Assembly: GCA_963761305.1 (NCBI GenBank)
Contig: CAVXGK010000001.1
Coordinates: 704,001 to 768,000, forward strand
Direction of reading: 5' to 3'
DNA: 64,000 nucleotides
Source of the DNA: an uncultured Gemmatimonadaceae bacterium
GTDB taxonomy: Bacteria; Gemmatimonadota; Gemmatimonadetes; Gemmatimonadales; Gemmatimonadaceae
The translations under genes were made by a program, and so were the position numbers. The notes beneath the pieces were generated by a model. It saw nothing but the letters and a program-made list of their open reading frames with translations, had not been told where the DNA came from and ran no database searches. Shown here one piece after another: positions 1-64,000 of the stretch; positions within the stretch are counted from its first letter, which is position 1, and the number at the start of each line of letters is the position of its first letter.

Positions 1-389
1 ATCTCACCCCGGATGGCCTCACAGGCGGCGTTCTCGATGGCGGTCTTACCGCTGCGCACCGGCATGCGCAACAGCTCCACCCCCTGCGGGGCGTACGAGC
101 GGACGATAGAGTCGGTGGCGTCGGTGGACGCATCGGAGACGACGATGATTTGGCGCCGGTCGGCCGGATAGTCCTGGGCGAGCAGCGCCTCGATCGCCCC
201 GGCGATCTGTCGCTCTTCGTTGTACGCTGGTACGACAACGGTTACGGTGGGCTGAATTCCTCCCGGAACGGCTCGAGTCCTACCCTCGCGGCCCTTGGCC
301 ATGAACCACAAGAAGGCCGGGTAGACGCCGTAGCCGTACAGCATCAGGCACGGAGGCAAGAGCACGAGCGTGTACGCGACGGCGATCAT
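1..389 (-). CDS. GT2 family glycosyltransferase (5' part; runs off the window edge)
   Basis: Manual translation from ATG at 389: MIAVAYTLVLLPPCLMLYGYGVYPAFLWF...TVTVVVPAYNEERQIAGAIEALLAQDYP...IIVVSDASTD, the GT2 N-terminal signature after a TM helix. Confidence 0.9.
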   Translation of the reverse strand, partial: MIAVAYTLVLLPPCLMLYGYGVYPAFLWFMAKGREGRTRAVPGGIQPTVTVVVPAYNEERQIAGAIEALLAQDYPADRRQIIVVSDASTDATDSIVRSYAPQGVELLRMPVRSGKTAIENAACEAIRGE

Positions 390-618
390 CTGGGAACTGG
401 TTCGGCGAGGGTGTGGGGATCGGCGGGCGGCTTCGGAGTCCGGCGAGACAGGGACCGCCGGCGATGTGTCAAGGTCATTTGGTCTAACAGGCTGTTCCAG
501 GCAAGAAAGGTTGCTTGTCTAATCAAGCCTCGTCGATAGCTTAACATGTTGTGCCTCAAAGGCCTCGGGACACGCCCAGAGGCCGCTGCAACGCCAGACG
601 CCGCCGAGCTCCGCCCGC

Positions 619-2070
619 ATGGCCACTCCGCTTAGACGTCCGCCAGTTCGACGTCCGCCGATTCAGGGACCGGGGCGACCGCCCGTGCGGGCAGGACGGT
701 TCGCGGCCTCGCGCCCACGTGATGGCAATACCGCGGCGGCGGCCGCCCACAAAGCGACGAGCTTCTTCAAGGATCCGTTTCGAATCGGCATCTCCCTTCT
801 CCTGATCGACACGATCAGCAAGACGAGCGGAGAGATTCCCGCCGCGGCGTCGATACGCCCGGGCCTTCTGCTCTTTGTGGGTTGCGCGTTCTACGCCGTG
901 CTCAATTCGAAGAAGGTGCTCAACCTGCACGTATTTCAATACCGCGTGCCGCAAATGATCGCCGGTCAGGCGCTGATCGCGTGTGGATCGGCGCTTTTTG
1001 GAATCTCGCTGGGCCACTCCGCCGTCTACATCATCACGACCTACTGGAAGACACTCGCGCTCGCGTTTCTGCTCCTCGTGAGTCTTCGAACGATCGATGA
1101 TGTTCGCCGGATGGTGTGGGCGACGGCGGCCGGCGGCCTGCTGCTGGCGTTCGTCTCGGTCTTCGTCAATCACGTGTCGAAGACGCGAGGCGGCGCGGTG
1201 TACGACGCGAACGACATCGGCACGATCGTGGTAATGACGCTGCCGCTGGTCATATTCGCCGCTCAGATGAGCAAGGGCCTCGTACGCATGCTCTGCATCG
1301 CGGGGCTCCTCATGATCGCGGCGTGCATCGTGCTTTCTGAATCCCGCGGCGCGTTCGTCGGCACGCTATTCGTCGGGGCCGCGATTCTGTTGTTCCTGCC
1401 AGGGATTTCCGCCGTCAAGCGAATCATGTACGTCGCGGCGATCGGTACCACGCTGGCCGTGTTCGCGCCAGCGGGCTACTGGGATACGATCATCAACACC
1501 TTCACGAATCCGACGGCCGACTACAACTGGGATGCTGGCCAGGGGCGACGTCAGCTCGCCAAGCGCGGCATCGGCTACATGATGGACTATCCGATCTTCG
1601 GATTGGGCATCGACAATTTCGAGATGGAGGAAGGGTTGTTGTCCGATTACGCGCTGTCCCAAACGGCGCGTGGCATCGGGGTGAAATGGTCGGCCCCGCA
1701 CAACTCGTGGGTGGAGGCCGGGGCGGAGACGGGAATTCCCGGCGTACTGTTGTGGGCGGCGCTAGTGGTGGGCAGTTCCGTGTCGCTGATCAAACTTCGG
1801 AAGCGGATGCCGAAGTCGTGGGCCAGCGACGGAACACCCGATCAACGCTTCGTCTATCTCGCGACGCTGTACGTACCCATCGCCCTGCTGGGCTTCGTCG
1901 TCTGCGCCACCTTCGTGTCGTTCGCGTGGAGCGATCAATCTTACGTGCTGCCGGCGATCGCGATGGGAGTCCAGATGGTCTGCGAGAAACAGTTCGGCCT
2001 CAGCCTACGAGCTCCCGCGCCGCGCGTTACGCGCGCGGGTCGCGGCGCGCTGAGACCCAGCGCTCTCTAG
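619..2070 (+). CDS. O-antigen ligase / Wzy polymerase-family membrane protein
   Basis: ~10 hydrophobic segments; SESRGAF, PIFGLGIDNF and APHNSWVEAGAETGIPG motifs typical of Wzy_C/O-antigen ligase. Confidence 0.85.
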   Translation: MATPLRRPPVRRPPIQGPGRPPVRAGRFAASRPRDGNTAAAAAHKATSFFKDPFRIGISLLLIDTISKTSGEIPAAASIRPGLLLFVGCAFYAVLNSKKVLNLHVFQYRVPQMIAGQALIACGSALFGISLGHSAVYIITTYWKTLALAFLLLVSLRTIDDVRRMVWATAAGGLLLAFVSVFVNHVSKTRGGAVYDANDIGTIVVMTLPLVIFAAQMSKGLVRMLCIAGLLMIAACIVLSESRGAFVGTLFVGAAILLFLPGISAVKRIMYVAAIGTTLAVFAPAGYWDTIINTFTNPTADYNWDAGQGRRQLAKRGIGYMMDYPIFGLGIDNFEMEEGLLSDYALSQTARGIGVKWSAPHNSWVEAGAETGIPGVLLWAALVVGSSVSLIKLRKRMPKSWASDGTPDQRFVYLATLYVPIALLGFVVCATFVSFAWSDQSYVLPAIAMGVQMVCEKQFGLSLRAPAPRVTRAGRGALRPSAL

Positions 2071-2098
2071 CCTTCGGGCCTTCATTCTGGACCGACGT

Positions 2099-3295
2099 GT
2101 GTCGCCGGACCCCAACGTTGTCCTGGTAACCGACGGCGAGCAGCGCGCGGCCCTCGCGGCCGTCCGGTCGCTCGGAGCGTCGGGATTCAGAGTGATCGTC
2201 GCGTCGACCCGAAAGAAGTCGCTCGCCGGCGCATCGCGATTCGCCCATCGCCGAATTCAAGTTCCATCCGCGCTCGACGACTCGGCCGCGTTTTTCGCCG
2301 GAATCGAGACGGCGGTGCACGAGCACTCGGTTGGCCTCCTCATTCCCATCGCGGACGACTCCTTGCTCCCGATCCTCGACGCGCGGCATCGCCTGCCGGG
2401 AGTGACGATTCCGTTCGCCTCCCTCGATCAAGTTCGACGCATCTCGGACAAGGCGACGCTCCTCGACGTCGCGCGCAGCCTCGGGATCGCCGTCCCCGAA
2501 CAGCACACGGTCGAACACGCCGACGCGGTGGACGAAACGGACTTCACCACGCTTCCGTTTCCGCTCGTCCTCAAGCCGTCGCGTTCGGTCGTCGACATCG
2601 GAGACGCGCGGAAGAAGGTGGGCGTCTCGCACGCCAGCGATCCGGCGGAACTGGCCGAGCGGCTGCGCGAGTATCCGAAACAGGCATTCCCCATCTTGCT
2701 GCAGCAGCGAATCGTCGGACCCGGCATCGGCGTGTTTCTGCTCGTCTGGGACGGCGAGACGGTTGCCGCGTTCGGGCATCGGCGAATCCGCGAACATCCG
2801 CCCTCGGGCGGCGTGAGCGTCTACCGCGAGGCAATCGTCCCCGATCGCGAGCTCGTCGCGAAGTCTCGAGCGCTACTCGACTGCTTCGCCTGGCAGGGCG
2901 TCGCCATGGTCGAGTACAAACTCGATACGCGCACGGGGGTTCCGTATTTGATGGAGGTGAACGGCCGGTTTTGGGGATCGCTGCAGCTCGCGATCGACGC
3001 GGGCGTCGACTTTCCGACGTTGCTCGCCCGGGTCTCGCAAACCGGTGCGGCGCTGCCCACCGCGACGGGGCACGCCGGGATCAAGAGCCGGTGGGAATGG
3101 GGTGACGCCAACCATCTGTTGGCTCGCCTCAGGAAATCGCGCGAGGAGCTCGCGCTTCCCTCGGACGCGCCGTCGCTCGCCCGCACGATGATGGACATGT
3201 GCACGTGGCGGCGCGGCGACCGGCTGGAGGTTCTGCGGCTGTCCGATCCGGCACCGTTCCTCCGCGAAACGATCGACTGGTTCAGACGGCGATGA
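2099..3295 (+). CDS. ATP-grasp carboxylate-amine ligase (EPS-locus type)
   Basis: FPLVLKP, LLQQRIVGPG, GVAMVEYK, LMEVNGRFWGS motifs. Confidence 0.85.
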   Translation: MSPDPNVVLVTDGEQRAALAAVRSLGASGFRVIVASTRKKSLAGASRFAHRRIQVPSALDDSAAFFAGIETAVHEHSVGLLIPIADDSLLPILDARHRLPGVTIPFASLDQVRRISDKATLLDVARSLGIAVPEQHTVEHADAVDETDFTTLPFPLVLKPSRSVVDIGDARKKVGVSHASDPAELAERLREYPKQAFPILLQQRIVGPGIGVFLLVWDGETVAAFGHRRIREHPPSGGVSVYREAIVPDRELVAKSRALLDCFAWQGVAMVEYKLDTRTGVPYLMEVNGRFWGSLQLAIDAGVDFPTLLARVSQTGAALPTATGHAGIKSRWEWGDANHLLARLRKSREELALPSDAPSLARTMMDMCTWRRGDRLEVLRLSDPAPFLRETIDWFRRR

Positions 3296-4446
3296 CGCGG
3301 CAGCGAGTGCGTGTCCTGCACGTCGTGCAGAGCCTCAACTGGGGTGGGATGGAACGCGTCGTCTCCGATTTGATCACACACACGAACGCGGACCGGTTCG
3401 AGCAGCACCTGCTGTGCCTTCAGTACCTCGGGCGTTTCTCCGAGGGATTGGAGAAGGTGGCGACGCTGCACGTCGCCGAGCCGATGTCGCGACTCTCCCT
3501 GGTCAATCCACGCACACTCGCGCGGCAGATCGCTCGCATCGCGCCGGACGTGGTTCACACGCACAGCGGTGTGTGGTACAAGACGTCGCTCGCGGCCCGG
3601 CGTGCCGGCGTCCGGCGGCTCGTCCACACCGAGCATGGGCGGCGGACGCCCGATCCGTGGTCGGACCGCCTGCTCGACGGGGCGGCGGCGCGGCGGACCG
3701 ACGTCGTGGTCGCGGTCTCCGACCGCCTCGCGCGCGCGCTGCCGCGCGCGCTCCGCGTGCGGACAGCCAAGGTGGTATGCATTCCCAATGGCGTCGACAC
3801 GCGGCTGTACCGGCCGGTGCCGGACACGGGCGTTCTTCGGCACGAACTGGGACTCTCGGCGTCGACAGTCGTCATTGGAAGCATCGGGCGGCTCGAACCG
3901 GTGAAGGCGTACGACGGTATGGTGGACGCGTTCGCCGACTTCGCGCGGCGCCCCGCCGGCCGCGAGGCGGTGCTCGTCGTCGCCGGAGAAGGGAGCACGC
4001 GCGACGCGCTCGACGCGCAGATCGCGCGGCGTGGACTATCGGGACGTGTGCACTTGCTGGGTTGGCGAAGCGATATCAACGATCTCTTATCAGCGTTTAC
4101 GATATTCTCGATGTCGTCGATGAGCGAGGGAACGTCGATCAGCCTGCTCGAGGCGATGAGCATGGGGCTTCCGCCGGTGGTCACCGACGTCGGCGGGAAT
4201 GCGGACGTCTTGGGCCCGTCGCTGTCCTCGGGTCTGGTCCCCTTCGGGAATTCCACGGCTTTGGCCGACGCCTGGGAGACGAACCTCGCCGGGCGCGAAA
4301 CGGCGAGCCAGGCGGCGCGCGCGCGCGTGCTCGGAGGATTCGACCTCGACGCGGTCGCCGCGGCGTATGAGCGTGTCTATCTCACGCATGCGGGCGAGCC
4401 AGCCGGCGCCATCGACGCGTCGCCGCGCGCGCGGATGGCGACATGA
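3292..4446 (+). CDS. GT4 glycosyltransferase
   Basis: ATGA overlap with upstream stop; VLHVVQSLNWGGMERVV, IPNGVD, SIGRLEPVK, EGTSISLLEAM. Confidence 0.9.
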   Translation: MTRQRVRVLHVVQSLNWGGMERVVSDLITHTNADRFEQHLLCLQYLGRFSEGLEKVATLHVAEPMSRLSLVNPRTLARQIARIAPDVVHTHSGVWYKTSLAARRAGVRRLVHTEHGRRTPDPWSDRLLDGAAARRTDVVVAVSDRLARALPRALRVRTAKVVCIPNGVDTRLYRPVPDTGVLRHELGLSASTVVIGSIGRLEPVKAYDGMVDAFADFARRPAGREAVLVVAGEGSTRDALDAQIARRGLSGRVHLLGWRSDINDLLSAFTIFSMSSMSEGTSISLLEAMSMGLPPVVTDVGGNADVLGPSLSSGLVPFGNSTALADAWETNLAGRETASQAARARVLGGFDLDAVAAAYERVYLTHAGEPAGAIDASPRARMAT

Positions 4447-5546
4447 AGCTGCTTCACGTCGTCGGGGCGCGCCCGAATTTTCCGAAGCTGGCGCCGGTGC
4501 ATCGCGCGGCGGAGGCGGCCGGCCTCGACCAGTGCGTCGTGCACACGGGACAGCACTACGACGACGCGCTCTCCGCGTCGTTCTTCCGCGACCTCGCGAT
4601 CCGACCGCCCGACGTGAACCTCGAAGTCGGGTCGTCGTCGCATGCCGTGCAGGTGGCGCGAATCATGGAGCGCTTCGAGCCTGTGCTCGAGCGATACGCG
4701 CCGGACTGGGTCGTGGTGTACGGCGACGTCAACTCCACCGCCGCCGCGGCACTCGTCGCGTCGAAGCTCGGGGTTCGCGTGGCGCACGTCGAAGCCGGAC
4801 TTCGCAGCTACGATCGGCGCATGCCGGAAGAGATCAATCGCATCGTGACCGATCGCCTCGCGGATCTGTTGCTCGTGCCGTCGCGCGACGCCGTCGAGAC
4901 GCTCAAATCGGAAGGCGAGCCAGACCACGAGATCGAGTTCGTCGGGAACGTGATGATCGACTCGTTGTTCTTCGCGCTGGACGCCGCGAGACAAACAGCG
5001 TTCGGGCAGTCCATCGGATTGGCTCCCGGCAGCGCGTTCGTCGTCACGCTCCACCGTCCGTCGAATGTCGACGACGACGATCGGCTCGAATCGATCGCCG
5101 GCGTTCTGCGCCGGCTGGCCGAGCACGCGCCCGTCGTCTTCGCGGCGCATCCTCGGACGGCGAAGCGTCTCGCGGCCGCTGGGACATCGCTCGGCAAGAC
5201 ACAGCTGCTCGATCCGCTGCCCTATCCAAAGATGCTGAACCTGGTGGAGGGAGCGCGCGCGGTCATCACCGATTCCGGCGGACTCCAGGAGGAGACGACC
5301 GCGCTCGGCGTTCCCTGCCTCACCGTGCGCGAGAACACGGAGCGCCCGATCACGGTGACCGAGGGCACGAACCGCCTCGTGCCGGATCCGCGCGATCTCT
5401 TCGACGCCGCGATGGCGGCGACGCGCTCGGCGATCCAACAGCGGCCCGAGGGTTGGGACGGGCGGGCGGCGGATCGCGTCGTCGCGGCGTTTTGTTCGCG
5501 CGAGACACCGACTCGCACGATTCACGGTCGGACCGGCGGGGGCTGA
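4443..5546 (+). CDS. wecB: UDP-N-acetylglucosamine 2-epimerase (non-hydrolysing)
   Basis: VVGARPNFPK, HTGQHYD, GDVNST, HVEAGLRS, MPEEINR, TDSGGLQEE, RENTERP. Confidence 0.92.
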   Translation: MKLLHVVGARPNFPKLAPVHRAAEAAGLDQCVVHTGQHYDDALSASFFRDLAIRPPDVNLEVGSSSHAVQVARIMERFEPVLERYAPDWVVVYGDVNSTAAAALVASKLGVRVAHVEAGLRSYDRRMPEEINRIVTDRLADLLLVPSRDAVETLKSEGEPDHEIEFVGNVMIDSLFFALDAARQTAFGQSIGLAPGSAFVVTLHRPSNVDDDDRLESIAGVLRRLAEHAPVVFAAHPRTAKRLAAAGTSLGKTQLLDPLPYPKMLNLVEGARAVITDSGGLQEETTALGVPCLTVRENTERPITVTEGTNRLVPDPRDLFDAAMAATRSAIQQRPEGWDGRAADRVVAAFCSRETPTRTIHGRTGGG

Positions 5547-5559
5547 CGCGCAATCATCG

Positions 5560-6984
5560 ATGCCGGGGTCTCTTCCCACACCATTCTTCGAGTCCAACGC
5601 GGGCGACGGTTCGGCCGCGCAGCGGCGTCGCCTGCTGCTCGTCAGTTACCACTTTCCGCCGGACGACGCTGTGGGTGGGCTCCGGTGGGAGCAGATGTCG
5701 AGGTTTTTCGTCGCGGACGGCTGGGCAGTCGACGTGATCATGCGCGACGTCGCCAAACTGCAATCCCCCGACATGCGGCGCCTGCAGCAACTGTCGCCCG
5801 GCATCCGGATCTACTCAGCGACGGAGACCGACCCGTTGCTCGCGCGAATGGAGAGCGGGATGTTGCGCGTGGCGCGATCGCTGCGCGCGCGGCCGCGCGC
5901 CGCGTCGGCGCGTGCGGGCGTCGGTCTCGGGGAAAGGAGAAACGACGCGGCGCCCGTCGCCGGCGCACCAAGGCCAAAGAAAAACCGCTGGCTGGTGCAC
6001 GCGCACGCGGCCGTCGTTCGCGTCGAGCGCGAAAAGGCGTGGGGCCGCGGCGCAATCGCGATCGGTGTCGCGCTCGCCCGCGCCAATCGCTACGACGTCG
6101 TCGTCAGCTCGGGCCCGCCCCACATGGTTCACGACACCGCGAGAACGCTCGCGCTGCGGTGCGGCCTTCCGCTGGTGATGGATCTGCGCGACCCGTGGAG
6201 CGCGTTCGAGCTGGAGCACGGCGACTCGACGAGCCGGGTCTGGTTCGCGATGGCGCGCCACTACGAACGCCGCGCGGTGCGCGCCGCGCGCCTCGTCGCC
6301 ATGAACACGGATCTTGCTCGCGACGAGATGCGGCGCCTTCATCCCGATGCCGCCGCTCGCATCGTCACGGTCGGCAACGGGAGCGACGACGACGCAATTC
6401 CGTCCGTCGACGCGACCGATCGATTCGTCGTCCGATTCGCCGGCTCGATCTACCTGGACCGCGACCCGGGACCGTTCTTCCGAGCCGCGGCGACGGTCGC
6501 GCGACGCCTCAACTTGACGCCAGCGCAGTTCGGCGCCGAGTTCATCGGCCAGGTGCACATGTTCAACGGACAAAGCGTTCGCGAAATGGCCGAGCGCGAG
6601 GGATTCGGCGACTTCTTGACGCTCGAGGGCGCCAGACCGCGCGACGACGCGCTGCGATTCCTCGCCGCCGCGACGATGTTGCTCAACCTGCCCCAGGCCA
6701 CGCATCAGTGCGTCCCGGCGAAGATGTTCGAGTACGTGCGGTTCAACGCGTGGCTCCTGGCGCTGGCCGAGCCCCACAGCGCGACGGCGCAGATGCTTCG
6801 TGGAACGACGGCCGACGTCGTCGCGCCCGGCGACGTCGACGAGATGGCTAACGTGATCGAGCGACGGTATCTCCAGTTCGTCGCCGGTGAGCGACCGATG
6901 CCGATCGGGGGCGACGGCCGCTTCGATCGTCGGCGGCAAGCCGAGATTCTGTTGGAGCACCTCTCGACGATCGTGTCGCGATGA
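5560..6984 (+). CDS. GT4-like glycosyltransferase
   Basis: LLVSYHFPP..VGGLRW, SSGPP, DLRDPW, VPAKMFEY. Confidence 0.8.
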   Translation: MPGSLPTPFFESNAGDGSAAQRRRLLLVSYHFPPDDAVGGLRWEQMSRFFVADGWAVDVIMRDVAKLQSPDMRRLQQLSPGIRIYSATETDPLLARMESGMLRVARSLRARPRAASARAGVGLGERRNDAAPVAGAPRPKKNRWLVHAHAAVVRVEREKAWGRGAIAIGVALARANRYDVVVSSGPPHMVHDTARTLALRCGLPLVMDLRDPWSAFELEHGDSTSRVWFAMARHYERRAVRAARLVAMNTDLARDEMRRLHPDAAARIVTVGNGSDDDAIPSVDATDRFVVRFAGSIYLDRDPGPFFRAAATVARRLNLTPAQFGAEFIGQVHMFNGQSVREMAEREGFGDFLTLEGARPRDDALRFLAAATMLLNLPQATHQCVPAKMFEYVRFNAWLLALAEPHSATAQMLRGTTADVVAPGDVDEMANVIERRYLQFVAGERPMPIGGDGRFDRRRQAEILLEHLSTIVSR

Positions 6985-7898
6985 ATCGGCGCCTCCGGGC
7001 GCTCGCGGAAGGCGCCATTCTCGGGAGCGGCATCACGCATCTGACGCGGCGCGCGCATCGCTCCCGGGTGCTGGTGCTCGCGTATCACAACATCGTGCCG
7101 ACGGGCGAAGTGATCGACGGCGATACGAACCTTCACCTGCCGCAGCGCGAGTTCGCGCTGCATCTCGATACGATCCGCCGGACGCACGACGTCGTACCGC
7201 TCACGGCGGTCCTCGAACCGCCGGCCGTGCCGTCGCGTCCGCGCGTCGCCATCACGTTCGACGACGCGTACGCCGGAGCGCTCTCCGCGGGACTCGCGGA
7301 ACTCGCTCGTCGCCAGATGCCCTCGACGATTTTCGTCGCGCCGGGACTTCTCGGGCGCGTCACGTGGTGGGATGCGCTGGCAAAACCCGGCGGCTTCGGT
7401 CTGCCGGAATCCGTTCGCGAGCACGCGCTCGAGCAGTTGGCCGGACGAGGAGAAGGCGTCGTCGAGTGGGCCCGTTCGTCGGGGAACCTGCCGGGCGGTC
7501 TCGAGGCGCGTCCACGCATCGCGCGCCTGGAGGATCTTCAGCGCGCGGCTTCGGCGCCGGGGGTGACGTTCGGTTCGCACACGTGGTCGCACCCGAACCT
7601 TCGCGCGCTGGCGTCGAACGTCGTGCACGAAGAACTCCGGTCGTCGATCGAGTGGCTCAACGCGTGGTTCCCGACGCAGACCATTCCGTGGCTGAGTTAT
7701 CCGTATGGGATTTGGTCGCAGCCGGTTTGCGAAGCGGCGGCGGAGGCGGGTTACACCGCGGCGGTGCGCGTCGACGGCGGGTGGGTCACGCGCGACGGCG
7801 GCGCGTCGCCCTACACGATTCCGCGGCTCAACGTGCCGTTCGGAATGTCCGTCAACGGACTGTCGCTGCGCCTCGCCGGAATCGCGGCAAGCCGCTGA
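6981..7898 (+). CDS. polysaccharide deacetylase (NodB/CE4)
   Basis: LAYHNI, ITFDDAY, GSHTWSHP, LSYPYG. Confidence 0.88.
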   Translation: MNRRLRALAEGAILGSGITHLTRRAHRSRVLVLAYHNIVPTGEVIDGDTNLHLPQREFALHLDTIRRTHDVVPLTAVLEPPAVPSRPRVAITFDDAYAGALSAGLAELARRQMPSTIFVAPGLLGRVTWWDALAKPGGFGLPESVREHALEQLAGRGEGVVEWARSSGNLPGGLEARPRIARLEDLQRAASAPGVTFGSHTWSHPNLRALASNVVHEELRSSIEWLNAWFPTQTIPWLSYPYGIWSQPVCEAAAEAGYTAAVRVDGGWVTRDGGASPYTIPRLNVPFGMSVNGLSLRLAGIAASR

Positions 7899-9135
7899 CG
7901 TCGCTGTCCGACGTTTCGAAAATCTCGAGCAAGCGCTTCTCGTCTTCGCGCCAGTTGTACTTCTCGGTCGCGGCCCGACGTCCGTTGTCGGCGAGCCGGC
8001 GCCGCATCGCGTGATCGCGTAGTAGAGCGACCGTCGCCGCGGCGAGCGATGCTTGATCACCCGGCTCGAACAACACGCCGGCCTGCGTTTCGTGCAACAC
8101 GCGTCGCATCGGCGGCAGGTCCGACGCGACGATCGGGAGTCCCGCGGCCATGTAGTCGAACAGCTTGTTGGCCAAGGTGATTTTCACGTGGCGGCCGGCG
8201 AGAAACGGCAGCAAGCCGATGTCGGACGTGGCGTAGAGCTCGGGCAGCGACGCATGCTCTCGCCAGCCGAGCAGCTCGACGCAGGATCCAAGGCCTCGCT
8301 CGGCGATCAATCGCTCGATGCCGCGACGCTCGTCGCCGTCGCCGACGACGATGAGGCGCGTCTTGGGAAACGCGGCGCGAATCGCTGGCAGCGCGCGCAC
8401 GGCGTCGGCCACGCCGCGATCCCACATGAGGATGCCGACGAACAGCAATACAAATTGGTCGAACTCCGGCCGATCGCGAGCGGGGTCCCGTCGCGCGGCG
8501 CGAATCGCCTCCAGGTCGTCGGGCGTGTTCCCAACCTGAATCACGCGATCGCGCGCGACGCCGAGGCCGAGACAGCGCTCGCGCGACTCGTCGGACACGA
8601 CGATGATCTTGTCGGCCCGCCGAAGCACGGCGCGTTCGACGCGGGCGGCGGCGCCGGGGCTTCTCACGATGCGGTCGCTCCACGACGCGCGGTTGAACTC
8701 GACGCGGTCGCGCAAAAACTCCGGATAGACCTCGGCCATGTCGTACGCGACCGGAATGCCGAGCCGCCGGCCGACGGCGAGCGCCGTCAGCGCCAGAGGC
8801 AGATCGCGCACGAGGATATGGTCGGCGCGACAATCGGTGGCGGCGCGCAGGATCGAAAAGAACCAGACCGGATTGACGGGGAACGGAAAGTTGATCAGGC
8901 GGTTGAGCGCGCGAACGCGGACGAATGGCAACCGCCGCACCGTCATCCAGGGCGCCTCTTCCACGCGGACCTGGCAACGGTCGTTTCGCGAGATGAGCAC
9001 GACTCGGTGGCCCGCTGAGGCCAGGCTGCGCGTCTCTTTGGCGACGCGCGTCGCTCGCCACGGCCAGTCGCCGTCGTAGACGTACAGAATCGTGTGTCGC
9101 TCGGACGTTGGTGCGCTCGATTCGGGCGGCGTCAC
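7852..9135 (-). CDS. GT4 glycosyltransferase (paralog of 24664..25926)
   Basis: GTG start overlapping asnB stop (GTGA); LLFVGILMWDRG, TLANKLFDYMAAGLPIVASD. Confidence 0.88.
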   Translation of the reverse strand: MTPPESSAPTSERHTILYVYDGDWPWRATRVAKETRSLASAGHRVVLISRNDRCQVRVEEAPWMTVRRLPFVRVRALNRLINFPFPVNPVWFFSILRAATDCRADHILVRDLPLALTALAVGRRLGIPVAYDMAEVYPEFLRDRVEFNRASWSDRIVRSPGAAARVERAVLRRADKIIVVSDESRERCLGLGVARDRVIQVGNTPDDLEAIRAARRDPARDRPEFDQFVLLFVGILMWDRGVADAVRALPAIRAAFPKTRLIVVGDGDERRGIERLIAERGLGSCVELLGWREHASLPELYATSDIGLLPFLAGRHVKITLANKLFDYMAAGLPIVASDLPPMRRVLHETQAGVLFEPGDQASLAAATVALLRDHAMRRRLADNGRRAATEKYNWREDEKRLLEIFETSDSDVSGLPRFRRGAATVR

Positions 9136-11078
9136 TGCGCCCAACGCTCCGCCCAGGCCTGGAACATGAGGACGGCCCACAGGCCATGCGCCATTCCGCC
9201 GCGGCCGCGCTGCAGCTCCGTCCACGCGCGGCGAACGCGCGTGGCGTCGAGTCCGTTGTCGCGAAGGCGTTGTTCCGCGAGCAACTGCTCACCCCAATCG
9301 CGCAGACTGCCGCGCAGCCACGCCGCGATCGGCACCTCGAAACCCATCTTCGGCCGATCGACGAGCGACGCCGGCACGTATCGGTTCAGCACCTGACGCA
9401 GGATCCACTTGCCGCGGCCGTCGCGGATCTTCATGGCAAGCGGCAGGCGCCACGCAAATTCGACGACGCGGTGGTCGAGCAACGGCACGCGGACCTCGAG
9501 GCTCACCGCCATGCTCGCGCGGTCCGTCTTCGCGAGCAGATCGTCCGGCAGATACACGCCCTGATCGGCCAGCATCATCCGCTCGATGAGACTCCCGACG
9601 TCCGCGTCGAGCAGGTGCTCGAACTGGCCTGTCGGTTCGGTCTCGCCGCGGACGACGGTTTCCGGGTTCTGCCACGCCGACACCATCGAGCGATAGCGCG
9701 CGGTGGCGTTCGATGCGTCGAGCAGCGCGCCGAAGCTGTCGACCTTGTCTCCGGGCCTTCGAACGCGAAGACTTGCTGGAAGCATGGTTGCGACGCCGCC
9801 GGCGATGGTGTCCAGCGCCGACGGCGGCAGCGAGCGGACCGCGCCGGCGAGGAGGCGTCGCGCCGGGAGCGGCGCTCGGCCGACCAATCCGACGAGACGT
9901 TGTCCGCGGATATAGCGGTGATAGCCGCCGAACAGTTCGTCGCCGCCATCACCGGACAGCGCGACGGTGACCGCGCGGCGCGCGAGCTGGCACACCAGGA
10001 ACGTCGGGATCTGCGACGAGTCGGCGAACGGCTCGTCGAACATCGTCGGAAGGCGCGGCACGACGTCGAGCGCGTCGCGATCGGTGACGATCAGTTGCGT
10101 GTGCTTGGTGCCCAGGTGCTGGGCGACGCCGGCGGCGAACGGCGCCTCGTTGTAGTCGGGATGATCGAATCCGATCGAGAACGTTTCGGCCGGCCGCGTC
10201 GACGCCTTCTGCATCAGCGCCACGACGACCGACGAGTCGACGCCGCCGGACAACAACGCGCCGAGCGGCACGTCCGATTGCATCTGCGACGACACGGCGT
10301 CGGTGAGCAGTGCGTCGAGCTGGTCGATCGCCTCCGCGTCGGACCCGGTAAAGGATTCGGCGAGGCCGCGACGCGCGGCGTCCTCGGCAGACCAATACGG
10401 TTCGGGTGCCGGCAAGGCCGCGGCCGCGTCGGTCACGTGGAGGAGGTGACCCGGCGGAAGCTTGATGACGTGGCGAAAGATCGACCGCGGCGCGGGAACG
10501 TAGAGGAGGCGCAGGTAGGAGGTGAGGGCTTGGCGATCCAGCGTCGCGTCGAAGCTCGGGCCCGCGCGGAGCGCCTTGAGCTCCGAGCCGAACGACACCA
10601 CGCCGTCCTTCGCGTAGACATACAGCGGCTTGATGCCGAGCTGATCGCGCACCAGCGACAGCCGCTTGCGGTGCGCGTCCCAAACGGCGATCGCGAACAT
10701 GCCGACGAAGCGCCGAACCGCCACGTCGATGCCCCACCGTTCGAACGCGGCGAGAATGACCTCGCTGTCCGAATGGCCGCGCCACCGAACGCCCGACTGC
10801 TCCAATTCTTTGCTTAGGCCGCGATAATTATAAATCTCGCCGTTGAACACCATCGTGTAGCGGCCGGTGGCGGACCGCATCGGCTGGTGTCCAGCCTCGC
10901 TGAGGTCGAGGATGGCCAGCCGCCGGAACCCGAGGCCCACTCCGTCGGCGGCGTCGGACCAGATCCCGGCGTCGTCGGGGCCGCGATGCGTGATCGGCAC
11001 GATCATTTTGGCGAGCGTCGCGTCAAGATCGCCCGTCGTCGCGCCGCGGCGAACCAGGAGTCCAGCCAATCCGCACAT
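9132..11078 (-). CDS. asnB: asparagine synthase (glutamine-hydrolysing)-like amidotransferase
   Basis: MCGLAG N-terminal Cys, HRGPD, RRLAILD, FNGEIYN, LSGGVDSS, SGDGGDELFGGY, DRASMAVSLEVRVP, KMGF. Confidence 0.93.
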   Translation of the reverse strand: MCGLAGLLVRRGATTGDLDATLAKMIVPITHRGPDDAGIWSDAADGVGLGFRRLAILDLSEAGHQPMRSATGRYTMVFNGEIYNYRGLSKELEQSGVRWRGHSDSEVILAAFERWGIDVAVRRFVGMFAIAVWDAHRKRLSLVRDQLGIKPLYVYAKDGVVSFGSELKALRAGPSFDATLDRQALTSYLRLLYVPAPRSIFRHVIKLPPGHLLHVTDAAAALPAPEPYWSAEDAARRGLAESFTGSDAEAIDQLDALLTDAVSSQMQSDVPLGALLSGGVDSSVVVALMQKASTRPAETFSIGFDHPDYNEAPFAAGVAQHLGTKHTQLIVTDRDALDVVPRLPTMFDEPFADSSQIPTFLVCQLARRAVTVALSGDGGDELFGGYHRYIRGQRLVGLVGRAPLPARRLLAGAVRSLPPSALDTIAGGVATMLPASLRVRRPGDKVDSFGALLDASNATARYRSMVSAWQNPETVVRGETEPTGQFEHLLDADVGSLIERMMLADQGVYLPDDLLAKTDRASMAVSLEVRVPLLDHRVVEFAWRLPLAMKIRDGRGKWILRQVLNRYVPASLVDRPKMGFEVPIAAWLRGSLRDWGEQLLAEQRLRDNGLDATRVRRAWTELQRGRGGMAHGLWAVLMFQAWAERWAQ

Positions 11079-11758
11079 CAGTGCGCCCGCGAGAACAAGG
11101 TCGCCGATGGCCGCCAGTCCGCGACGTCCAGTTCGGGGAAGGGCGAGCCACTTGGTACGTCGACCGCCAACGCCGCGATGCAACCGTCGAACAGATGCAA
11201 GTTCTTGAGACAGTAGCGGCCGACGCGCCCTGCCTCCCGCGGCCTGACCGACACGCTCTTGAGCGGGACACTGAGCCCCTGGCCGAGCGCTTTGAGATAG
11301 GCCTCCTTCAGCGTCCAGTGGGCGTAGAACGAAGCAACCGAGTCCGACGAAGCGCCAACCCGCGCCAGTTCCTCAGGCGTGAGCGAGTCCGAGACGACAT
11401 CCGGCGATACGGCCACTATGCGCTCGAGATCGAGCCCCAAGGGCATCGTCCCTACGGCGATGGCCACGGCGCTTCCCGAATGGGTCACGCTGAAGTGCAG
11501 CGTCTCCATGCCACTCAGGCGCGGTTTTCCCCACCGCTCGTATTCGAATCGCAAGGCGTCGGGCGCCTCGCCCAGATCCCGCGCGAGAATGCAGCGCAGC
11601 GCGATCCGCGCGCAGACGAACGTCTGCCGTGCCGGCTCCGAGACGAATCGGGCCGCCCGCGCACGCTCGTCGTCGCTCAGCACCGCGAGAAGCGATTCCA
11701 GATCGAATACGCTGCAGTCGGCAATTCGCCAGACGGCGACGCGATCAATCGCCGGCAC
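11078..11758 (-). CDS. Sfp-type 4'-phosphopantetheinyl transferase
   Basis: LSDDERARAARF, GKPRL, FSVTHSG, LGLDLE, WTLKEAYLKALGQGL; TGATG coupling to asnB. Confidence 0.92.
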   Translation of the reverse strand: MPAIDRVAVWRIADCSVFDLESLLAVLSDDERARAARFVSEPARQTFVCARIALRCILARDLGEAPDALRFEYERWGKPRLSGMETLHFSVTHSGSAVAIAVGTMPLGLDLERIVAVSPDVVSDSLTPEELARVGASSDSVASFYAHWTLKEAYLKALGQGLSVPLKSVSVRPREAGRVGRYCLKNLHLFDGCIAALAVDVPSGSPFPELDVADWRPSATLFSRAH

Positions 11759-14700
11759 GAGACTCGGTGGCCGGCTCGGATTGAACCGCGTCGATCGCGG
11801 TACGAATGGCCTCCGCCAAACCGAGCGAATATGGAAGTTCGAGCACCGACTCATGGTTGCCGTCGCAGACGTAGACGTCACGACGAGCCGCGACACGTTC
11901 CCAGGCGAGTCTCGGGTCGAGGTCGTCAGCGAGTCCTCGCAGCGATGGATCGTCCGACACGAAGAGCGCGATCGAGCCAGGGTATTTCCCCGCTCGGTAC
12001 CGCTGGAGCACCTCAGCCGTCGCGTCGAGGACGACGCGGAGGTCGCCGGCAGTATCCTTGAAACCGTCGCGCTTCGCAACCTGGACCGCGTTCGCGACCT
12101 GGTCCCGTTCGATCCGATTGGCGCGGGTGGTCTGTCGGCGGTCCTGGAAGAATTGGACGATGCCCTTGCCGTTCGTTCGCGCTTCGCGCAGTTGGTATCG
12201 GAGCCGCTGAGCCTTGAATCGTATCGTTTCGAGGCGCCCTGAGGGGACACCGGGCAGCAGGCAGTTGACCATACCGAGGAGCGCCACCGTTTCGCGTTCC
12301 CGCAGGAGTTGCTGCGCCATCTCGTAGGCGATGAGGCCTCCCGCACAATACCCGACGAAATAGTACGGCCCGTGCGGCTGATGCCGGCGGATGAGCGCGA
12401 GATACTGCGCCGCGCGCTCTTCGACCCGTTCGATGTCCGCCACCGAATCTGGAAAGGCCGAACCAAGGCCGTAGACCGGAAGATCGTCGCCCAGCCCGGC
12501 GACGATGTGTTTCAGCGAGAACATTCCGAGCGCGGCCCCGCCCGGAATCCAGTACAGCGGCGGCCGCGACCCGGCGGCCCGAATCGTCACGAGAGTGTGA
12601 CGCCCCTTCACGTGAGTGTCGTCCTCGATGTGCTTGGCGAGCTGCGCCACGGTGGGCGCTTCGAACAGAGTGTTCAACGGAATCCGTTTGCCAAACACTT
12701 GGGCAGCACGTGACATCAGGCGAACGGCGAGCATCGAGTGACCGCCGAGGTCCCAAAAACTGTCCTCCACGCTGACCCTGGGAATCTCGAAGACTTCGGC
12801 CCACACCTCGGCGAGCTGCTGCTCCACGTAGGTTCGCGCCGCCACGACCACACTCACCGTCGGCACGGCGGCGCCAGTCGGGGCCGGGAGGGCGCGACGG
12901 TCGACCTTGCCGCTTGGCGTCGTCGGTAGCCGATCGAGCTGCACGAACGCCACGGGGATCATGTAATCGGGCAAGCTCACCTTGAGCGCCGCCCGCAGGG
13001 TCGATGGGTCCGCGGCGCCCGCATCGGCGATCACATATGCCACCAAGCGCTTGTCGCCGGGCGTATCCTCCCGCGCGATCACCACCGCCGCACGAATCCC
13101 CGCCTGCGCCGCCAATACACTCTCGATCTCCCCCAACTCGATCCGAAACCCGCGAATCTTCACCTGATGATCCGTGCGGCCCAGGCATTCGATCACGCCG
13201 GCGCGTGAGTAGCGCGCCAAATCCCCCGTCCGGTACAGCCGTTCCCCGGGGAGAAATGGGTCGGCGACGAAACGCTCTGCGGTCAACTCCGGCTGGCCGC
13301 GATAGCCACGGGCCACTCCGGCGCCGCCGATGTAGAGCTCTCCAGTCGCTCCCGGCGGCACGGGACACCGATGCGCGTCGAGAATGTAGGTGGTGGTGTT
13401 CGCCGGCGGCCGTCCGATGTAGATGACCTGATCCCCTTGGCGAATGCGATGAAACGCCGAGTAGATCGTCGTTTCGGTCGGCCCGTAGCCGTTCCACGCC
13501 TCGCTCGACGCCGCGGCGAGGGCCGCACCCAACTCCACCGAAATAGCTTCCCCGCCGCAGATGGTTTTGACCCGGCCATCCCCGCGCCACCCGGTCTCGA
13601 ACAGCATCTTGAACGTCACCGGTGTCGCTTGCACGATCGTCGGCTCGGTCCCCTCGATCAGCGCGCGCAACGCTTCGGGATTGAGCGCCGTTTCGCGAGG
13701 AGCGAGGATGATCCGCGCCCCGGTCGCCAGCGGCATCAGCGTTTCAACTCCAGCGATGTCGAATGATACGGTCGTCACCGCGAGCACTGAATCGCGTGCC
13801 GTCATCCCCGGCACCGCGCGCATCGACCCGAGCAAATTCAGAAAGCCGCCCCGCGTGACCTCCACGCCCTTTGGCCGCCCCGTCGAGCCCGACGTGTACA
13901 ACACGTACGCGAGGTGCTGGGGCCCCACCGCGACCACCGGATTCTCCGCCCGTGCCGCCGCGTCGTGCCCGATCTCCACCGGCACCACGGCCGCGGCGGT
14001 GTCGCGAAACAGCCCCTCGTGCGACGCATTCGTCACGACCGCGCGCAATCCCGCATCCCGCGCCATGTAGACGAGCCGCTCCCGCGGAAAGCCGGGGTCC
14101 AGCGGAACGTATGCACCCCCCGCTTTCACGACGGCGACCAAGGCGATCAGGAGATCAGGCGTGCGCTCCAGACACACACCGACCGGCTCATCGGGGCCGA
14201 CTCCGCACCGGATCAGTTCGTGGGCCAGACGATTCGCCCGCGCGTTCATCTCCGCGTAGGTGACCTCCTCGTCGCCAAACGTGATCGCTGTCCGATTCGG
14301 CCCCGCTTCGACCTGCGCCTCGATCAACTCCGCCAGTGACCGGTCAAGGGGATGGACCGCGTCCGTCTGATTCCAGTCGACCAATACGCGCTGTCGCTCC
14401 TGCGCGGTCAGCATCGGCACCTGCCAGACCGCCGCTCCGGTATCCGACGCCCACGCCGTGAGCATCGTCGTCAGCTGCCCCAGTATTTGGTCCGCCGATT
14501 CGCGGTCGAACAGTTGCGTGTCGTAGTCGAGCTTGAGCGCAAGCGCGTCGCCGCCGTACGCCATCAGCGCGAGCGGGTACCCCGGCTGTTCGCGCAGAGT
14601 GCAAACGCGCCGCTCCCACGCCCCGCCTCGCGCGCGTAGCGCCTCTCCGAATTCGTCGTGCTCGAACATCAGAAACGAGTCGAACAACGATGCCGACGCA

Positions 14701-15767
14701 GGCAAGTCACTCACCTGCTTGATGTCGACCAGGGGCATGTGCTCGTAGCCGCGGAGAGCGACCCATTGTTGGCGTACGCGCTGGAGCCATTCGCGCACGG
14801 GCAACTCGGCGTCGATCGCGATCCGAATCGGGACGGTGGCGAGGAACAGCCCGACCATCGCGTCAGCGTCGGGAATCGTCCCGCGCCGAGTCGTTTTCGT
14901 CACGCCGAACACGACGTCGGATTCGCCGCTATGTCTCGCCAGCAGCAGCGCCCAGGCGGCAATTACGAGAGAATTGAGCGATAGTTGCTCTCGCGTGGCC
15001 AGGGCGCGCAGCTCCTCGGTCACCGCACCGGAAAGGCGCACACGCGCTTCGCCAAAGTGTTCGCTCGTGCCATCGACGTGATCGCCGCGAGCGACGTGCG
15101 GCAGCGGCGTCGTCGCGGTGAATCCGGACAACGCGTCCCGCCAGAAGGCGCGCGCTGCCGACGCGTCTTGCGCCGCTACCCATTCGGCATATTCGCGATA
15201 CGGACGTCTGGCCGCCGCGTCGCCGTTCTCGTTCGCCTCGGCCCCGTCATAGACGGAGAAGACGCGCTCGAGGATCGTCGCGAACGATCGTCCATCGATC
15301 AGGATGTGATGAAACGTCCAGATCATTCGGAAGTCGGCCGCTCCGAGTTGAAGCAGCGACACCCGCATGGCCGGCGCCGTCGCGAGGTCGAACCCCTCGC
15401 GGCGGTCGTCGCGCAAGAACTCCTCGATCCACGCGTCGCGGTCCGACGCGGTCCGCTGGCGCAGATCGTGGGCACGGAACGGCAACGTCACCGTGTCGGC
15501 GCTGTATTGCGCCGGCGACTTCCGATTCTCCCAGACGAACGCCGTCCGCAATGTCGGAAAGTCACGCAGAGCGCGTTGCCAACTTGCCTCGAGGCGCGCC
15601 GCGTCGATCGGCTCGCGCAAATCGGCAACGATCTGTTCGACGTCGGTGCCGGAATGCCGGCCCCGAAGCCAATGAAAGAGCATTCCCGACTGAATCGGAG
15701 TCAGCGGATACAGCGCGGGCCGCGCCGCGCTGGACTCAGGGGGGCGAAGGTCTTCGACCGCCGTCAC
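11745..15767 (-). CDS. monomodular NRPS C-A-PCP-TE; A domain predicted Gly/small residue
   Basis: [77 protein letters not shown]. Manually read specificity code DIVQIGGIYK resembles the Gly code DILQLGLIWK. Confidence 0.93.
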   Translation of the reverse strand: MTAVEDLRPPESSAARPALYPLTPIQSGMLFHWLRGRHSGTDVEQIVADLREPIDAARLEASWQRALRDFPTLRTAFVWENRKSPAQYSADTVTLPFRAHDLRQRTASDRDAWIEEFLRDDRREGFDLATAPAMRVSLLQLGAADFRMIWTFHHILIDGRSFATILERVFSVYDGAEANENGDAAARRPYREYAEWVAAQDASAARAFWRDALSGFTATTPLPHVARGDHVDGTSEHFGEARVRLSGAVTEELRALATREQLSLNSLVIAAWALLLARHSGESDVVFGVTKTTRRGTIPDADAMVGLFLATVPIRIAIDAELPVREWLQRVRQQWVALRGYEHMPLVDIKQVSDLPASASLFDSFLMFEHDEFGEALRARGGAWERRVCTLREQPGYPLALMAYGGDALALKLDYDTQLFDRESADQILGQLTTMLTAWASDTGAAVWQVPMLTAQERQRVLVDWNQTDAVHPLDRSLAELIEAQVEAGPNRTAITFGDEEVTYAEMNARANRLAHELIRCGVGPDEPVGVCLERTPDLLIALVAVVKAGGAYVPLDPGFPRERLVYMARDAGLRAVVTNASHEGLFRDTAAAVVPVEIGHDAAARAENPVVAVGPQHLAYVLYTSGSTGRPKGVEVTRGGFLNLLGSMRAVPGMTARDSVLAVTTVSFDIAGVETLMPLATGARIILAPRETALNPEALRALIEGTEPTIVQATPVTFKMLFETGWRGDGRVKTICGGEAISVELGAALAAASSEAWNGYGPTETTIYSAFHRIRQGDQVIYIGRPPANTTTYILDAHRCPVPPGATGELYIGGAGVARGYRGQPELTAERFVADPFLPGERLYRTGDLARYSRAGVIECLGRTDHQVKIRGFRIELGEIESVLAAQAGIRAAVVIAREDTPGDKRLVAYVIADAGAADPSTLRAALKVSLPDYMIPVAFVQLDRLPTTPSGKVDRRALPAPTGAAVPTVSVVVAARTYVEQQLAEVWAEVFEIPRVSVEDSFWDLGGHSMLAVRLMSRAAQVFGKRIPLNTLFEAPTVAQLAKHIEDDTHVKGRHTLVTIRAAGSRPPLYWIPGGAALGMFSLKHIVAGLGDDLPVYGLGSAFPDSVADIERVEERAAQYLALIRRHQPHGPYYFVGYCAGGLIAYEMAQQLLRERETVALLGMVNCLLPGVPSGRLETIRFKAQRLRYQLREARTNGKGIVQFFQDRRQTTRANRIERDQVANAVQVAKRDGFKDTAGDLRVVLDATAEVLQRYRAGKYPGSIALFVSDDPSLRGLADDLDPRLAWERVAARRDVYVCDGNHESVLELPYSLGLAEAIRTAIDAVQSEPATESRAGD

Positions 15768-16060
15768 GAAGCAACACTCATCTCATCGTCCGCGGGATTC
15801 GCACGCACGGCATCCGATTTCGAGGGTGACCGGCGAATGCGCCAAGTCAGGCGCGTAGGCGTCCGCCGATCAGGCATCTGACCGACAAGTAGGTGGCCCC
15901 GAGGTGACGACGAAATGTCGCACTCGCTCCCGGTTTTCCGAGTCGGCCTCGAACAGGCGGACCATCAAGATTTCTTACCTGGGGAACATAGGCCCGAACG
16001 CACCGACCGGGGCGCCGCCCGGTGTTCAGATAACGCCCACTCGATTGGTCTCGACGCATG

Positions 16061-19000
16061 CTACGGTCGAGACTCGGACAGCTCGGCCCATGCCGACTCG
16101 AGCGCGCTACGAAGCCGCGATGCCAAGCTCAGCGCGTACGGAAGGCCAAGGACCGACTCATGGTTCCCCTCGCACACGTAGACGTCGCGGCGAGTCGCCA
16201 CTCGATCCCACGCGAGGCGCGGATCGAGGTTGGCGCCAACGCCACGCAATGACGGATCGTCGGACACGAAGAGACTCACCGGCCCGGGGTACTGGCGAAC
16301 CTGATACCGTTCGATCGCCCGGTCGGTGAGCTCGAGCACCACGCGATATTGATGCTCGCCGTTGTCCTTGAAGCCCTCCCGCCTCACACGTTCAGTGGCG
16401 CGCGAAACTCGCTCCTGCTCGGCGCGGTGCGCGTTCATCCTCTTCTGCCGGTCGCGGAAATAGCCCACGAAGCCGATGCCTTGCTGCTTGGCCTCCTGAA
16501 GCTGATGCCGGAGCCGCTGGACCTTGAATCGAATTTTCTCGACACGGCCTGATGGCACGCCCGGGAGAGAGCAGTTGATCATCCCCAGCAGCCCGATTTG
16601 CTCGTTCTCGCGTAACAGCAGTTGCGCCATCTCGAACGCGATCACGCCGCCAGCGCAGTAGCCGACGAAGAAGTACGGGCCATGCGGCTGAACCCGCCGG
16701 ATGAGCGAGAGGTATTCCGCGGCGCGCTCTTCGACGCGCTCGACGTCCTCCACCGTATTGGGAAATGCCGATCCGAGCCCGTACACCGGGACGTCGTCGC
16801 CGAGCGCCGGAACGAGATGCTTCAGCGAGAACATTCCGAGCGCCGCGCCACCCGGAATCCAATACAGCGGCGGCCTCGCGCCGGTGACGCGAGCGGGTAC
16901 GAGGGTATGACGACCGTGAACTCTGCTGTCGTCTTCGAGATGTTTCGCGAGCTGCTCTACAGTCGGCGCTTCGAAGAGCGTGTTCAGCGGAATGCGCTTG
17001 CCGAACGCTTGCGCGATCCTCGCCATCAGTCTCACGGCGAGCATCGAGTGTCCGCCCAGATCCCAAAAACTGTCCGTGACGCTGATCGGCGACATCTTGA
17101 AGACGCTCTCCCAAACGTCGGCCATCTGCCGCTCCAAATACGTGCGAGGACCCACGATCGTGCGCTTCACCGTGGCCTCGGCGCCGGTCGGTGCGGGGAG
17201 TGCGCGACGGTCGATCTTGCCGCTCGGCGTCGTGGGGAGGCGTTCGAGTTGCACGAACGCCGACGGCACCATGTACTCGGGCAGACGGGATTTCAACGCC
17301 GCGCGGAGCGCGGAGGCGTCGAGGATGTCGGCCTCGGCGACGACGTAGGCGACCAAGCGCTTGTCACCCGGTGTGTCTTCACGCGCGACGACCACGGCCT
17401 CGCGGACGCCGGCTTGCGCCGCGAGCACGTTCTCGATCTCGCCCAGCTCGATGCGGAAGCCGCGGATCTTGACCTGGTCGTCGTTGCGGCCCAGGTACTC
17501 GATGCTGCCGTCGGCCAGGAAACGGCCGGTGTCGCCCGTCTTGTACATCCTGCCGCCCGCGTGAAACGGGTCGTCGACGAAGCGCTCGGCAGTGAGTTCC
17601 GGCCGGTTCAGGTAGCCGCGGGCCACGCCCGCCCCCCCCACAAACAGCTCGCCTTCCACACCGACGGGCACGGGCTCGCGGTGCGAGTCGAGGATGTAGA
17701 TCTGCAGGTCCGGGATGCGCTTGCCGATCGGACTCGCGCCCGCGCGCAGCGCGTCCACCGGCTGCAGCGGGCGGTAAGTCACGTGCACCGTCGTCTCGGT
17801 GATTCCGTACATGTTCACCAGCTGTGCGGACGCGTTCCGTTCGCGCTCGTACCAGGGCCTCAACGTCGCCATCTCGAGCGCCTCGCCGCCGAAGATCACG
17901 TAACGCAGCGCGTGGCGCTGCTGCTCGCTCTCCTCTTGGGCCGCCACGAGCTGACGGAACGCGCTTGGCGTCTGATTGAGCACCGTCACGCCTTCGTCGC
18001 ACAGCAGCTGGTAGAACTCCTGCGGCGCGCGGGCGGTCTGCTGCGGCACCACGACCAGCCGTCCACCGTAGGCGAACGCGCCCCAGATTTCCCAAACTGA
18101 AAAGTCGAACGCGTATGAGTGAAATAGCGTCCACACATCCTCGGGCCCGAAGTGATACCAGGCTTCGGTGGCGGTCAGCAGACGCGTCACGTTCGCGTGT
18201 TCGACCATCACGCCTTTGGGCGTGCCCGTCGAGCCCGATGTGTAGATGATGTAGGCGAGATTGCGGGACGTACCTCCGTCGCGCGGCGGGTTCGTCGTCG
18301 CTTCCTCGGCCCACGCGGACTCGTCGGCCAGGTCGAGGACCGGAACCGACTCCGTCGCCAGCGACGCTCCGGCTCCGTGCACCAGGACCATCGCCGGCGC
18401 GCTGTCGCGCAGCATGAAGGCCAGCCGCTCGGGCGGATACGCCGGATCCAGCGGTACGTACGCACCGCCGGCCTTGAGCACGGCCAGGAGGCCAACCACC
18501 ATCTCCACGCTGCGCTCCACCGAAACACCGACGAGAACGTCGGGTCCTATGCCGCGACGTCGCAGGTGGTGCGCGAGGCGGTTCGCGCGCTGGTTGAGCT
18601 GCGCGTACGTGAGCGATGTGCCTTCGTGGACCAGCGCCACCGCGTCACCACGCAGGCTCGCTCGTGCCTCGAACAGCTCGTGGATACACGCCGACTGGGG
18701 ATACTGCACCGGTGTGTCGTTCCACTCGTACAACACGCGCCGGCGCTCCGGCTCCGTGAGCATCGGAACCTGCCAGACGGCCCGGTCGGCGTTCGACGCC
18801 CATCCCCCGAGGATCGTCGTCAGGTGCCCGAGGAGACGATGGACGGCTTGGCGATCGAATTGGCGCGTGTCGTAGTCGAGCTTGAGGGTGAGCGCATCGC
18901 CGTCGTAGGCCGTGAGCGCGAGTGGATACCCCGGTTGCCCCGCCGTCGCGACCGACCGCCGCTCCCATGCGCCACCCTTCGATCGCAGCCGCCGGCCGAG

Positions 19001-20101
19001 CTCGTATCGCTCGAGCATGACGAGCGAATCAAACAGCGACGCGGCCGCGGGCACCGGGCTTCCCTGTTTGATGTCGACGAGCGGCACGTGCTCGTGACCG
19101 CGCAACACGACCCACTCGTCGCGCACGCGACGCAACCATTCGACGACCGACAGTTCCTGATCCACGGCAACCCGAATAGGAATGGTGGCGAGGAAGAGCC
19201 CGACCATCTCGTTCGCGCCGGGGATCGTGCGGCCTCGGGTGCTCTCGGCGACGCCGAACACGACCTCCCGCTCGCCGTTGTGCCGCGCCAACAAGAGCGC
19301 CCAGGCGGCGACGACCAGCGATTCGACCGAGAGCTGCTGTCGCGCCGCGAGTGCGCGGAGGTCGTCCGTTGCCGATTCCGACAAACCGACGCGCGCTTCG
19401 TCGAACGGGTCGCTCGCCGGTTCGACCGGTTCGGCGTGCGGAAGCGGCGTCGTGGCGGTGAATCCGGCCAGCTTGGCGCGCCAGAAATCGCGAGCGACTT
19501 CTCCGTTCTGCGCGGCGATCCAATCGACGTACTCTCGATACGGCGTCTCTTTCGCCGGCCCGGTGCCGGTCGCCGAGCCGGAATCGTACGCCGCGAAGAC
19601 GCGATCGAGAATGATCTCGCAGGATCTGGTGTCGAACAGGATGTGGTGAAACGTCCAGACCATCTGGAATTCCGTTTCGCCGAGCTGGAAGAGCGACACG
19701 CGCGTGGCGGGCGCGGCGGCGAGATTGAAGCCCTTGCGGCGGTCGTCGCGGATGAATTCCCGGATCTGGGCGACGCGATCACCGTCGGCCAGGTGACGAA
19801 GGTCGTGAACCTCGAAGGGCAGGCGCGTGCCGTCGTCGATGTACTGCGCCGGCGACGCGAGGCCTTCCCAGGCGAACGCGGTGCGCAACGCCGCGAACTC
19901 CGAGACGACCCGCCGCCAGCTCGCCTCGAGTCGCGCCGGATCGATCGTCTCGTGGAGTTCGGCGACGACCTGCTCGATGTCGGTTCCCGAATGGCGGTCG
20001 CGGAGCCAATGAAAGAGCATCCCCTCCTGAATCGGAGAGAGGGGACACGAGTCGCCGTGCGTGCCGGTCGACGCGAACCGGAAACGGTCCGTCGCCGTCA
20101 C
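16061..20101 (-). CDS. monomodular NRPS C-A-PCP-TE; A domain predicted L-Thr
   Basis: GTG start at 20101 overlapping the CapA stop. [40 protein letters not shown] give code DFWNIGMVHK (canonical Thr). PCP: LGGHS. TE: GYCAGG. Confidence 0.93.
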
Positions 20102-21186
20102 TCGGCACCTCCCAACGCCGCGCGAACCTTGTTGCGCACGGTTCGTCCGACGAGTTGGCCGAGGGCCGCAGGGGGCACGCGCCAGATGCGCATCAGGGCG
20201 TAGGGATACACCGCGCGTCGTTGGTCGCGCCACGTTCGCTGGATCTCGCGCTCGTACTCGTCGGCCGAGAGGGCGCGAATTTGTTCGGCGCGGACGAGAC
20301 CTTCCTCGTGGGCGGAAACCGCAGGCTGATAATTCGTATCCAGGCGCGTGCTGCGAACGGTGGCTGCGACGACGGCGCCATCCGAGATCTCGGCGCACAA
20401 CAAGAGACCCCGGCGAAACGGCTCGTACCACACCATGTCGCCGACGCAGTTGCCGAGGCTGTACGCGATCACGCCGTCTCGATAGCGCTCCACGGGTCGA
20501 GCGACGTGCGGATGATGTCCGAGCACGAGCGTTGCGCCGGCGTCGATCACCGATCGCGCAAACGTCGTCTCGTCGACGGATGGAACGGGGACGAACTCCT
20601 CGCCCCAATGCAGCGACACGATCACCACGTCCGCGTCGCGCCGCAGTCTCGAAACGTCGGCGCGAATCTCGTCCGGCGATCCTTCCGCATACGGAGGTTC
20701 GTCCGCGCTGTACTGTCGCGGTCTCAGGCAATACGCGAGAATGCCGACGTGCACTCCTTTGACGACCAGAGTCGCGGGCTCGCTGGCCCACGGCCGCGTG
20801 CCGCGGAGGCCGCACGGCGTGATGCCGGCCGCGCGCAACGACGCGACCGAGGCATCAAACGCGTCGACGCCGTGTTGGGATGCGTGATTGTTGGCGACGT
20901 TCAGGACCGAGAATCCCGCCGCGCGCAGCATCTGCGCAAACCGCGGATCTCCGCGCAGTTGTCGCGACGCCCAACTCGAGGTCGCCGAACTACGCGACGA
21001 GAGCGGCACTTCGAGATTCCCGAAGACGACGTCGCCCTGTTGCAGCGACGGTCGAAGTCCGGCGAGCACGCCATCGAGATCGGAGCCGGAATAGCGACTC
21101 CCAAACCCGAATCCGACCGATGTCGGAGAGTCCCCGAGCTGCAGATCGCCGGCGGCGACGACGCTAAGCGATGTGGCCAGACTCAT
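20098..21186 (-). CDS. CapA/PGA_cap family metallophosphoesterase-like protein
   Basis: AAGDLQLG, FGNLEVP, VANNH, VSLHWGEE, LGHHPHV, YSLGN. Confidence 0.88.
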   Translation of the reverse strand: MSLATSLSVVAAGDLQLGDSPTSVGFGFGSRYSGSDLDGVLAGLRPSLQQGDVVFGNLEVPLSSRSSATSSWASRQLRGDPRFAQMLRAAGFSVLNVANNHASQHGVDAFDASVASLRAAGITPCGLRGTRPWASEPATLVVKGVHVGILAYCLRPRQYSADEPPYAEGSPDEIRADVSRLRRDADVVIVSLHWGEEFVPVPSVDETTFARSVIDAGATLVLGHHPHVARPVERYRDGVIAYSLGNCVGDMVWYEPFRRGLLLCAEISDGAVVAATVRSTRLDTNYQPAVSAHEEGLVRAEQIRALSADEYEREIQRTWRDQRRAVYPYALMRIWRVPPAALGQLVGRTVRNKVRAALGGAE

Positions 21187-21213
21187 CGGACGAGTGCCCC
21201 CCAAAGGCACGTC

Positions 21214-23072
21214 TCACTGGCGTATTGACCCACCAAGGTAATGCTCGGCCCATACGAACACATTACCCAAGAGCCAAAGCGCTTCCCCGCGATCGCGGGT
21301 CCCCCGAACGTGTTCGTCGACCACTCGCTGGAGCGTGGGCCGGTCGAACAGATCCGCGGCCGGGTGGTCCGGATCGCGGAGTTTCGTGAGGAGCGGAGCG
21401 AAGACAGGGGAACGGAACCAAGCGTCGAGCGGAATGCCGAACCCCGACTTCGCACCGCGCGTGATGGCCGGACTGAGATATCGCTCCGCCACCCGCTTTA
21501 CGACTCGTTTGTTTTCTCGGCCCGAGAGCTTGTACCGCCCTGCGACACTCACGCCCCACTCGACGAGCGGGATGTCGAGGAACGGAACGCGGCCCTCGAG
21601 GCTCGTCGCCATCGACATTCGGTCGATGCGGTCAAGCGCGCAGCACAGGTAAGTCAGCAACTCGTATCGAGACAACGTGGCCACGGGTCCGGCGTCCGAT
21701 CGCGCCAGCTCGAGCAGGGAGCGACGCTCGTCGAACGCGGCCCCGATGGGGTTGGCTGAAAGGCGCGCGGCGAGATCCGGGCTCACATACGCGGAGTTGA
21801 GCAGGATCGCGTCATCCAGCCCCTGGCGGAGACTGCTCGCCAGCTTTGCCGGACGGTGCCCGGGCCCGGCCGCGATGGCTCCGGCGAGCGCGGTGCGAAT
21901 CACGCCGGGGAGTGGCTCGGCGACACCGCGCCAGCGCGCGATGTGGTAGCGCGGATAGCCGCAAAACAATTCGTCGGCGCCTTCGCCTGTGAGTATGACC
22001 GTCACGTACTGGCGCGCGAATCGACTCAACTGGTACAGGGGAATCGAGTTCGGATGGCTCAACGGTTCGTCATGATGGCGTACAAGGAAAGGCAACAGCC
22101 CCAGGAACTCGCTCGGTTCGGCGAACGACAGTATGATGGTCGGATTTGATGCGCGCTGCCGTGTCGGCCGCAGGCCCACGCTCGTCCCATGCCGGATCGT
22201 CGAATCCGACGGCGAAGGTCTGAAGCGTGTGTCGCGAGGCAGATGCCGCGTACGCGCTCACGAGCCCGGAGTCGACACCGCCGCTACAAAACGTGCCGAG
22301 CGGCACGTCGCTCATGAGCTGAGACTCGACCGCGCCACGAAGCAGGGGGTCGAGCGCCTCGGCCGCCTCGTCCAGGGATCCCGTCGACTGTTCGTCGGCT
22401 GGCGGGGCCCAATAGCGGGTGGGTGTGACGCGTCCGTGTTCGAAGACGGCGGTATGCGCTGGTGCGAGTCGCCGTATGCCGTCGAAGAACGTATTCGTTC
22501 CGGCGACATATCTGAAACACGAGGTATTCCTGCAGGCTCTCGCGACGCACACCGACGGGCACGCCGGCCGCGAGAATGGCCTTGATCTCGGAACCGAAAT
22601 ACAGCGTCCCGTCGCGAACGCAATAGAACAGCGGCTTGATGCCGAGGTGATCGCGCGCGAGCAGAACGCGGCCCCGCCGCACGTCGTGAAGCGCGAACGC
22701 GAACATCCCGTTGAAGCGACGGCACGAAGCCGTCACCCCACTCCTCGTAGGCGTGAACGAGGACCTCGGTGTCGCAGTGGGTCCGAAAGCAATGGCCCCG
22801 GGCTGACGAGATCGTCGTTGATCCGCGGGAAGTTATAGATCTCCCCGTTGTAGGTGACCCAGACCGTTCCGTCCTCGTTCGACAGCGGCTGCGCTCCACC
22901 GGCGAGGTCGATGATGCTCAGTCGCCGATGCGCGAGCGCGACGCCGCCCTCGACGTGCAGCCCCTCACCGTCGGGACCGCGATGTTCGAATGGCGTCTCG
23001 CATTCGGCGCACGATCGCGAGATCGATCGGCCGCGCCGAGTCGGAATGTGCCAGGCCGCAGATGCCGCACAT
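21214..23072 (-). pseudogene. asnB: second AsnB-like amidotransferase, about 5 frameshifts in the 5' half (pseudogene or sequencing error)
   Basis: MCGICG start at 23072. HRGPDG, HRRLSIID, YNGEIYN, FNGMFAFAL, RDHLGIKPL, SGGVDS, TGEGADELFCGY, DRMSMATSLEGRVPFLD are spread over different frames (shifts near 22987, 22802, 22722, 22515, 22128). Confidence 0.85.
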
Positions 23073-23115
23073 TAGCGGGCCTGCTTCTGGCCGTCGGCCG
23101 AGAAGGTCGTTCGTC

Positions 23116-24486
23116 TCATGACGTCGTCTCGTTGACGACCATGCGGAGCTTCCCGCGCTGCGTGCGGGGCATTGCGGTCACGCGCACGACGTCGACGCGC
23201 ATCGTCGGACCGAGCCGGTTGCCGAGCTCCCGGAGAAGGGTCGCGCGTTCGACGTCGGAGACTTCGCTCTCGGCGACATACTCGAGCCGCACGTGGTCGG
23301 CCGCGTCCTGGACGATGCGAGATTCCTGAAACGACGACACCGCTTTGAAGATCGGATCGAGTCGCCCGACTCGCCGGCCATCGGGCGTGATCACCACGTC
23401 GTCGGAGCGACCGACCAGAGTCGCGATGATGGGATAGGCGCGGCCGCATGCGCATCCCTCGTCGCCGAGGACCGCGAGATCTCCCGTTCGGTAGCGGATC
23501 AGCGGCATCACCGGATTGATGAAGCCGGTCGCCGTGATCTCCCCGATCTCGCCAGCGGCCGCCGGCGCGCCGTCGCGAAGCACCTCGACGATGCCGAACT
23601 CCGAGTTGACGTGATACGACCCGCGTTCGCATTGGGAAATGAACGCCGCCATCTCACCTCCTCCGTAGTGGTCGAACACGGGCGCACGAAACGCTTCCAC
23701 GAAGAGTCGACGCACCTCGACGGACAGGGTCTCGGACGACGTGATGACGGCGACGGGGCGAATGCTATCGATCCCGTGAGCGACGACGTGGCGCGCGATT
23801 GGTTCGAGGCTCGACGGGTAGCTGTCGATCAGGGCAGGTTTCCACCGCGACAGGTGCGCAACGTAGTCGGGAATCGTCGCGGCGCCGATGTGATAGGAGG
23901 AATACAAGACGGCGTTGCCGGCGGCGTTGTGCCGCCAGTAGGGCGGCCGCGTTTGATTCGGCCGCACGATCGTGCGTCCGGCGAAGGTCGCGACGCGCGC
24001 GCCGTCGGCCACCCCGGCCCATTCTCGCAAGCGCGCGAAAAAAGCGTAGTTGCGTTGGAGCGTCGGTCGATCGCAATAGACCGTGAGCGGCGTGCCGGTG
24101 GTACCTCCCGTGTGAACCTCGAGCAGCTTTCCTTTCCTGGACGTGTCGGACACAAAATCGGCGAGATGCCGCCGTACCTCGTCCTTGCTCACGGTGGGAA
24201 GTTCGCGGAGCTGCTCCAGATAACGCAGCGCCGATTTTCCCCCCGCGCGGAGCGGTTTGTACCACGGCACTGCCTCGGCGGCCGACTCGAGGGCCGCGTT
24301 GGCTCGGCCGAGCTGTAGTCTTTGAAGATCCGGCGCGGGCAGCCACTGCGTCTGTCGGAGCTCCGCCAGGGCAGCCTGGTGGACTCCCCCGTAACGCCGA
24401 CCACGCAGGGACAGTCCGTAGGCCGACAGGAGCGCGTTCTGCATCCAGACCGGAAGCCCAAAGTAGACTTGAGTCTGGAAACTCAC
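23116..24486 (-). CDS. phenylacetate-CoA ligase / CapK-like adenylate-forming enzyme
   Basis: HTGGTTGTP, YPSS, DHYGGGE, MPLIRYRTGD, GRSDD, RGKLR. Confidence 0.88.
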   Translation of the reverse strand: MSFQTQVYFGLPVWMQNALLSAYGLSLRGRRYGGVHQAALAELRQTQWLPAPDLQRLQLGRANAALESAAEAVPWYKPLRAGGKSALRYLEQLRELPTVSKDEVRRHLADFVSDTSRKGKLLEVHTGGTTGTPLTVYCDRPTLQRNYAFFARLREWAGVADGARVATFAGRTIVRPNQTRPPYWRHNAAGNAVLYSSYHIGAATIPDYVAHLSRWKPALIDSYPSSLEPIARHVVAHGIDSIRPVAVITSSETLSVEVRRLFVEAFRAPVFDHYGGGEMAAFISQCERGSYHVNSEFGIVEVLRDGAPAAAGEIGEITATGFINPVMPLIRYRTGDLAVLGDEGCACGRAYPIIATLVGRSDDVVITPDGRRVGRLDPIFKAVSSFQESRIVQDAADHVRLEYVAESEVSDVERATLLRELGNRLGPTMRVDVVRVTAMPRTQRGKLRMVVNETTS

Positions 24487-24663
24487 GGGCTCTTCCTAAC
24501 CGGGCAGGCAATGCGGCGCGGAGAAATCAAGGATGACCAACTCGACGGGTGGGAGGCGGCGCGGAGGGTGCTTGAGTTGACGAAAATGAATAAGCCCAGA
24601 AACGGGATTGTGCAGACCGGCGACGCTCTAAATCTCTCATTTTGCGCCTGATGCGCGCGACGA

Positions 24664-25926
24664 ATGAATCGTTACGACGGTCTTGTGGCCTCGGGCGTTA
24701 GCGAGGCGGTGGCGAATGAGAGGCCGCGCGTCCTGTATGTGTATCAGGGGGACTGGCCGCGCAACGCCACCCGGGTCCGGAAACAGACGCAGGCTTTGGC
24801 CAGCGCCGGTTATCACGTGCGCCTGTTGGCCGGCAATCCCCGCGCCAAGCCGCGACGAGAAGACGTTGGTTGGATGGAGGTTACAAGGCTTCCATCGTTT
24901 GGAAGCGGGCGAACCGGCAAGATGTTGGGGTTCCCCATATTTGCCAATCCCTTTTGGATCTGGCACATCTGGCGCGCCGCCAGACGATTTCAGCCGGACT
25001 GCATGATCGTGCGCGACCTTCCTCTGGCGCCGGCGGTCCTGAAGCTCGGCGAAGTGCTCGGCATCCCGGTCCACTACGAGATGGCGGACGTGTACCCGAT
25101 CGCCCTGCGGGCGAACCGCGCCGATCACCCCGGGCTGGCATCTCGACTGGCTCGGAACGCGACGGTCGCCGAGGCGCTGGACCGGAAGGTGATCCGACGC
25201 GCCGCGTCGGTCTTCGTCGTCTCCGAGGAATCGCGGGAACGTTGCCTGTCCCTCGGGGCGTCGCCCGCCGCCGTGTCCGTAGTGGGCAACACGCCGGCTC
25301 GGCCGACCGACCTGTCGACCGTCCCGCCGGTCCCCGATGACCTGAAAGGCTGGGAGGATCGGGTTGTGGTTCTGTTCCTCGGCAATCTCCTGGCGGACCG
25401 TGGGCTCGCCGTCGCGATCGATGCCATGGCGAGCGCGGTGCGGTCGAGCCCGCGTCTTGCACTCGCGATCGTCGGTGATGGACCCGAGGAGCGCGTGCTC
25501 GCCGAGCGAATCAAGGCACGCGATCTCAGCGACACCGTTCGCATGCTCGGTTGGAAGAGCCACGAGCATCACGAGGCGTACTACCGACACGCGTCGATTG
25601 GTCTGCTTCCATTCCTCAGGACTGAGCACATCGAAATCACGTTGCCGAACAAACTGTTCGACTACATGGGTGCCGCGCTCCCGGTGATCGCGACGGACGT
25701 GGCGCCGTTGCGACGGATCATCGACGAGACCGGCGCCGGCGTCCTCGTGCCCCCCGGCGACGCGGCGGCGCTGGCCGACGCGCTCGTAGGATTGGCCGCC
25801 GATCCCACGCGGCGCGGTGCGCTTGGCGCCGCGGGGCGCGCGGCGATCGAGAGCACCTACTCGTGGGACCGCGATCGTGCTCGAATGCTGCAGCAGATCC
25901 GGCGATCGCTCGGAGCCTGTCGATGA
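24664..25926 (+). CDS. GT4 glycosyltransferase (paralog of 7852..9135; start may be GTG 24709)
   Basis: YVYQGDWP, VRDLPLA, TLPNKLFDYMGAALPVIATD. Confidence 0.88.
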   Translation: MNRYDGLVASGVSEAVANERPRVLYVYQGDWPRNATRVRKQTQALASAGYHVRLLAGNPRAKPRREDVGWMEVTRLPSFGSGRTGKMLGFPIFANPFWIWHIWRAARRFQPDCMIVRDLPLAPAVLKLGEVLGIPVHYEMADVYPIALRANRADHPGLASRLARNATVAEALDRKVIRRAASVFVVSEESRERCLSLGASPAAVSVVGNTPARPTDLSTVPPVPDDLKGWEDRVVVLFLGNLLADRGLAVAIDAMASAVRSSPRLALAIVGDGPEERVLAERIKARDLSDTVRMLGWKSHEHHEAYYRHASIGLLPFLRTEHIEITLPNKLFDYMGAALPVIATDVAPLRRIIDETGAGVLVPPGDAAALADALVGLAADPTRRGALGAAGRAAIESTYSWDRDRARMLQQIRRSLGACR

Positions 25927-26726
25927 GCGGCCTCCAGAACGCCATGCCGTCGCGCGGGTTTCGCGTCGCGGTGCTCACGTGCGGCGATCTCGGAGTCGAA
26001 GTCGCGAACACGCTGCTTCACCTGGACGGCATCGAATCGGTCGCGGTGCTCAAGTCGCCGTGGCTTCGACGGCCGCTGACGCTGCGCCAGAAATTCCGAC
26101 ACGTCGTTCGCACGCAGGGACTCGGCGGGCTAGTCCACGTTGCGCGCGCGCGCGTGATTCCCGACCCCGCGCCATCGCACCCCGCGGCACGACCCGATCC
26201 ACGGGTCATGCTCGTCGAGGTCGACGACTTCCACTCGATCGCCGCCCGCGAGGCGTTGCGTCTGTTTCGATCCGACCTCGGCGTGGTGGCCGGTACCTAC
26301 ATCTTGCGCGACGGGGTGTACGACATCCCTCGTTGTGGTTCCATTAATCTGCACTCGGGCAAGGCGCCGCAATACCGCGGCGCGGCGCCGGCATTCTGGG
26401 AGTTGTACAACGGCGAGTCCGAGGTTGGAATCACCATTCATCGCGTGGCGGCGGCGCTCGACGCAGGGGACATGTTCAAACAAGAGACGTTCACGCTGAA
26501 TTCCGCTCCGGAAGGCGATCCGCTCGTGTACATCGATCGATACCGCCGCGAGGTGTTGCGGCCGAACGGGGTGCGGATGCTCGCCGACGTCGTGCGCGAG
26601 ATTGCCGCGGGAACCGCGGTCGCCACGCAGCAGGATCAGGATGCCGCAACCACGTATCGCGCACCGGACCACAAGGCGATCCTCGAGCTTCGATCGCGCG
26701 TCCGCCACCGCAGAGGCGCGGCGTGA
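25923..26726 (+). CDS. formyltransferase family protein (probable sugar N-formyltransferase)
   Basis: INLHSGKAPQYRGAAP, GITIHRV, LDAGD; ATGA overlap with the GT4 stop. Confidence 0.82.
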   Translation: MSGLQNAMPSRGFRVAVLTCGDLGVEVANTLLHLDGIESVAVLKSPWLRRPLTLRQKFRHVVRTQGLGGLVHVARARVIPDPAPSHPAARPDPRVMLVEVDDFHSIAAREALRLFRSDLGVVAGTYILRDGVYDIPRCGSINLHSGKAPQYRGAAPAFWELYNGESEVGITIHRVAAALDAGDMFKQETFTLNSAPEGDPLVYIDRYRREVLRPNGVRMLADVVREIAAGTAVATQQDQDAATTYRAPDHKAILELRSRVRHRRGAA

Positions 26727-27499
26727 GTCGTCACATCAAGGCCGTGCTGGGGTTCATCGTTTTCGGGCTCGGACTCCACCGCGTTCTGTTTCGCGGAAAA
26801 GCCGTGATCGTGCTGTTTCACCGCGTCGACGATCGCTACGCGTCGGATGCCATCAGCTGTTCGGTCGACAAGTTCGACCAGTTCTGCACGTTCTTTCGCC
26901 GGTATTTCGAGGTCGTGCCACTCACGGTCCTGGTCGACAAGGTCCGCCGCGGCGAGGATGTCAGCCGACACCTCGTGGTGACCTTCGACGACGGCTATCG
27001 CGACAACCACGTGGTGGCCGCGCCGCGACTCAAGCGCGACGCACTCCCGGCGTGCTTCTTCATCGCCACCGACTTCATCGAAAGCGACCGGGTCCCCTGG
27101 TGGGACCGCGACGCGGGAATCGAGTCGGAGTGGATGAGTTGGGAGCAGGTCCGCGATCTCTCGGCCCAGGGGTTCGAGCTCGGCGCCCACACGTGCAATC
27201 ATGTCGATCTCGGGGTCGTCACGGGCGACGAGGCGCGGCACGAGATCGCGGACTCGGGCGAGCGGCTGACGACCGAAACGGGAAGTCGCGTGAGCCTGTT
27301 CAGCTATCCGTACGGCCGCCAGCATCAGATCACGGAAGCGAATCGACAGACGGTGCGCGACGCGGGATACGCGTGTTGTCTCTCGGCGTACGGCGGAAAC
27401 GTCACGCCAGAGTCGAGCCCGTACGAGCTACGCCGAATCCCGGTGTCGCAGTGGCACCTGAACGCGTATCAGTTCGGGTTCGAGGCGATGACGGCCTGA
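26723..27499 (+). CDS. polysaccharide deacetylase (NodB/CE4)
   Basis: LFHRV, VTFDDGY, GAHTCNH, FSYPYG. Confidence 0.88.
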   Translation: MSRHIKAVLGFIVFGLGLHRVLFRGKAVIVLFHRVDDRYASDAISCSVDKFDQFCTFFRRYFEVVPLTVLVDKVRRGEDVSRHLVVTFDDGYRDNHVVAAPRLKRDALPACFFIATDFIESDRVPWWDRDAGIESEWMSWEQVRDLSAQGFELGAHTCNHVDLGVVTGDEARHEIADSGERLTTETGSRVSLFSYPYGRQHQITEANRQTVRDAGYACCLSAYGGNVTPESSPYELRRIPVSQWHLNAYQFGFEAMTA

Positions 27500-27519
27500 C
27501 GCGGGTTTCGACGCCAAGC

Positions 27520-28695
27520 TTAGATGCCTAGCGAGCCAACCACGCGGACGAGGTTTTCGATTTGGTGGTCTCGCGTGAGCTGCGTTTCGATGCGCCGGCG
27601 CGCCGCCTGTCCCATGGCGTCGCGACGGGCGGGGTCGTCGACCAGATCGGTGATCGCCGTCCCGAGCCGAATCGAATCACCGGCCGGCACGACGATGCCG
27701 GTTGCCCCGTTCTCGATCGTCTCGGGCACTCCCTGGAGATCGCTCACGACGACTGGCAGACCCACGCCTGCATTTCCAGCGACGACATGGGGAACGAGTC
27801 CCATCCGCTCGACGGAATGCAACCGAGATAGCAGCCAGCCAGGAGCGCGGGGACGTCTGCGTGGTATCCACCGAAGGTGACGTGCCCGTTCGCCTCCGCC
27901 GCGAGATCGCGGAATCGCTCCGATTGGCCCTCTTCCTGGCCGAGAAACAAGAAATGAACGTCCGCCCGGGCCGTATCGCGCACGACGTGTCGGGCGGCTC
28001 GCATCAGCACATGAACGCCTTTGCGTTCGTCGAGATGGCCCATGTACACGACGATTCGGCGGTCTCTTGGAATGTCGAATCGCGAATACACAGCGTCGCG
28101 TGGACCCGCCGCAGGCCGAAACGCCCGCGGATCGACGCCGGTATGGACGATCGTCGTCGATGCACGAGCGAGACCGCGGCCACGGACCCCCAGGGCCTGC
28201 ATCGCTTTCGATTCGAAAATGAACAGACTCTGGTTTCGAGGGCCGCAGCAGCGCGACCTCGAGGGGCTTGAGAGCCAACTTTGGCCCGCGGTTGATCGAG
28301 CTCATTCGGCGCGCGGAATAGCTGATCACGCGTCCAACACCGGCTTGCCGGACCGCGGGCAAGAATGGCGCCTCGGCGTGCAGGTCGAGAGCGAAGACCG
28401 TAGCAATGCCGGAGGCGCGAACGTACGCGGCGAGACGCTCGACGTCGGCCGGCGTGGGATTCACCGAATCGAACTCCACGAATCGATCGAAATCCGGCGG
28501 CAGCGCTGGAGAGCGGCCGTCACGCACCTTGGTAAAGGCGAAGTGCACGCGCGTCGGATCGCCGGTCAGTCGGACGGCCATCTCGTAGAAGACGCCGATC
28601 AATCGGTGGATGGCAAAGCCGATGTTGATCCCGAACGGGATGACGATCAGCACAGGCCGATTCGACGCGTGACCCACCAGCGAGGCGGAGTTCAC
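27520..28695 (-). pseudogene. GT4 glycosyltransferase, frameshifted
   Basis: IVHTGVD, YMGHLDERKG, DSFPMSSLEM in one frame (27744..28202); N-terminus and GLPVVVSDLQGVPETIENG in another. Confidence 0.75.
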
Positions 28696-29653
28696 GCTCG
28701 CGGCGGCCCGCCATCGCGGCGAAGAAGATAGATCGGCGTGAGAGCGAGGTGCTTGACGAGGGATCCCCACCGAGGCCCTCGTGCCGCGGCGGCCGCGTAG
28801 TGGTCGAGCGCTTCGCGAACGCGCCCTTCGAGCGCGGCTTGGCGTCCCAGGCGGATCAGGCTTCGCGACAGCCGGGCGTTCAGCGCGTGTCGTTGCGACG
28901 GTGTGAGGGACACTCGTCGAGCAGTCGGAGCGCTTCATACATCGCTCCCGGAATCGCCTGCACATTGGAAGTCGCGTTCTTTCCGTGCCGCCGGACGTGG
29001 ACAAGCGGTTCGGCAATGAATGCCACGTCGGCCGCGCGGTACGCGGAGAACGAGTACGGAAGATCCTCGCACAATGAGAGGCGCACGTCGAAGCGCAGCG
29101 GCGCGACCAGACTCGTTCGAAAGCTGACCGCCGGGAGCCATGACGAGCATCTCCAAATCGATCAACGCCGAGAATGCATCGCCGGTGATCACCCTCCCGC
29201 CCGACGTGCCAGCCGGGCGCGTGCGAACGGTCGCCAGCTCGGGATAGAACGTGAACTGATCGTGCGGGAAGAAACGATTCTGATCGAACCGCACAAAATT
29301 GAAAAACAGGGCGCCGACGGTCGGCTCGCTTTCGAACAACGCGACCTCGGTCTTCACCTTGTCGGCGGCCCACCGATCGTCGGCGTCCAGGAAGCACAGC
29401 ACATCGCCGGTCACATGCTCGAGGGCGAGATTGCAGCGCGGGAAACGCCCCCATGGCCGGCGTCCAGGGTTCGCACGCGGCGGTCCTTGATGCGCCCAAG
29501 CCGCTGCGCCGTGTCGTCCGTCGATCCGTCGTCGACGACGAGGATCTCGTGGATGGGATGGCTCTGTTCGAGCGCGCTCCCGATCGCCTCCTCGATGAAA
29601 TGGCCCATGTTGTACGAGGCCATCACCACGCTCACCTTTGTCGACGTTGTCAT
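28692..29653 (-). pseudogene. GT2 glycosyltransferase, frameshifted
   Basis: KVSVVMASYNM, VVDDGSTD (29411..29653); CFLDADD (28935..29414); CED...RRHGKN (28880..29086); C-terminus 28692..28913. Confidence 0.78.
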
Positions 29654-31543
29654 CTACGACCGATGTCGTCCTGGCGACGCCAGATCAAAGAGTCCGTGAC
29701 CTGCTGGCCTTGAATGAACGACCGGTCTGTGCACGACGTAACGATCACGGCGGGAGAGGCCGCCGACGCCGAGACGGAAGCCCCTTCCCGTTCGTCCAGC
29801 GATCCGACGTGTCCCGCTTTTCCAAGAGATCGTAGTACGTCCGCGCCGACTCGATGATGTACGAAACGTCACGGAGCCCGAACTGGTAGGCGAGCACGGC
29901 CACGAGCAGGTACGATCGGCGGAGCGCGTCGGCCGGAAAATCTGCGGAGCGAAGCATCGCCCAACCCTTGGCCACCAAATCCTTCTTCCGCTGTCGCCGA
30001 ATGTTACCGTGGAGTGCCGCGTCCCATTGATACGCGAGATTTGTGGGCATCGACAGTGGGCACGGCTCGTGGCCCGGATATGCTTGCCACGGCACCGATC
30101 GCGCCACCGGCGAGAAGGGGCTCGAAGACGCAACGCATGTAGAACGCATGCCGCAGGCCCGGATCCGCCGGGGCCCCCGCAACCACCGACAGGAAGTCCG
30201 AGTCGAAGAACAGCGAGCTGGAATTCGAGACGATGCTGATCGATCGACTCGAAGTGACCGGTCAGATGGCGTCGTTGATCGTTGAACATGAGGAACAGAT
30301 AGAGCGCCTTGGCGCGATCGCGGCAGCGGATCCGATCCAGTTCTTCGATCATGCCGTCGCGCACCATGTCGTCGGAGCGAGTCGCCAGTTACCGCGCGAG
30401 AAGTCGCTCCAGCGGTCGGATCCGTCCTTGGTCGAGGAAGGCCCGCACGCCGCGCATGGTCTCTCCGGCGCGAAGGAGCGACACCACGTCGTCGGTCATG
30501 TAGACGTGACCGAGGCCGACGCTTCCGCCGTCGCCCGACCAGACGAGTCGCGGATGTTCGAGCGCCGCCCCGGCCTGCGACGCGGAGCGGACCAGCGCGT
30601 CGGCCATCATTCGAGACCAATGCGGTGCGCCCGGAATCATGGGGATTTCCTCATGAGTCGTCTCGACGGCGTGGGCGTACTCCTTTCCCAAGACCTGATC
30701 GAGCGTGCCCTCCAGCGCGAAATTGAACGTTCGCACCTCGGCGCCCAGATCGCGAAGCACGGTGACGATGCTGCGCGAGTCGAGACCTCCACTGAGAAAG
30801 GCGGCGGTCGCCTTGTCCTGGCCTAGACGCATCCGAATCGCGTCGACGAAACGGTCATATGCATCCTGGACGATCGCCGGTTCTGGCCGCGGATCAGGTT
30901 CGATACTGTCCCACCGCCAATACTCGGATCGTTCGACCCGATCTCCGTTCACCGCGACGATCTCCGCCGGCCGCAACAGACGCACACCGAGGTACGCCGT
31001 GCGATCGGCGAGGGGAAAACCGAAAGTGGCCAGCTCGGTCATCCCTCGCGGATCGATCCGACGTGGAACGAAACCGGAGCCGAGGAGAACACGAAGACTG
31101 CTGGCAAACAGGACGTGTCGCTCGTCCATCCAGTAGTAGAGCGGTCGAACGGCAAGCTTGTCGGCAACGAGTCGAAGCTCGCTGGTGCCCGCGTCAAATT
31201 GGACTAGCAGAGACTCACCGCGGGCCTGGGTCAGCGTGTCGGTGCGCCGCGTGCGCCAGTCGGTGTGCAGCCGCGCCAAGTCCGCGACTCGATTACGGGC
31301 GCCGATGGCTGGGCTGAGCACCGGATCGCCGGCGAGAACCGACGCGGTGCCATCCGAATCGCGGATGAACGCGCGGCCCTTAAACGCACCGATATCGACT
31401 TTGACGATAAACGCTCGGCTGCTTGAAAGCGCTTCGATGTTGTCGTTCGGTGTGCACGAGATCAGACTCTTGAGCTTTCGCTGGACGAATTCCGGGAGCG
31501 AATCCGTTGGGTGTCGGCAGACAACGCCCGCAAATAGAGTCAT
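29654..31543 (-). pseudogene. third AsnB-related protein lacking the N-terminal Cys; in-frame TAA at 30389 plus frameshifts (3' end 29654 or 29745)
   Basis: DKLAVRPLYY, FLSGGLDSR, WSGDGG; downstream FFDSDF and VPWQAYPG lie in other frames. Confidence 0.7.
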
Positions 31544-31605
31544 GGCGGCCCTTAGCTGAGAGGTGACTAGGGGCGAGCGGAACCGCTCACCCTAGCCTCT
31601 CAAAG

Positions 31606-33775
31606 CTACTTCGGACGCCACCAAATGAAGTCGTCGATGTCGAGCGTGAAGGACGGGGTGGACGTCGTCAGCACGCTCCCAAACCCCAGCATGTCGATCC
31701 CCTCCGACGCCAATGCATCGACGTCATTCCAGTTACACCAGGTCTTGAATCCACCGGGCGGCGTGATCCCCACGGCCGCCGCGCTCACGTCGATGATCTT
31801 CGTCCCATCCACCCACATCCGCGCGATGCCGTCGCGCGAGCCCGGCGAGGTGTTCGGCCGGTATTGATATGTATACCGGTGCCATTGGCCGTCGAACTTG
31901 TCGCCCGGATACAGGCCCGCGCCGATGGGCTGATTGCCCTGACAGCTGGTGAGCACACTCTTGTCGTAGACCTGCCAGTAGTTGTTGGTATGCGCCCATC
32001 GTTCACGTTGCACGGCAGGTTGTCGTGGGTGTTCCACTGAACGCGGTCCCCACTCGGATGGTACGCCAGGAACCATTTCATCGCGACAGCCTGCTGATTG
32101 GGCTGCGGATTCAATGGCCTCGAGAACGTGACGCGCGCCCAGTACGAGAAGAAGTGCGTGGTCGTGTCGGGAAAATTCGGTACGTCGATGACGTCCCAGG
32201 CACGGCCATCCTGCGGGACACCGCTGTTGATCATCCGGAGGAATTTGCCGTTCGGATTCGCGTGCCCGCCACTCATCAAGAGCAGCGAGTCCGGCGCCTC
32301 GCTGAAATTGTATTGGCGAAAGTGGATGCCGGTCGCGGCCGAGGTCCACATGGCGTGCGCACTTGTGTAGTGGTCCATCGAGTCTGCATAGATCAGCGCC
32401 CCGGTCGTCGTACCGAACGACGGTTCGGACGCGCCAATCGGGGCCGGTGGACGGCTGGCGGTAGCGGCGGCGCGGGGGCAGCGGCGACCGTCAACGATGC
32501 CGCCCCGTTGATCCCGTCGATCGTCGCCTGGATCGACGACGTGCCCATCGCTTTCGCCGTGACGACGCCCGAGGATGACACGGATGCAACCGTGGTGTTG
32601 GACGGGGTCCACGTGGCGCTCTTTCCACTCAACACGTTGCCCTTCGAGTCCTTCGCCACGGCGTGCGCCTGCGACGTGTTGCCGGCGGCCATGCTGGTGG
32701 AGTCCAGCGTCACGGCGACCGTGGCGGTCGTCGCCGCCGGTGGCGGCGGCACGCTCACCGTGAGCGACGCCGAGCCGCTGATACCATCCACAGTCGCCTT
32801 GATCGAAACCGAACCCGCTGCCTTTGCCGTCACGAGACCCGTCGTCGACACCGTCGCAACGGACGTATTCGACGCGGTCCACGTGGCGCTCTTTCCAGTG
32901 AGCTCGATGCCCTTGGAGTCCATCGGAATTGCGTGCGCCTGCGCGGCGTGCCCCGGGGCCAGGCTGGATGAATCGAAGGTCACGGCAACCGTCGCCGTGG
33001 TCGGCGGCGGAGGTTGTGGCGGTTGCGCTGGTGGGGTCGGGGTCGAAGGAGGGGTTGGATTGGACGGAGGCGGATTCGCGGGCGGGTTCGGCGGCGGATT
33101 CGGGTTCGTCGGCGGCACGGGGTCCGACGGCGACGCCGACGCCGCGGGCATGACGCGCACCAACGCACTGTCGCTCCGGCTGTCGATCGTCAACACGACC
33201 CACGTCGAGCCGAGACCGCGGGACCGAATCAAGCCGGCGGCATCCACCGTCGCGACGCTGTCGTTGCGTGAGGCCCAGTTCACGACGGCGCCAGAGAGAT
33301 TCGTGATCTCATGGCCGTGAGGATCGAACACGCTGTAGGAAAGGCCCATCGCTCCGCCCAGCGCCAGCGGCGTCGTGTCGACCGACAACCGCACGGAATT
33401 CACGGCTGGGCGAACCGTCACGACGCTCGTATCGACATGGCCGTGATTGTGGAACGTGATGCGAGCCGTTCCCGGATTGAGCGCCGAGACAAGACCGCCG
33501 ACCGAGACTGGCGCGATCCACGGATTGTCACTCCACCAAGTAGCCCGCGCCTGCGATGTCGCCGCGCCGAGCTGCTGTCTCTGTCCCACAACCAGCGTCA
33601 TCGTGTGTGGAACGAGGAGGGAACGAACATCATCCTGTGGATCGGCGACGGAGTCGCATCCCACGGCTGCCAGTGCAGCCAACGAGAGCAGACAAACAAC
33701 GCCGAGTCGGCGGGTCGACCGGGGGGCAGTCGTGCGTGACGGCGCAACGTCGCGCCATGGCGCGCAACGGACCAT
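31606..33775 (-). CDS. lipoprotein with 4 Big_2 Ig-like domains, Pro-rich linker and C-terminal beta-jelly-roll (lyase/lectin-like) domain; 2 apparent frameshifts
   Basis: Lipobox LAAVGC; W.S.N.SVATV..GLV.A repeats. The C-terminal domain is split over ORFs 31785..33203 and 31606..32349 (shifts near 32450 and 32000). Confidence 0.75.
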
Positions 33776-33962
33776 GAGGATACGCTCCAAGTTGTTGGTT
33801 GAGGGGCCGGTCTTGCCGCGCGACCAGGGCAATCAAACGGTCGCGCGAACTGAGCACAATCCTGCGAGATATCCAACGGCACACGGCGGGCGCCGCTGCG
33901 ACAGCGCCGCGTAGATAGCATCGGACTGAACACCGCGCAGTGTCATCCGTCACATGCGCACG

Positions 33963-34003
33963 AAAAAAAAGGGCCCGCGGCAATGGCAGATCCGCGGGCC
34001 CTT
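33963..34003 (-). terminator. rho-independent terminator downstream of the 34103..37273 gene
   Basis: Minus strand AGGGCCCGCGG-atctgccattg-CCGCGGGCCCT followed by a T-run. Confidence 0.88.
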
Positions 34004-34102
34004 CATTCGTCGGTTTTGGCCGTATGCGTGTTTCTTAATAGCGAACACGACCGGGTGACGGTGGACGGACTTTGACCGCCCAAGGCGCCGAGCGCTCGAG
34101 CA

Positions 34103-37100
34103 TCATTTGAGTGTCCACCATTGGAGGTCGTCGATCGCAATGGTGAACGGAATGTTGCCGTTGGTGAGCGGCCCGCCCCACTCGGGACTCTGAATGCCGT
34201 ACCCCACGGCCAGCGCGTCCACGTCGCCCTGTTGGCACCAGGGCTGGCCCTTCGTCCGCGGCGAATTGGGACTGCCGACGACCACGTCGACCGCGCTCTG
34301 TTCGATGCGGATCACCAATTGCCCGTCGATCCACATGAGCGCCCGCCCATCGCGACAGCCCGCGCAACTGTTCGGCTTCGTGAGGTACGTGAACCGGTGC
34401 CACTGCCCGTTTGCCACGTCGCCGATCGACGGGTGCACGGCCTGCTGGCCATTGCACTGCGTGGCGCCCATGTCGTACACGCCCCAATCGACATACGCCG
34501 GGCCGTACCACGGACAGCCGCCGACGTGGTCGACCAAGTTGAACTGAATCCGGTTGTTGCCCGGATCGTTGTGCCACAGCTCGATCCACTTGATCTTCGC
34601 CGCGACGACGGTATCGGTGATCGGCGGCGCGCCTGGGTCGGCGACGAGGCGACCCCAATGCTGAATGATGGACGTTGCACTGCCCGTGTTCGTCCCGCCC
34701 GTCAACTCGATCCCATGCGACTCCTGAAGCACGCCGTCATAGTGGAACTGGACCGCCTGCCCCGAGTGGCCCGGCACCATGACGACGCCCGCATCGTACC
34801 CCGGCTGTCCGTTGGTGGTGAACGTCGAGCAGTAGTACCACGCGTGGTCAATGATCTGCTGCGCCGGTGTCGCGCTGCCGCACGTCGGGTGCAGCATGGC
34901 GTAGGTGTAGTTATCGAAATTCGTCGCGTAGATCATCGTTCCCGTCGACGCGTCGAAGAACGGTTCCGCGGGCAACCCGGTCTGCGACGGCGGCGGCGCG
35001 GGGGCAGCGGCGACCGTCAACGATGCCGCCCCGTTGATCCCGTCGATCGTCGCCTGGATCGACGACGTGCCGGCGCCTTTCGCCGTCACGACACCCGCCG
35101 TGGCCACCGACGCGACCGTCGTACTTCCTGATGTCCATGTCGCCGTCTTGCCGCTGATCACGTTGCCCTTCGAATCCTTCGCCACCGCGTGCGCCTGCGT
35201 CGTGTGGCCCACCACCATGCTCGCGGAGTCGAGCGTCACGGCGACGGATGCCGTCGTCGCCGGGGGGGGCGGTGACGCGTTGACCGTGAGCGACGCCGAG
35301 CCGTTGACGCCGTCAATGGTCGCTTGAATCGAGACCGTACCCGCCGCCTGCGCCGTCACCAGCCCCGATGACGACACCGAGGCCACCGTTGGATTCGACG
35401 CCGTCCATGTCGCGGTCTTTGCACTCAACACGTTGCCCTGTGCGTCCTTCGCCACGGCGTGCGCTTGCGACGTATGTCCCACCAGCAAGCTCGCGGAGTC
35501 GAGCGTCACGACCACTGAGGCCGTCGTCGGCGGCGGTGGTGCGTTCACGACGAGCGCCGCCGAGCCGTTGATGTTGTCGATGGTTGCTTGAATCGATGCG
35601 GGGCCGGCGGCTTTCGCCGTCACGACACCGCTCGAGGCGACCGACGCGATCGACGGATTCAACGACGACCACGTCACGCTCTTTCCGCTCAGAACGTTGC
35701 CCTGCGCGTCCTTCGCGACCGCGTGTGCCTGCGACGCATGGCCGACGACCATGCTCAGGGAGTCCAGCGTCACGACCACCGATGCGGTCGTCGGCGCCGG
35801 GGGCGGTGCCGGCGACGTGGGTTGCTGCGACGGGGGATCCTGTTGCGGTGCGGCGACGGTAACAGGTGCGTCACCAGTCTGCGACTCGACCGTCGCGCGG
35901 ATCGTCGCCGTGCCGGCGGCAACCGCCGTGACGACACCCGAGATCGAAACCGTCGCGATGTTGGTGTTCAACGACGACCACGCGACGGTGCGGCCATTGA
36001 GGACGTTGCCGATGGCGTCGCGAGCGACCGCGCTCGCCTGCGTCGTCTGACCCGCGGTGAGGCTCACGCTTCCCACGCTCACGGTCACCGAGGCAACCGG
36101 ATCGACGCCGATCGTCAGGGTCGCATCGCCGGTCTTGCCCTCGGACGTCGCGCGAATGATCACCGATCCCGTGCCGACGGCGGTGACCACACCGGCCGCC
36201 GAGACGGAGGCGATCGTGGGATCGAGCGACGACCAGGTCACCGCACGTCCGGTCAGCACGTTGCCGACGGCGTCGGTGAGCGTCGCGGCCGCCTGCGTGG
36301 TCTGTCCCGGAAGCAAGCTTGGCGACGCCAGGCTCACGGTCACCGTCTGCACCGGCGCGGTGCCGACGGTCAACGGCATGCTCGTCGACTTTCCTTCCGA
36401 CGTCGCGATGAGTCTCGCCGAACCAGCGGTGCGACCCGTGACCTTCACGTTGTTCGGGCCCGTCGTGACGACGGTGAACACCGAGCTGTTGCTCGACGTC
36501 CAGACGATGCCACGGCCGGTGAGAACACGTCCGGTCGAATCGGTGGTGGTGGCGCTGGTGTGCACGACCTGGCCGACGGCCAGGGTCGACGTGCTCAGAT
36601 CGATCGAGACGTTTGACACCGGACTCGGGGCGAGTTTCGAGACGCTGATCTTGGCGAACGACGTCTGCCCGCCACTCGTCGCGATGACGTTCGCCGTGCC
36701 CTCGCCGCGCGCCACGACCATTCCCGAGGCGGAGACGTAGGCCACGCTCGTATCCGGCGTCGTCCATTGGACGGGATATCCGGCGAGCGCCGCGTCCGTG
36801 GAGTCGAGCGGCGTGCCGGTCAATTGCGCGGAGGTGCCGACGACGAGGGCGTCGGCACCGGGCGTCATCTCGAGGAAGGACACCGGTGATTCAATAACTG
36901 TGATGACCGAGCTGGCCGCCTTGCCCTCGACCATGCAACTGGCCATCGTCGTCCCACCGCGCTGGCCAATGATGGACCCCGTGGCGTCCACCGCCGCGAC
37001 GCCGGGGTCGGCGATCGACCACGTCTGAGTCGACGAGACGACGACGCCGCGAGAATCCAATGCGAGACATTTGAGCGACGTACTCGCACCACGCAGGACC

Positions 37101-37273
37101 GAGGCGCTCGACGGCGTCACCTGTATGGTGTTCGCCTTGCCGTCGCCGACGCCGGTGACCGAGCCATGGACGGCGGATGCCGTGTCGACGCCGTCAGCAC
37201 ACCCGAGCGCGATCGCGGCCGATAGACCGACGAGCATCACGCCCACCTCATGAGGCCTCTTGAATCGAAGCAT
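34103..37273 (-). CDS. lipoprotein with 8 Big_2 Ig-like domains and C-terminal beta-jelly-roll (lyase/lectin-like) domain
   Basis: Lipobox AIALGC; eight ~85-aa repeats (G.VL.G..V.WSS..P.IASV...GVVTA...G...I.AT..G); C-terminal GQWHRFTY...RDGRALMWIDG...IAIDD. Confidence 0.85.
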   Translation of the reverse strand: MLRFKRPHEVGVMLVGLSAAIALGCADGVDTASAVHGSVTGVGDGKANTIQVTPSSASVLRGASTSLKCLALDSRGVVVSSTQTWSIADPGVAAVDATGSIIGQRGGTTMASCMVEGKAASSVITVIESPVSFLEMTPGADALVVGTSAQLTGTPLDSTDAALAGYPVQWTTPDTSVAYVSASGMVVARGEGTANVIATSGGQTSFAKISVSKLAPSPVSNVSIDLSTSTLAVGQVVHTSATTTDSTGRVLTGRGIVWTSSNSSVFTVVTTGPNNVKVTGRTAGSARLIATSEGKSTSMPLTVGTAPVQTVTVSLASPSLLPGQTTQAAATLTDAVGNVLTGRAVTWSSLDPTIASVSAAGVVTAVGTGSVIIRATSEGKTGDATLTIGVDPVASVTVSVGSVSLTAGQTTQASAVARDAIGNVLNGRTVAWSSLNTNIATVSISGVVTAVAAGTATIRATVESQTGDAPVTVAAPQQDPPSQQPTSPAPPPAPTTASVVVTLDSLSMVVGHASQAHAVAKDAQGNVLSGKSVTWSSLNPSIASVASSGVVTAKAAGPASIQATIDNINGSAALVVNAPPPPTTASVVVTLDSASLLVGHTSQAHAVAKDAQGNVLSAKTATWTASNPTVASVSSSGLVTAQAAGTVSIQATIDGVNGSASLTVNASPPPPATTASVAVTLDSASMVVGHTTQAHAVAKDSKGNVISGKTATWTSGSTTVASVATAGVVTAKGAGTSSIQATIDGINGAASLTVAAAPAPPPSQTGLPAEPFFDASTGTMIYATNFDNYTYAMLHPTCGSATPAQQIIDHAWYYCSTFTTNGQPGYDAGVVMVPGHSGQAVQFHYDGVLQESHGIELTGGTNTGSATSIIQHWGRLVADPGAPPITDTVVAAKIKWIELWHNDPGNNRIQFNLVDHVGGCPWYGPAYVDWGVYDMGATQCNGQQAVHPSIGDVANGQWHRFTYLTKPNSCAGCRDGRALMWIDGQLVIRIEQSAVDVVVGSPNSPRTKGQPWCQQGDVDALAVGYGIQSPEWGGPLTNGNIPFTIAIDDLQWWTLK

Positions 37274-37293
37274 CACGATCCCCGCGATTTGAT

Positions 37294-37385
37294 TGTTCGG
37301 CGGCTCGGCGGGCGTGGCTCGATGCATCGAGCGGTAGCCCCGTAGCTTTGCGTCGCTGGGTTTCCCCAGGTTTGCCTTTGTCGCA
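37294..37385 (-). ncRNA. cyclic di-GMP-I (GEMM) riboswitch
   Basis: Minus strand GACAAAGGCAAACCUGGGGAAACCCAGCGACGCAAAGCUACGGGGCU...GCCGAGCCGCCGAA. It has the GGCAAAC/GAAA-tetraloop P2/GACGCAAAGC hallmarks and lies directly 5' of the Ig-protein RBS and start. Confidence 0.88.
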
Positions 37386-37639
37386 GTCAGCTCGGTGGAG
37401 CGTGATTGCGTGCGAGTCGACGGCGTGGGCCGTCAATCCTTCGACGATTGGTGCGAACCGCGGTCACTCGCGTTGCACGACGTCGAGCGTGGCACGTTTT
37501 GCAGCGTCGCCGATCGTTATCTTGAGTCTCGCGTCACGCGCCGATACAGAATGCTACAGTCGGACAATCTGTGACACCGCAATGAATCAGACGCAACACC
37601 CTCCCTGCGTTTTCGAAGAGCCTCCGCGCGCCGATCACC

Positions 37640-38845
37640 ATGCGAATCGTCTTCGCCTGCAGTGAACAACCCTGGGGTCCGCCCTATGGGGGACTGCTTC
37701 GCGACTACCATCTCATCCTCGGCTTGGCGCGCGAGCACGCGGTGACGCTCGTCACCCTTTCGAGAGCGAACATCCCGCGAAGCGCCGGCACCGAGCCCCT
37801 GTTCGACGCGTGCGAGGAGGTGATCGAGATCCCTCATGAGACGTGTGTGTACCGACAGACCCGGAGGTACAACGAGTCGGCCGAAGCGGTCGACCGATTG
37901 ACGGCGCTGGTCTCGTCGCGCATGCCCCGGTCGATTCGCCGCTGGGAATCCCCGGCATTCGTCGACGCGCTCCGCCGGGTCCGCGAATCGCGCAAAGTGG
38001 ACGCGGTGCTCGCGGGGCGCGCGTTCGTCGCCGAGCGCGCGCTGGAGGCGGGGTACGAGCGGGTCCTGGTCGACATGCCAGATCTGGACAGCGCCGCGTT
38101 GCACGCGCTCCTCACGACGCTCGACTGGTACAAGTCCAAGCCGATCGACTGGGCGGAGTTCGCCAAGTTGCGCTACTACGAGCGCCGACTTCCCGAACGG
38201 TTCTGGCGCGTGACGGTGTGCAAGGAAGAGGACCGCGCGTTTCTCGACCCTCGCGCTCGCGGCAACGTGTTCGTCGTTCCCAACGGCACGAGCGTTCATC
38301 CACCGGCGCCCCACGAGACCGAGGTTCCGGGCGAGATGCTGTTCGTGGGCCTGCTGGACTATTACCCCAACATCGACGCGATCAAGTTTTTCCACGACAA
38401 GATTCTGCCCCTCGTCTCGAGCCGCGTCCCGAACGCGCGGTTCCGAATCGTCGGACGCCGGCCCGACCGGGACGTTCTCGCGCTCGACAACGGCGGCAAT
38501 TGCGTCGTGACCGGTCCGGTGGAGGATCTCGCGCCCTACTACGCGCAAGCCTCGCTCGTCGTCGTCCCGATGCGCCTCGGTGCCGGCACGAAGCTCAAGA
38601 CCGTCGAGGCGCTCGCCTACGGCAAAGCGATGGTGACCACGACGTCCGGCGCACAGGGCTTCGACCTTCGCCCCGGAACGGATCTCGAAGTCGCCGACAC
38701 ACCGCAGGCGTTCGCCGACGTCTGCGTGCGACTGCTCGGCGACGCGACGCTGCGCCGGCGGCTCGGCGAGTCGGGACGCGCGCGCACGCTGGAGCGGTAC
38801 TCGTGGCCTTCGGTCGCGTCGGCGGCGCTGGCCGCGTTGGCGTAA
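37640..38845 (+). CDS. GT4 glycosyltransferase (PEP-CTERM/XrtA-system sugar-transferase-like)
   Basis: VVPNG, LFVGLLDYYPNIDAI, VVVPMRLGAGTKLKTVEALAYG. Confidence 0.88.
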   Translation: MRIVFACSEQPWGPPYGGLLRDYHLILGLAREHAVTLVTLSRANIPRSAGTEPLFDACEEVIEIPHETCVYRQTRRYNESAEAVDRLTALVSSRMPRSIRRWESPAFVDALRRVRESRKVDAVLAGRAFVAERALEAGYERVLVDMPDLDSAALHALLTTLDWYKSKPIDWAEFAKLRYYERRLPERFWRVTVCKEEDRAFLDPRARGNVFVVPNGTSVHPPAPHETEVPGEMLFVGLLDYYPNIDAIKFFHDKILPLVSSRVPNARFRIVGRRPDRDVLALDNGGNCVVTGPVEDLAPYYAQASLVVVPMRLGAGTKLKTVEALAYGKAMVTTTSGAQGFDLRPGTDLEVADTPQAFADVCVRLLGDATLRRRLGESGRARTLERYSWPSVASAALAALA

Positions 38846-38872
38846 CGGTGTCGAACGCGGGTCAACCCGCGC

Positions 38873-40114
38873 TCACGCCTTGGTCCACTCGACCGACGGG
38901 CTCACGACGCCCTGCCGCCTGTCTCGCAGAACTTGCTGCAGGCTTCCGGTGTCGTGAATGACGAACGCCATCTCGTTGTCGATCTCGTCGTACACGAGGT
39001 GTCGCGGCGTGTGCGCGGTGATCTTGAGGGTGTACCGGCCCGGCGTGAGGAGACCCTCCGGGAACGCGATCGTATACGCGGCAGTCCCCGGATCGATCGG
39101 GAGATAGGTCCGCAGCGCGTCGGTGTTGCACGTCGTGAACAGCGGCACGCCTTCCTGGTTGGTCACGCGTACCGCGATCTGCGCATTCTCGAAGCGCTTC
39201 GAGACATCGGCGCACAGCTGCAAAACGATCTGATCGTCCAGGTCGAACTCCGCCGACTCGAGGCCGTCGCCGTTGGCCAGGCGTACCGTCTGAAACGTGA
39301 TTCCTTTCCCGGGAGCGGCGTCCTCGGGGCGGCGCCAGCACGCACCGTCGCGACTTCCGCGCGCGATGTAGGCCTGCACCGCCTCGCGTGCCGTTCCATC
39401 ATAGGAGACTTGACCCTGCTGCAGCACGATCCCTCGCGTGCAGAGTGACGTGACCGTGGACAGGTTGTGGCTCACGAAGAGCACCGTCTGGCCCCGGTCG
39501 GCGAGCGATCGGATTTTCGTCAGGCACTTCGTCTGAAACTGAGCGTCGCCGACGGCCAGAACCTCATCGACGATGAGAATCTCCGGCTCGAGATGCGCCG
39601 CCACGGCGAATGCGAGGCGCACGTACATCCCCGACGAATAGCGCTTTACTGGCGTGTCGATGAACTCGCCAATCTCGGAAAAGGCGACGATCTCGTCGAG
39701 CTTGTCGCGGATCTCCGACTTCGTCATCCCGAGGATCGCGCCGTTCAGAAAGGCGTTTTCGCGCCCGGTGAGATCCGGATGGAAACCGGTGCCCACCTCG
39801 AGCAGACTCGCCACGCGCCCACGAAGCGTGACTTCGCCGGACGTCGGCTCCGTGATCCGCGATAGAATCTTGAGCAGCGTGCTCTTGCCCGCCCCGTTGC
39901 GCCCGATGACGCCGACGACGTCTCCGGCCTCGATCTCGAACGACACGTCGCGCAGCGCCCAGAATTCGCTCGTATCGCGCTTCTCGGCGCGTCCGGTCAA
40001 GCGTAGCCACGCTCGTTCTGCGTCGTCGATGAGACGGGTCGCGCCGATGATGCCCAAGCGATAGCGCTTCGAGACGCCGGCCACTTCGATGATCGGCAAC
40101 GTTGAAGTGCTCAT
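38873..40114 (-). CDS. wzt: polysaccharide ABC exporter ATP-binding subunit with Wzt C-terminal domain
   Basis: FWALRDVSF, GRNGAGKST, LLEVGTGFHPDLTGREN, YSSGMYVRLAFAVAAH, VDEVLAVGD, plus ~170-aa C-terminal extension. Confidence 0.93.
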   Translation of the reverse strand: MSTSTLPIIEVAGVSKRYRLGIIGATRLIDDAERAWLRLTGRAEKRDTSEFWALRDVSFEIEAGDVVGVIGRNGAGKSTLLKILSRITEPTSGEVTLRGRVASLLEVGTGFHPDLTGRENAFLNGAILGMTKSEIRDKLDEIVAFSEIGEFIDTPVKRYSSGMYVRLAFAVAAHLEPEILIVDEVLAVGDAQFQTKCLTKIRSLADRGQTVLFVSHNLSTVTSLCTRGIVLQQGQVSYDGTAREAVQAYIARGSRDGACWRRPEDAAPGKGITFQTVRLANGDGLESAEFDLDDQIVLQLCADVSKRFENAQIAVRVTNQEGVPLFTTCNTDALRTYLPIDPGTAAYTIAFPEGLLTPGRYTLKITAHTPRHLVYDEIDNEMAFVIHDTGSLQQVLRDRRQGVVSPSVEWTKA

Positions 40115-41007
40115 GCCACGTCGACGAACGTTTGTGCCGTGCGGTTGAACAAACGAAGTCCCGACCACAGGGCGGCGAGTGTGAGGCCGACCGACCATGC
40201 CCCGGCGCCCCATGATATCGTGCCAATGCCGATGAGGCACAGTCGCGCGGCTTCGATGACGAACGTCGCGGGGTTCACGGAGATTAGGAGCCGGTACTTG
40301 CCGGACATTTGCGACAGCGGGTACATCACGGCCGACCCGTACATCCAGACCTGTACGATGAGCGCCGACACCTGCTGCAGGTCACGGTACTTCGCGGTCA
40401 GCGCTGCCATCCACAGCCCGAAGCCGAGCGCCATGGCTGCGAGGTGTACCACGACGAGTGGAAAAAGAAGGAGCGTCCACGAGATGTGGAGGTTTTCGCC
40501 CCCGGCCGACCGATAGTGTGCCCACACCACGGTCACAGCAAGGAGCGAGAGCTGAATGCCGAGCGTGATGAGGTTCGAGATCAGCGACGAAATCGGCGCG
40601 AGCAGTCTCGGAAAATAGACTTTGCTGAAAAGCCCCAGGTTGTTGAGAAGGGTATTGGACACCGACGAGAAGTTCGTCGCGAAGTACCCCCAGGAGACCT
40701 GATTGCAAAGAAAGAACACGAACGCGGGCACACCCTCGGTGGACATGCCGGCCACGTGCCCGAAGATCAGCGTGAATACGAGCGCCGGCAGCAGCGGCTG
40801 CACCAGGAACCAGACCGGCCCCAGAATGGTCTGCTTGTACTTTGTCGCGAAGTCGCGCCACACGAACATCGACAGCAGGTCGCGGTGGCGTCGCAGCTCC
40901 TCGAAGTTGACAAGGGCGACCGCGTTGCCAGCCCGAATGCGCGTTTCGATCGCTGGCGGCGCCGCCGGGCGATCCTCCCTCTCATCGGGGCTCATCACTG
41001 CCGCCAT
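40111..41007 (-). CDS. wzm: polysaccharide ABC exporter permease
   Basis: RDFATKYKQTILGPVWFLVQPL, SKVYFPRL, KYRD, VMYPLS, NP; ATGA overlap with wzt. Confidence 0.92.
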   Translation of the reverse strand: MAAVMSPDEREDRPAAPPAIETRIRAGNAVALVNFEELRRHRDLLSMFVWRDFATKYKQTILGPVWFLVQPLLPALVFTLIFGHVAGMSTEGVPAFVFFLCNQVSWGYFATNFSSVSNTLLNNLGLFSKVYFPRLLAPISSLISNLITLGIQLSLLAVTVVWAHYRSAGGENLHISWTLLLFPLVVVHLAAMALGFGLWMAALTAKYRDLQQVSALIVQVWMYGSAVMYPLSQMSGKYRLLISVNPATFVIEAARLCLIGIGTISWGAGAWSVGLTLAALWSGLRLFNRTAQTFVDVA

Positions 41008-41510
41008 TCTGCGTTCAACCCCTCGGGTGGCTAGCGGTTGCATCCAGGAAAGTATCGGCTCGTCCGAGGACGATCCGGCGGTGAAAACCGGTCGGGATGC
41101 ACGACAATCTAGTCCGGACGCTGCGGCCGTTCGTCCGCGCAAGGACCGTTCGGTCTCCGCGGGCTAACATCAACTCGTTCAAGGCAGTTCGATCAATCGG
41201 AGATACTCGTGCGTCGGTCGGATGGGAGCACCGGCCCTCGCGGGACCTGGGCGTGATCTTCGTTGGTGGTGAACGACCTCGCCCCGGAAGGCAGGAGTGG
41301 TGCCAACGAGCCGGACAATCCTTACCGCTGACTTACCGCAACACATTGTGGTGCCGACGCGTCGCCCGGAATGCGCCTTTGTTGCTCCCATGCATCGACC
41401 GGCCTGTGACCAAGCGGGCTGCGATTGCTAAGTCCATGATCTGAAAGGGCATCAGTGAGCCTAGTGTAACGGATTGGATAAACTCCGGAAGGGCTCGGAG
41501 GCGCCGGAAG

Positions 41511-41525
41511 TGGCACAGTTGTGGC
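41511..41525 (+). promoter_or_regulatory. possible sigma-54 (-24/-12) promoter
   Basis: TGGCAC-AGTTG-TGGC has correct GG-N10-GC spacing, 65 bp upstream of ATG 41591; one mismatch to TTGC. Confidence 0.3.
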
Positions 41526-41590
41526 TGTCCGACGGGCGTTCTCGGATGCCGAGTGACGTACCACACCCGCAATGGGGAGACTGGGTCGCC

Positions 41591-42664
41591 ATGCAAAATC
41601 TCGTGAAGGTCTGTTGTGCCGCAGGAGCGCTGGTAGCGTTGGCAGCGTGTAGTGACAGTGTGCTCACTTCGCCGACGGGTCGCGTTCCAACGGCGGTGCG
41701 CAGTTCGTCGGTGACGCCGACCACGCAGACCGTCTGCAGTGATGGAAGCATCAAGGTCGATCACGGCCAGACGCTGCCCGGAGGCGGACTGGCGTCGGTT
41801 AAGACGTTTACGTCGGTCCTGGCGCAGCCGAATACGCAGAACCCCGACTGGCATGCACCGATCACGTTGAACGCCGGAACCTCGAATTGGATCACCGTAA
41901 ACGATCCGGCGTTCTCCGCGACGAACGCGCCGGATAACGAGCTGACGCATTACCAGGCGACCTTCTCCGTGCCGGCCAACAACACGGGCGCGCTCGACGG
42001 CTCCTCCTTCGCGGACAACCAGATGACGGCGATCCTGATCAACAACACGGGAACGTCGCTCGGCGCCAATACGAGCCTCAACGACCCAACGAACTATGAG
42101 ACGGCGGCGAACGGCGGCGTTGCGCTGACGTATTCGAAGACGGGCATCGCCCCCGGCAATTACACCCTCGACTTCTACGTCGCGAACAACGACCACGTGA
42201 CGGGGACCAACCCGACGGGCATCGACTTCTGCTTCGAAGTCGTGAACACACCGAACCCGCCGCCGCCGGTCGTCGCCCAGTTCGTGATCGGCGACGTGGA
42301 GCCGCATGCTATCGGCGACGTCGTCAACTTCTGGGGGGCGCAGTGGTGGAAGCCGGCGAACAATCAGTTCAGCGGCACCGTCGACCCCGGCTATGCTTCG
42401 ATGAAGGGCTTCGCCGACATCTCTGGCAACGACTGCGGCCTGACTTGGCAGACGTTGCCCGGCAATAGCTCGAAGCCACCGGCTCCGCCCCTCCCCGCCG
42501 ACATTGCGGTCATCGTGACGAGCACCGTCGGGAAGACCGGCAATAACCTGAGTGGCAACATCGTTGAGATCGTGATAGTCCACCAGGACGGCAACTACAA
42601 GAACGATCCTGGACACGCTGGACACGGGACCGTAACCTCGGTCGTTTGCTCCTCAGTGATTTGA
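41591..42664 (+). CDS. hypothetical two-domain beta-rich lipoprotein
   Basis: GGGGAGA RBS; lipobox LVALAAC; Asn/Thr/Gly-rich N-domain, PNPPPP linker, C-domain FVIGD..FWGAQWW..PGHAGHGTV..C. Confidence 0.75.
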   Translation: MQNLVKVCCAAGALVALAACSDSVLTSPTGRVPTAVRSSSVTPTTQTVCSDGSIKVDHGQTLPGGGLASVKTFTSVLAQPNTQNPDWHAPITLNAGTSNWITVNDPAFSATNAPDNELTHYQATFSVPANNTGALDGSSFADNQMTAILINNTGTSLGANTSLNDPTNYETAANGGVALTYSKTGIAPGNYTLDFYVANNDHVTGTNPTGIDFCFEVVNTPNPPPPVVAQFVIGDVEPHAIGDVVNFWGAQWWKPANNQFSGTVDPGYASMKGFADISGNDCGLTWQTLPGNSSKPPAPPLPADIAVIVTSTVGKTGNNLSGNIVEIVIVHQDGNYKNDPGHAGHGTVTSVVCSSVI

Positions 42665-42705
42665 GGCGGGCCCCGGCAGTGATTTGAACCGACGCACGAT
42701 AGAAC

Positions 42706-42750
42706 GAGAGGCAGGGAGCGACCGAGGTCGCTCCCTGCCTCTCCCTTTTC
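42706..42750 (+). terminator. rho-independent terminator
   Basis: Inverted repeat GAGAGGCAGGGAGCGACC/GGTCGCTCCCTGCCTCTC followed by CCTTTT. Confidence 0.8.
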
Positions 42751-42855
42751 CGTCACCGGCATAGATTTGCCGTCGTCTCACGCGCGCCGCGGCTTCCCCG
42801 TCCGCGTATCCTTTCCCGCAACGCAACACTCCGGTCGTCTTCTCGCCTCCTTCCC

Positions 42856-43743
42856 ATGCGTGTGCTGATCCTGGGCGCGTCCGGGATGCTCGGCCACAAG
42901 CTCTATCAGACGTGCTCGAAGCGCTTCACGACCGTCGCGACCGCGCGCTCATCGGCGGCGCTCGTCGAGGCGCTGGACGTCGACGGCCGCGTGATCGAAG
43001 CGATCGACGCGGCCGACCTCTCACGCGTCGAACACGCGCTAGCCGAAGTCCGGCCGGATGCCGTGATCAACTGCATCGGCATCGTGAAGCAGGACGCCGC
43101 CGCCAAGGATCCGGTGGCGTCGATCGGCGTGAACTCGCTGTTCCCTCACCTGCTGGCCCGCGCGTGCGCCGCGGTCGGCGCGCGGCTCATTCATCTCAGC
43201 ACGGACTGCGTCTTCTCGGGTCGAGCGGGGCACTACACGGAGTCGGATTTCCCGGACGCCGACGACCTGTACGGGCGCAGCAAGCTGCTCGGCGAAGTCA
43301 CCGGACCGGGTTGCCTCACGATTCGCACGTCGATGATCGGACGAGAGCTCTCCGGCCAGCACGGGCTGCTCGAATGGTTTCTGGCGCAAGACGGCGGTCG
43401 CGTTCGCGGCTTCCGCCGTGCGATTTTCAGCGGGTTCACGACCGCCGCACTGGCCGAGCTGCTCTGCGGCGTTGTCGCCGAGCACCAGAACCTGAGCGGC
43501 CTGTGGCACGTGGCGGCGGACCCGATCAGCAAGTGCGATCTGCTGCGGCTCATTCGACACGCGTACCGCGTCTCGGTCGAGATCGACCCGGACGATGCCG
43601 TGGTTTGCGACCGCAGCCTCGATGGGTCGCGGTTCCGTCAGGCGACGGGATTCCTGGCGCCGTCGTGGGAAACGATGATCCGGTCCATGGCCGCTGACCC
43701 AACACCCTACGCCGAGCTTCGGAGAATTCGTGCTACGCGATAA
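42856..43743 (+). CDS. RmlD-like NAD(P)-dependent 4-keto-sugar reductase (SDR)
   Basis: GASGMLG, HLSTDCVFSG, YGRSK, RTSMIG. Confidence 0.88.
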   Translation: MRVLILGASGMLGHKLYQTCSKRFTTVATARSSAALVEALDVDGRVIEAIDAADLSRVEHALAEVRPDAVINCIGIVKQDAAAKDPVASIGVNSLFPHLLARACAAVGARLIHLSTDCVFSGRAGHYTESDFPDADDLYGRSKLLGEVTGPGCLTIRTSMIGRELSGQHGLLEWFLAQDGGRVRGFRRAIFSGFTTAALAELLCGVVAEHQNLSGLWHVAADPISKCDLLRLIRHAYRVSVEIDPDDAVVCDRSLDGSRFRQATGFLAPSWETMIRSMAADPTPYAELRRIRATR

Positions 43744-44791
43744 ACACGTCGTCGTCACTGGCGGAACCGGTTCGCTCGGCAAGGTGCTGATCAAGCGCCT
43801 GATGACCGGCGAAATCGGACATCCCCGGCTGATCACGGTGTTCTCCCGCGACGAGGCGAAGCAGCACCACATGCGCCTGGAATTCCAACGACTTCACGCC
43901 GCGACGACCGAGGATATCACGTTTCGAAGCTTCGAGCAGCTGCTCCAATTCCGAATCGGCGACGTGCGCGACGTACACAGTGTCTCCGCGGTGCTGCGCG
44001 ACGCCGACATCGTGTTCAACGCCGCCGCCCTGAAGCAGGTCCCCTCATGCGAGTATTTCCCCTACGAGGCCGTCGAGACCAACATTCTTGGCGCGCAGAA
44101 CATCGCGCGGGCGATCCGCGAGCATCGATTGCCGGTCGTGACGGTCGTCGGGATCTCGACCGACAAGGCGTGCAAGCCGGTGAATGTGATGGGCATGACG
44201 AAAGCGATTCAGGAGCGCGTGTTCATCCGCGCGAACCTCGACAACGTCGACACGCGATTCATCTGCGTGCGGTATGGGAACGTGCTGGCGTCGCGAGGCT
44301 CGGTAATTCCTCTCTTCCACGAGCAGATCAGGCACGGGGGTCCCGTCACGATCACGACCGCGGACATGACGCGCTTTCTTCTCACGCTCGATCAGGCGGT
44401 CGACACGATCTTCGACGCGCTGCGCACCGCGAGACGAGGCGAGACCTACGTGCCGCGGGTCGCGTCGGCGCGCGTGATCGACGTCGCCGCCGCGTTGATC
44501 GGCGATCGCGAGGTGAAGACGGTCGTCACCGGAATCCGCCCCGGCGAGAAGGTCCACGAGTCCCTGGTCTCCGAGGAGGAGGGATATCGTACCTACGAGC
44601 GCGGAACGTACTATGCCATTCAGCCGATGTTGCCCGAGCTGATGTCCGACCACTCCGGCGCGGCGCCGTTGGGACGCGAGTTCAGCTCTGCCGACAACGT
44701 CATGTCGCGCGGCGACGTGGACCAGCTTCTTCAGGCGAACCGGCTGATGATCGACGACGTGCGTGACGCGAACAGCGAGATGCTCGCCTGA
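43730..44791 (+). CDS. UDP-GlcNAc 4,6-dehydratase (FnlA/CapE/PseB-like)
   Basis: TGGTGSLG, FSRDEAKQ, AALKQVPSCE, STDKAC.P.NVMGMTK, RYGNVLASRGSVIPLF, MTRF, IRPGEK.HE. Confidence 0.9.
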   Translation: MLRDKHVVVTGGTGSLGKVLIKRLMTGEIGHPRLITVFSRDEAKQHHMRLEFQRLHAATTEDITFRSFEQLLQFRIGDVRDVHSVSAVLRDADIVFNAAALKQVPSCEYFPYEAVETNILGAQNIARAIREHRLPVVTVVGISTDKACKPVNVMGMTKAIQERVFIRANLDNVDTRFICVRYGNVLASRGSVIPLFHEQIRHGGPVTITTADMTRFLLTLDQAVDTIFDALRTARRGETYVPRVASARVIDVAAALIGDREVKTVVTGIRPGEKVHESLVSEEEGYRTYERGTYYAIQPMLPELMSDHSGAAPLGREFSSADNVMSRGDVDQLLQANRLMIDDVRDANSEMLA

Positions 44792-44800
44792 CGCTCGCTG

Positions 44801-45718
44801 TCAGACGGCGCCGACGCGGCGCGCCACCCGCTTCAACCCTCGAGCGACCGACGAGCCCGCGTTCCCGACGAACCGGTAGATCGCCGCAGTGGCCGGGTGG
44901 TACCGTCGGATGTACGCCGCGTGCATCGTGGCGTTGCCCGAGATGAGCGCCGCGATGACCGCCGGCGTCATCGGGATGCGGAGTCGCCCCACGACGTCGC
45001 GAGTGAATGGAAACAGGGGGAAAAAACGATCGACGGCGCCGCGCGCGTCGCGGCGCACGTACTCGATGTATCGCGCCGGTTCCGTGTAGTCGCGCCAAAG
45101 CAGAACCTCTGGCACCTCGACGTGCATTCCTTCGCGGAGCGTCCCGACACTCGTCGACCAGTCGAACGCGAAAAACGCCCGCTGCGGAAACGCCCGCTGC
45201 GCGACCTCGGTGCGGAGCACGCCGCACATGCGGCTGTTGTCGTGCGGACGCGCGATGAAGCGCGCGATGTTGGTCGGCGGATCGGCCGTCAGCGGGAACG
45301 TGCCGGCCGCTTGCTTGACGAACTCGTCTCCGTGCATGAACGCGACGCGCGAGACCGCGCACACCGCGTTCGGATTGGCGTCGAGGGCCTCGATCATTCG
45401 TCGCGCGTAGTCGGGGTGCCACCAATCGTCCCCCGCCGCGAACATGAACAACGGCGTCCGGGCTTCCTGTAAGAGAAACTGGAAGTTGCCGTAGTTCAGA
45501 TTCCGCGGCTGCCTGACGACCGTCACGCGCTCATCGCGCGCCGCGTACTCGTCGCACACGTCGGCCGTGCCGTCCCGCGAGGCGTCGTCGGAGATGACGA
45601 TCCGGAGATCGCGATACGTCTGTGCGACCAGCGACTCCACCGCGCGGCGAATCGTGCCGACGCAGTTGTAGACAGGCATGCCGATGGTGAGCCGCGGGCC
45701 TTCCCCGGAAATTTGCAT
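44801..45718 (-). CDS. GT2 glycosyltransferase
   Basis: TIGMPVYN, ISDDASRD, FAAGDD. Confidence 0.88.
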   Translation of the reverse strand: MQISGEGPRLTIGMPVYNCVGTIRRAVESLVAQTYRDLRIVISDDASRDGTADVCDEYAARDERVTVVRQPRNLNYGNFQFLLQEARTPLFMFAAGDDWWHPDYARRMIEALDANPNAVCAVSRVAFMHGDEFVKQAAGTFPLTADPPTNIARFIARPHDNSRMCGVLRTEVAQRAFPQRAFFAFDWSTSVGTLREGMHVEVPEVLLWRDYTEPARYIEYVRRDARGAVDRFFPLFPFTRDVVGRLRIPMTPAVIAALISGNATMHAAYIRRYHPATAAIYRFVGNAGSSVARGLKRVARRVGAV

Positions 45719-45926
45719 CGTCGCAGGATGATCCAGTCAGCGGAACCTTGGCGTAGACGGCGTCCCTCGCCCGACGCCCTCTGAGAGACAGGCGGGGCGA
45801 CGAGTAGCCGAGACGACGGTCAGGGTCAAACCGGCGCCTCGAGGAAGCACCGACGGGCGAGAATCTATTCGTTTCAGCACCGAGGTCGGCCTCTCTTCCA
45901 AGTTTGGGGTATTCGGCGCGACGCGG

Positions 45927-47120
45927 TCAGCGTCGGCCGTACGCCCGAATCTGGGCGAACAATCGCACGCGGTCGTCCTGTGATCCCAACGAATGAACTG
46001 GCAAGGTGACAAGCTCGTTCACCAAGCGCGTGGCGCCTGGCCAGTGCAAATCGCCCACCAGGAGCCGCGCGACCTCCGGCAGCTCGCCGAGCGGGAGCGG
46101 ATAGCTGGCCGCGATCCCCAGGCGACGCGCCGAATCCTGATCGCCGAAACCGCGGAGCCCGTGGGGCGCGAGGATCGGGAATCGGAGGAACCCGCTCTCG
46201 AAACGAAAACCAGGTTGCGGCGCGACCGGACGAAGGGCGGGATTCTCGGCGAGCACACTTCGAAGGCCTTCAGCATTCGCGCGTCGCTGCGAAGCCTCAC
46301 GGACCGACTTCTCTCGCGTCGACAGTGCCGCGGCGACCGCGGCGCGGGACATCGATGCGGGCGTGCGAGGCGCGTGATAGACCGTTTCTCCGAGCGAGAG
46401 CCCGGGAATCGCCCGTGGAAGCCCGTAAAGGGCTGGGCGGCCAAGCACCCACTGCGCCGTGAGCGTCGCCGCAATCCCGAGGTTGCGGCTGAAAGGCGCC
46501 GATGACAGCTCCCTTCGCGATCCTTTTCCTTCGCGAAACAGCACGGCGCCGCCGGCACCACCGGTCCAGCCCTTTCCGCGGCCGAAACTGAGAACGCTCA
46601 CGCGACCCAGCGTGCCGAGCGCCCGACCCTGGTACGACGCACCATGCCCCTGCGCCGCGTCCTCGATAATCAGGGCTCCGTGAGCGGCCGCGCGTTGTTC
46701 GATCGCATCCCAATTGACCGGAATCCCGTACAGTGGCGCGGCGACGATGATCCGAGCGCCGGCCCTCAGCACGCGCTCGAGCGACTCCAGGTCGGGAGAC
46801 AGTGTGAGCGGATCGACGTCGTACAATGCAACGGGCCCCTTCGCCCCGACCGCAGCCGACGCGACGTCGAAGCAGCTGAACGAGGGCAACGCGACCGCGG
46901 CGGTGTCTCCGACTTCTCGTCGAGCGCTCTCGATCGCAACTTGGAGCGCCTGTGTGCCGCTCCCGCAGAGCAGAACGTCACCAGCGGCGTACTCGCGGCG
47001 GAGCAGATCCGCGAGCTGTTGTCGCGCATCGCCAGCCAATCCGAGCGTCGCGGCCGCCGCCGACGCGACGGCGCCAACCGCTACAGGCGAGTAGACCGGA
47101 AGCTGGTGTCTCAACCGCAC
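45927..47120 (-). CDS. DegT/DnrJ/EryC1/StrS-family PLP aminotransferase
   Basis: SGTQAL, IIEDAAQG, LSFGRGK (PLP Lys), LVTLP. Confidence 0.82.
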   Translation of the reverse strand: MRLRHQLPVYSPVAVGAVASAAAATLGLAGDARQQLADLLRREYAAGDVLLCGSGTQALQVAIESARREVGDTAAVALPSFSCFDVASAAVGAKGPVALYDVDPLTLSPDLESLERVLRAGARIIVAAPLYGIPVNWDAIEQRAAAHGALIIEDAAQGHGASYQGRALGTLGRVSVLSFGRGKGWTGGAGGAVLFREGKGSRRELSSAPFSRNLGIAATLTAQWVLGRPALYGLPRAIPGLSLGETVYHAPRTPASMSRAAVAAALSTREKSVREASQRRANAEGLRSVLAENPALRPVAPQPGFRFESGFLRFPILAPHGLRGFGDQDSARRLGIAASYPLPLGELPEVARLLVGDLHWPGATRLVNELVTLPVHSLGSQDDRVRLFAQIRAYGRR

Positions 47121-47161
47121 CGCGTACCACTCGCGACGGTTGCGTCCATGGCAGCTCCGCG

Positions 47162-48229
47162 CTACGGGAGATGACGGGACAACAGCGGGCCAAGACTGTT
47201 CGCGACCGGCATCGGCAATCGCCGCCACACTGCCGTCGCAATGCGAAACGCCGGACGATCCGGAGACGGCGTGCTCCCCGCACCCGAAGGAGACCAGGCC
47301 GGCCAAGCGAGCGGCCGGTCTTGTCCGCCCCACTGCAACTTGAAACGATGCGTCGCGCTACCGGGCGTCGAACGGCCGAAGTTGAATACGGTCGAGCCTC
47401 GCCCGATCGCCTGCTCCATCAGATTCGCATACAACAGCATGTTCGGCGAAAGATGGTTCAATTCGCGCACCGACGACGCCCACGTCACCTCGACTTCATC
47501 CTTCCAGGTCAGACAGCAGGCCGCCGCGGCGGGCGCGCCCTGCGCCGTGTACACGGCCGTGAACGACACGTCGTCGCCGAACACGCGGGCGAGCTTCCTG
47601 AAGAACGCGCGCGGGAGAACCGGCGTGCCGAGGTCGCGCATGTTGCGCGAGAACACACGGTAAAACGCGTCGAGCTCGCCCGGTCCGCTGCGCGCGGTCA
47701 TGCCTTCCTTCGTCGGACGGCGAATCTGGCTTCGCAATTTCGCCTTGAACGTCGACGCCCAGAGCGCTTCCACCGTGTCGGGCAGCGCGAGATGCACGGC
47801 GACCTTGCGTTCCGACGACACGACAGGCCCCGGCACCGGATCTCGGGAACGCAACTCGAGCAGCTTCACTCGGCTTCGCCGCGCCTCGGCGACCGCGTGT
47901 TCGACGAGTGCGGCCTTGGCATCGCCGTCGCCGAGCGGGCCACCGTCGTTCATGAACGGAACAGATACGAGATAGTGACCCAGCACGCTCCGCACGCGCA
48001 CCAACGGCAGCACGCCGCGCCACGTGCCGCGATCGTCCACCGCCACCAGTAGCTCGGTCTCGTGACGGAGCACGTCGCGCATGACGTCGCGCCAGCCGGC
48101 GCGATGACACATCGTGCTGTCTCGCCGCGCGGCGACGAACGCGTCCCAGGCCGCCGCATCGTCTGTCGTCACCACTCGCAGGAGACCCGCCCGCGCACCC
48201 ACCGACTGCTCCGACGGAACGGCGCTCAT
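47162..48229 (-). CDS. FemAB-like GNAT protein, XrtA/PEP-CTERM-system type
   Basis: LVSVPFMNDGG, KLRSQIRR, NMRDLGTP, SPNMLLY, FNFGRS, FKLQWG. Confidence 0.88.
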   Translation of the reverse strand: MSAVPSEQSVGARAGLLRVVTTDDAAAWDAFVAARRDSTMCHRAGWRDVMRDVLRHETELLVAVDDRGTWRGVLPLVRVRSVLGHYLVSVPFMNDGGPLGDGDAKAALVEHAVAEARRSRVKLLELRSRDPVPGPVVSSERKVAVHLALPDTVEALWASTFKAKLRSQIRRPTKEGMTARSGPGELDAFYRVFSRNMRDLGTPVLPRAFFRKLARVFGDDVSFTAVYTAQGAPAAAACCLTWKDEVEVTWASSVRELNHLSPNMLLYANLMEQAIGRGSTVFNFGRSTPGSATHRFKLQWGGQDRPLAWPAWSPSGAGSTPSPDRPAFRIATAVWRRLPMPVANSLGPLLSRHLP

Positions 48230-49179
48230 CGCGGAGTCTCCGCGCTGCGCCGTCCTCTGTCCTCGGGCCAAACTGGCGCGCTCGTCGCGGCAGCGCCAAG
48301 CGTCTCGGTGATCGATCCGAACCGGAACGTCGACAACAAACGGCGAAGGCGATCCGGGGCGCGCCGCAGTCCACCGTAGTGGCGGACTCGCGTCGCCGCC
48401 GGCACTGACACGCGGGGCTGCTCGGCGTCGACTTCCCACGGATGGATGTAAAACGTGCCCGGTGCGGCTCGACGCTCGGCGCCGCGGAGCGCCGCGGGAA
48501 CCAAGCGGTACGGAAGAATTCGGAAGTACGCGCCGCCACCCGCGGGAAGCACGCGACCCGCCCACTCGACGGTGGCCGGAGGAAACTCGTGCAGGCTGCC
48601 GCTCGCGCGGCGCAGTATGTGTGGATCGCGCTCGCCGCCGACGAATCCGTAGCCGCGACGCTTCACGGGAAAGAGACTCGAGTCGTAGCGGTAGCCCTCT
48701 TCGATCAACACGTCGAGCGCCCACTCGCGATCGCGGGTGATCGAAAAGCTGGGGGCGCGATATCCGAGCACGGGCTCGTGGGTGATGTCTTCGAGCACGC
48801 GCTTGGAGACGCGAACCGATTCGCGAAACTGCTCCGGCGTCAACTCCGTGACGCGCCGGTGATCCGTGCCATGCGACGCGATCTCGTGGCCGTGCTTCGC
48901 GATCTCGCGCACCAACGCCCGCTGTCGCTCGGCGACCCACGACAGGATGAAGAACGTGCCGCGCGCGTCGTGTTCGGCGAGCAATTCGAGGATGCGCCGA
49001 ACACCCAACGCGACCCGGCTCGGTATGTCGTCCCACTTCGACCGCGCGACGTACGGCTCGAACGCCGAGACCTGGAAGTACTCCTCGACGTCGACCGTGA
49101 AGTGGTGGCGAATCGGCGGGCTCGGTTCCAGGGACAATGGGCGCTCTGGTGGGTTGTCGCGTGCGCGGGCGGGCCGCAC
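48226..49179 (-). CDS. XrtA-system polysaccharide deacetylase (DUF3473)
   Basis: FTVDVEEYFQVSAF, HEIASHG, GYRAPSFSI, YDSS, GGGAYFR, YIHPWE. Confidence 0.9.
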   Translation of the reverse strand: MRPARARDNPPERPLSLEPSPPIRHHFTVDVEEYFQVSAFEPYVARSKWDDIPSRVALGVRRILELLAEHDARGTFFILSWVAERQRALVREIAKHGHEIASHGTDHRRVTELTPEQFRESVRVSKRVLEDITHEPVLGYRAPSFSITRDREWALDVLIEEGYRYDSSLFPVKRRGYGFVGGERDPHILRRASGSLHEFPPATVEWAGRVLPAGGGAYFRILPYRLVPAALRGAERRAAPGTFYIHPWEVDAEQPRVSVPAATRVRHYGGLRRAPDRLRRLLSTFRFGSITETLGAAATSAPVWPEDRGRRSAETPR

Positions 49180-49207
49180 GCAGAGGACAGTTCGCTTTCC
49201 GCGGCCG

Positions 49208-50410
49208 TCACACAGGCCGCGTCACTCGCCGACGCTCAGCACCAGCTCGCCCGACCAGGGACCGGGACAGACCAAGCGTGGCCAGTACCAACAGACCGGC
49301 CAGCATGAAGGGTACGCCTGTACCGAAGCGATCCACGATCAGACCGGCGCCCAGCGGAAACGCCACTCGCGCCATTCCACCGTAGCTCTGTTGCACGCCC
49401 ATCTGCAAGCCTCGTTCGCCGGGCGGCACGGCCACCGACAGCATCGCCGTGACGCACGGAAACAGGAAGGCGGTGCCCAGCGGCATCAGCGAGAACGACG
49501 CGAAGAGGGATCCCCAGGACGCGCTGAACGCCAACAGGCATAGGCCGGCGGACAGGAACACGACGCCCATCCGCGCCACGCGAGGCTCGCCGAGCCACCG
49601 CACGACCGGGCCGAGGAGAATGGCGCGGAAGATCACGCCCATGAGCCCGAAGTACATGAAGAAATAGCCGACGGTCTTCTCGGTCACTCCGAACCGTTCC
49701 GCGAGGACGAGCGGCATGAATTGGCCGGTGCCGTAGAAACCGCCCATCGCGATCGCGTAGATCAGGATGAGACGCGGCGCCGGCTCGTTGGGATGCGTGA
49801 GCACGTTGAGCAGCGCACCCGACCCGGCCGGCCGCCGCGGCCGCGACGCCTGCTCCACGGTGAGCTTCTCGTTCGACTCACGAAGGAACCGCCACGCGAA
49901 CGCGCTGATGCCGAGGCACAGGACCGCCGCGCCGAGGCCCGGCGCCCGATGCCCCCACAGCACCGTGAGGAACGATCCGAAGGCAGGGCCGATGATGACG
50001 CCGAAGCTCGTCGCCGCGCTGAGCCACCCGAGGCTCTTCGCGCGATCGTCCTCGCGCATGGAGTCGGCGACGTACGCTTGAAGCACGCCGACCGTCCCGC
50101 CGCCGACGCCCTGGACGAACCGCGAGAGCAGCAGGAGCGGCAGCGAGTCCGTGAACGCGAACACGACGTACGCGACGCTCGAGACGAGCAGCCCGACGAG
50201 GATGGCGGGCCGGCGGCCGTATCGGTCCGAGAAGCGTCCCCACCCGGGCGCGCTGAGGAGTTGCGCCACGGCATACGATGCGAGGATGACTCCAACCATC
50301 GCCCCGTTCGCGCCCATTCGGGTAGCGTAGAACGGAACGAGCGGGAAGATCATCGTCGACCCGACCATGTCGACGAAGGCCGTGAACATCAGGACGACCA
50401 ACTTCCCCAT
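49208..50410 (-). CDS. MFS transporter (DHA1/TetA-like)
   Basis: ~12 TM segments; motif A GRFSDRYGRRP; GVIIGPAFG. Confidence 0.88.
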   Translation of the reverse strand: MGKLVVLMFTAFVDMVGSTMIFPLVPFYATRMGANGAMVGVILASYAVAQLLSAPGWGRFSDRYGRRPAILVGLLVSSVAYVVFAFTDSLPLLLLSRFVQGVGGGTVGVLQAYVADSMREDDRAKSLGWLSAATSFGVIIGPAFGSFLTVLWGHRAPGLGAAVLCLGISAFAWRFLRESNEKLTVEQASRPRRPAGSGALLNVLTHPNEPAPRLILIYAIAMGGFYGTGQFMPLVLAERFGVTEKTVGYFFMYFGLMGVIFRAILLGPVVRWLGEPRVARMGVVFLSAGLCLLAFSASWGSLFASFSLMPLGTAFLFPCVTAMLSVAVPPGERGLQMGVQQSYGGMARVAFPLGAGLIVDRFGTGVPFMLAGLLVLATLGLSRSLVGRAGAERRRVTRPV

Positions 50411-50621
50411 GCTCGGCCTCTACGATGGTTGGACGGGCAATGCAGCCGCAAGCTATCCAAGGTCAAGTCGCGACGCGACTTGAGCGCTGACGGCCGCTCG
50501 AAGCATGTTGCGAATCGTGACAGCCGCGCGGTTTGACAAGCCGCCGCCGAGCGAGCCACTGTCCACTTCGAGTCCGAACCACCTTGACTCGCACGAATCC
50601 AATTGTGCGGAGGAATTCTCG

Positions 50622-51179
50622 ATGAAGCTCGCGCATCTCGCACTCGCGTCAGCCGTCGCCATTGCCGCGACAGCCTGCTCCGATCAAACGATCCCGACCG
50701 AACCGTCCCGCTCGGCGGGCGAATCGGTTGCAAACGCAGACAAAGGCGGCACGACCGATCGGACGGTGAACATGATGGACGCATGCGATGGCCCGAGCTT
50801 CGCAGCGGCGGGCGTCGCCTGCACACGCAATCATGGAGTCACCTTCGACGACCTCATTGGTCAACTCATGGCGCATGGATCCGCCGGTGCTTGGCACAAT
50901 GCTCCCTCGCAGATGGACGCGAAAGTCGGCCTGACCCTCTTTGCCGTGAACAAGGGCGGCGAGGTTCACACGTTCACGAGAGTCGCGAAGTTCGGCGGCG
51001 GTGTCGTCCCGGAGATCAACGCCCTCTTGCATCTCACCCCCGCGCCGGAGTGCCTGGCGGAGACGAACTTCGTGGCGCCGGGCGGTGCGGACGCGGACGA
51101 TGTCGTTCAACCGGGAATCACTCTGTACCAGTGCTGCATCCATCCATGGATGCAGACGGTGGTCAACGGAAAGGGCTGA
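50622..51179 (+). CDS. cupredoxin-like lipoprotein
   Basis: Lipobox AATAC; NKGGEVHTFT and YQCCIHPWM, a type-1 Cu ligand pattern. Confidence 0.75.
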   Translation: MKLAHLALASAVAIAATACSDQTIPTEPSRSAGESVANADKGGTTDRTVNMMDACDGPSFAAAGVACTRNHGVTFDDLIGQLMAHGSAGAWHNAPSQMDAKVGLTLFAVNKGGEVHTFTRVAKFGGGVVPEINALLHLTPAPECLAETNFVAPGGADADDVVQPGITLYQCCIHPWMQTVVNGKG

Positions 51180-51211
51180 GCGAGCAGGGATTCGTCGGAT
51201 CGAGGCGCCCG

Positions 51212-52987
51212 TCACCGTTCGTCGGCGGGCGCCTCGGGTCCCAACTCGCCGGTTTCGAGCGAACGCTCGGCGAGGGACTTGAGCCGGGCATCCTGATTTC
51301 GACGGAGCCCGCGGATCGAACGCCGCGCCCGCCGATACGCCATCGGCACGAAGACGCGCGCACAATCAATGTGACCCTCGACGGCTTCGCCGCCCAGGCG
51401 CTCGGCGCGCTCGATCTCCCACGTCGTCCTCGACAACACGGACGTCGCAAGGAAGATGTCGATCGCCGCGTTGGCCATGCGCTCCTGCAGGAACTGCTTT
51501 TCGAGAATCCCCTTGCCGTACTTCATCACCGCCGCCTCGACGCCGAGCGCGAGATCGTGCACCAGCGTCGACACGAGCCCTGCTTCGCGCTCGAGCGATT
51601 CATGAACGCGTGAGAACGCGGGCTTGGTGATCGTGCGCTTCGCCCGCCCCTTGAGGTACTCGCCGATCGCGCCGAGCGAATGGATCGGATCCTTGAACGC
51701 CTGGCCAAGTGACTTCAAGCGCTCGGCGGGCTCCTGCATGCCCATGAGCGCGATGAGCGCGCGCAGGATTTCGTTCGTGCCCTCGAAGATGAGGTTGATG
51801 CGCGAGTCGCGTACGGCCTGTTCGTAGGGGAACTCCTTCGAGTAGCCGATGCCGCCGGCGATCTGCAGCGCGTCGTTCGCGGCGCGAAATGCCAACTCCG
51901 ATCCGAACACCTTGCACGCCGCCGTCTCGAGCGAAAAGTCGATGCCGCCGCGGTCGACCATCCCGGCCGCGACCATCGCCGCCGAATCGAGCGCATAACA
52001 ATCCACGGCGGCCATGGCGATTTTTCGCTGAAGCATCTCGAACGATCCGATCGGCTTGCCGAACTGCTCGCGTTCCTTGGCATAGGCGAGCGCGAGCCGC
52101 ATCACGTGTCGAGTGCCGCGCGCGGACGCCGACGCGAGCCCCAGCCGGCCGGAGTTCAACACCTCCAGCGCGATGTGAAAACCCTGGCCGACGTCGCCGA
52201 GGCGATCGTCGACCGGGACCTTGACCTTGTCGAAGAAGATGGCGCGCGTGTCGGAGGCCTTGATGCCCATTTTCTCTTCGCGTTTGCCGAGCGACACACC
52301 GGGCGCGTGCGCGTCGACGATGAATGCGGTCACGCGGTTCTTGCGCTTCCCTTCGACCTCGACGGCGACCTTGGCGAAGACGGTGAGCAGATCGGCGTAG
52401 CCGGCGTTCGAGATCCAGATTTTCGTTCCGCTCAGGAGATAGTGCGTGCCGTCGTCGCTGAGCGTCGCCGTGGTCTTCATCGCCTGCGCGTCGGAGCCGG
52501 AGCCGGGCTCGGTCAGACAGAACGCGGCGACGAGCTCGCCGGTGGCGCAGCGCGGCAGGTAGCGCTGTTTCTGCGGCTCGGTTCCGAAGAGCACGATTCC
52601 CTTGCAGCCGATCGACTGGTGCGCGCCGAAGTAGACGCAGAGCGCCGGGTCAGTGCCGCCTATCTCGGCGAACACGCGATTATAGACGCGCGCCGGAGCG
52701 CCGAAGCCGCCGTACGCCTCGGGAATGCTGAGTCCCATGAGCCCGAGCTCGTGCAGGCCCTGCCGCACACCATCCGGAAACTGCCCCTCGTGGTCGAACC
52801 GCGAGGAATCGATCTGCTGCGCGGCGTAGGCCCGGAACGAGTCGAGGATCATCGTGAGCGACTCGTGCTCCTCGGCGCTCAGTTCCGGAAACGGAAAGAC
52901 CAGATCCTCGCGGATCTCGCCGAGGAAGACGCCCTTGAGAAAGGACGGGTTGAGATCGGGGGAGGCCAGATGAGGCGAATCGGTCAT
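51212..52987 (-). CDS. acyl-CoA dehydrogenase (VLCAD/ACAD9-like)
   Basis: FCLTEPGSGSDA, GTKIWISN, KMGIKAS, REQFGKPI, GGIGY, IFEGTNEI, plus C-terminal extension. Confidence 0.92.
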   Translation of the reverse strand: MTDSPHLASPDLNPSFLKGVFLGEIREDLVFPFPELSAEEHESLTMILDSFRAYAAQQIDSSRFDHEGQFPDGVRQGLHELGLMGLSIPEAYGGFGAPARVYNRVFAEIGGTDPALCVYFGAHQSIGCKGIVLFGTEPQKQRYLPRCATGELVAAFCLTEPGSGSDAQAMKTTATLSDDGTHYLLSGTKIWISNAGYADLLTVFAKVAVEVEGKRKNRVTAFIVDAHAPGVSLGKREEKMGIKASDTRAIFFDKVKVPVDDRLGDVGQGFHIALEVLNSGRLGLASASARGTRHVMRLALAYAKEREQFGKPIGSFEMLQRKIAMAAVDCYALDSAAMVAAGMVDRGGIDFSLETAACKVFGSELAFRAANDALQIAGGIGYSKEFPYEQAVRDSRINLIFEGTNEILRALIALMGMQEPAERLKSLGQAFKDPIHSLGAIGEYLKGRAKRTITKPAFSRVHESLEREAGLVSTLVHDLALGVEAAVMKYGKGILEKQFLQERMANAAIDIFLATSVLSRTTWEIERAERLGGEAVEGHIDCARVFVPMAYRRARRSIRGLRRNQDARLKSLAERSLETGELGPEAPADER

Positions 52988-53252
52988 TGAGAGCGAGGAT
53001 CGTTCGGTTTCCACGGACCGGCGCGATGCCGACGTCACGCATCGAACTCACGCGAAATCTCACACGTCAGCCTAGAGTCCGGAGCAGAGCCCTACGGAGG
53101 GTCGGTCGCGGTTCTCTCCACTGGACTGTTCGGCGACGGGTGTTTCGCGGCAACGCTGCCTGGAAGTCGCGTGGCGCCGGTGTTTCGATCTACCACCTTG
53201 ACTCGCGTCCGAGGAGATCACTCCCGCAACACAGAACATGCTTGACGCCGGC

Positions 53253-53716
53253 GGGCGAGTTGGACGTCGCGTAGAGCGAGTTGGCGGTCGCGTAGAGCGA
53301 GTCGGAGGTCGTGTCGAGCGAGCCGAATGTCGTGTCGAGCGAACCGAATGTCGTGTCGACCGAACCGAAGGTCGTGTCGAGCGAAACGAACGACGTGTCG
53401 AGCGAACCGAAGGTCGTGTCGAGCGAATCGGGTATCGCGTAGAGCGAGCTGGAGGTCGCGTCGAGCGAGTCGGAGGTCGTGTAGAGCGAGTCGGATGTCG
53501 GGTAAAGCGAGTCGGATGTCGGGTAGAGCGCGTCGGATGTCGGGTAAAGCGAGTCGGATATTGAGCGCAGCGAGTCGGATGTCGAGCACAGCGAGCCGGA
53601 TGTCGGGGCAAACGCGAATCGGGCGTCGAGTACAGCGAATTGGATGTTGAGTAGAGCGAATTGGATGTCGAGCACAGCGAGTTGGATGTCGAGCACAGCG
53701 AGTTGGAGGTCGAGCA
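53253..53716. repeat. tandem array of 22 degenerate 21-bp units (consensus ~GAGCGAGTCGGATGTCGNGTA)
   Basis: 464 bp = 22x21+2; one unit near 53610 carries a 2-nt insertion; lies between divergent genes. Confidence 0.92.
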
Positions 53717-53770
53717 AAGTCAGTCGGCAATCGCTGGTACCAAGCGCGTAGCACTAGTTTTTGAGTCACG

Positions 53771-54607
53771 ATGCGCATCGTATCCTTCCTCGCCGCGGGC
53801 ACCGAGATCGCCAACGCCGTCGGTGCGGGTGACGATCTCCTCGGACGGTCGCACGAGTGCGACTATCCGCCGGGTGTCGAGCGCCTGCCGATCGTGAGTC
53901 GTCCCGCGCTCGACCTTACGGGACTCAGCCAGGCGGAGATCGACGCGGCGGTCGCCAGCCGCATGAACACCGGCGAGAGCCTGTACGTGGTCGACGAACA
54001 GCTGCTGCGCGACCTCGCGCCCGACGTGATCCTCACGCAAGACCTGTGTCACGTGTGCGCGCCGTCCGGCAACGAGCTCACGCGCGCGCTCACGACGCTG
54101 CCAAAGAAGCCGGAGCTGGTGTTTCTGACGCCGCGCACGCTCGCCGAGATCGATGAGAACATTCTCACGGTAGGCCGTGTGACCGGACACGAGGCGGCGG
54201 CGCGCGCCGTCGTCGAGCGCAACCACGAGCGTCTCGATCGGGTGCGCGCCGCGACGCGCGGCAAGACGCCGCGCCGCGTGACGTTCCTCGAATGGGCGGA
54301 TCCGCCGTTCTGCGCCGGCCACTGGGTGCCGGAGATGCTCGAGATTGCCGGCGGCCACGATCCTCTCGGCAGGCCGGGCGCCGACTCGGTGCGCGTGACC
54401 TGGGACGACATTCGCGAGACGCGGCCGGAGATCGTCATCGTCGCGCCATGCGGATTCGGATTGGCCGACGCGCAGCGCATGGCGCGCGAGCTACCCCCGC
54501 TGCCGGGTGCGCGCGTCGAAGCGGTCGACGCGAACGCGTTCTTCGCACGACCCGGGCCTCGCTATGCCGAAGGCGTCGAGGTACTCGCCGAGCTGTTCGC
54601 GCGCTGA
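53771..54607 (+). CDS. cobalamin/Fe-siderophore-binding (BtuF-like) protein, no signal peptide
   Basis: MRIVSFLAAGTEI, GRSHECDYP, PDVILTQDLC.VCA, EW.DP...GHWVPE, FARPGPR. Confidence 0.85.
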   Translation: MRIVSFLAAGTEIANAVGAGDDLLGRSHECDYPPGVERLPIVSRPALDLTGLSQAEIDAAVASRMNTGESLYVVDEQLLRDLAPDVILTQDLCHVCAPSGNELTRALTTLPKKPELVFLTPRTLAEIDENILTVGRVTGHEAAARAVVERNHERLDRVRAATRGKTPRRVTFLEWADPPFCAGHWVPEMLEIAGGHDPLGRPGADSVRVTWDDIRETRPEIVIVAPCGFGLADAQRMARELPPLPGARVEAVDANAFFARPGPRYAEGVEVLAELFAR

Positions 54608-54620
54608 TAGCCTTCGGCGC

Positions 54621-56096
54621 ATGGAGCCACATGCGCCATCGAATTTGGAGCTCGACGCCGAGACGATGCGGCGGCTCGGCCACCGCGTGGCGGACGCCGT
54701 CGTCGATCATCTCTCGACGCTTCGGCAACAACCGGCGCAGCAGTCGCTGACGCGGGCCGACGCCCGACACACGATCGCGACGCCCGCGCCCGAGCGCGGC
54801 ATGTCGTTCGACGCGATCATGGAATTCCTGGATACGCGAGTGTTCCCCAACCACGCGCGCGAGCCGCATCCGCATTTCATGGGCTACATCCCCAGCTCGC
54901 CGACGTTTCCCGCGGTGCTCGGCGATTGGCTGGCGACGGGATACAACTTTTTTGCCGGCGTGTGGTCCGTCGCGTCCGGGCCGAACGAGATCGAGCTGGT
55001 GGTGCTCGACTGGTTTCGGCGATGGCTCGGCATGCCGGAAGGCACCAGTGGGCTGATCACCTCAGGCGGGTCGACGGCGACGCTGACCGCGCTGGTCGCG
55101 GCGCGTCACGCGGCCGATCCGACGGCGGCGGGATTGCCGCGCATGACGCTCTACGCATCGGACCAGGCCCATTCGTCGGTCGAGCGGGCGGCCTGGATCG
55201 TGGGAATTCCGCGGGCCAATGTCCGCTCGATTCCCACCGACGACGACTATCGCATGCGCGTCGACGCGCTGCGCCAGACGATCGCTGCGGATCGCGAATG
55301 CGGGTTGCTGCCGTTCGCGATCGTCGCGAGCGCCGGCACCACGAACACGGGCGCCGTCGATCCGCTCGACGAGATCGCGAGCGTTTGCGCCGAGGAGTCG
55401 CTGTGGCTCCACGTCGACGCCGCATACGCGGGATTCGCCGCGCTCACCGAATCGGGCGCGGAGGCGCTGCGAGGAATCGAGCGTGCTGATTCAGTGACGC
55501 TCGATCCGCACAAATGGCTCTTTGTGCCGTTCGAGTGCGGCTGTCTCCTCGCCCGCGATCCGCGGCGCCTCGAGGAAGCATTCAGCGTGCATCCGGAGTA
55601 CTTGGGGGACGTGCGGGCGCGAGAGCACGAGGTGAACTTCGCCGACCTCGGACCACAGCTCACGCGCGCGGCGCACGCGCTCAAGATCTGGACGTCGATC
55701 AGCTATTTCGGTGTCGGCGAGATCCGCGAGGCGATCGCGCGCGGCATCCGGCGGGCGGAGTATGCCGCGGAGCGTCTGCGCAAGATGCCGGACTTCGAGA
55801 TTCTGTCGCCGCCGCAATTCGGGGTCGTCTGCTTCCGCGCGCGACCGGCCGACCTGCGCGACGGCGACGACGTCGACGCGCTGAACACGCGAATCAACTC
55901 CCGCGTGAACGCCACCGGCCGCTTTCTGACGTCGTCGACCCGTTTGCGCGGCCGATTTTCGCTCCGGCTGTGCACCCAGGTGCACCGAATGACCGAGGGC
56001 GATGTCGACGAGGTCCTGGACGCAATGGCCGGCGCCTTGAGCCAGGAACGGGGGCTTGTGACCGCAACGCGAGAAGGCGGGGTTCAGCATCGTTGA
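54621..56096 (+). CDS. group II PLP-dependent decarboxylase (aromatic-L-amino-acid decarboxylase-like)
   Basis: HPHFMGYIP, SGGS, SDQAHSS, AGTTNTGAVD, HVDAAYAG, DPHKWLF. Confidence 0.9.
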   Translation: MEPHAPSNLELDAETMRRLGHRVADAVVDHLSTLRQQPAQQSLTRADARHTIATPAPERGMSFDAIMEFLDTRVFPNHAREPHPHFMGYIPSSPTFPAVLGDWLATGYNFFAGVWSVASGPNEIELVVLDWFRRWLGMPEGTSGLITSGGSTATLTALVAARHAADPTAAGLPRMTLYASDQAHSSVERAAWIVGIPRANVRSIPTDDDYRMRVDALRQTIAADRECGLLPFAIVASAGTTNTGAVDPLDEIASVCAEESLWLHVDAAYAGFAALTESGAEALRGIERADSVTLDPHKWLFVPFECGCLLARDPRRLEEAFSVHPEYLGDVRAREHEVNFADLGPQLTRAAHALKIWTSISYFGVGEIREAIARGIRRAEYAAERLRKMPDFEILSPPQFGVVCFRARPADLRDGDDVDALNTRINSRVNATGRFLTSSTRLRGRFSLRLCTQVHRMTEGDVDEVLDAMAGALSQERGLVTATREGGVQHR

Positions 56097-56169
56097 CCAA
56101 TCGTCCGCTGGGGATTGCGCGTCTTGCGCGCCACCAGGGATACTTCGAGTCTCGCGTGTCACCCCTTGT

Positions 56170-56850
56170 ATGCGCCGATTTCTTCTTCTCGCCATTTCGC
56201 TCTCCGCTGCCGCCGCGTGTGGATCCGACGGCGGTGCTGGTAGTACTACCGGTCCCGGCGGTACGACCAGCAATACGCCATACAGCCTCTCCGCCGACTC
56301 GGTGTTCCTCGACCGGACGGCCCTGATCGGCACCTCGCTCCCGACGACGATCAATGTGCAGCTGGGCGGTCTGCCGGCTGCGAACGTCACGGTCACCTGG
56401 ATCGTCGCCAAAGGGAGCGGGTCGCTGAGCGGCACGACGTCCGCGACGGACGCCCTCGGCAACGCGACGGTGACCTGGAAGATCAGCGACACGGCTCAGG
56501 TCAACACGCTCACGGCGACGGCCGGCACGGGCTCCGTCAACGTGACGGCCACCGGAACGCCCGGGCCCGCGACGGTGCTCACCGCGACGAGCGCCGATTC
56601 GACGTCGCTCGTCGCCGGTGCGAGCACGCTGATCAGCGTTCACGCAGCGGATTCGTTCGGGAACGCGGTGCCGGGCGTGGTGGTTCTCTGGTCGTCGTCG
56701 GGCGGCTCGCTCAGTCTGCCGACGTCCACCACGGGCGCGACCGGCAATGCGAGCGTGGTGTTCAGCACCACAGCCACGCCGACCACCTACTCGGTGACCG
56801 CGGCCGCGAGCACGCTGAACCCGCTTTCGTTCAAGGTGATCGGGTTCTGA
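56170..56850 (+). CDS. Ig-like (Big_1-type) two-domain lipoprotein
   Basis: Lipobox AAAAC; VTVTW...GSLS....TDALG.A and D.FGN.VPG..V.WS repeats. Confidence 0.75.
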   Translation: MRRFLLLAISLSAAAACGSDGGAGSTTGPGGTTSNTPYSLSADSVFLDRTALIGTSLPTTINVQLGGLPAANVTVTWIVAKGSGSLSGTTSATDALGNATVTWKISDTAQVNTLTATAGTGSVNVTATGTPGPATVLTATSADSTSLVAGASTLISVHAADSFGNAVPGVVVLWSSSGGSLSLPTSTTGATGNASVVFSTTATPTTYSVTAAASTLNPLSFKVIGF

Positions 56851-56868
56851 GCGGCGCGCCGCCCGGCA

Positions 56869-57621
56869 TCACGCCTCGGGCGTGATCAGGCAGGCGTATT
56901 TGCAGAACACTGAAAACGCGCTCACGGCCGAGACGATGAATCCGGCGCGGCCGTCGCGCCAACCGCTGTACACGAAGTAGTCGCGAATGAAGCGCCAGGC
57001 GGGGCGCAGGACCACGTCGCTGGCGCGAGCGCGGCGGCCGCGCGAACGCATGTCGTCGGCCGCCCATTTCGCGTATTTCGCGATCTTGACCACTTGGTGC
57101 GACAGGTCGCGATACGGATAGTGAATCAACTCGCCGTCGAGCGAGCCCACGTCGCTCGTGTCGATCCGCTCGTGCACCCGCGACGCGTTGAAGCGTTGAT
57201 CGCTCGAGAAGACGCGAATCTTCCAGTCGCGGCCCCACGGTCCGTGGCGAAGCTCGCGGCCGAGGTGCCAGTTGCGCGAACGGACTCGGTAGGCGTTGAA
57301 GCGCGGCGACCCGGTGAGACACAAGTCGGCGATCGAATCGCGAAGCTCGGGCGTGACCATCTCGTCGGCGTCGAGCGCGAGGATCCACGGATTGCGGGCC
57401 GTTTCGATGGCCGCGTTTCGCTGGGCGCCGATCGTCCGGCCGGTGATCGTGAGCACGCGGGCGCCGGAGCTGCGCGCGATGTCCGCCGTGCCGTCCGTCG
57501 AGCCCGCGTCGGCGACGATGACTTCGTCGGCCCACTGAACGGTCTCGATTGCCGACTGGATCCGCGGCGCCTCGTTGAGCGTCGGGATGACGACCGAAAT
57601 CGGAATTCGAGGTTGGATCAT
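56869..57621 (-). CDS. GT2 glycosyltransferase (WaaE/KdtX-like)
   Basis: SVVIPTLNE, DAGSTDGT, WILALDADE, VHE, HYPY, GWRDG. Confidence 0.88.
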   Translation of the reverse strand: MIQPRIPISVVIPTLNEAPRIQSAIETVQWADEVIVADAGSTDGTADIARSSGARVLTITGRTIGAQRNAAIETARNPWILALDADEMVTPELRDSIADLCLTGSPRFNAYRVRSRNWHLGRELRHGPWGRDWKIRVFSSDQRFNASRVHERIDTSDVGSLDGELIHYPYRDLSHQVVKIAKYAKWAADDMRSRGRRARASDVVLRPAWRFIRDYFVYSGWRDGRAGFIVSAVSAFSVFCKYACLITPEA

Positions 57622-57806
57622 GGCGCCGCGGGCTGGTCCGACGTAGCACTGATGAATCGGACACGCCGGCCTCGGCGTTCCCGATCCGGCCCTGCCCTTC
57701 GGATCCCGGCGACGCTCGACCGCTCGCAGGGGTCCGCGGAGCAGGCGCTGCTTCTCGCCTCTATGCTACGCGCGGACCCGGGCTCTGCGTTGACGCGAGC
57801 GCGACG

Positions 57807-59087
57807 CTATCGGTGACCTACGACTACCGGCCCCCCGCGGCTGATCGGGCGCGCCGGAAAGCGACCGATCGGTCGGATGGGCTGAACACCAAACGGCCCG
57901 CGGCGAAACGTGCGCGGGAAGAACGGCGTCGCGAAATTTCCGGTCACGATCGGCGCCGACACGAACGGGTAGTACGGGTTGAAGCCATTGCACCCAAGCT
58001 GGGCGCACTGGTTCCAGACGCCGCACCCATACTGAGTGCACTGGTCGTAGTCCGTGGGGTAGTTGTTATAACCCGTATTCTGATTCGTGGGATAACACGC
58101 GACCGCGGTGCAGTACGTCGGTGAACTCGGCTCCTGCTGATACTGATCCTGGTAGACGACCGGCTGCTGCACCGAAGGCTGAATGACGATCACCTGTGGC
58201 GGCGGCCCGGCGTAGTTCATCCCCACGGTCGAGTTCAGGTACGCGTTGGGATCGTAGCCTGCCACTTGGGCGCCCGGTTGCGGTGTCCACGCAACCATCG
58301 CTTGCAGGACGCCCCGCGGCACGTTCGCCTGCGTCAACGTCGCGATCTCGGCGCCGCTCAAGCTGAACCGCTGGCCACTTGCCACGATCCAACTCTGCAC
58401 CGTGCCGGGCTCCACGTAGTGGAGCGCGTCGATCACGTCGTCGACGCCAAGCGCGAGCGCGGCGGTCGCACGCGCCGTCGAGATGGCGAGGCGGTTCGCA
58501 TTGAGCGCGTTCACGATGTCGGCCGGCACGCTGGCGGGAATTCCCGCGTCGTACCAGTGATCGACGTGTTCAATCGAGCCCTGCCCGGCGCGCACTCGCT
58601 CGACGGCGAGCCAGTCGCCGTTGGACGTCAGCGACAGCACGGCGGTCGAGGTGCCGACCAGACCGACGTTGCAGGTGTAGTTCGAGCGCATGTAGACGCG
58701 CCGGGACTTGAGCGCCCACTCGACGGTTCGTGTGCCACGACAACCGTTCTCATCGAACGAGTTCGGGCGGCCGTCGGCGACGAACTGCCGTCGCGAAACG
58801 ATGGAGCCGCGAGTGATGCTCACTTGTTGAACGCCGGATGTCCCGGCGAGCGGGACGACGCAGGTGACACTGACGGTAGCTGGATCCGAGCGTAGCGCGG
58901 CCGCATCGGCCTGCCAGCAGCCCAGCCACGGCGCCCACCGCGGATCCAGGCTCGTCGTAGACATAGATGGCGCATACTGCGCCGGATTTTGCGCGGAGAG
59001 ACGGACTCCCGCGGCCACGACCAAAACGAGCGCGAGCACTTCGCGCATCCGCGGTCGCGGCGGGGTTCCGGAAATTCGGTTCGACAT
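57807..59087 (-). CDS. hypothetical secreted protein with Gln/Tyr/Cys/Pro-rich C-terminus
   Basis: GAGG RBS before ATG 59087; signal-like LALVLVVAAG; DPRWAPWLGCW. Confidence 0.7.
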   Translation of the reverse strand: MSNRISGTPPRPRMREVLALVLVVAAGVRLSAQNPAQYAPSMSTTSLDPRWAPWLGCWQADAAALRSDPATVSVTCVVPLAGTSGVQQVSITRGSIVSRRQFVADGRPNSFDENGCRGTRTVEWALKSRRVYMRSNYTCNVGLVGTSTAVLSLTSNGDWLAVERVRAGQGSIEHVDHWYDAGIPASVPADIVNALNANRLAISTARATAALALGVDDVIDALHYVEPGTVQSWIVASGQRFSLSGAEIATLTQANVPRGVLQAMVAWTPQPGAQVAGYDPNAYLNSTVGMNYAGPPPQVIVIQPSVQQPVVYQDQYQQEPSSPTYCTAVACYPTNQNTGYNNYPTDYDQCTQYGCGVWNQCAQLGCNGFNPYYPFVSAPIVTGNFATPFFPRTFRRGPFGVQPIRPIGRFPARPISRGGPVVVGHR

Positions 59088-59372
59088 GGGTACCTCGGGT
59101 GTTCTTCCTCTATGCATATCCTGGAGCCAGCGCGCCGGCCAGATGCAAAATCCTTTTCCGCGTCTCTCGGCGGATCGCCGGCCTGTCCCACCCGAACAGG
59201 AAGCCGCAGATGCGCGGTTTAGTTGCTCCAACCACCGTTTCGGCGCCGAGCTCGAGTGCGCACCCGAACAGCGTGTCGATTTTCGCGCACCTCGTTCGAC
59301 GTGTCAGTGTAGGCAGTTCGGCCATCAACCCAAACACGAAACGCCAACAAAATGGCAATGGGAGATACGACA

Positions 59373-59804
59373 ATGCGCGTCATGGTCATGGTCAAAGCGA
59401 GCAACAACTCGGAGTCGGGCGCGGCCCCCGACACGAAGATGCTGACCGAGATGGGTGCGTTCAACGACCAGCTCGTGAAGGCCGGGATTCTCCTCGCCGC
59501 TGACGGACTCAGGCCCAGCTCGGCAGGAAAGCGCGTGCAATTCAGCGGAACGAAGCGAACGGTCGTCGACGGTCCGTTCGCCGAGACCAAGGAGCTGGTC
59601 GCCGGCTACTGGATCTGGCAGGTCCGGTCGATGGACGAAGCGCTGGAATGGGTCAAACGCTGCCCGAATCCGATGCCCGGCGAGGATTCGGAGATCGAGA
59701 TTCGGCCCGTCTTCGAATGGGAGGATTTCGCCGAGAGCCTTACGCCCGAGCTGCGCGCGCAAGAAGCGCGGCAGCGCGCGGCAGTCGCCGGGCGAGCGAA
59801 ATAG
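59373..59804 (+). CDS. YciI / DGPFAETKE family protein
   Basis: VVDGPFAETKELVAGYW. Confidence 0.92.
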   Translation: MRVMVMVKASNNSESGAAPDTKMLTEMGAFNDQLVKAGILLAADGLRPSSAGKRVQFSGTKRTVVDGPFAETKELVAGYWIWQVRSMDEALEWVKRCPNPMPGEDSEIEIRPVFEWEDFAESLTPELRAQEARQRAAVAGRAK

Positions 59805-59851
59805 GGCCGGTTCGCGCGACGCACTTGCACCACTCGGTCGCGCCGATGTGA

Positions 59852-61123
59852 TTGGAAGCCGTGACGGCTTCCGAGACACATCGCGCGATCGAGACGGTGT
59901 GGCGCATCGAGTCGGCGAAACTCATCGCCGGCCTCGCGCGAATCGTGCGCGACGTCGGCCTCGCCGAGGATCTCGCCCAGGACGCATTGGTGGCGGCACT
60001 CGAGCAGTGGCCGGCGTCGGGGGTGCCGACGAATCCGGGCGCCTGGCTCATGGCCACGGCAAAGCATCGAGCCATCGACGCGATGCGCCGGGACGCGTTG
60101 CACGAACGGAAGCACGCGCAGATCGGCGTCGAGCTCGAAGACGAACGCGAGCGCGCCGTGCCTGACCTGGACGCGGCGATCGACGATCACGTGGGCGACG
60201 ACTTGTTGAGCCTCATCTTCACCGCGTGTCACCCGGCGCTCTCCACCGACGCCCGCGTGGCGCTCACGCTTCGCCTGCTCGGCGGGCTGACGACGGACGA
60301 AATCGCCCGCGCGTTCCTGGTGCCCGAATCCACGATCGCCCAACGGATCGTGCGTGCGAAAAAGACGCTCGCCGAGCGTCAGGTCCCGTTTGAAGTACCG
60401 CGCGGCGACGAGTTCACCGCGCGTCTGTCGTCGGTGCTGCAGGTGATCTATCTGATCTTCAACGAGGGCTACTCGGCGACCGCGGGGGACGACCTCGTGC
60501 GCCCGGCGCTCTGCGAGGACGCGCTGCGACTCGGCCGCATACTCGCCGGGCTGGTGGCGAACGATGCCGAAGTGCACGGCCTCGTCGCGCTGATGGAGAT
60601 TCAGGCGTCGCGATTGCGCGCCCGAGTCACGGCGTCGGGCGAGCCGGTGTTGCTGCTCGAGCAGGATCGTTCGCGGTGGGATCAACTTTTGATTCGGCGC
60701 GGCCTCGCGGCCCTCGCGCGGGCCGAGTCGCTCGGCCCCGACCCGGGCTCGTACACGCTGCAGGCGGAGATCGCCGCCCGCCACGCCCGCGCGCGCGTCG
60801 CGTCGGAGACGGACTGGGAGCGCATCGCGACGCTGTACGAGCGGCTGGCTAAGGTCGCGCCGTCGCCAATCGTCGAGCTGAATCGCGCGGTCGCCGTGTC
60901 GATGGCGCACGGCGCGGCGGCCGGACTGGCCATCGTCGACGACTTGGCGGGCGAGGGATCGCTCGAGTCGTACCACCTTCTCCCCGCGGTCCGCGGCGAT
61001 TTCCTGTCGAAGCTCGGCCGCGCATCGGAGGCGCGGCGCGAGTTCGAACGCGCGGCGTCGCTCACCCGAAACGCCCGCGAGCGCGCGCTGCTGCTCGAGC
61101 GGGCTCGCGCCAACGATGGGTGA
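59852..61123 (+). CDS. ECF42-type RNA polymerase sigma factor with C-terminal TPR-like extension
   Basis: AEDLAQDA, NPGAWL, LIFTACHP, GLTTDEIARAFLV, AQRIVRAK, YLIFNEGY, LLEQDRSRWD; adjacent to DGPF gene; start may be GTG 59861. Confidence 0.9.
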   Translation: MEAVTASETHRAIETVWRIESAKLIAGLARIVRDVGLAEDLAQDALVAALEQWPASGVPTNPGAWLMATAKHRAIDAMRRDALHERKHAQIGVELEDERERAVPDLDAAIDDHVGDDLLSLIFTACHPALSTDARVALTLRLLGGLTTDEIARAFLVPESTIAQRIVRAKKTLAERQVPFEVPRGDEFTARLSSVLQVIYLIFNEGYSATAGDDLVRPALCEDALRLGRILAGLVANDAEVHGLVALMEIQASRLRARVTASGEPVLLLEQDRSRWDQLLIRRGLAALARAESLGPDPGSYTLQAEIAARHARARVASETDWERIATLYERLAKVAPSPIVELNRAVAVSMAHGAAAGLAIVDDLAGEGSLESYHLLPAVRGDFLSKLGRASEARREFERAASLTRNARERALLLERARANDG

Positions 61124-61207
61124 GCCTCGTGCGTGTAGTGGGTGGCACGAGGCGCGCCCCTGCGCGCATATTCGGACTATATCTGCCGCTTTCGGAGAGC
61201 CGACTCC

Positions 61208-61474
61208 ATGTGTCGAAACATCAAAACGCTCGCGAACTTCGAACCGCCCGCCACCGACGACGAGGTGCGCGCTTCGGCGCTGCAGTTCGTCCGCAAGCTG
61301 AGTGGATCGACCAAACCCTCGCGCGCCAATGAGGCCGCGTTCAATCAGGCGGTCGACGAGGTGACGGCGATCGCCCGCCGGCTCGTCGATTCGATCGAGA
61401 CGCACGCGCCGCCGCGCAACCGCGAGGAAGAAGCGCGCAAGGCGCACGAGCGCGGGCAGCGCCGCTTCGCATGA
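61208..61474 (+). CDS. DUF2277 family protein
   Basis: MCRNIKTLANFEPPATDDEVRASALQFVRKLSG..KPS.ANE.AF. Confidence 0.88.
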   Translation: MCRNIKTLANFEPPATDDEVRASALQFVRKLSGSTKPSRANEAAFNQAVDEVTAIARRLVDSIETHAPPRNREEEARKAHERGQRRFA

Positions 61475-61499
61475 CCGGCCGACGCCGCGGCGCCGACTG

Positions 61500-62129
61500 A
61501 TGCTCGAGACATTTCTCACTGCGTACGGCGCGGTTTTTCTCGCCGAGATCGTCGGCGACAAGCTGCTGTACACGTCGGGCGTGCTGGCGACGCGATTTCG
61601 CTGGGGCTCCGTCATCGCGGGAATGACGCTCGCGTTCATGGCGAAGATGGCCGTCGCCGTCGCGGTGGGCGCGACGATCGGCAAGCTGCTCCCGCCGTGG
61701 CTCGTGGCGGTGCTCACCGCGGTGAGCTTCATCGGCGTGGCGATCGCGATGTGGCGTCAACCGGACGTGCGAACGCCGAAGGAGAAGGACACGCGCATTC
61801 TGCGCGGCGCGGCGATCGCGTTCTCGACGATCTTCCTGTCCGAATGGGGCGACAAGGGCATGACGACGGCCGGCGTCTGGGCCGCGGCAAGCGTCAGCGC
61901 CGCGCCGAGCCGCGGACTGACACACGGCATGGCGGCGCTCGTCGTCTGGATCGCCGCCGTGGCGGCCATGGTGACCAAGGGCGGGCTGGCGGTGACGCTC
62001 GGCACGAGCATTCGAACGTGGATCGCGGCGCACATCTCGCCTCGTCGCGTGCGTCATCTCGCCGTGCTCGCGCTCATCGTGCTGGGAATTCTGTCCGTGC
62101 TCGAGGTGACAGGGATTCTTGTCGACTGA
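61500..62129 (+). CDS. TMEM165/GDT1 (UPF0016) family cation transporter
   Basis: Two E-x-G-D-K-like motifs: FLAEIVGDK and FLSEWGDK. Confidence 0.8.
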   Translation: MLETFLTAYGAVFLAEIVGDKLLYTSGVLATRFRWGSVIAGMTLAFMAKMAVAVAVGATIGKLLPPWLVAVLTAVSFIGVAIAMWRQPDVRTPKEKDTRILRGAAIAFSTIFLSEWGDKGMTTAGVWAAASVSAAPSRGLTHGMAALVVWIAAVAAMVTKGGLAVTLGTSIRTWIAAHISPRRVRHLAVLALIVLGILSVLEVTGILVD

Positions 62130-63315
62130 GCCCGTGACGGCCGGCCCGTCCCCCTCCTCCGAACGCGCGGCTGCGTTTCGCTTCATCGTCTGCCTCGGCA
62201 TCGTCAGCCTGTTCGCGGACATGACGTACGAGGGAGCCTATAGCGGGATCGGTCCGTTTCTCAACGACCTCGGTGTGACGGCGGCGCTCGTCGGACTGAT
62301 CTCGGGCTTCGGTGAGATGGTCGCGGCGAGCCTGCGCTATTTCTCGGGGCGGTTCGCCGATCGCACGCGGGCGTATTGGCCGATCGTCATCGTCGGGTAC
62401 GCGATGAACCTCATCGCGATCCCCGGCCTTGCGTTCGTACACACCTGGCAGATGGCCGCGTTACTGATCATCGCCGAACGGACCGGCAAGGCGATTCGCG
62501 GGCCGGCGCGCGACGTGCTGCTCTCCGAGGCGACCGGCGTCGTGGGCCACGGCAAGGGGTTCGGTATCCACGCGGCGATGGACCAGACTGGCGCGATCAT
62601 AGGACCGCTCTACGTCGCGTACGCGGTGGCGCGGAGTCACAAGTTCGGCCCGGCGTTTCTCATGCTCGGCATTCCGGCGATCCTGGCGCTCGCGTCGCTC
62701 CTTCTCGCGCGCCACTACCGGCCCAACAAGGGCACGCCGCCCAAGCCCAAGGCCGACGAGCCGCTCAACCGCGTCTTCTGGATCTACGTCGCCGGTTCGG
62801 GCCTGCTCGCGATGGGCTTCTTCGATTTTCCACTGTTGGGCTTCCACTTCCAACATATAGGATTGTTTACACCGCAGACCATTCCGCTGTTGTACGCCGG
62901 CGCGATGGGCGTCGTCGGGCTGACGGCATTCGTGTGCGGCCTGCTGTTCGACCGGTTCGGGATCTGGGTGCTCGTCTTCGGCATTCTGGCCACGATGTTC
63001 GCGCTGCCGCTCGGATTTCTCGGCGGACCGTCGAGTGCCGCGCTCGCGGTCATGTGCTGGGCGGCGGGACTCGGCGTGCAGGACGCGACGCTGCGCGCGG
63101 GCATTGCGCAGGTCGTGTCGATGAACAAGCGAGGCCATGCATTCGGTGCGTTCAACGGCGTGTTCGGCGTGATGTGGTTTCTCGGGAGCGCGATCATGGG
63201 ACAGCTCTACAGCCGGAGCTTGGTCGCGCTGGTGGTGTTCGGAATGATTTTCCAGATCGCGGCAGCCGCGGTCTTCGTGCTGGTGAATCGGCCGATCGAG
63301 CGCGCCACGTCGTAA
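62119..63315 (+). CDS. MFS transporter
   Basis: VSLFADMTYEG, SGRFADRT, ERTGKAIRGPARD, AMDQTGA; ~12 TM segments. Confidence 0.88.
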   Translation: MSTEPVTAGPSPSSERAAAFRFIVCLGIVSLFADMTYEGAYSGIGPFLNDLGVTAALVGLISGFGEMVAASLRYFSGRFADRTRAYWPIVIVGYAMNLIAIPGLAFVHTWQMAALLIIAERTGKAIRGPARDVLLSEATGVVGHGKGFGIHAAMDQTGAIIGPLYVAYAVARSHKFGPAFLMLGIPAILALASLLLARHYRPNKGTPPKPKADEPLNRVFWIYVAGSGLLAMGFFDFPLLGFHFQHIGLFTPQTIPLLYAGAMGVVGLTAFVCGLLFDRFGIWVLVFGILATMFALPLGFLGGPSSAALAVMCWAAGLGVQDATLRAGIAQVVSMNKRGHAFGAFNGVFGVMWFLGSAIMGQLYSRSLVALVVFGMIFQIAAAAVFVLVNRPIERATS

Positions 63316-63408
63316 TACAGGTGGACGGGTGGACGGTGAGAGCGACGGGAACTGCGCGCTTCCCACGCGGCTAACTTGGCTCACATGAAATTCCACTGGA
63401 GAAGCCTC

Positions 63409-63966
63409 ATGAAGCCACACCTCGCGGTCTTCGTCGCGTCGTTCGCCGCGCTGTCGAGTGTCGGCGCGCAAAAGTCGTCGCTCAAGCTGGCCAGCACCGA
63501 CGTTCACCAGGGCAAGACCATCGCGGCCGCGCAGGTTTTCAGCGGTATGGGCTGCACCGGCAGCAACACGTCGCCCGCGTTCTCGTGGAGCGGTGCGCCG
63601 GCAGGCACGAAGAGCTTCGCCCTCACGGCCTACGACCCTGACGCGCCGACGGGCAGCGGATGGTGGCATTGGGTCGTGTACAACATTCCGGCGAACGTCA
63701 CGTCGCTCCCCGCGGGCGCGGGAGATCCGAAGAAGAATCTGCTTCCCGCCGGCGCGACACAAGGCAACACGGATTTCGGCGCGCCGGGCTACGGCGGTCC
63801 GTGTCCGCCGCCCAAGGACAAGCCGCATCACTACCATTTCACGCTCTTCGCGCTCGACACGGACAAGCTGGACGTGCCGGCCGGCGCGACGGCGGCGTAC
63901 GTCGGATTCAACGTGCACGCGCACACGCTCGCCAAGACGGAACTGACCGCGCTCTACGGTCGGTAG
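63409..63966 (+). CDS. YbhB/YbcL (PEBP, Raf-kinase-inhibitor-like) secreted protein
   Basis: YDPDAPTGSGWWHWVVYNIP, YGGPCPP, HHYHF; signal peptide. Confidence 0.92.
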   Translation: MKPHLAVFVASFAALSSVGAQKSSLKLASTDVHQGKTIAAAQVFSGMGCTGSNTSPAFSWSGAPAGTKSFALTAYDPDAPTGSGWWHWVVYNIPANVTSLPAGAGDPKKNLLPAGATQGNTDFGAPGYGGPCPPPKDKPHHYHFTLFALDTDKLDVPAGATAAYVGFNVHAHTLAKTELTALYGR

Positions 63967-64000
63967 TCGTGAGGGCCGCGTGACGACGTCCGTCGACCGC

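Follow-up and report, generated by a model that had tools for sequence, protein, structure and literature searches.

An NRPS-phosphopantetheinyl transferase cassette in a Gemmatimonadaceae exopolysaccharide operon, a candidate system for aminoacylation of a surface glycan

Analysis of the window, the whole 64,000-nt stretch of contig CAVXGK010000001.1 (from an uncultured soil bacterium) studied here, showed a minus-strand gene run within a large exopolysaccharide locus. The order claimed by the earlier note, PaaK-like ligase, asnB, CapA, NRPS1, NRPS2, phosphopantetheinyl transferase (PPTase), asnB, and GT4, was borne out by open reading frame and profile reading. The run does lie inside an exopolysaccharide locus as described, but the locus measures ∼55 kb rather than ∼49 kb; ∼6 kb of it continues to the left of the window, where wza, wzc, and a priming transferase were found. 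Likewise, the span 7852..27499 holds the minus-strand run as claimed, but its last part, 24664-27499, is a divergent plus-strand unit, which is kept in congeners with and without NRPS genes. The features are as follows.

619..7898, plus strand: convergent part of the locus (Wzy_C polymerase/ligase, ATP-grasp, GT4, WecB, GT4-like, deacetylase)
7852..9135, minus strand: GT4 glycosyltransferase that closes the run
9132..11078, minus strand: AsnB-like glutamine amidotransferase with N-terminal Met-Cys-Gly, the host-operon gene to the right of the cassette slot
11078..11758, minus strand: Sfp-type PPTase, overlapping NRPS2 and asnB
11745..15767, minus strand: NRPS2, C-A-T-TE by Pfam order and motifs, 1340 aa
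16061..20101, minus strand: NRPS1, C-A-T-TE by Pfam order and motifs, 1346 aa
20098..21186, minus strand: CapA/PGA_cap metallophosphoesterase-fold protein, the host-operon gene to the left of the slot
21214..23072, minus strand: AsnB-like amidotransferase, upstream copy, interrupted in this assembly by five single extra bases and intact in relatives
23116..24486, minus strand: PaaK/F390-synthetase-like adenylate-forming ligase that opens the run, present also without NRPS genes
24664-25926, plus strand: divergent unit, GT4
25923-26726, plus strand: divergent unit, formyltransferase
26723-27499, plus strand: divergent unit, polysaccharide deacetylase
37640..49137, mixed part of the locus (right part): GT4, Wzt/Wzm, RmlD-like, FnlA/PseB-like, GT2, DegT aminotransferase, FemAB-like

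The overlaps at stop and start codons that had been reported are real (CapA/NRPS1, 4 nt; NRPS2/PPTase, 14 nt; PPTase/asnB, 1 nt; asnB/GT4, 4 nt), and a gap of 293 nt separates NRPS1 from NRPS2. Public soil runs yielded contigs of related strains that span the asnB/CapA, NRPS1/NRPS2, NRPS2/PPTase, PPTase/asnB, and asnB/GT4 junctions. The extra bases that frameshift the upstream asnB lie near 22985, 22798, 22719, 22514, and 22120. The GT4 that closes the run shares 44% identity with the one at 24664. Directly beside the NRPSs, the scan of window proteins found no gene for a halogenase, P450, exporter, or resistance function, in agreement with the earlier note; the CapA, AsnB, PaaK-like, and formyltransferase families do serve small-molecule pathways too. 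In the right part of the locus, the FemAB-like protein scores above the TIGR03019 cutoff, and a deacetylase-like gene lies upstream of its gene. The locus's own FemAB-like and ATP-grasp genes could attach amino acids by other routes.

Both NRPS1 and NRPS2 are single-module NRPSs whose chain combines a C, an A, a carrier, and a TE domain with intact catalytic motifs, and the models of their TE and C domains (pLDDT of about 90) agree with TE and C folds. In NRPS1, the C motif is HHILFDT, with His152-His153 and the Asp retained and Gly replaced by Thr; the A code by alignment is DFWNIGMVHK, which predicts Thr; and the carrier serine is Ser1019. Its TE has Cys1149 in GYCAGG, His1314, and Asn1176 at the usual acid position, and the model places Asp1281-Asp1282 after the next strand. 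In NRPS2, the C motif is the canonical HHxxxDG (HHILIDG), the A code by alignment is DIVQIGGIYK, predicted to be Gly-like (no exact match to this code was found), and the corresponding residues are carrier Ser1011 and TE Cys1141, His1305, and Asn1168. The two proteins are 63% identical in the C domain, 74% in the T domain, and 65% in the TE, compared to only 27 to 28% across A-core residues 661-780. By these values NRPS1 and NRPS2 share one chassis with different adenylation cores, a pattern that fits duplication for a second cargo.

A profile search found only two PF00668 (C) domains in the genome (G000, 93% complete), those of NRPS1 and NRPS2. Their best matches were McyB, PvdL C3 (titled E2-C3-A3), bacitracin synthase 3, TycB, and SrfA-C (E of 1e-79 to 1e-50), and the remaining matches had E values of 1e-27 or weaker. 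We take the McyB, TycB, and SrfA-C domains to be of the DCL class, and the C domain of NRPS2 is DCL-like in that its nearest relatives are C domains located after an epimerase domain and it retains HHxxxD. However, an upstream epimerase module that could provide a D-aminoacyl donor is absent, as neither an epimerase domain nor another C domain was found in the 93%-complete genome. Therefore, the donor must be unusual. Neither a donor carrier nor an acyl-loading enzyme accompanies the cassette, and the three other carriers in the genome are far away.

The TEs belong to a small family in which the Cys and His are invariant (31 of 31 sequences). The usual acid position is Asn in 25, Gln in 4, Asp in 1, and Glu in 1, and by alignment and model a second acid site after strand 199-207 is Asp or Glu in 28 of the 31. 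The front end varies: a C domain, a degenerate C domain, none, or, in two proteins, a formyltransferase. In a single sequence, P0033, the TE is joined to a polysaccharide deacetylase domain. A codes across the family are of Thr, Gly, Val-like, and Gln-like types, and most of the other family loci consist of one Gly-like module alone. Judging by the relatives that lack a C domain or begin with a formyltransferase, the cysteine TE is the probable transferase. Within the core clade, His-His-x-x-x-Asp is kept in the C domain of 24 of 24 sequences and followed by Arg in 22 of 24, so the C domain may itself make the key bond.

Comparison of related operons showed a fixed slot between CapA and asnB with variable content. 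It holds two modules and the PPTase here, one module and the PPTase in G005 and G026, and a glycosyltransferase-like gene in G019, and it is empty in G015 and G017. The cassette is carried by 3 of 31 genomes of the genus, the PPTase and NRPS are present or absent together in congeners, and a frameshifted copy occurs in G366 and G218. The exopolysaccharide operon is thus conserved and of a Gemmatimonadaceae type, and the NRPS-PPTase pair is an optional cassette within it. CapA, both asnB genes, and the PaaK-like ligase are also present in operons without NRPS genes; therefore, these neighbors are not parts of the system.

CapA was also examined as a possible epimerase. Its only solved relative, a distant one, is the epimerase MslH (E of 1e-17), and its profile score is 78 bits compared to a cutoff of 700. 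Residues Glu59, Asn100, His101, His193, and His227 align to MslH sites, and Asp14 corresponds to Asp11 by position only; the sites compared were the metal residues Glu44, Asn87, His259, and His261 and the dyads His88/Asp91 and His295/Asp11. Although the metal and His residues are thus largely retained, two of the eight are missing (Asp91 is Gln104 and His261 is Gly195, with the same Gln and Gly in all 5 aligned orthologs), and CapA occurs independently of the NRPS. An MslH-type epimerase assignment therefore fails.

Across the family, the homologs lie mostly in polysaccharide loci, as the earlier note had expected. Where the TE has the family motif, glycan-assembly genes were present in 16 of 23 loci, compared to 6 of 42 with a serine TE and 8 of 32 with another cysteine TE. 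The reference proteins of this tally came from the window and family loci, which favors the family, and the loci lack independence from one another. Where the TE motif was unread, 6 of 10 loci were glycan linked. In the core clade, 10 of 12 distinct loci have glycan-assembly genes (one of the ten weakly), as do three of four new acidobacterial loci. In other genera the direct neighbors differ (Wzx, Wzy_C, a deacetylase, an acyltransferase-3 gene), yet the module is still inside glycan loci. In the new locus L221, the PPTase and a C-less A-T-TE protein are flanked by Wzx and Wzy_C, and the whole operon lies on one strand. There are exceptions. In a sister clade, the TE closes PKS-NRPS hybrids whose loci have no glycan genes (L038, L039, L048), and none were seen in the locus DNA examined at L040, L118/L125, L121/L124, and L222.

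The best explanation, to which we give a probability of about 50%, is that the optional NRPS-PPTase cassette transfers N-capped aminoacyl groups, in parallel, to an amino sugar of the glycan. Glycan aminoacylation by the NRPSs, the proposal of the earlier note, gains from the polysaccharide link (the fixed slot and the core-clade and acidobacterial loci) and from the parallel modules, but the PKS-NRPS relatives without glycan genes weigh against it, as do the retained C-domain motif, the missing donor carrier and acyl-loading enzyme, and the FemAB-like and ATP-grasp genes of the locus. Anatomy, conservation, and gene context were observed directly; we infer the donor, acceptor, linkage, and stage as follows. 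NRPS1, NRPS2, and the PPTase would form a cassette for decoration within a Wzx/Wzy-type surface polysaccharide operon, and each module would work alone. The PPTase would arm the carrier, as its family does, and the A domain is predicted to load Thr or a Gly-like residue. The N-terminal domain may then cap the amine with a small acyl group from a donor that is probably not a carrier-bound peptide. The cysteine TE would take the unit as a thioester and hand it over to a sugar with a free amino (or hydroxyl) group, presumably in the cytoplasm on a nucleotide sugar or lipid-linked repeat. The two modules would thus give two alternative decorations and no dipeptide, a parallel action supported by the single-module loci and by the intact TE of each module. 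For the family as a whole, there is an even chance that NRPS monomodules have become glycan aminoacyl-transferases, in which a swappable A core selects the amino acid, an exchangeable front end caps it, and the cysteine TE is the transacylase onto the repeat.

An opposite linkage is possible but unlikely. Here the C domain would join an activated sugar acid to the amine of the carrier-bound amino acid, and the TE would free a uronamide with a free carboxyl; the uronate would be activated by the PaaK-like ligase or the AsnB synthetase domain, and CapA might turn L-Thr into D-allo-Thr. The conserved C-domain motif with its following Arg and the DCL-like C domain with its unusual donor are in its favor, as are the D-allo-threonine uronic-acid amides in reference titles for Escherichia coli O46, O110, and O134 (PMC7685785) and MslH, described in the available text as epimerizing the residue beside a free carboxyl (PMC8179263, PMC10406935). 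However, C-less and formyltransferase-led members could not work in this way, the PaaK-like, asnB, and CapA genes occur without NRPS genes, both asnB products start with Met-Cys-Gly like ordinary glutamine amidotransferases, and CapA, short of two MslH residues, lies beside Gly-like modules alone too. A small diffusible or lipid-linked product (an N-acyl amino acid), merely coregulated with the polysaccharide genes, is unlikely; the Thr module could possibly give a beta-lactone as in obafluorin. GxCxG TEs with a displaced acid are described as forming beta-lactone and beta-lactam rings (PMC6668435, PMC11298585), and Asn predominates at the usual position here. The PKS-linked sister clade and the existence of two-module members (P0021, P0144, P0145, P0182) point the same way.

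It is very unlikely that NRPS1 and NRPS2 form one two-module line for an acyl-Thr-Gly dipeptide unit with the first TE bypassed. Their tandem order, another Thr and Gly-like pair (P0004 and P0012, on contigs of equal size), and the canonical, DCL-like C domain of NRPS2 would suit such a line, but both TEs retain Cys and His, G005, G026, and most other loci carry a single Gly-like module, the genome has no epimerase domain, and the A-core swap fits a second cargo. Finally, it is highly improbable that the cassette is a passenger of a recombination-prone locus with no polymer-linked function. Its patchy presence and the frameshifted copy would be expected of a passenger, but start/stop overlaps occur on both cassette sides, GC and third-position GC resemble those of the neighbors, and the glycan context recurs with different neighbors in two phyla.

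Amino acids on bacterial surface glycans are chemically well documented, and the enzymes proposed so far, in the sources available, are FemAB-like or ATP-grasp; a literature search found no NRPS-module route to aminoacylated glycans. If the preferred reading, transfer to the glycan by the cassette, is true, it would be a third route to amino-acid-bearing capsules and exopolysaccharides, independent of tRNA and ATP-grasp, and readable from the specificity code, which would predict the decoration. It would join natural-product and glycan enzymology, account for orphan one-module NRPSs in soil bacteria, which genome mining assigns to small-molecule clusters, and reclassify a set of these orphan "NRPS clusters" as surface-glycan genes. 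The locus offers a natural comparison, as the operon occurs with two modules, with one, and with none. Together with two paralogs whose only difference is the cargo, this opens the question to direct tests in vitro.

Several known systems resemble parts of this one. The Dlt system likewise attaches an amino acid to a polymer of the cell surface by adenylation and a phosphopantetheine carrier. However, DltA and DltC are free-standing, whereas the A and carrier domains here share a chain with C and TE; DltA models score 220 to 307 bits compared to cutoffs of 476 and 560; no MBOAT protein (DltB) or DltD was found among the window proteins scanned; and the MBOAT and SGNH proteins of G015 as single queries had no match in G000 at E of 1e-6. 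The comparison is one of analogy, not membership. AB3403 of Acinetobacter baumannii (PDB 4ZXH/4ZXI) has the Asp of its TE triad at position I, the usual acid site, where NRPS1 and NRPS2 have Asn, and the match to its C domain is weak (E of 1e-12 versus 1e-79 for the best); in the available part of its paper it is termed uncharacterised and no glycan link is stated. The cysteine TEs of ObiF1 (obafluorin) and SulM (sulfazecin) share GxCxG (the Cys in 31 of 31 family sequences) and a nonacidic residue at the usual acid position. Their catalytic Asp lies after strand beta7 (position II), a site to which the Asp pair after the next strand in the model may correspond. The Gln-Cys-Asn motif of SulM is Tyr/Phe-Cys-Ala here. 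Their last module carries a beta-hydroxy or beta-amino substrate; one is predicted for NRPS1 (Thr) and for neither NRPS2 nor the bulk of the family.

MysE, the shinorine synthetase, is described as a one-module NRPS that needs an Sfp-type PPTase and adds Ser or Gly to a nonpeptide scaffold, a job done by an ATP-grasp enzyme in other strains; it differs in that the product is a small-molecule sunscreen with an imine linkage via the amino group (PMC12232313). No mycosporine genes were found among the window proteins scanned. The type B flagellin glycan of Clostridioides difficile, with Gly acylating an amino sugar, is the same kind of product as predicted here (PMC5207245). FemAB-like and ATP-grasp families were proposed for its peptidyl part, and the route genes described (FemAB-like, ATP-grasp, cyclodeaminase-like, FdtB-like) include no NRPS module; the word "ribosomal" is absent from both main texts (PMC5207245, PMC5207246). 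Amino-acid-bearing O antigens of E. coli, for which N-acetyl-Gly, N-acetyl-Ser, and N-acetyl-allo-Thr are listed, carry N-acyl amino acids, again the kind of product predicted for the cassette (PMC7685785).

Re-annotation of the window bore out the gene order that the earlier note had claimed for the minus-strand run, together with the start/stop overlaps at CapA/NRPS1, NRPS2/PPTase, PPTase/asnB, and asnB/GT4. The reading frames of NRPS1 (Thr-type, 20101-16061) and NRPS2 (Gly-like, 15767-11745) are open over 1346 and 1340 residues; each protein has a C, an A, a carrier, and a thioesterase (TE) domain, and 293 nt lie between the two genes. The two are paralogues. In related strains, five gene junctions were bridged by contigs from four soil runs, which belong to three studies. 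The upstream asnB (21214-23072) carries five single extra bases, and the asnB of relatives is intact; further frameshifts were found at 27520-32500 in GT4, AsnB-like, and Ig-repeat genes, the neighboring genes being intact. Because these other frameshifts cluster at 27.5 to 32.5 kb, a local assembly error is likely in both places. To the left of the window the polysaccharide locus goes on with wza, wzc, and the gene for a priming sugar transferase. Judged from sequence, the cassette (NRPS1, NRPS2, and the Sfp-type PPTase) is a real, intact, glycan-linked accessory unit with a predicted chemistry.

A natural comparison was available in the genus. A CapA orthologue was present in 10 of 401 family genomes. 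In the congeners G015 and G017 the same operon runs from CapA directly to asnB with an empty slot; in G019 the slot (L201:17736-18725) holds a gene for a 330-residue glycosyltransferase-like protein with a weak PF13524 match, and the TE is absent from all three genomes. In G005 and G026 the slot contains one Gly-like module plus the PPTase. These two, one, or no modules mean that the system is NRPS plus PPTase, that it is optional, and that one module is enough. CapA, both asnB genes, and the PaaK-like ligase are host-operon genes. CapA resembles the epimerase MslH but, against the enzyme as described in PMC8179263 and PMC10406935, has Asp91 replaced by Gln and His261 by Gly in 5 of 5 orthologues. 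The loci of the NRPS-less G015 (L206:6550-11166), G017 (L203:3030-9074), and G019 (L202:12294-14796) contain an SGNH hydrolase gene, and two of them also MBOAT and FkbH-like genes; these queries found no match in the genome of the window or in 60 kb of G005. Possibly these genes are an alternative acylation cassette, seen in few genomes and with one locus, L113, carrying both an FkbH-like gene and an NRPS.

The TE group is rare. A search with the TE alone picked out about 27 proteins as a sharply bounded group at 40% identity or higher, and the TE was present in 8 of 401 family genomes (E 1e-25), 3 of 31 of the genus, 1 of 401 in the class sample, and 5 of 401 in the acidobacterial class sample. 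A tree of 68 TE domains, hand-chosen among the top matches with a few outgroups added, placed 54 rows in one supported clade that splits into three branches: a core branch including the window NRPSs, an acidobacterial branch, and one whose members follow a PKS where the flanks are long enough (L038, L039, L048). A-domain codes across the clade included Thr, several DI-Q types, DALWLGGTFK, which is close to a Val code, DAWQFGLIDK, a Gln code, and, in the PKS branch, VDWTSSLADK, of the beta-amino-acid type. In acidobacterial loci (L062, L061, L077, L145, L146) a Gly-type C-A-T-TE stands in tandem with a C-less A-T-TE, each carrying a cysteine TE of its own, and genes for GT4, GNAT, PPTase, UDP-glucose dehydrogenase, and a carbamoyltransferase are their neighbors. 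In P0033 the TE is followed, within one fused protein, by a polysaccharide deacetylase. Four members of the clade have two modules.

The check proposed earlier, whether homologs have polysaccharide neighbors, came out in favor of the glycan link. Of 158 loci fetched, 107 with 5 kb or more of non-NRPS flank were kept and the other 51 left out; counted as glycan genes were those for a glycosyltransferase, flippase, polymerase, Wza/Wzc, or priming transferase. Such genes occurred in 16/23 loci with the family motif, compared to 8/32 for other Cys TEs, 6/42 for Ser TEs, and 6/10 for unread motifs (18/31, 9/49, 8/64, and 6/14 without the flank filter), a tally biased toward the family motif by reference proteins taken from the window and from loci of the family (same-locus matches removed). 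No P value is given, because the loci are related and the references favor the family. In the core branch (12 loci, each counted once, G366 included by synteny), nine were clearly glycan loci and G298 was a tenth, resting on a weak fragment. L115 has two acyltransferase-3 genes, asnB, and a PPTase, with no glycosyltransferase found within 8.5 kb, and the last locus, L118/L125, has no glycan genes within its short flanks. Five loci were fetched later, one duplicating L061. Among the four new ones, L221 encodes, in an operon that lies entirely on one strand, a priming transferase, Wza, Wzc, Wzx, a PPTase, a C-less A-T-TE, Wzy_C, GT4, GT2, and a deacetylase. Stand-alone carrier-TE proteins (motif GWCGGG), which lack an A domain and would depend on one supplied in trans, adjoin Wzc-type genes in L224 (5287-6468) and L225 (750-1925); a third (L222:9660-10700) has no glycan neighbor at its locus. 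Exceptions to the glycan context were the PKS branch, L040, and L121/L124.

What stays constant in the family is A-T-TE(Cys), and the front end can be exchanged: it is a C domain, a degenerate C, nothing, or, in P0017 and P0146, a formyltransferase, expected to leave the amine blocked. The chemistry that would most simply serve all members is therefore exit via the carboxyl, with the cysteine TE passing the unit to an acceptor that the host operon provides, at a probability of about 0.5. The donor, acceptor, and stage are inferred; the host operon encodes WecB, a DegT aminotransferase, and three proteins of the deacetylase family, which can provide amino sugars. It is less likely that the C domain forms an amide with a uronate donor, since some family members have no C domain. 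A small-molecule product is somewhat less likely still. The sister clade L026, L027 (L038, L039), and L048, in which a reducing PKS module of 2200 residues precedes a C-A-T-TE(Cys) with VDWTSSLADK and no glycan genes lie nearby, is an orphan pathway of Gemmatimonadota with a presumed small-molecule or lipid product; the core branch lies mostly in glycan loci. An in-line dipeptide from NRPS1 and NRPS2 is improbable: a single module fills the slot in two congeners. The cassette, optional but intact, is very improbably a passenger.

Known systems offer partial parallels. The likeness to Dlt drawn earlier holds in logic, but the cassette is not a member of that system. MysE is a one-module NRPS that attaches an amino acid to a non-peptide scaffold (PMC12232313), and a C-domain-like enzyme can O-acylate glucose (PMC13638107). 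Precedent exists for the predicted products (PMC7685785; PMC5207245), and their proposed makers are FemAB-like and ATP-grasp genes (PMC5207246), both also present in this locus. A full-text literature search, with most subscription journals outside its coverage, found no paper on polysaccharide aminoacylation by an NRPS module.

Other features of the locus in the window were as follows.
34103-37327 and 31600-33800, large Ig-like (Big_2) repeat proteins, also in relatives
38873-41007, Wzt/Wzm ABC transporter genes, in the same locus as Wzy_C, Wza, and Wzc
41711-42661, plus strand, 317-residue ORF between wzm and an RmlD-like gene

The Big_2 proteins are possible glycan-linked surface proteins. 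Since Wzt/Wzm share the locus with Wzy_C, Wza, and Wzc and the window yielded no Wzx, the locus may encode two glycans or a mixed export route. The 317-residue ORF has a good coding score and no Pfam match. In the same locus of G005 (L013:5113-7026) and G019 (L202:9088-11004), a GT2 is fused to a zinc alcohol-dehydrogenase domain.
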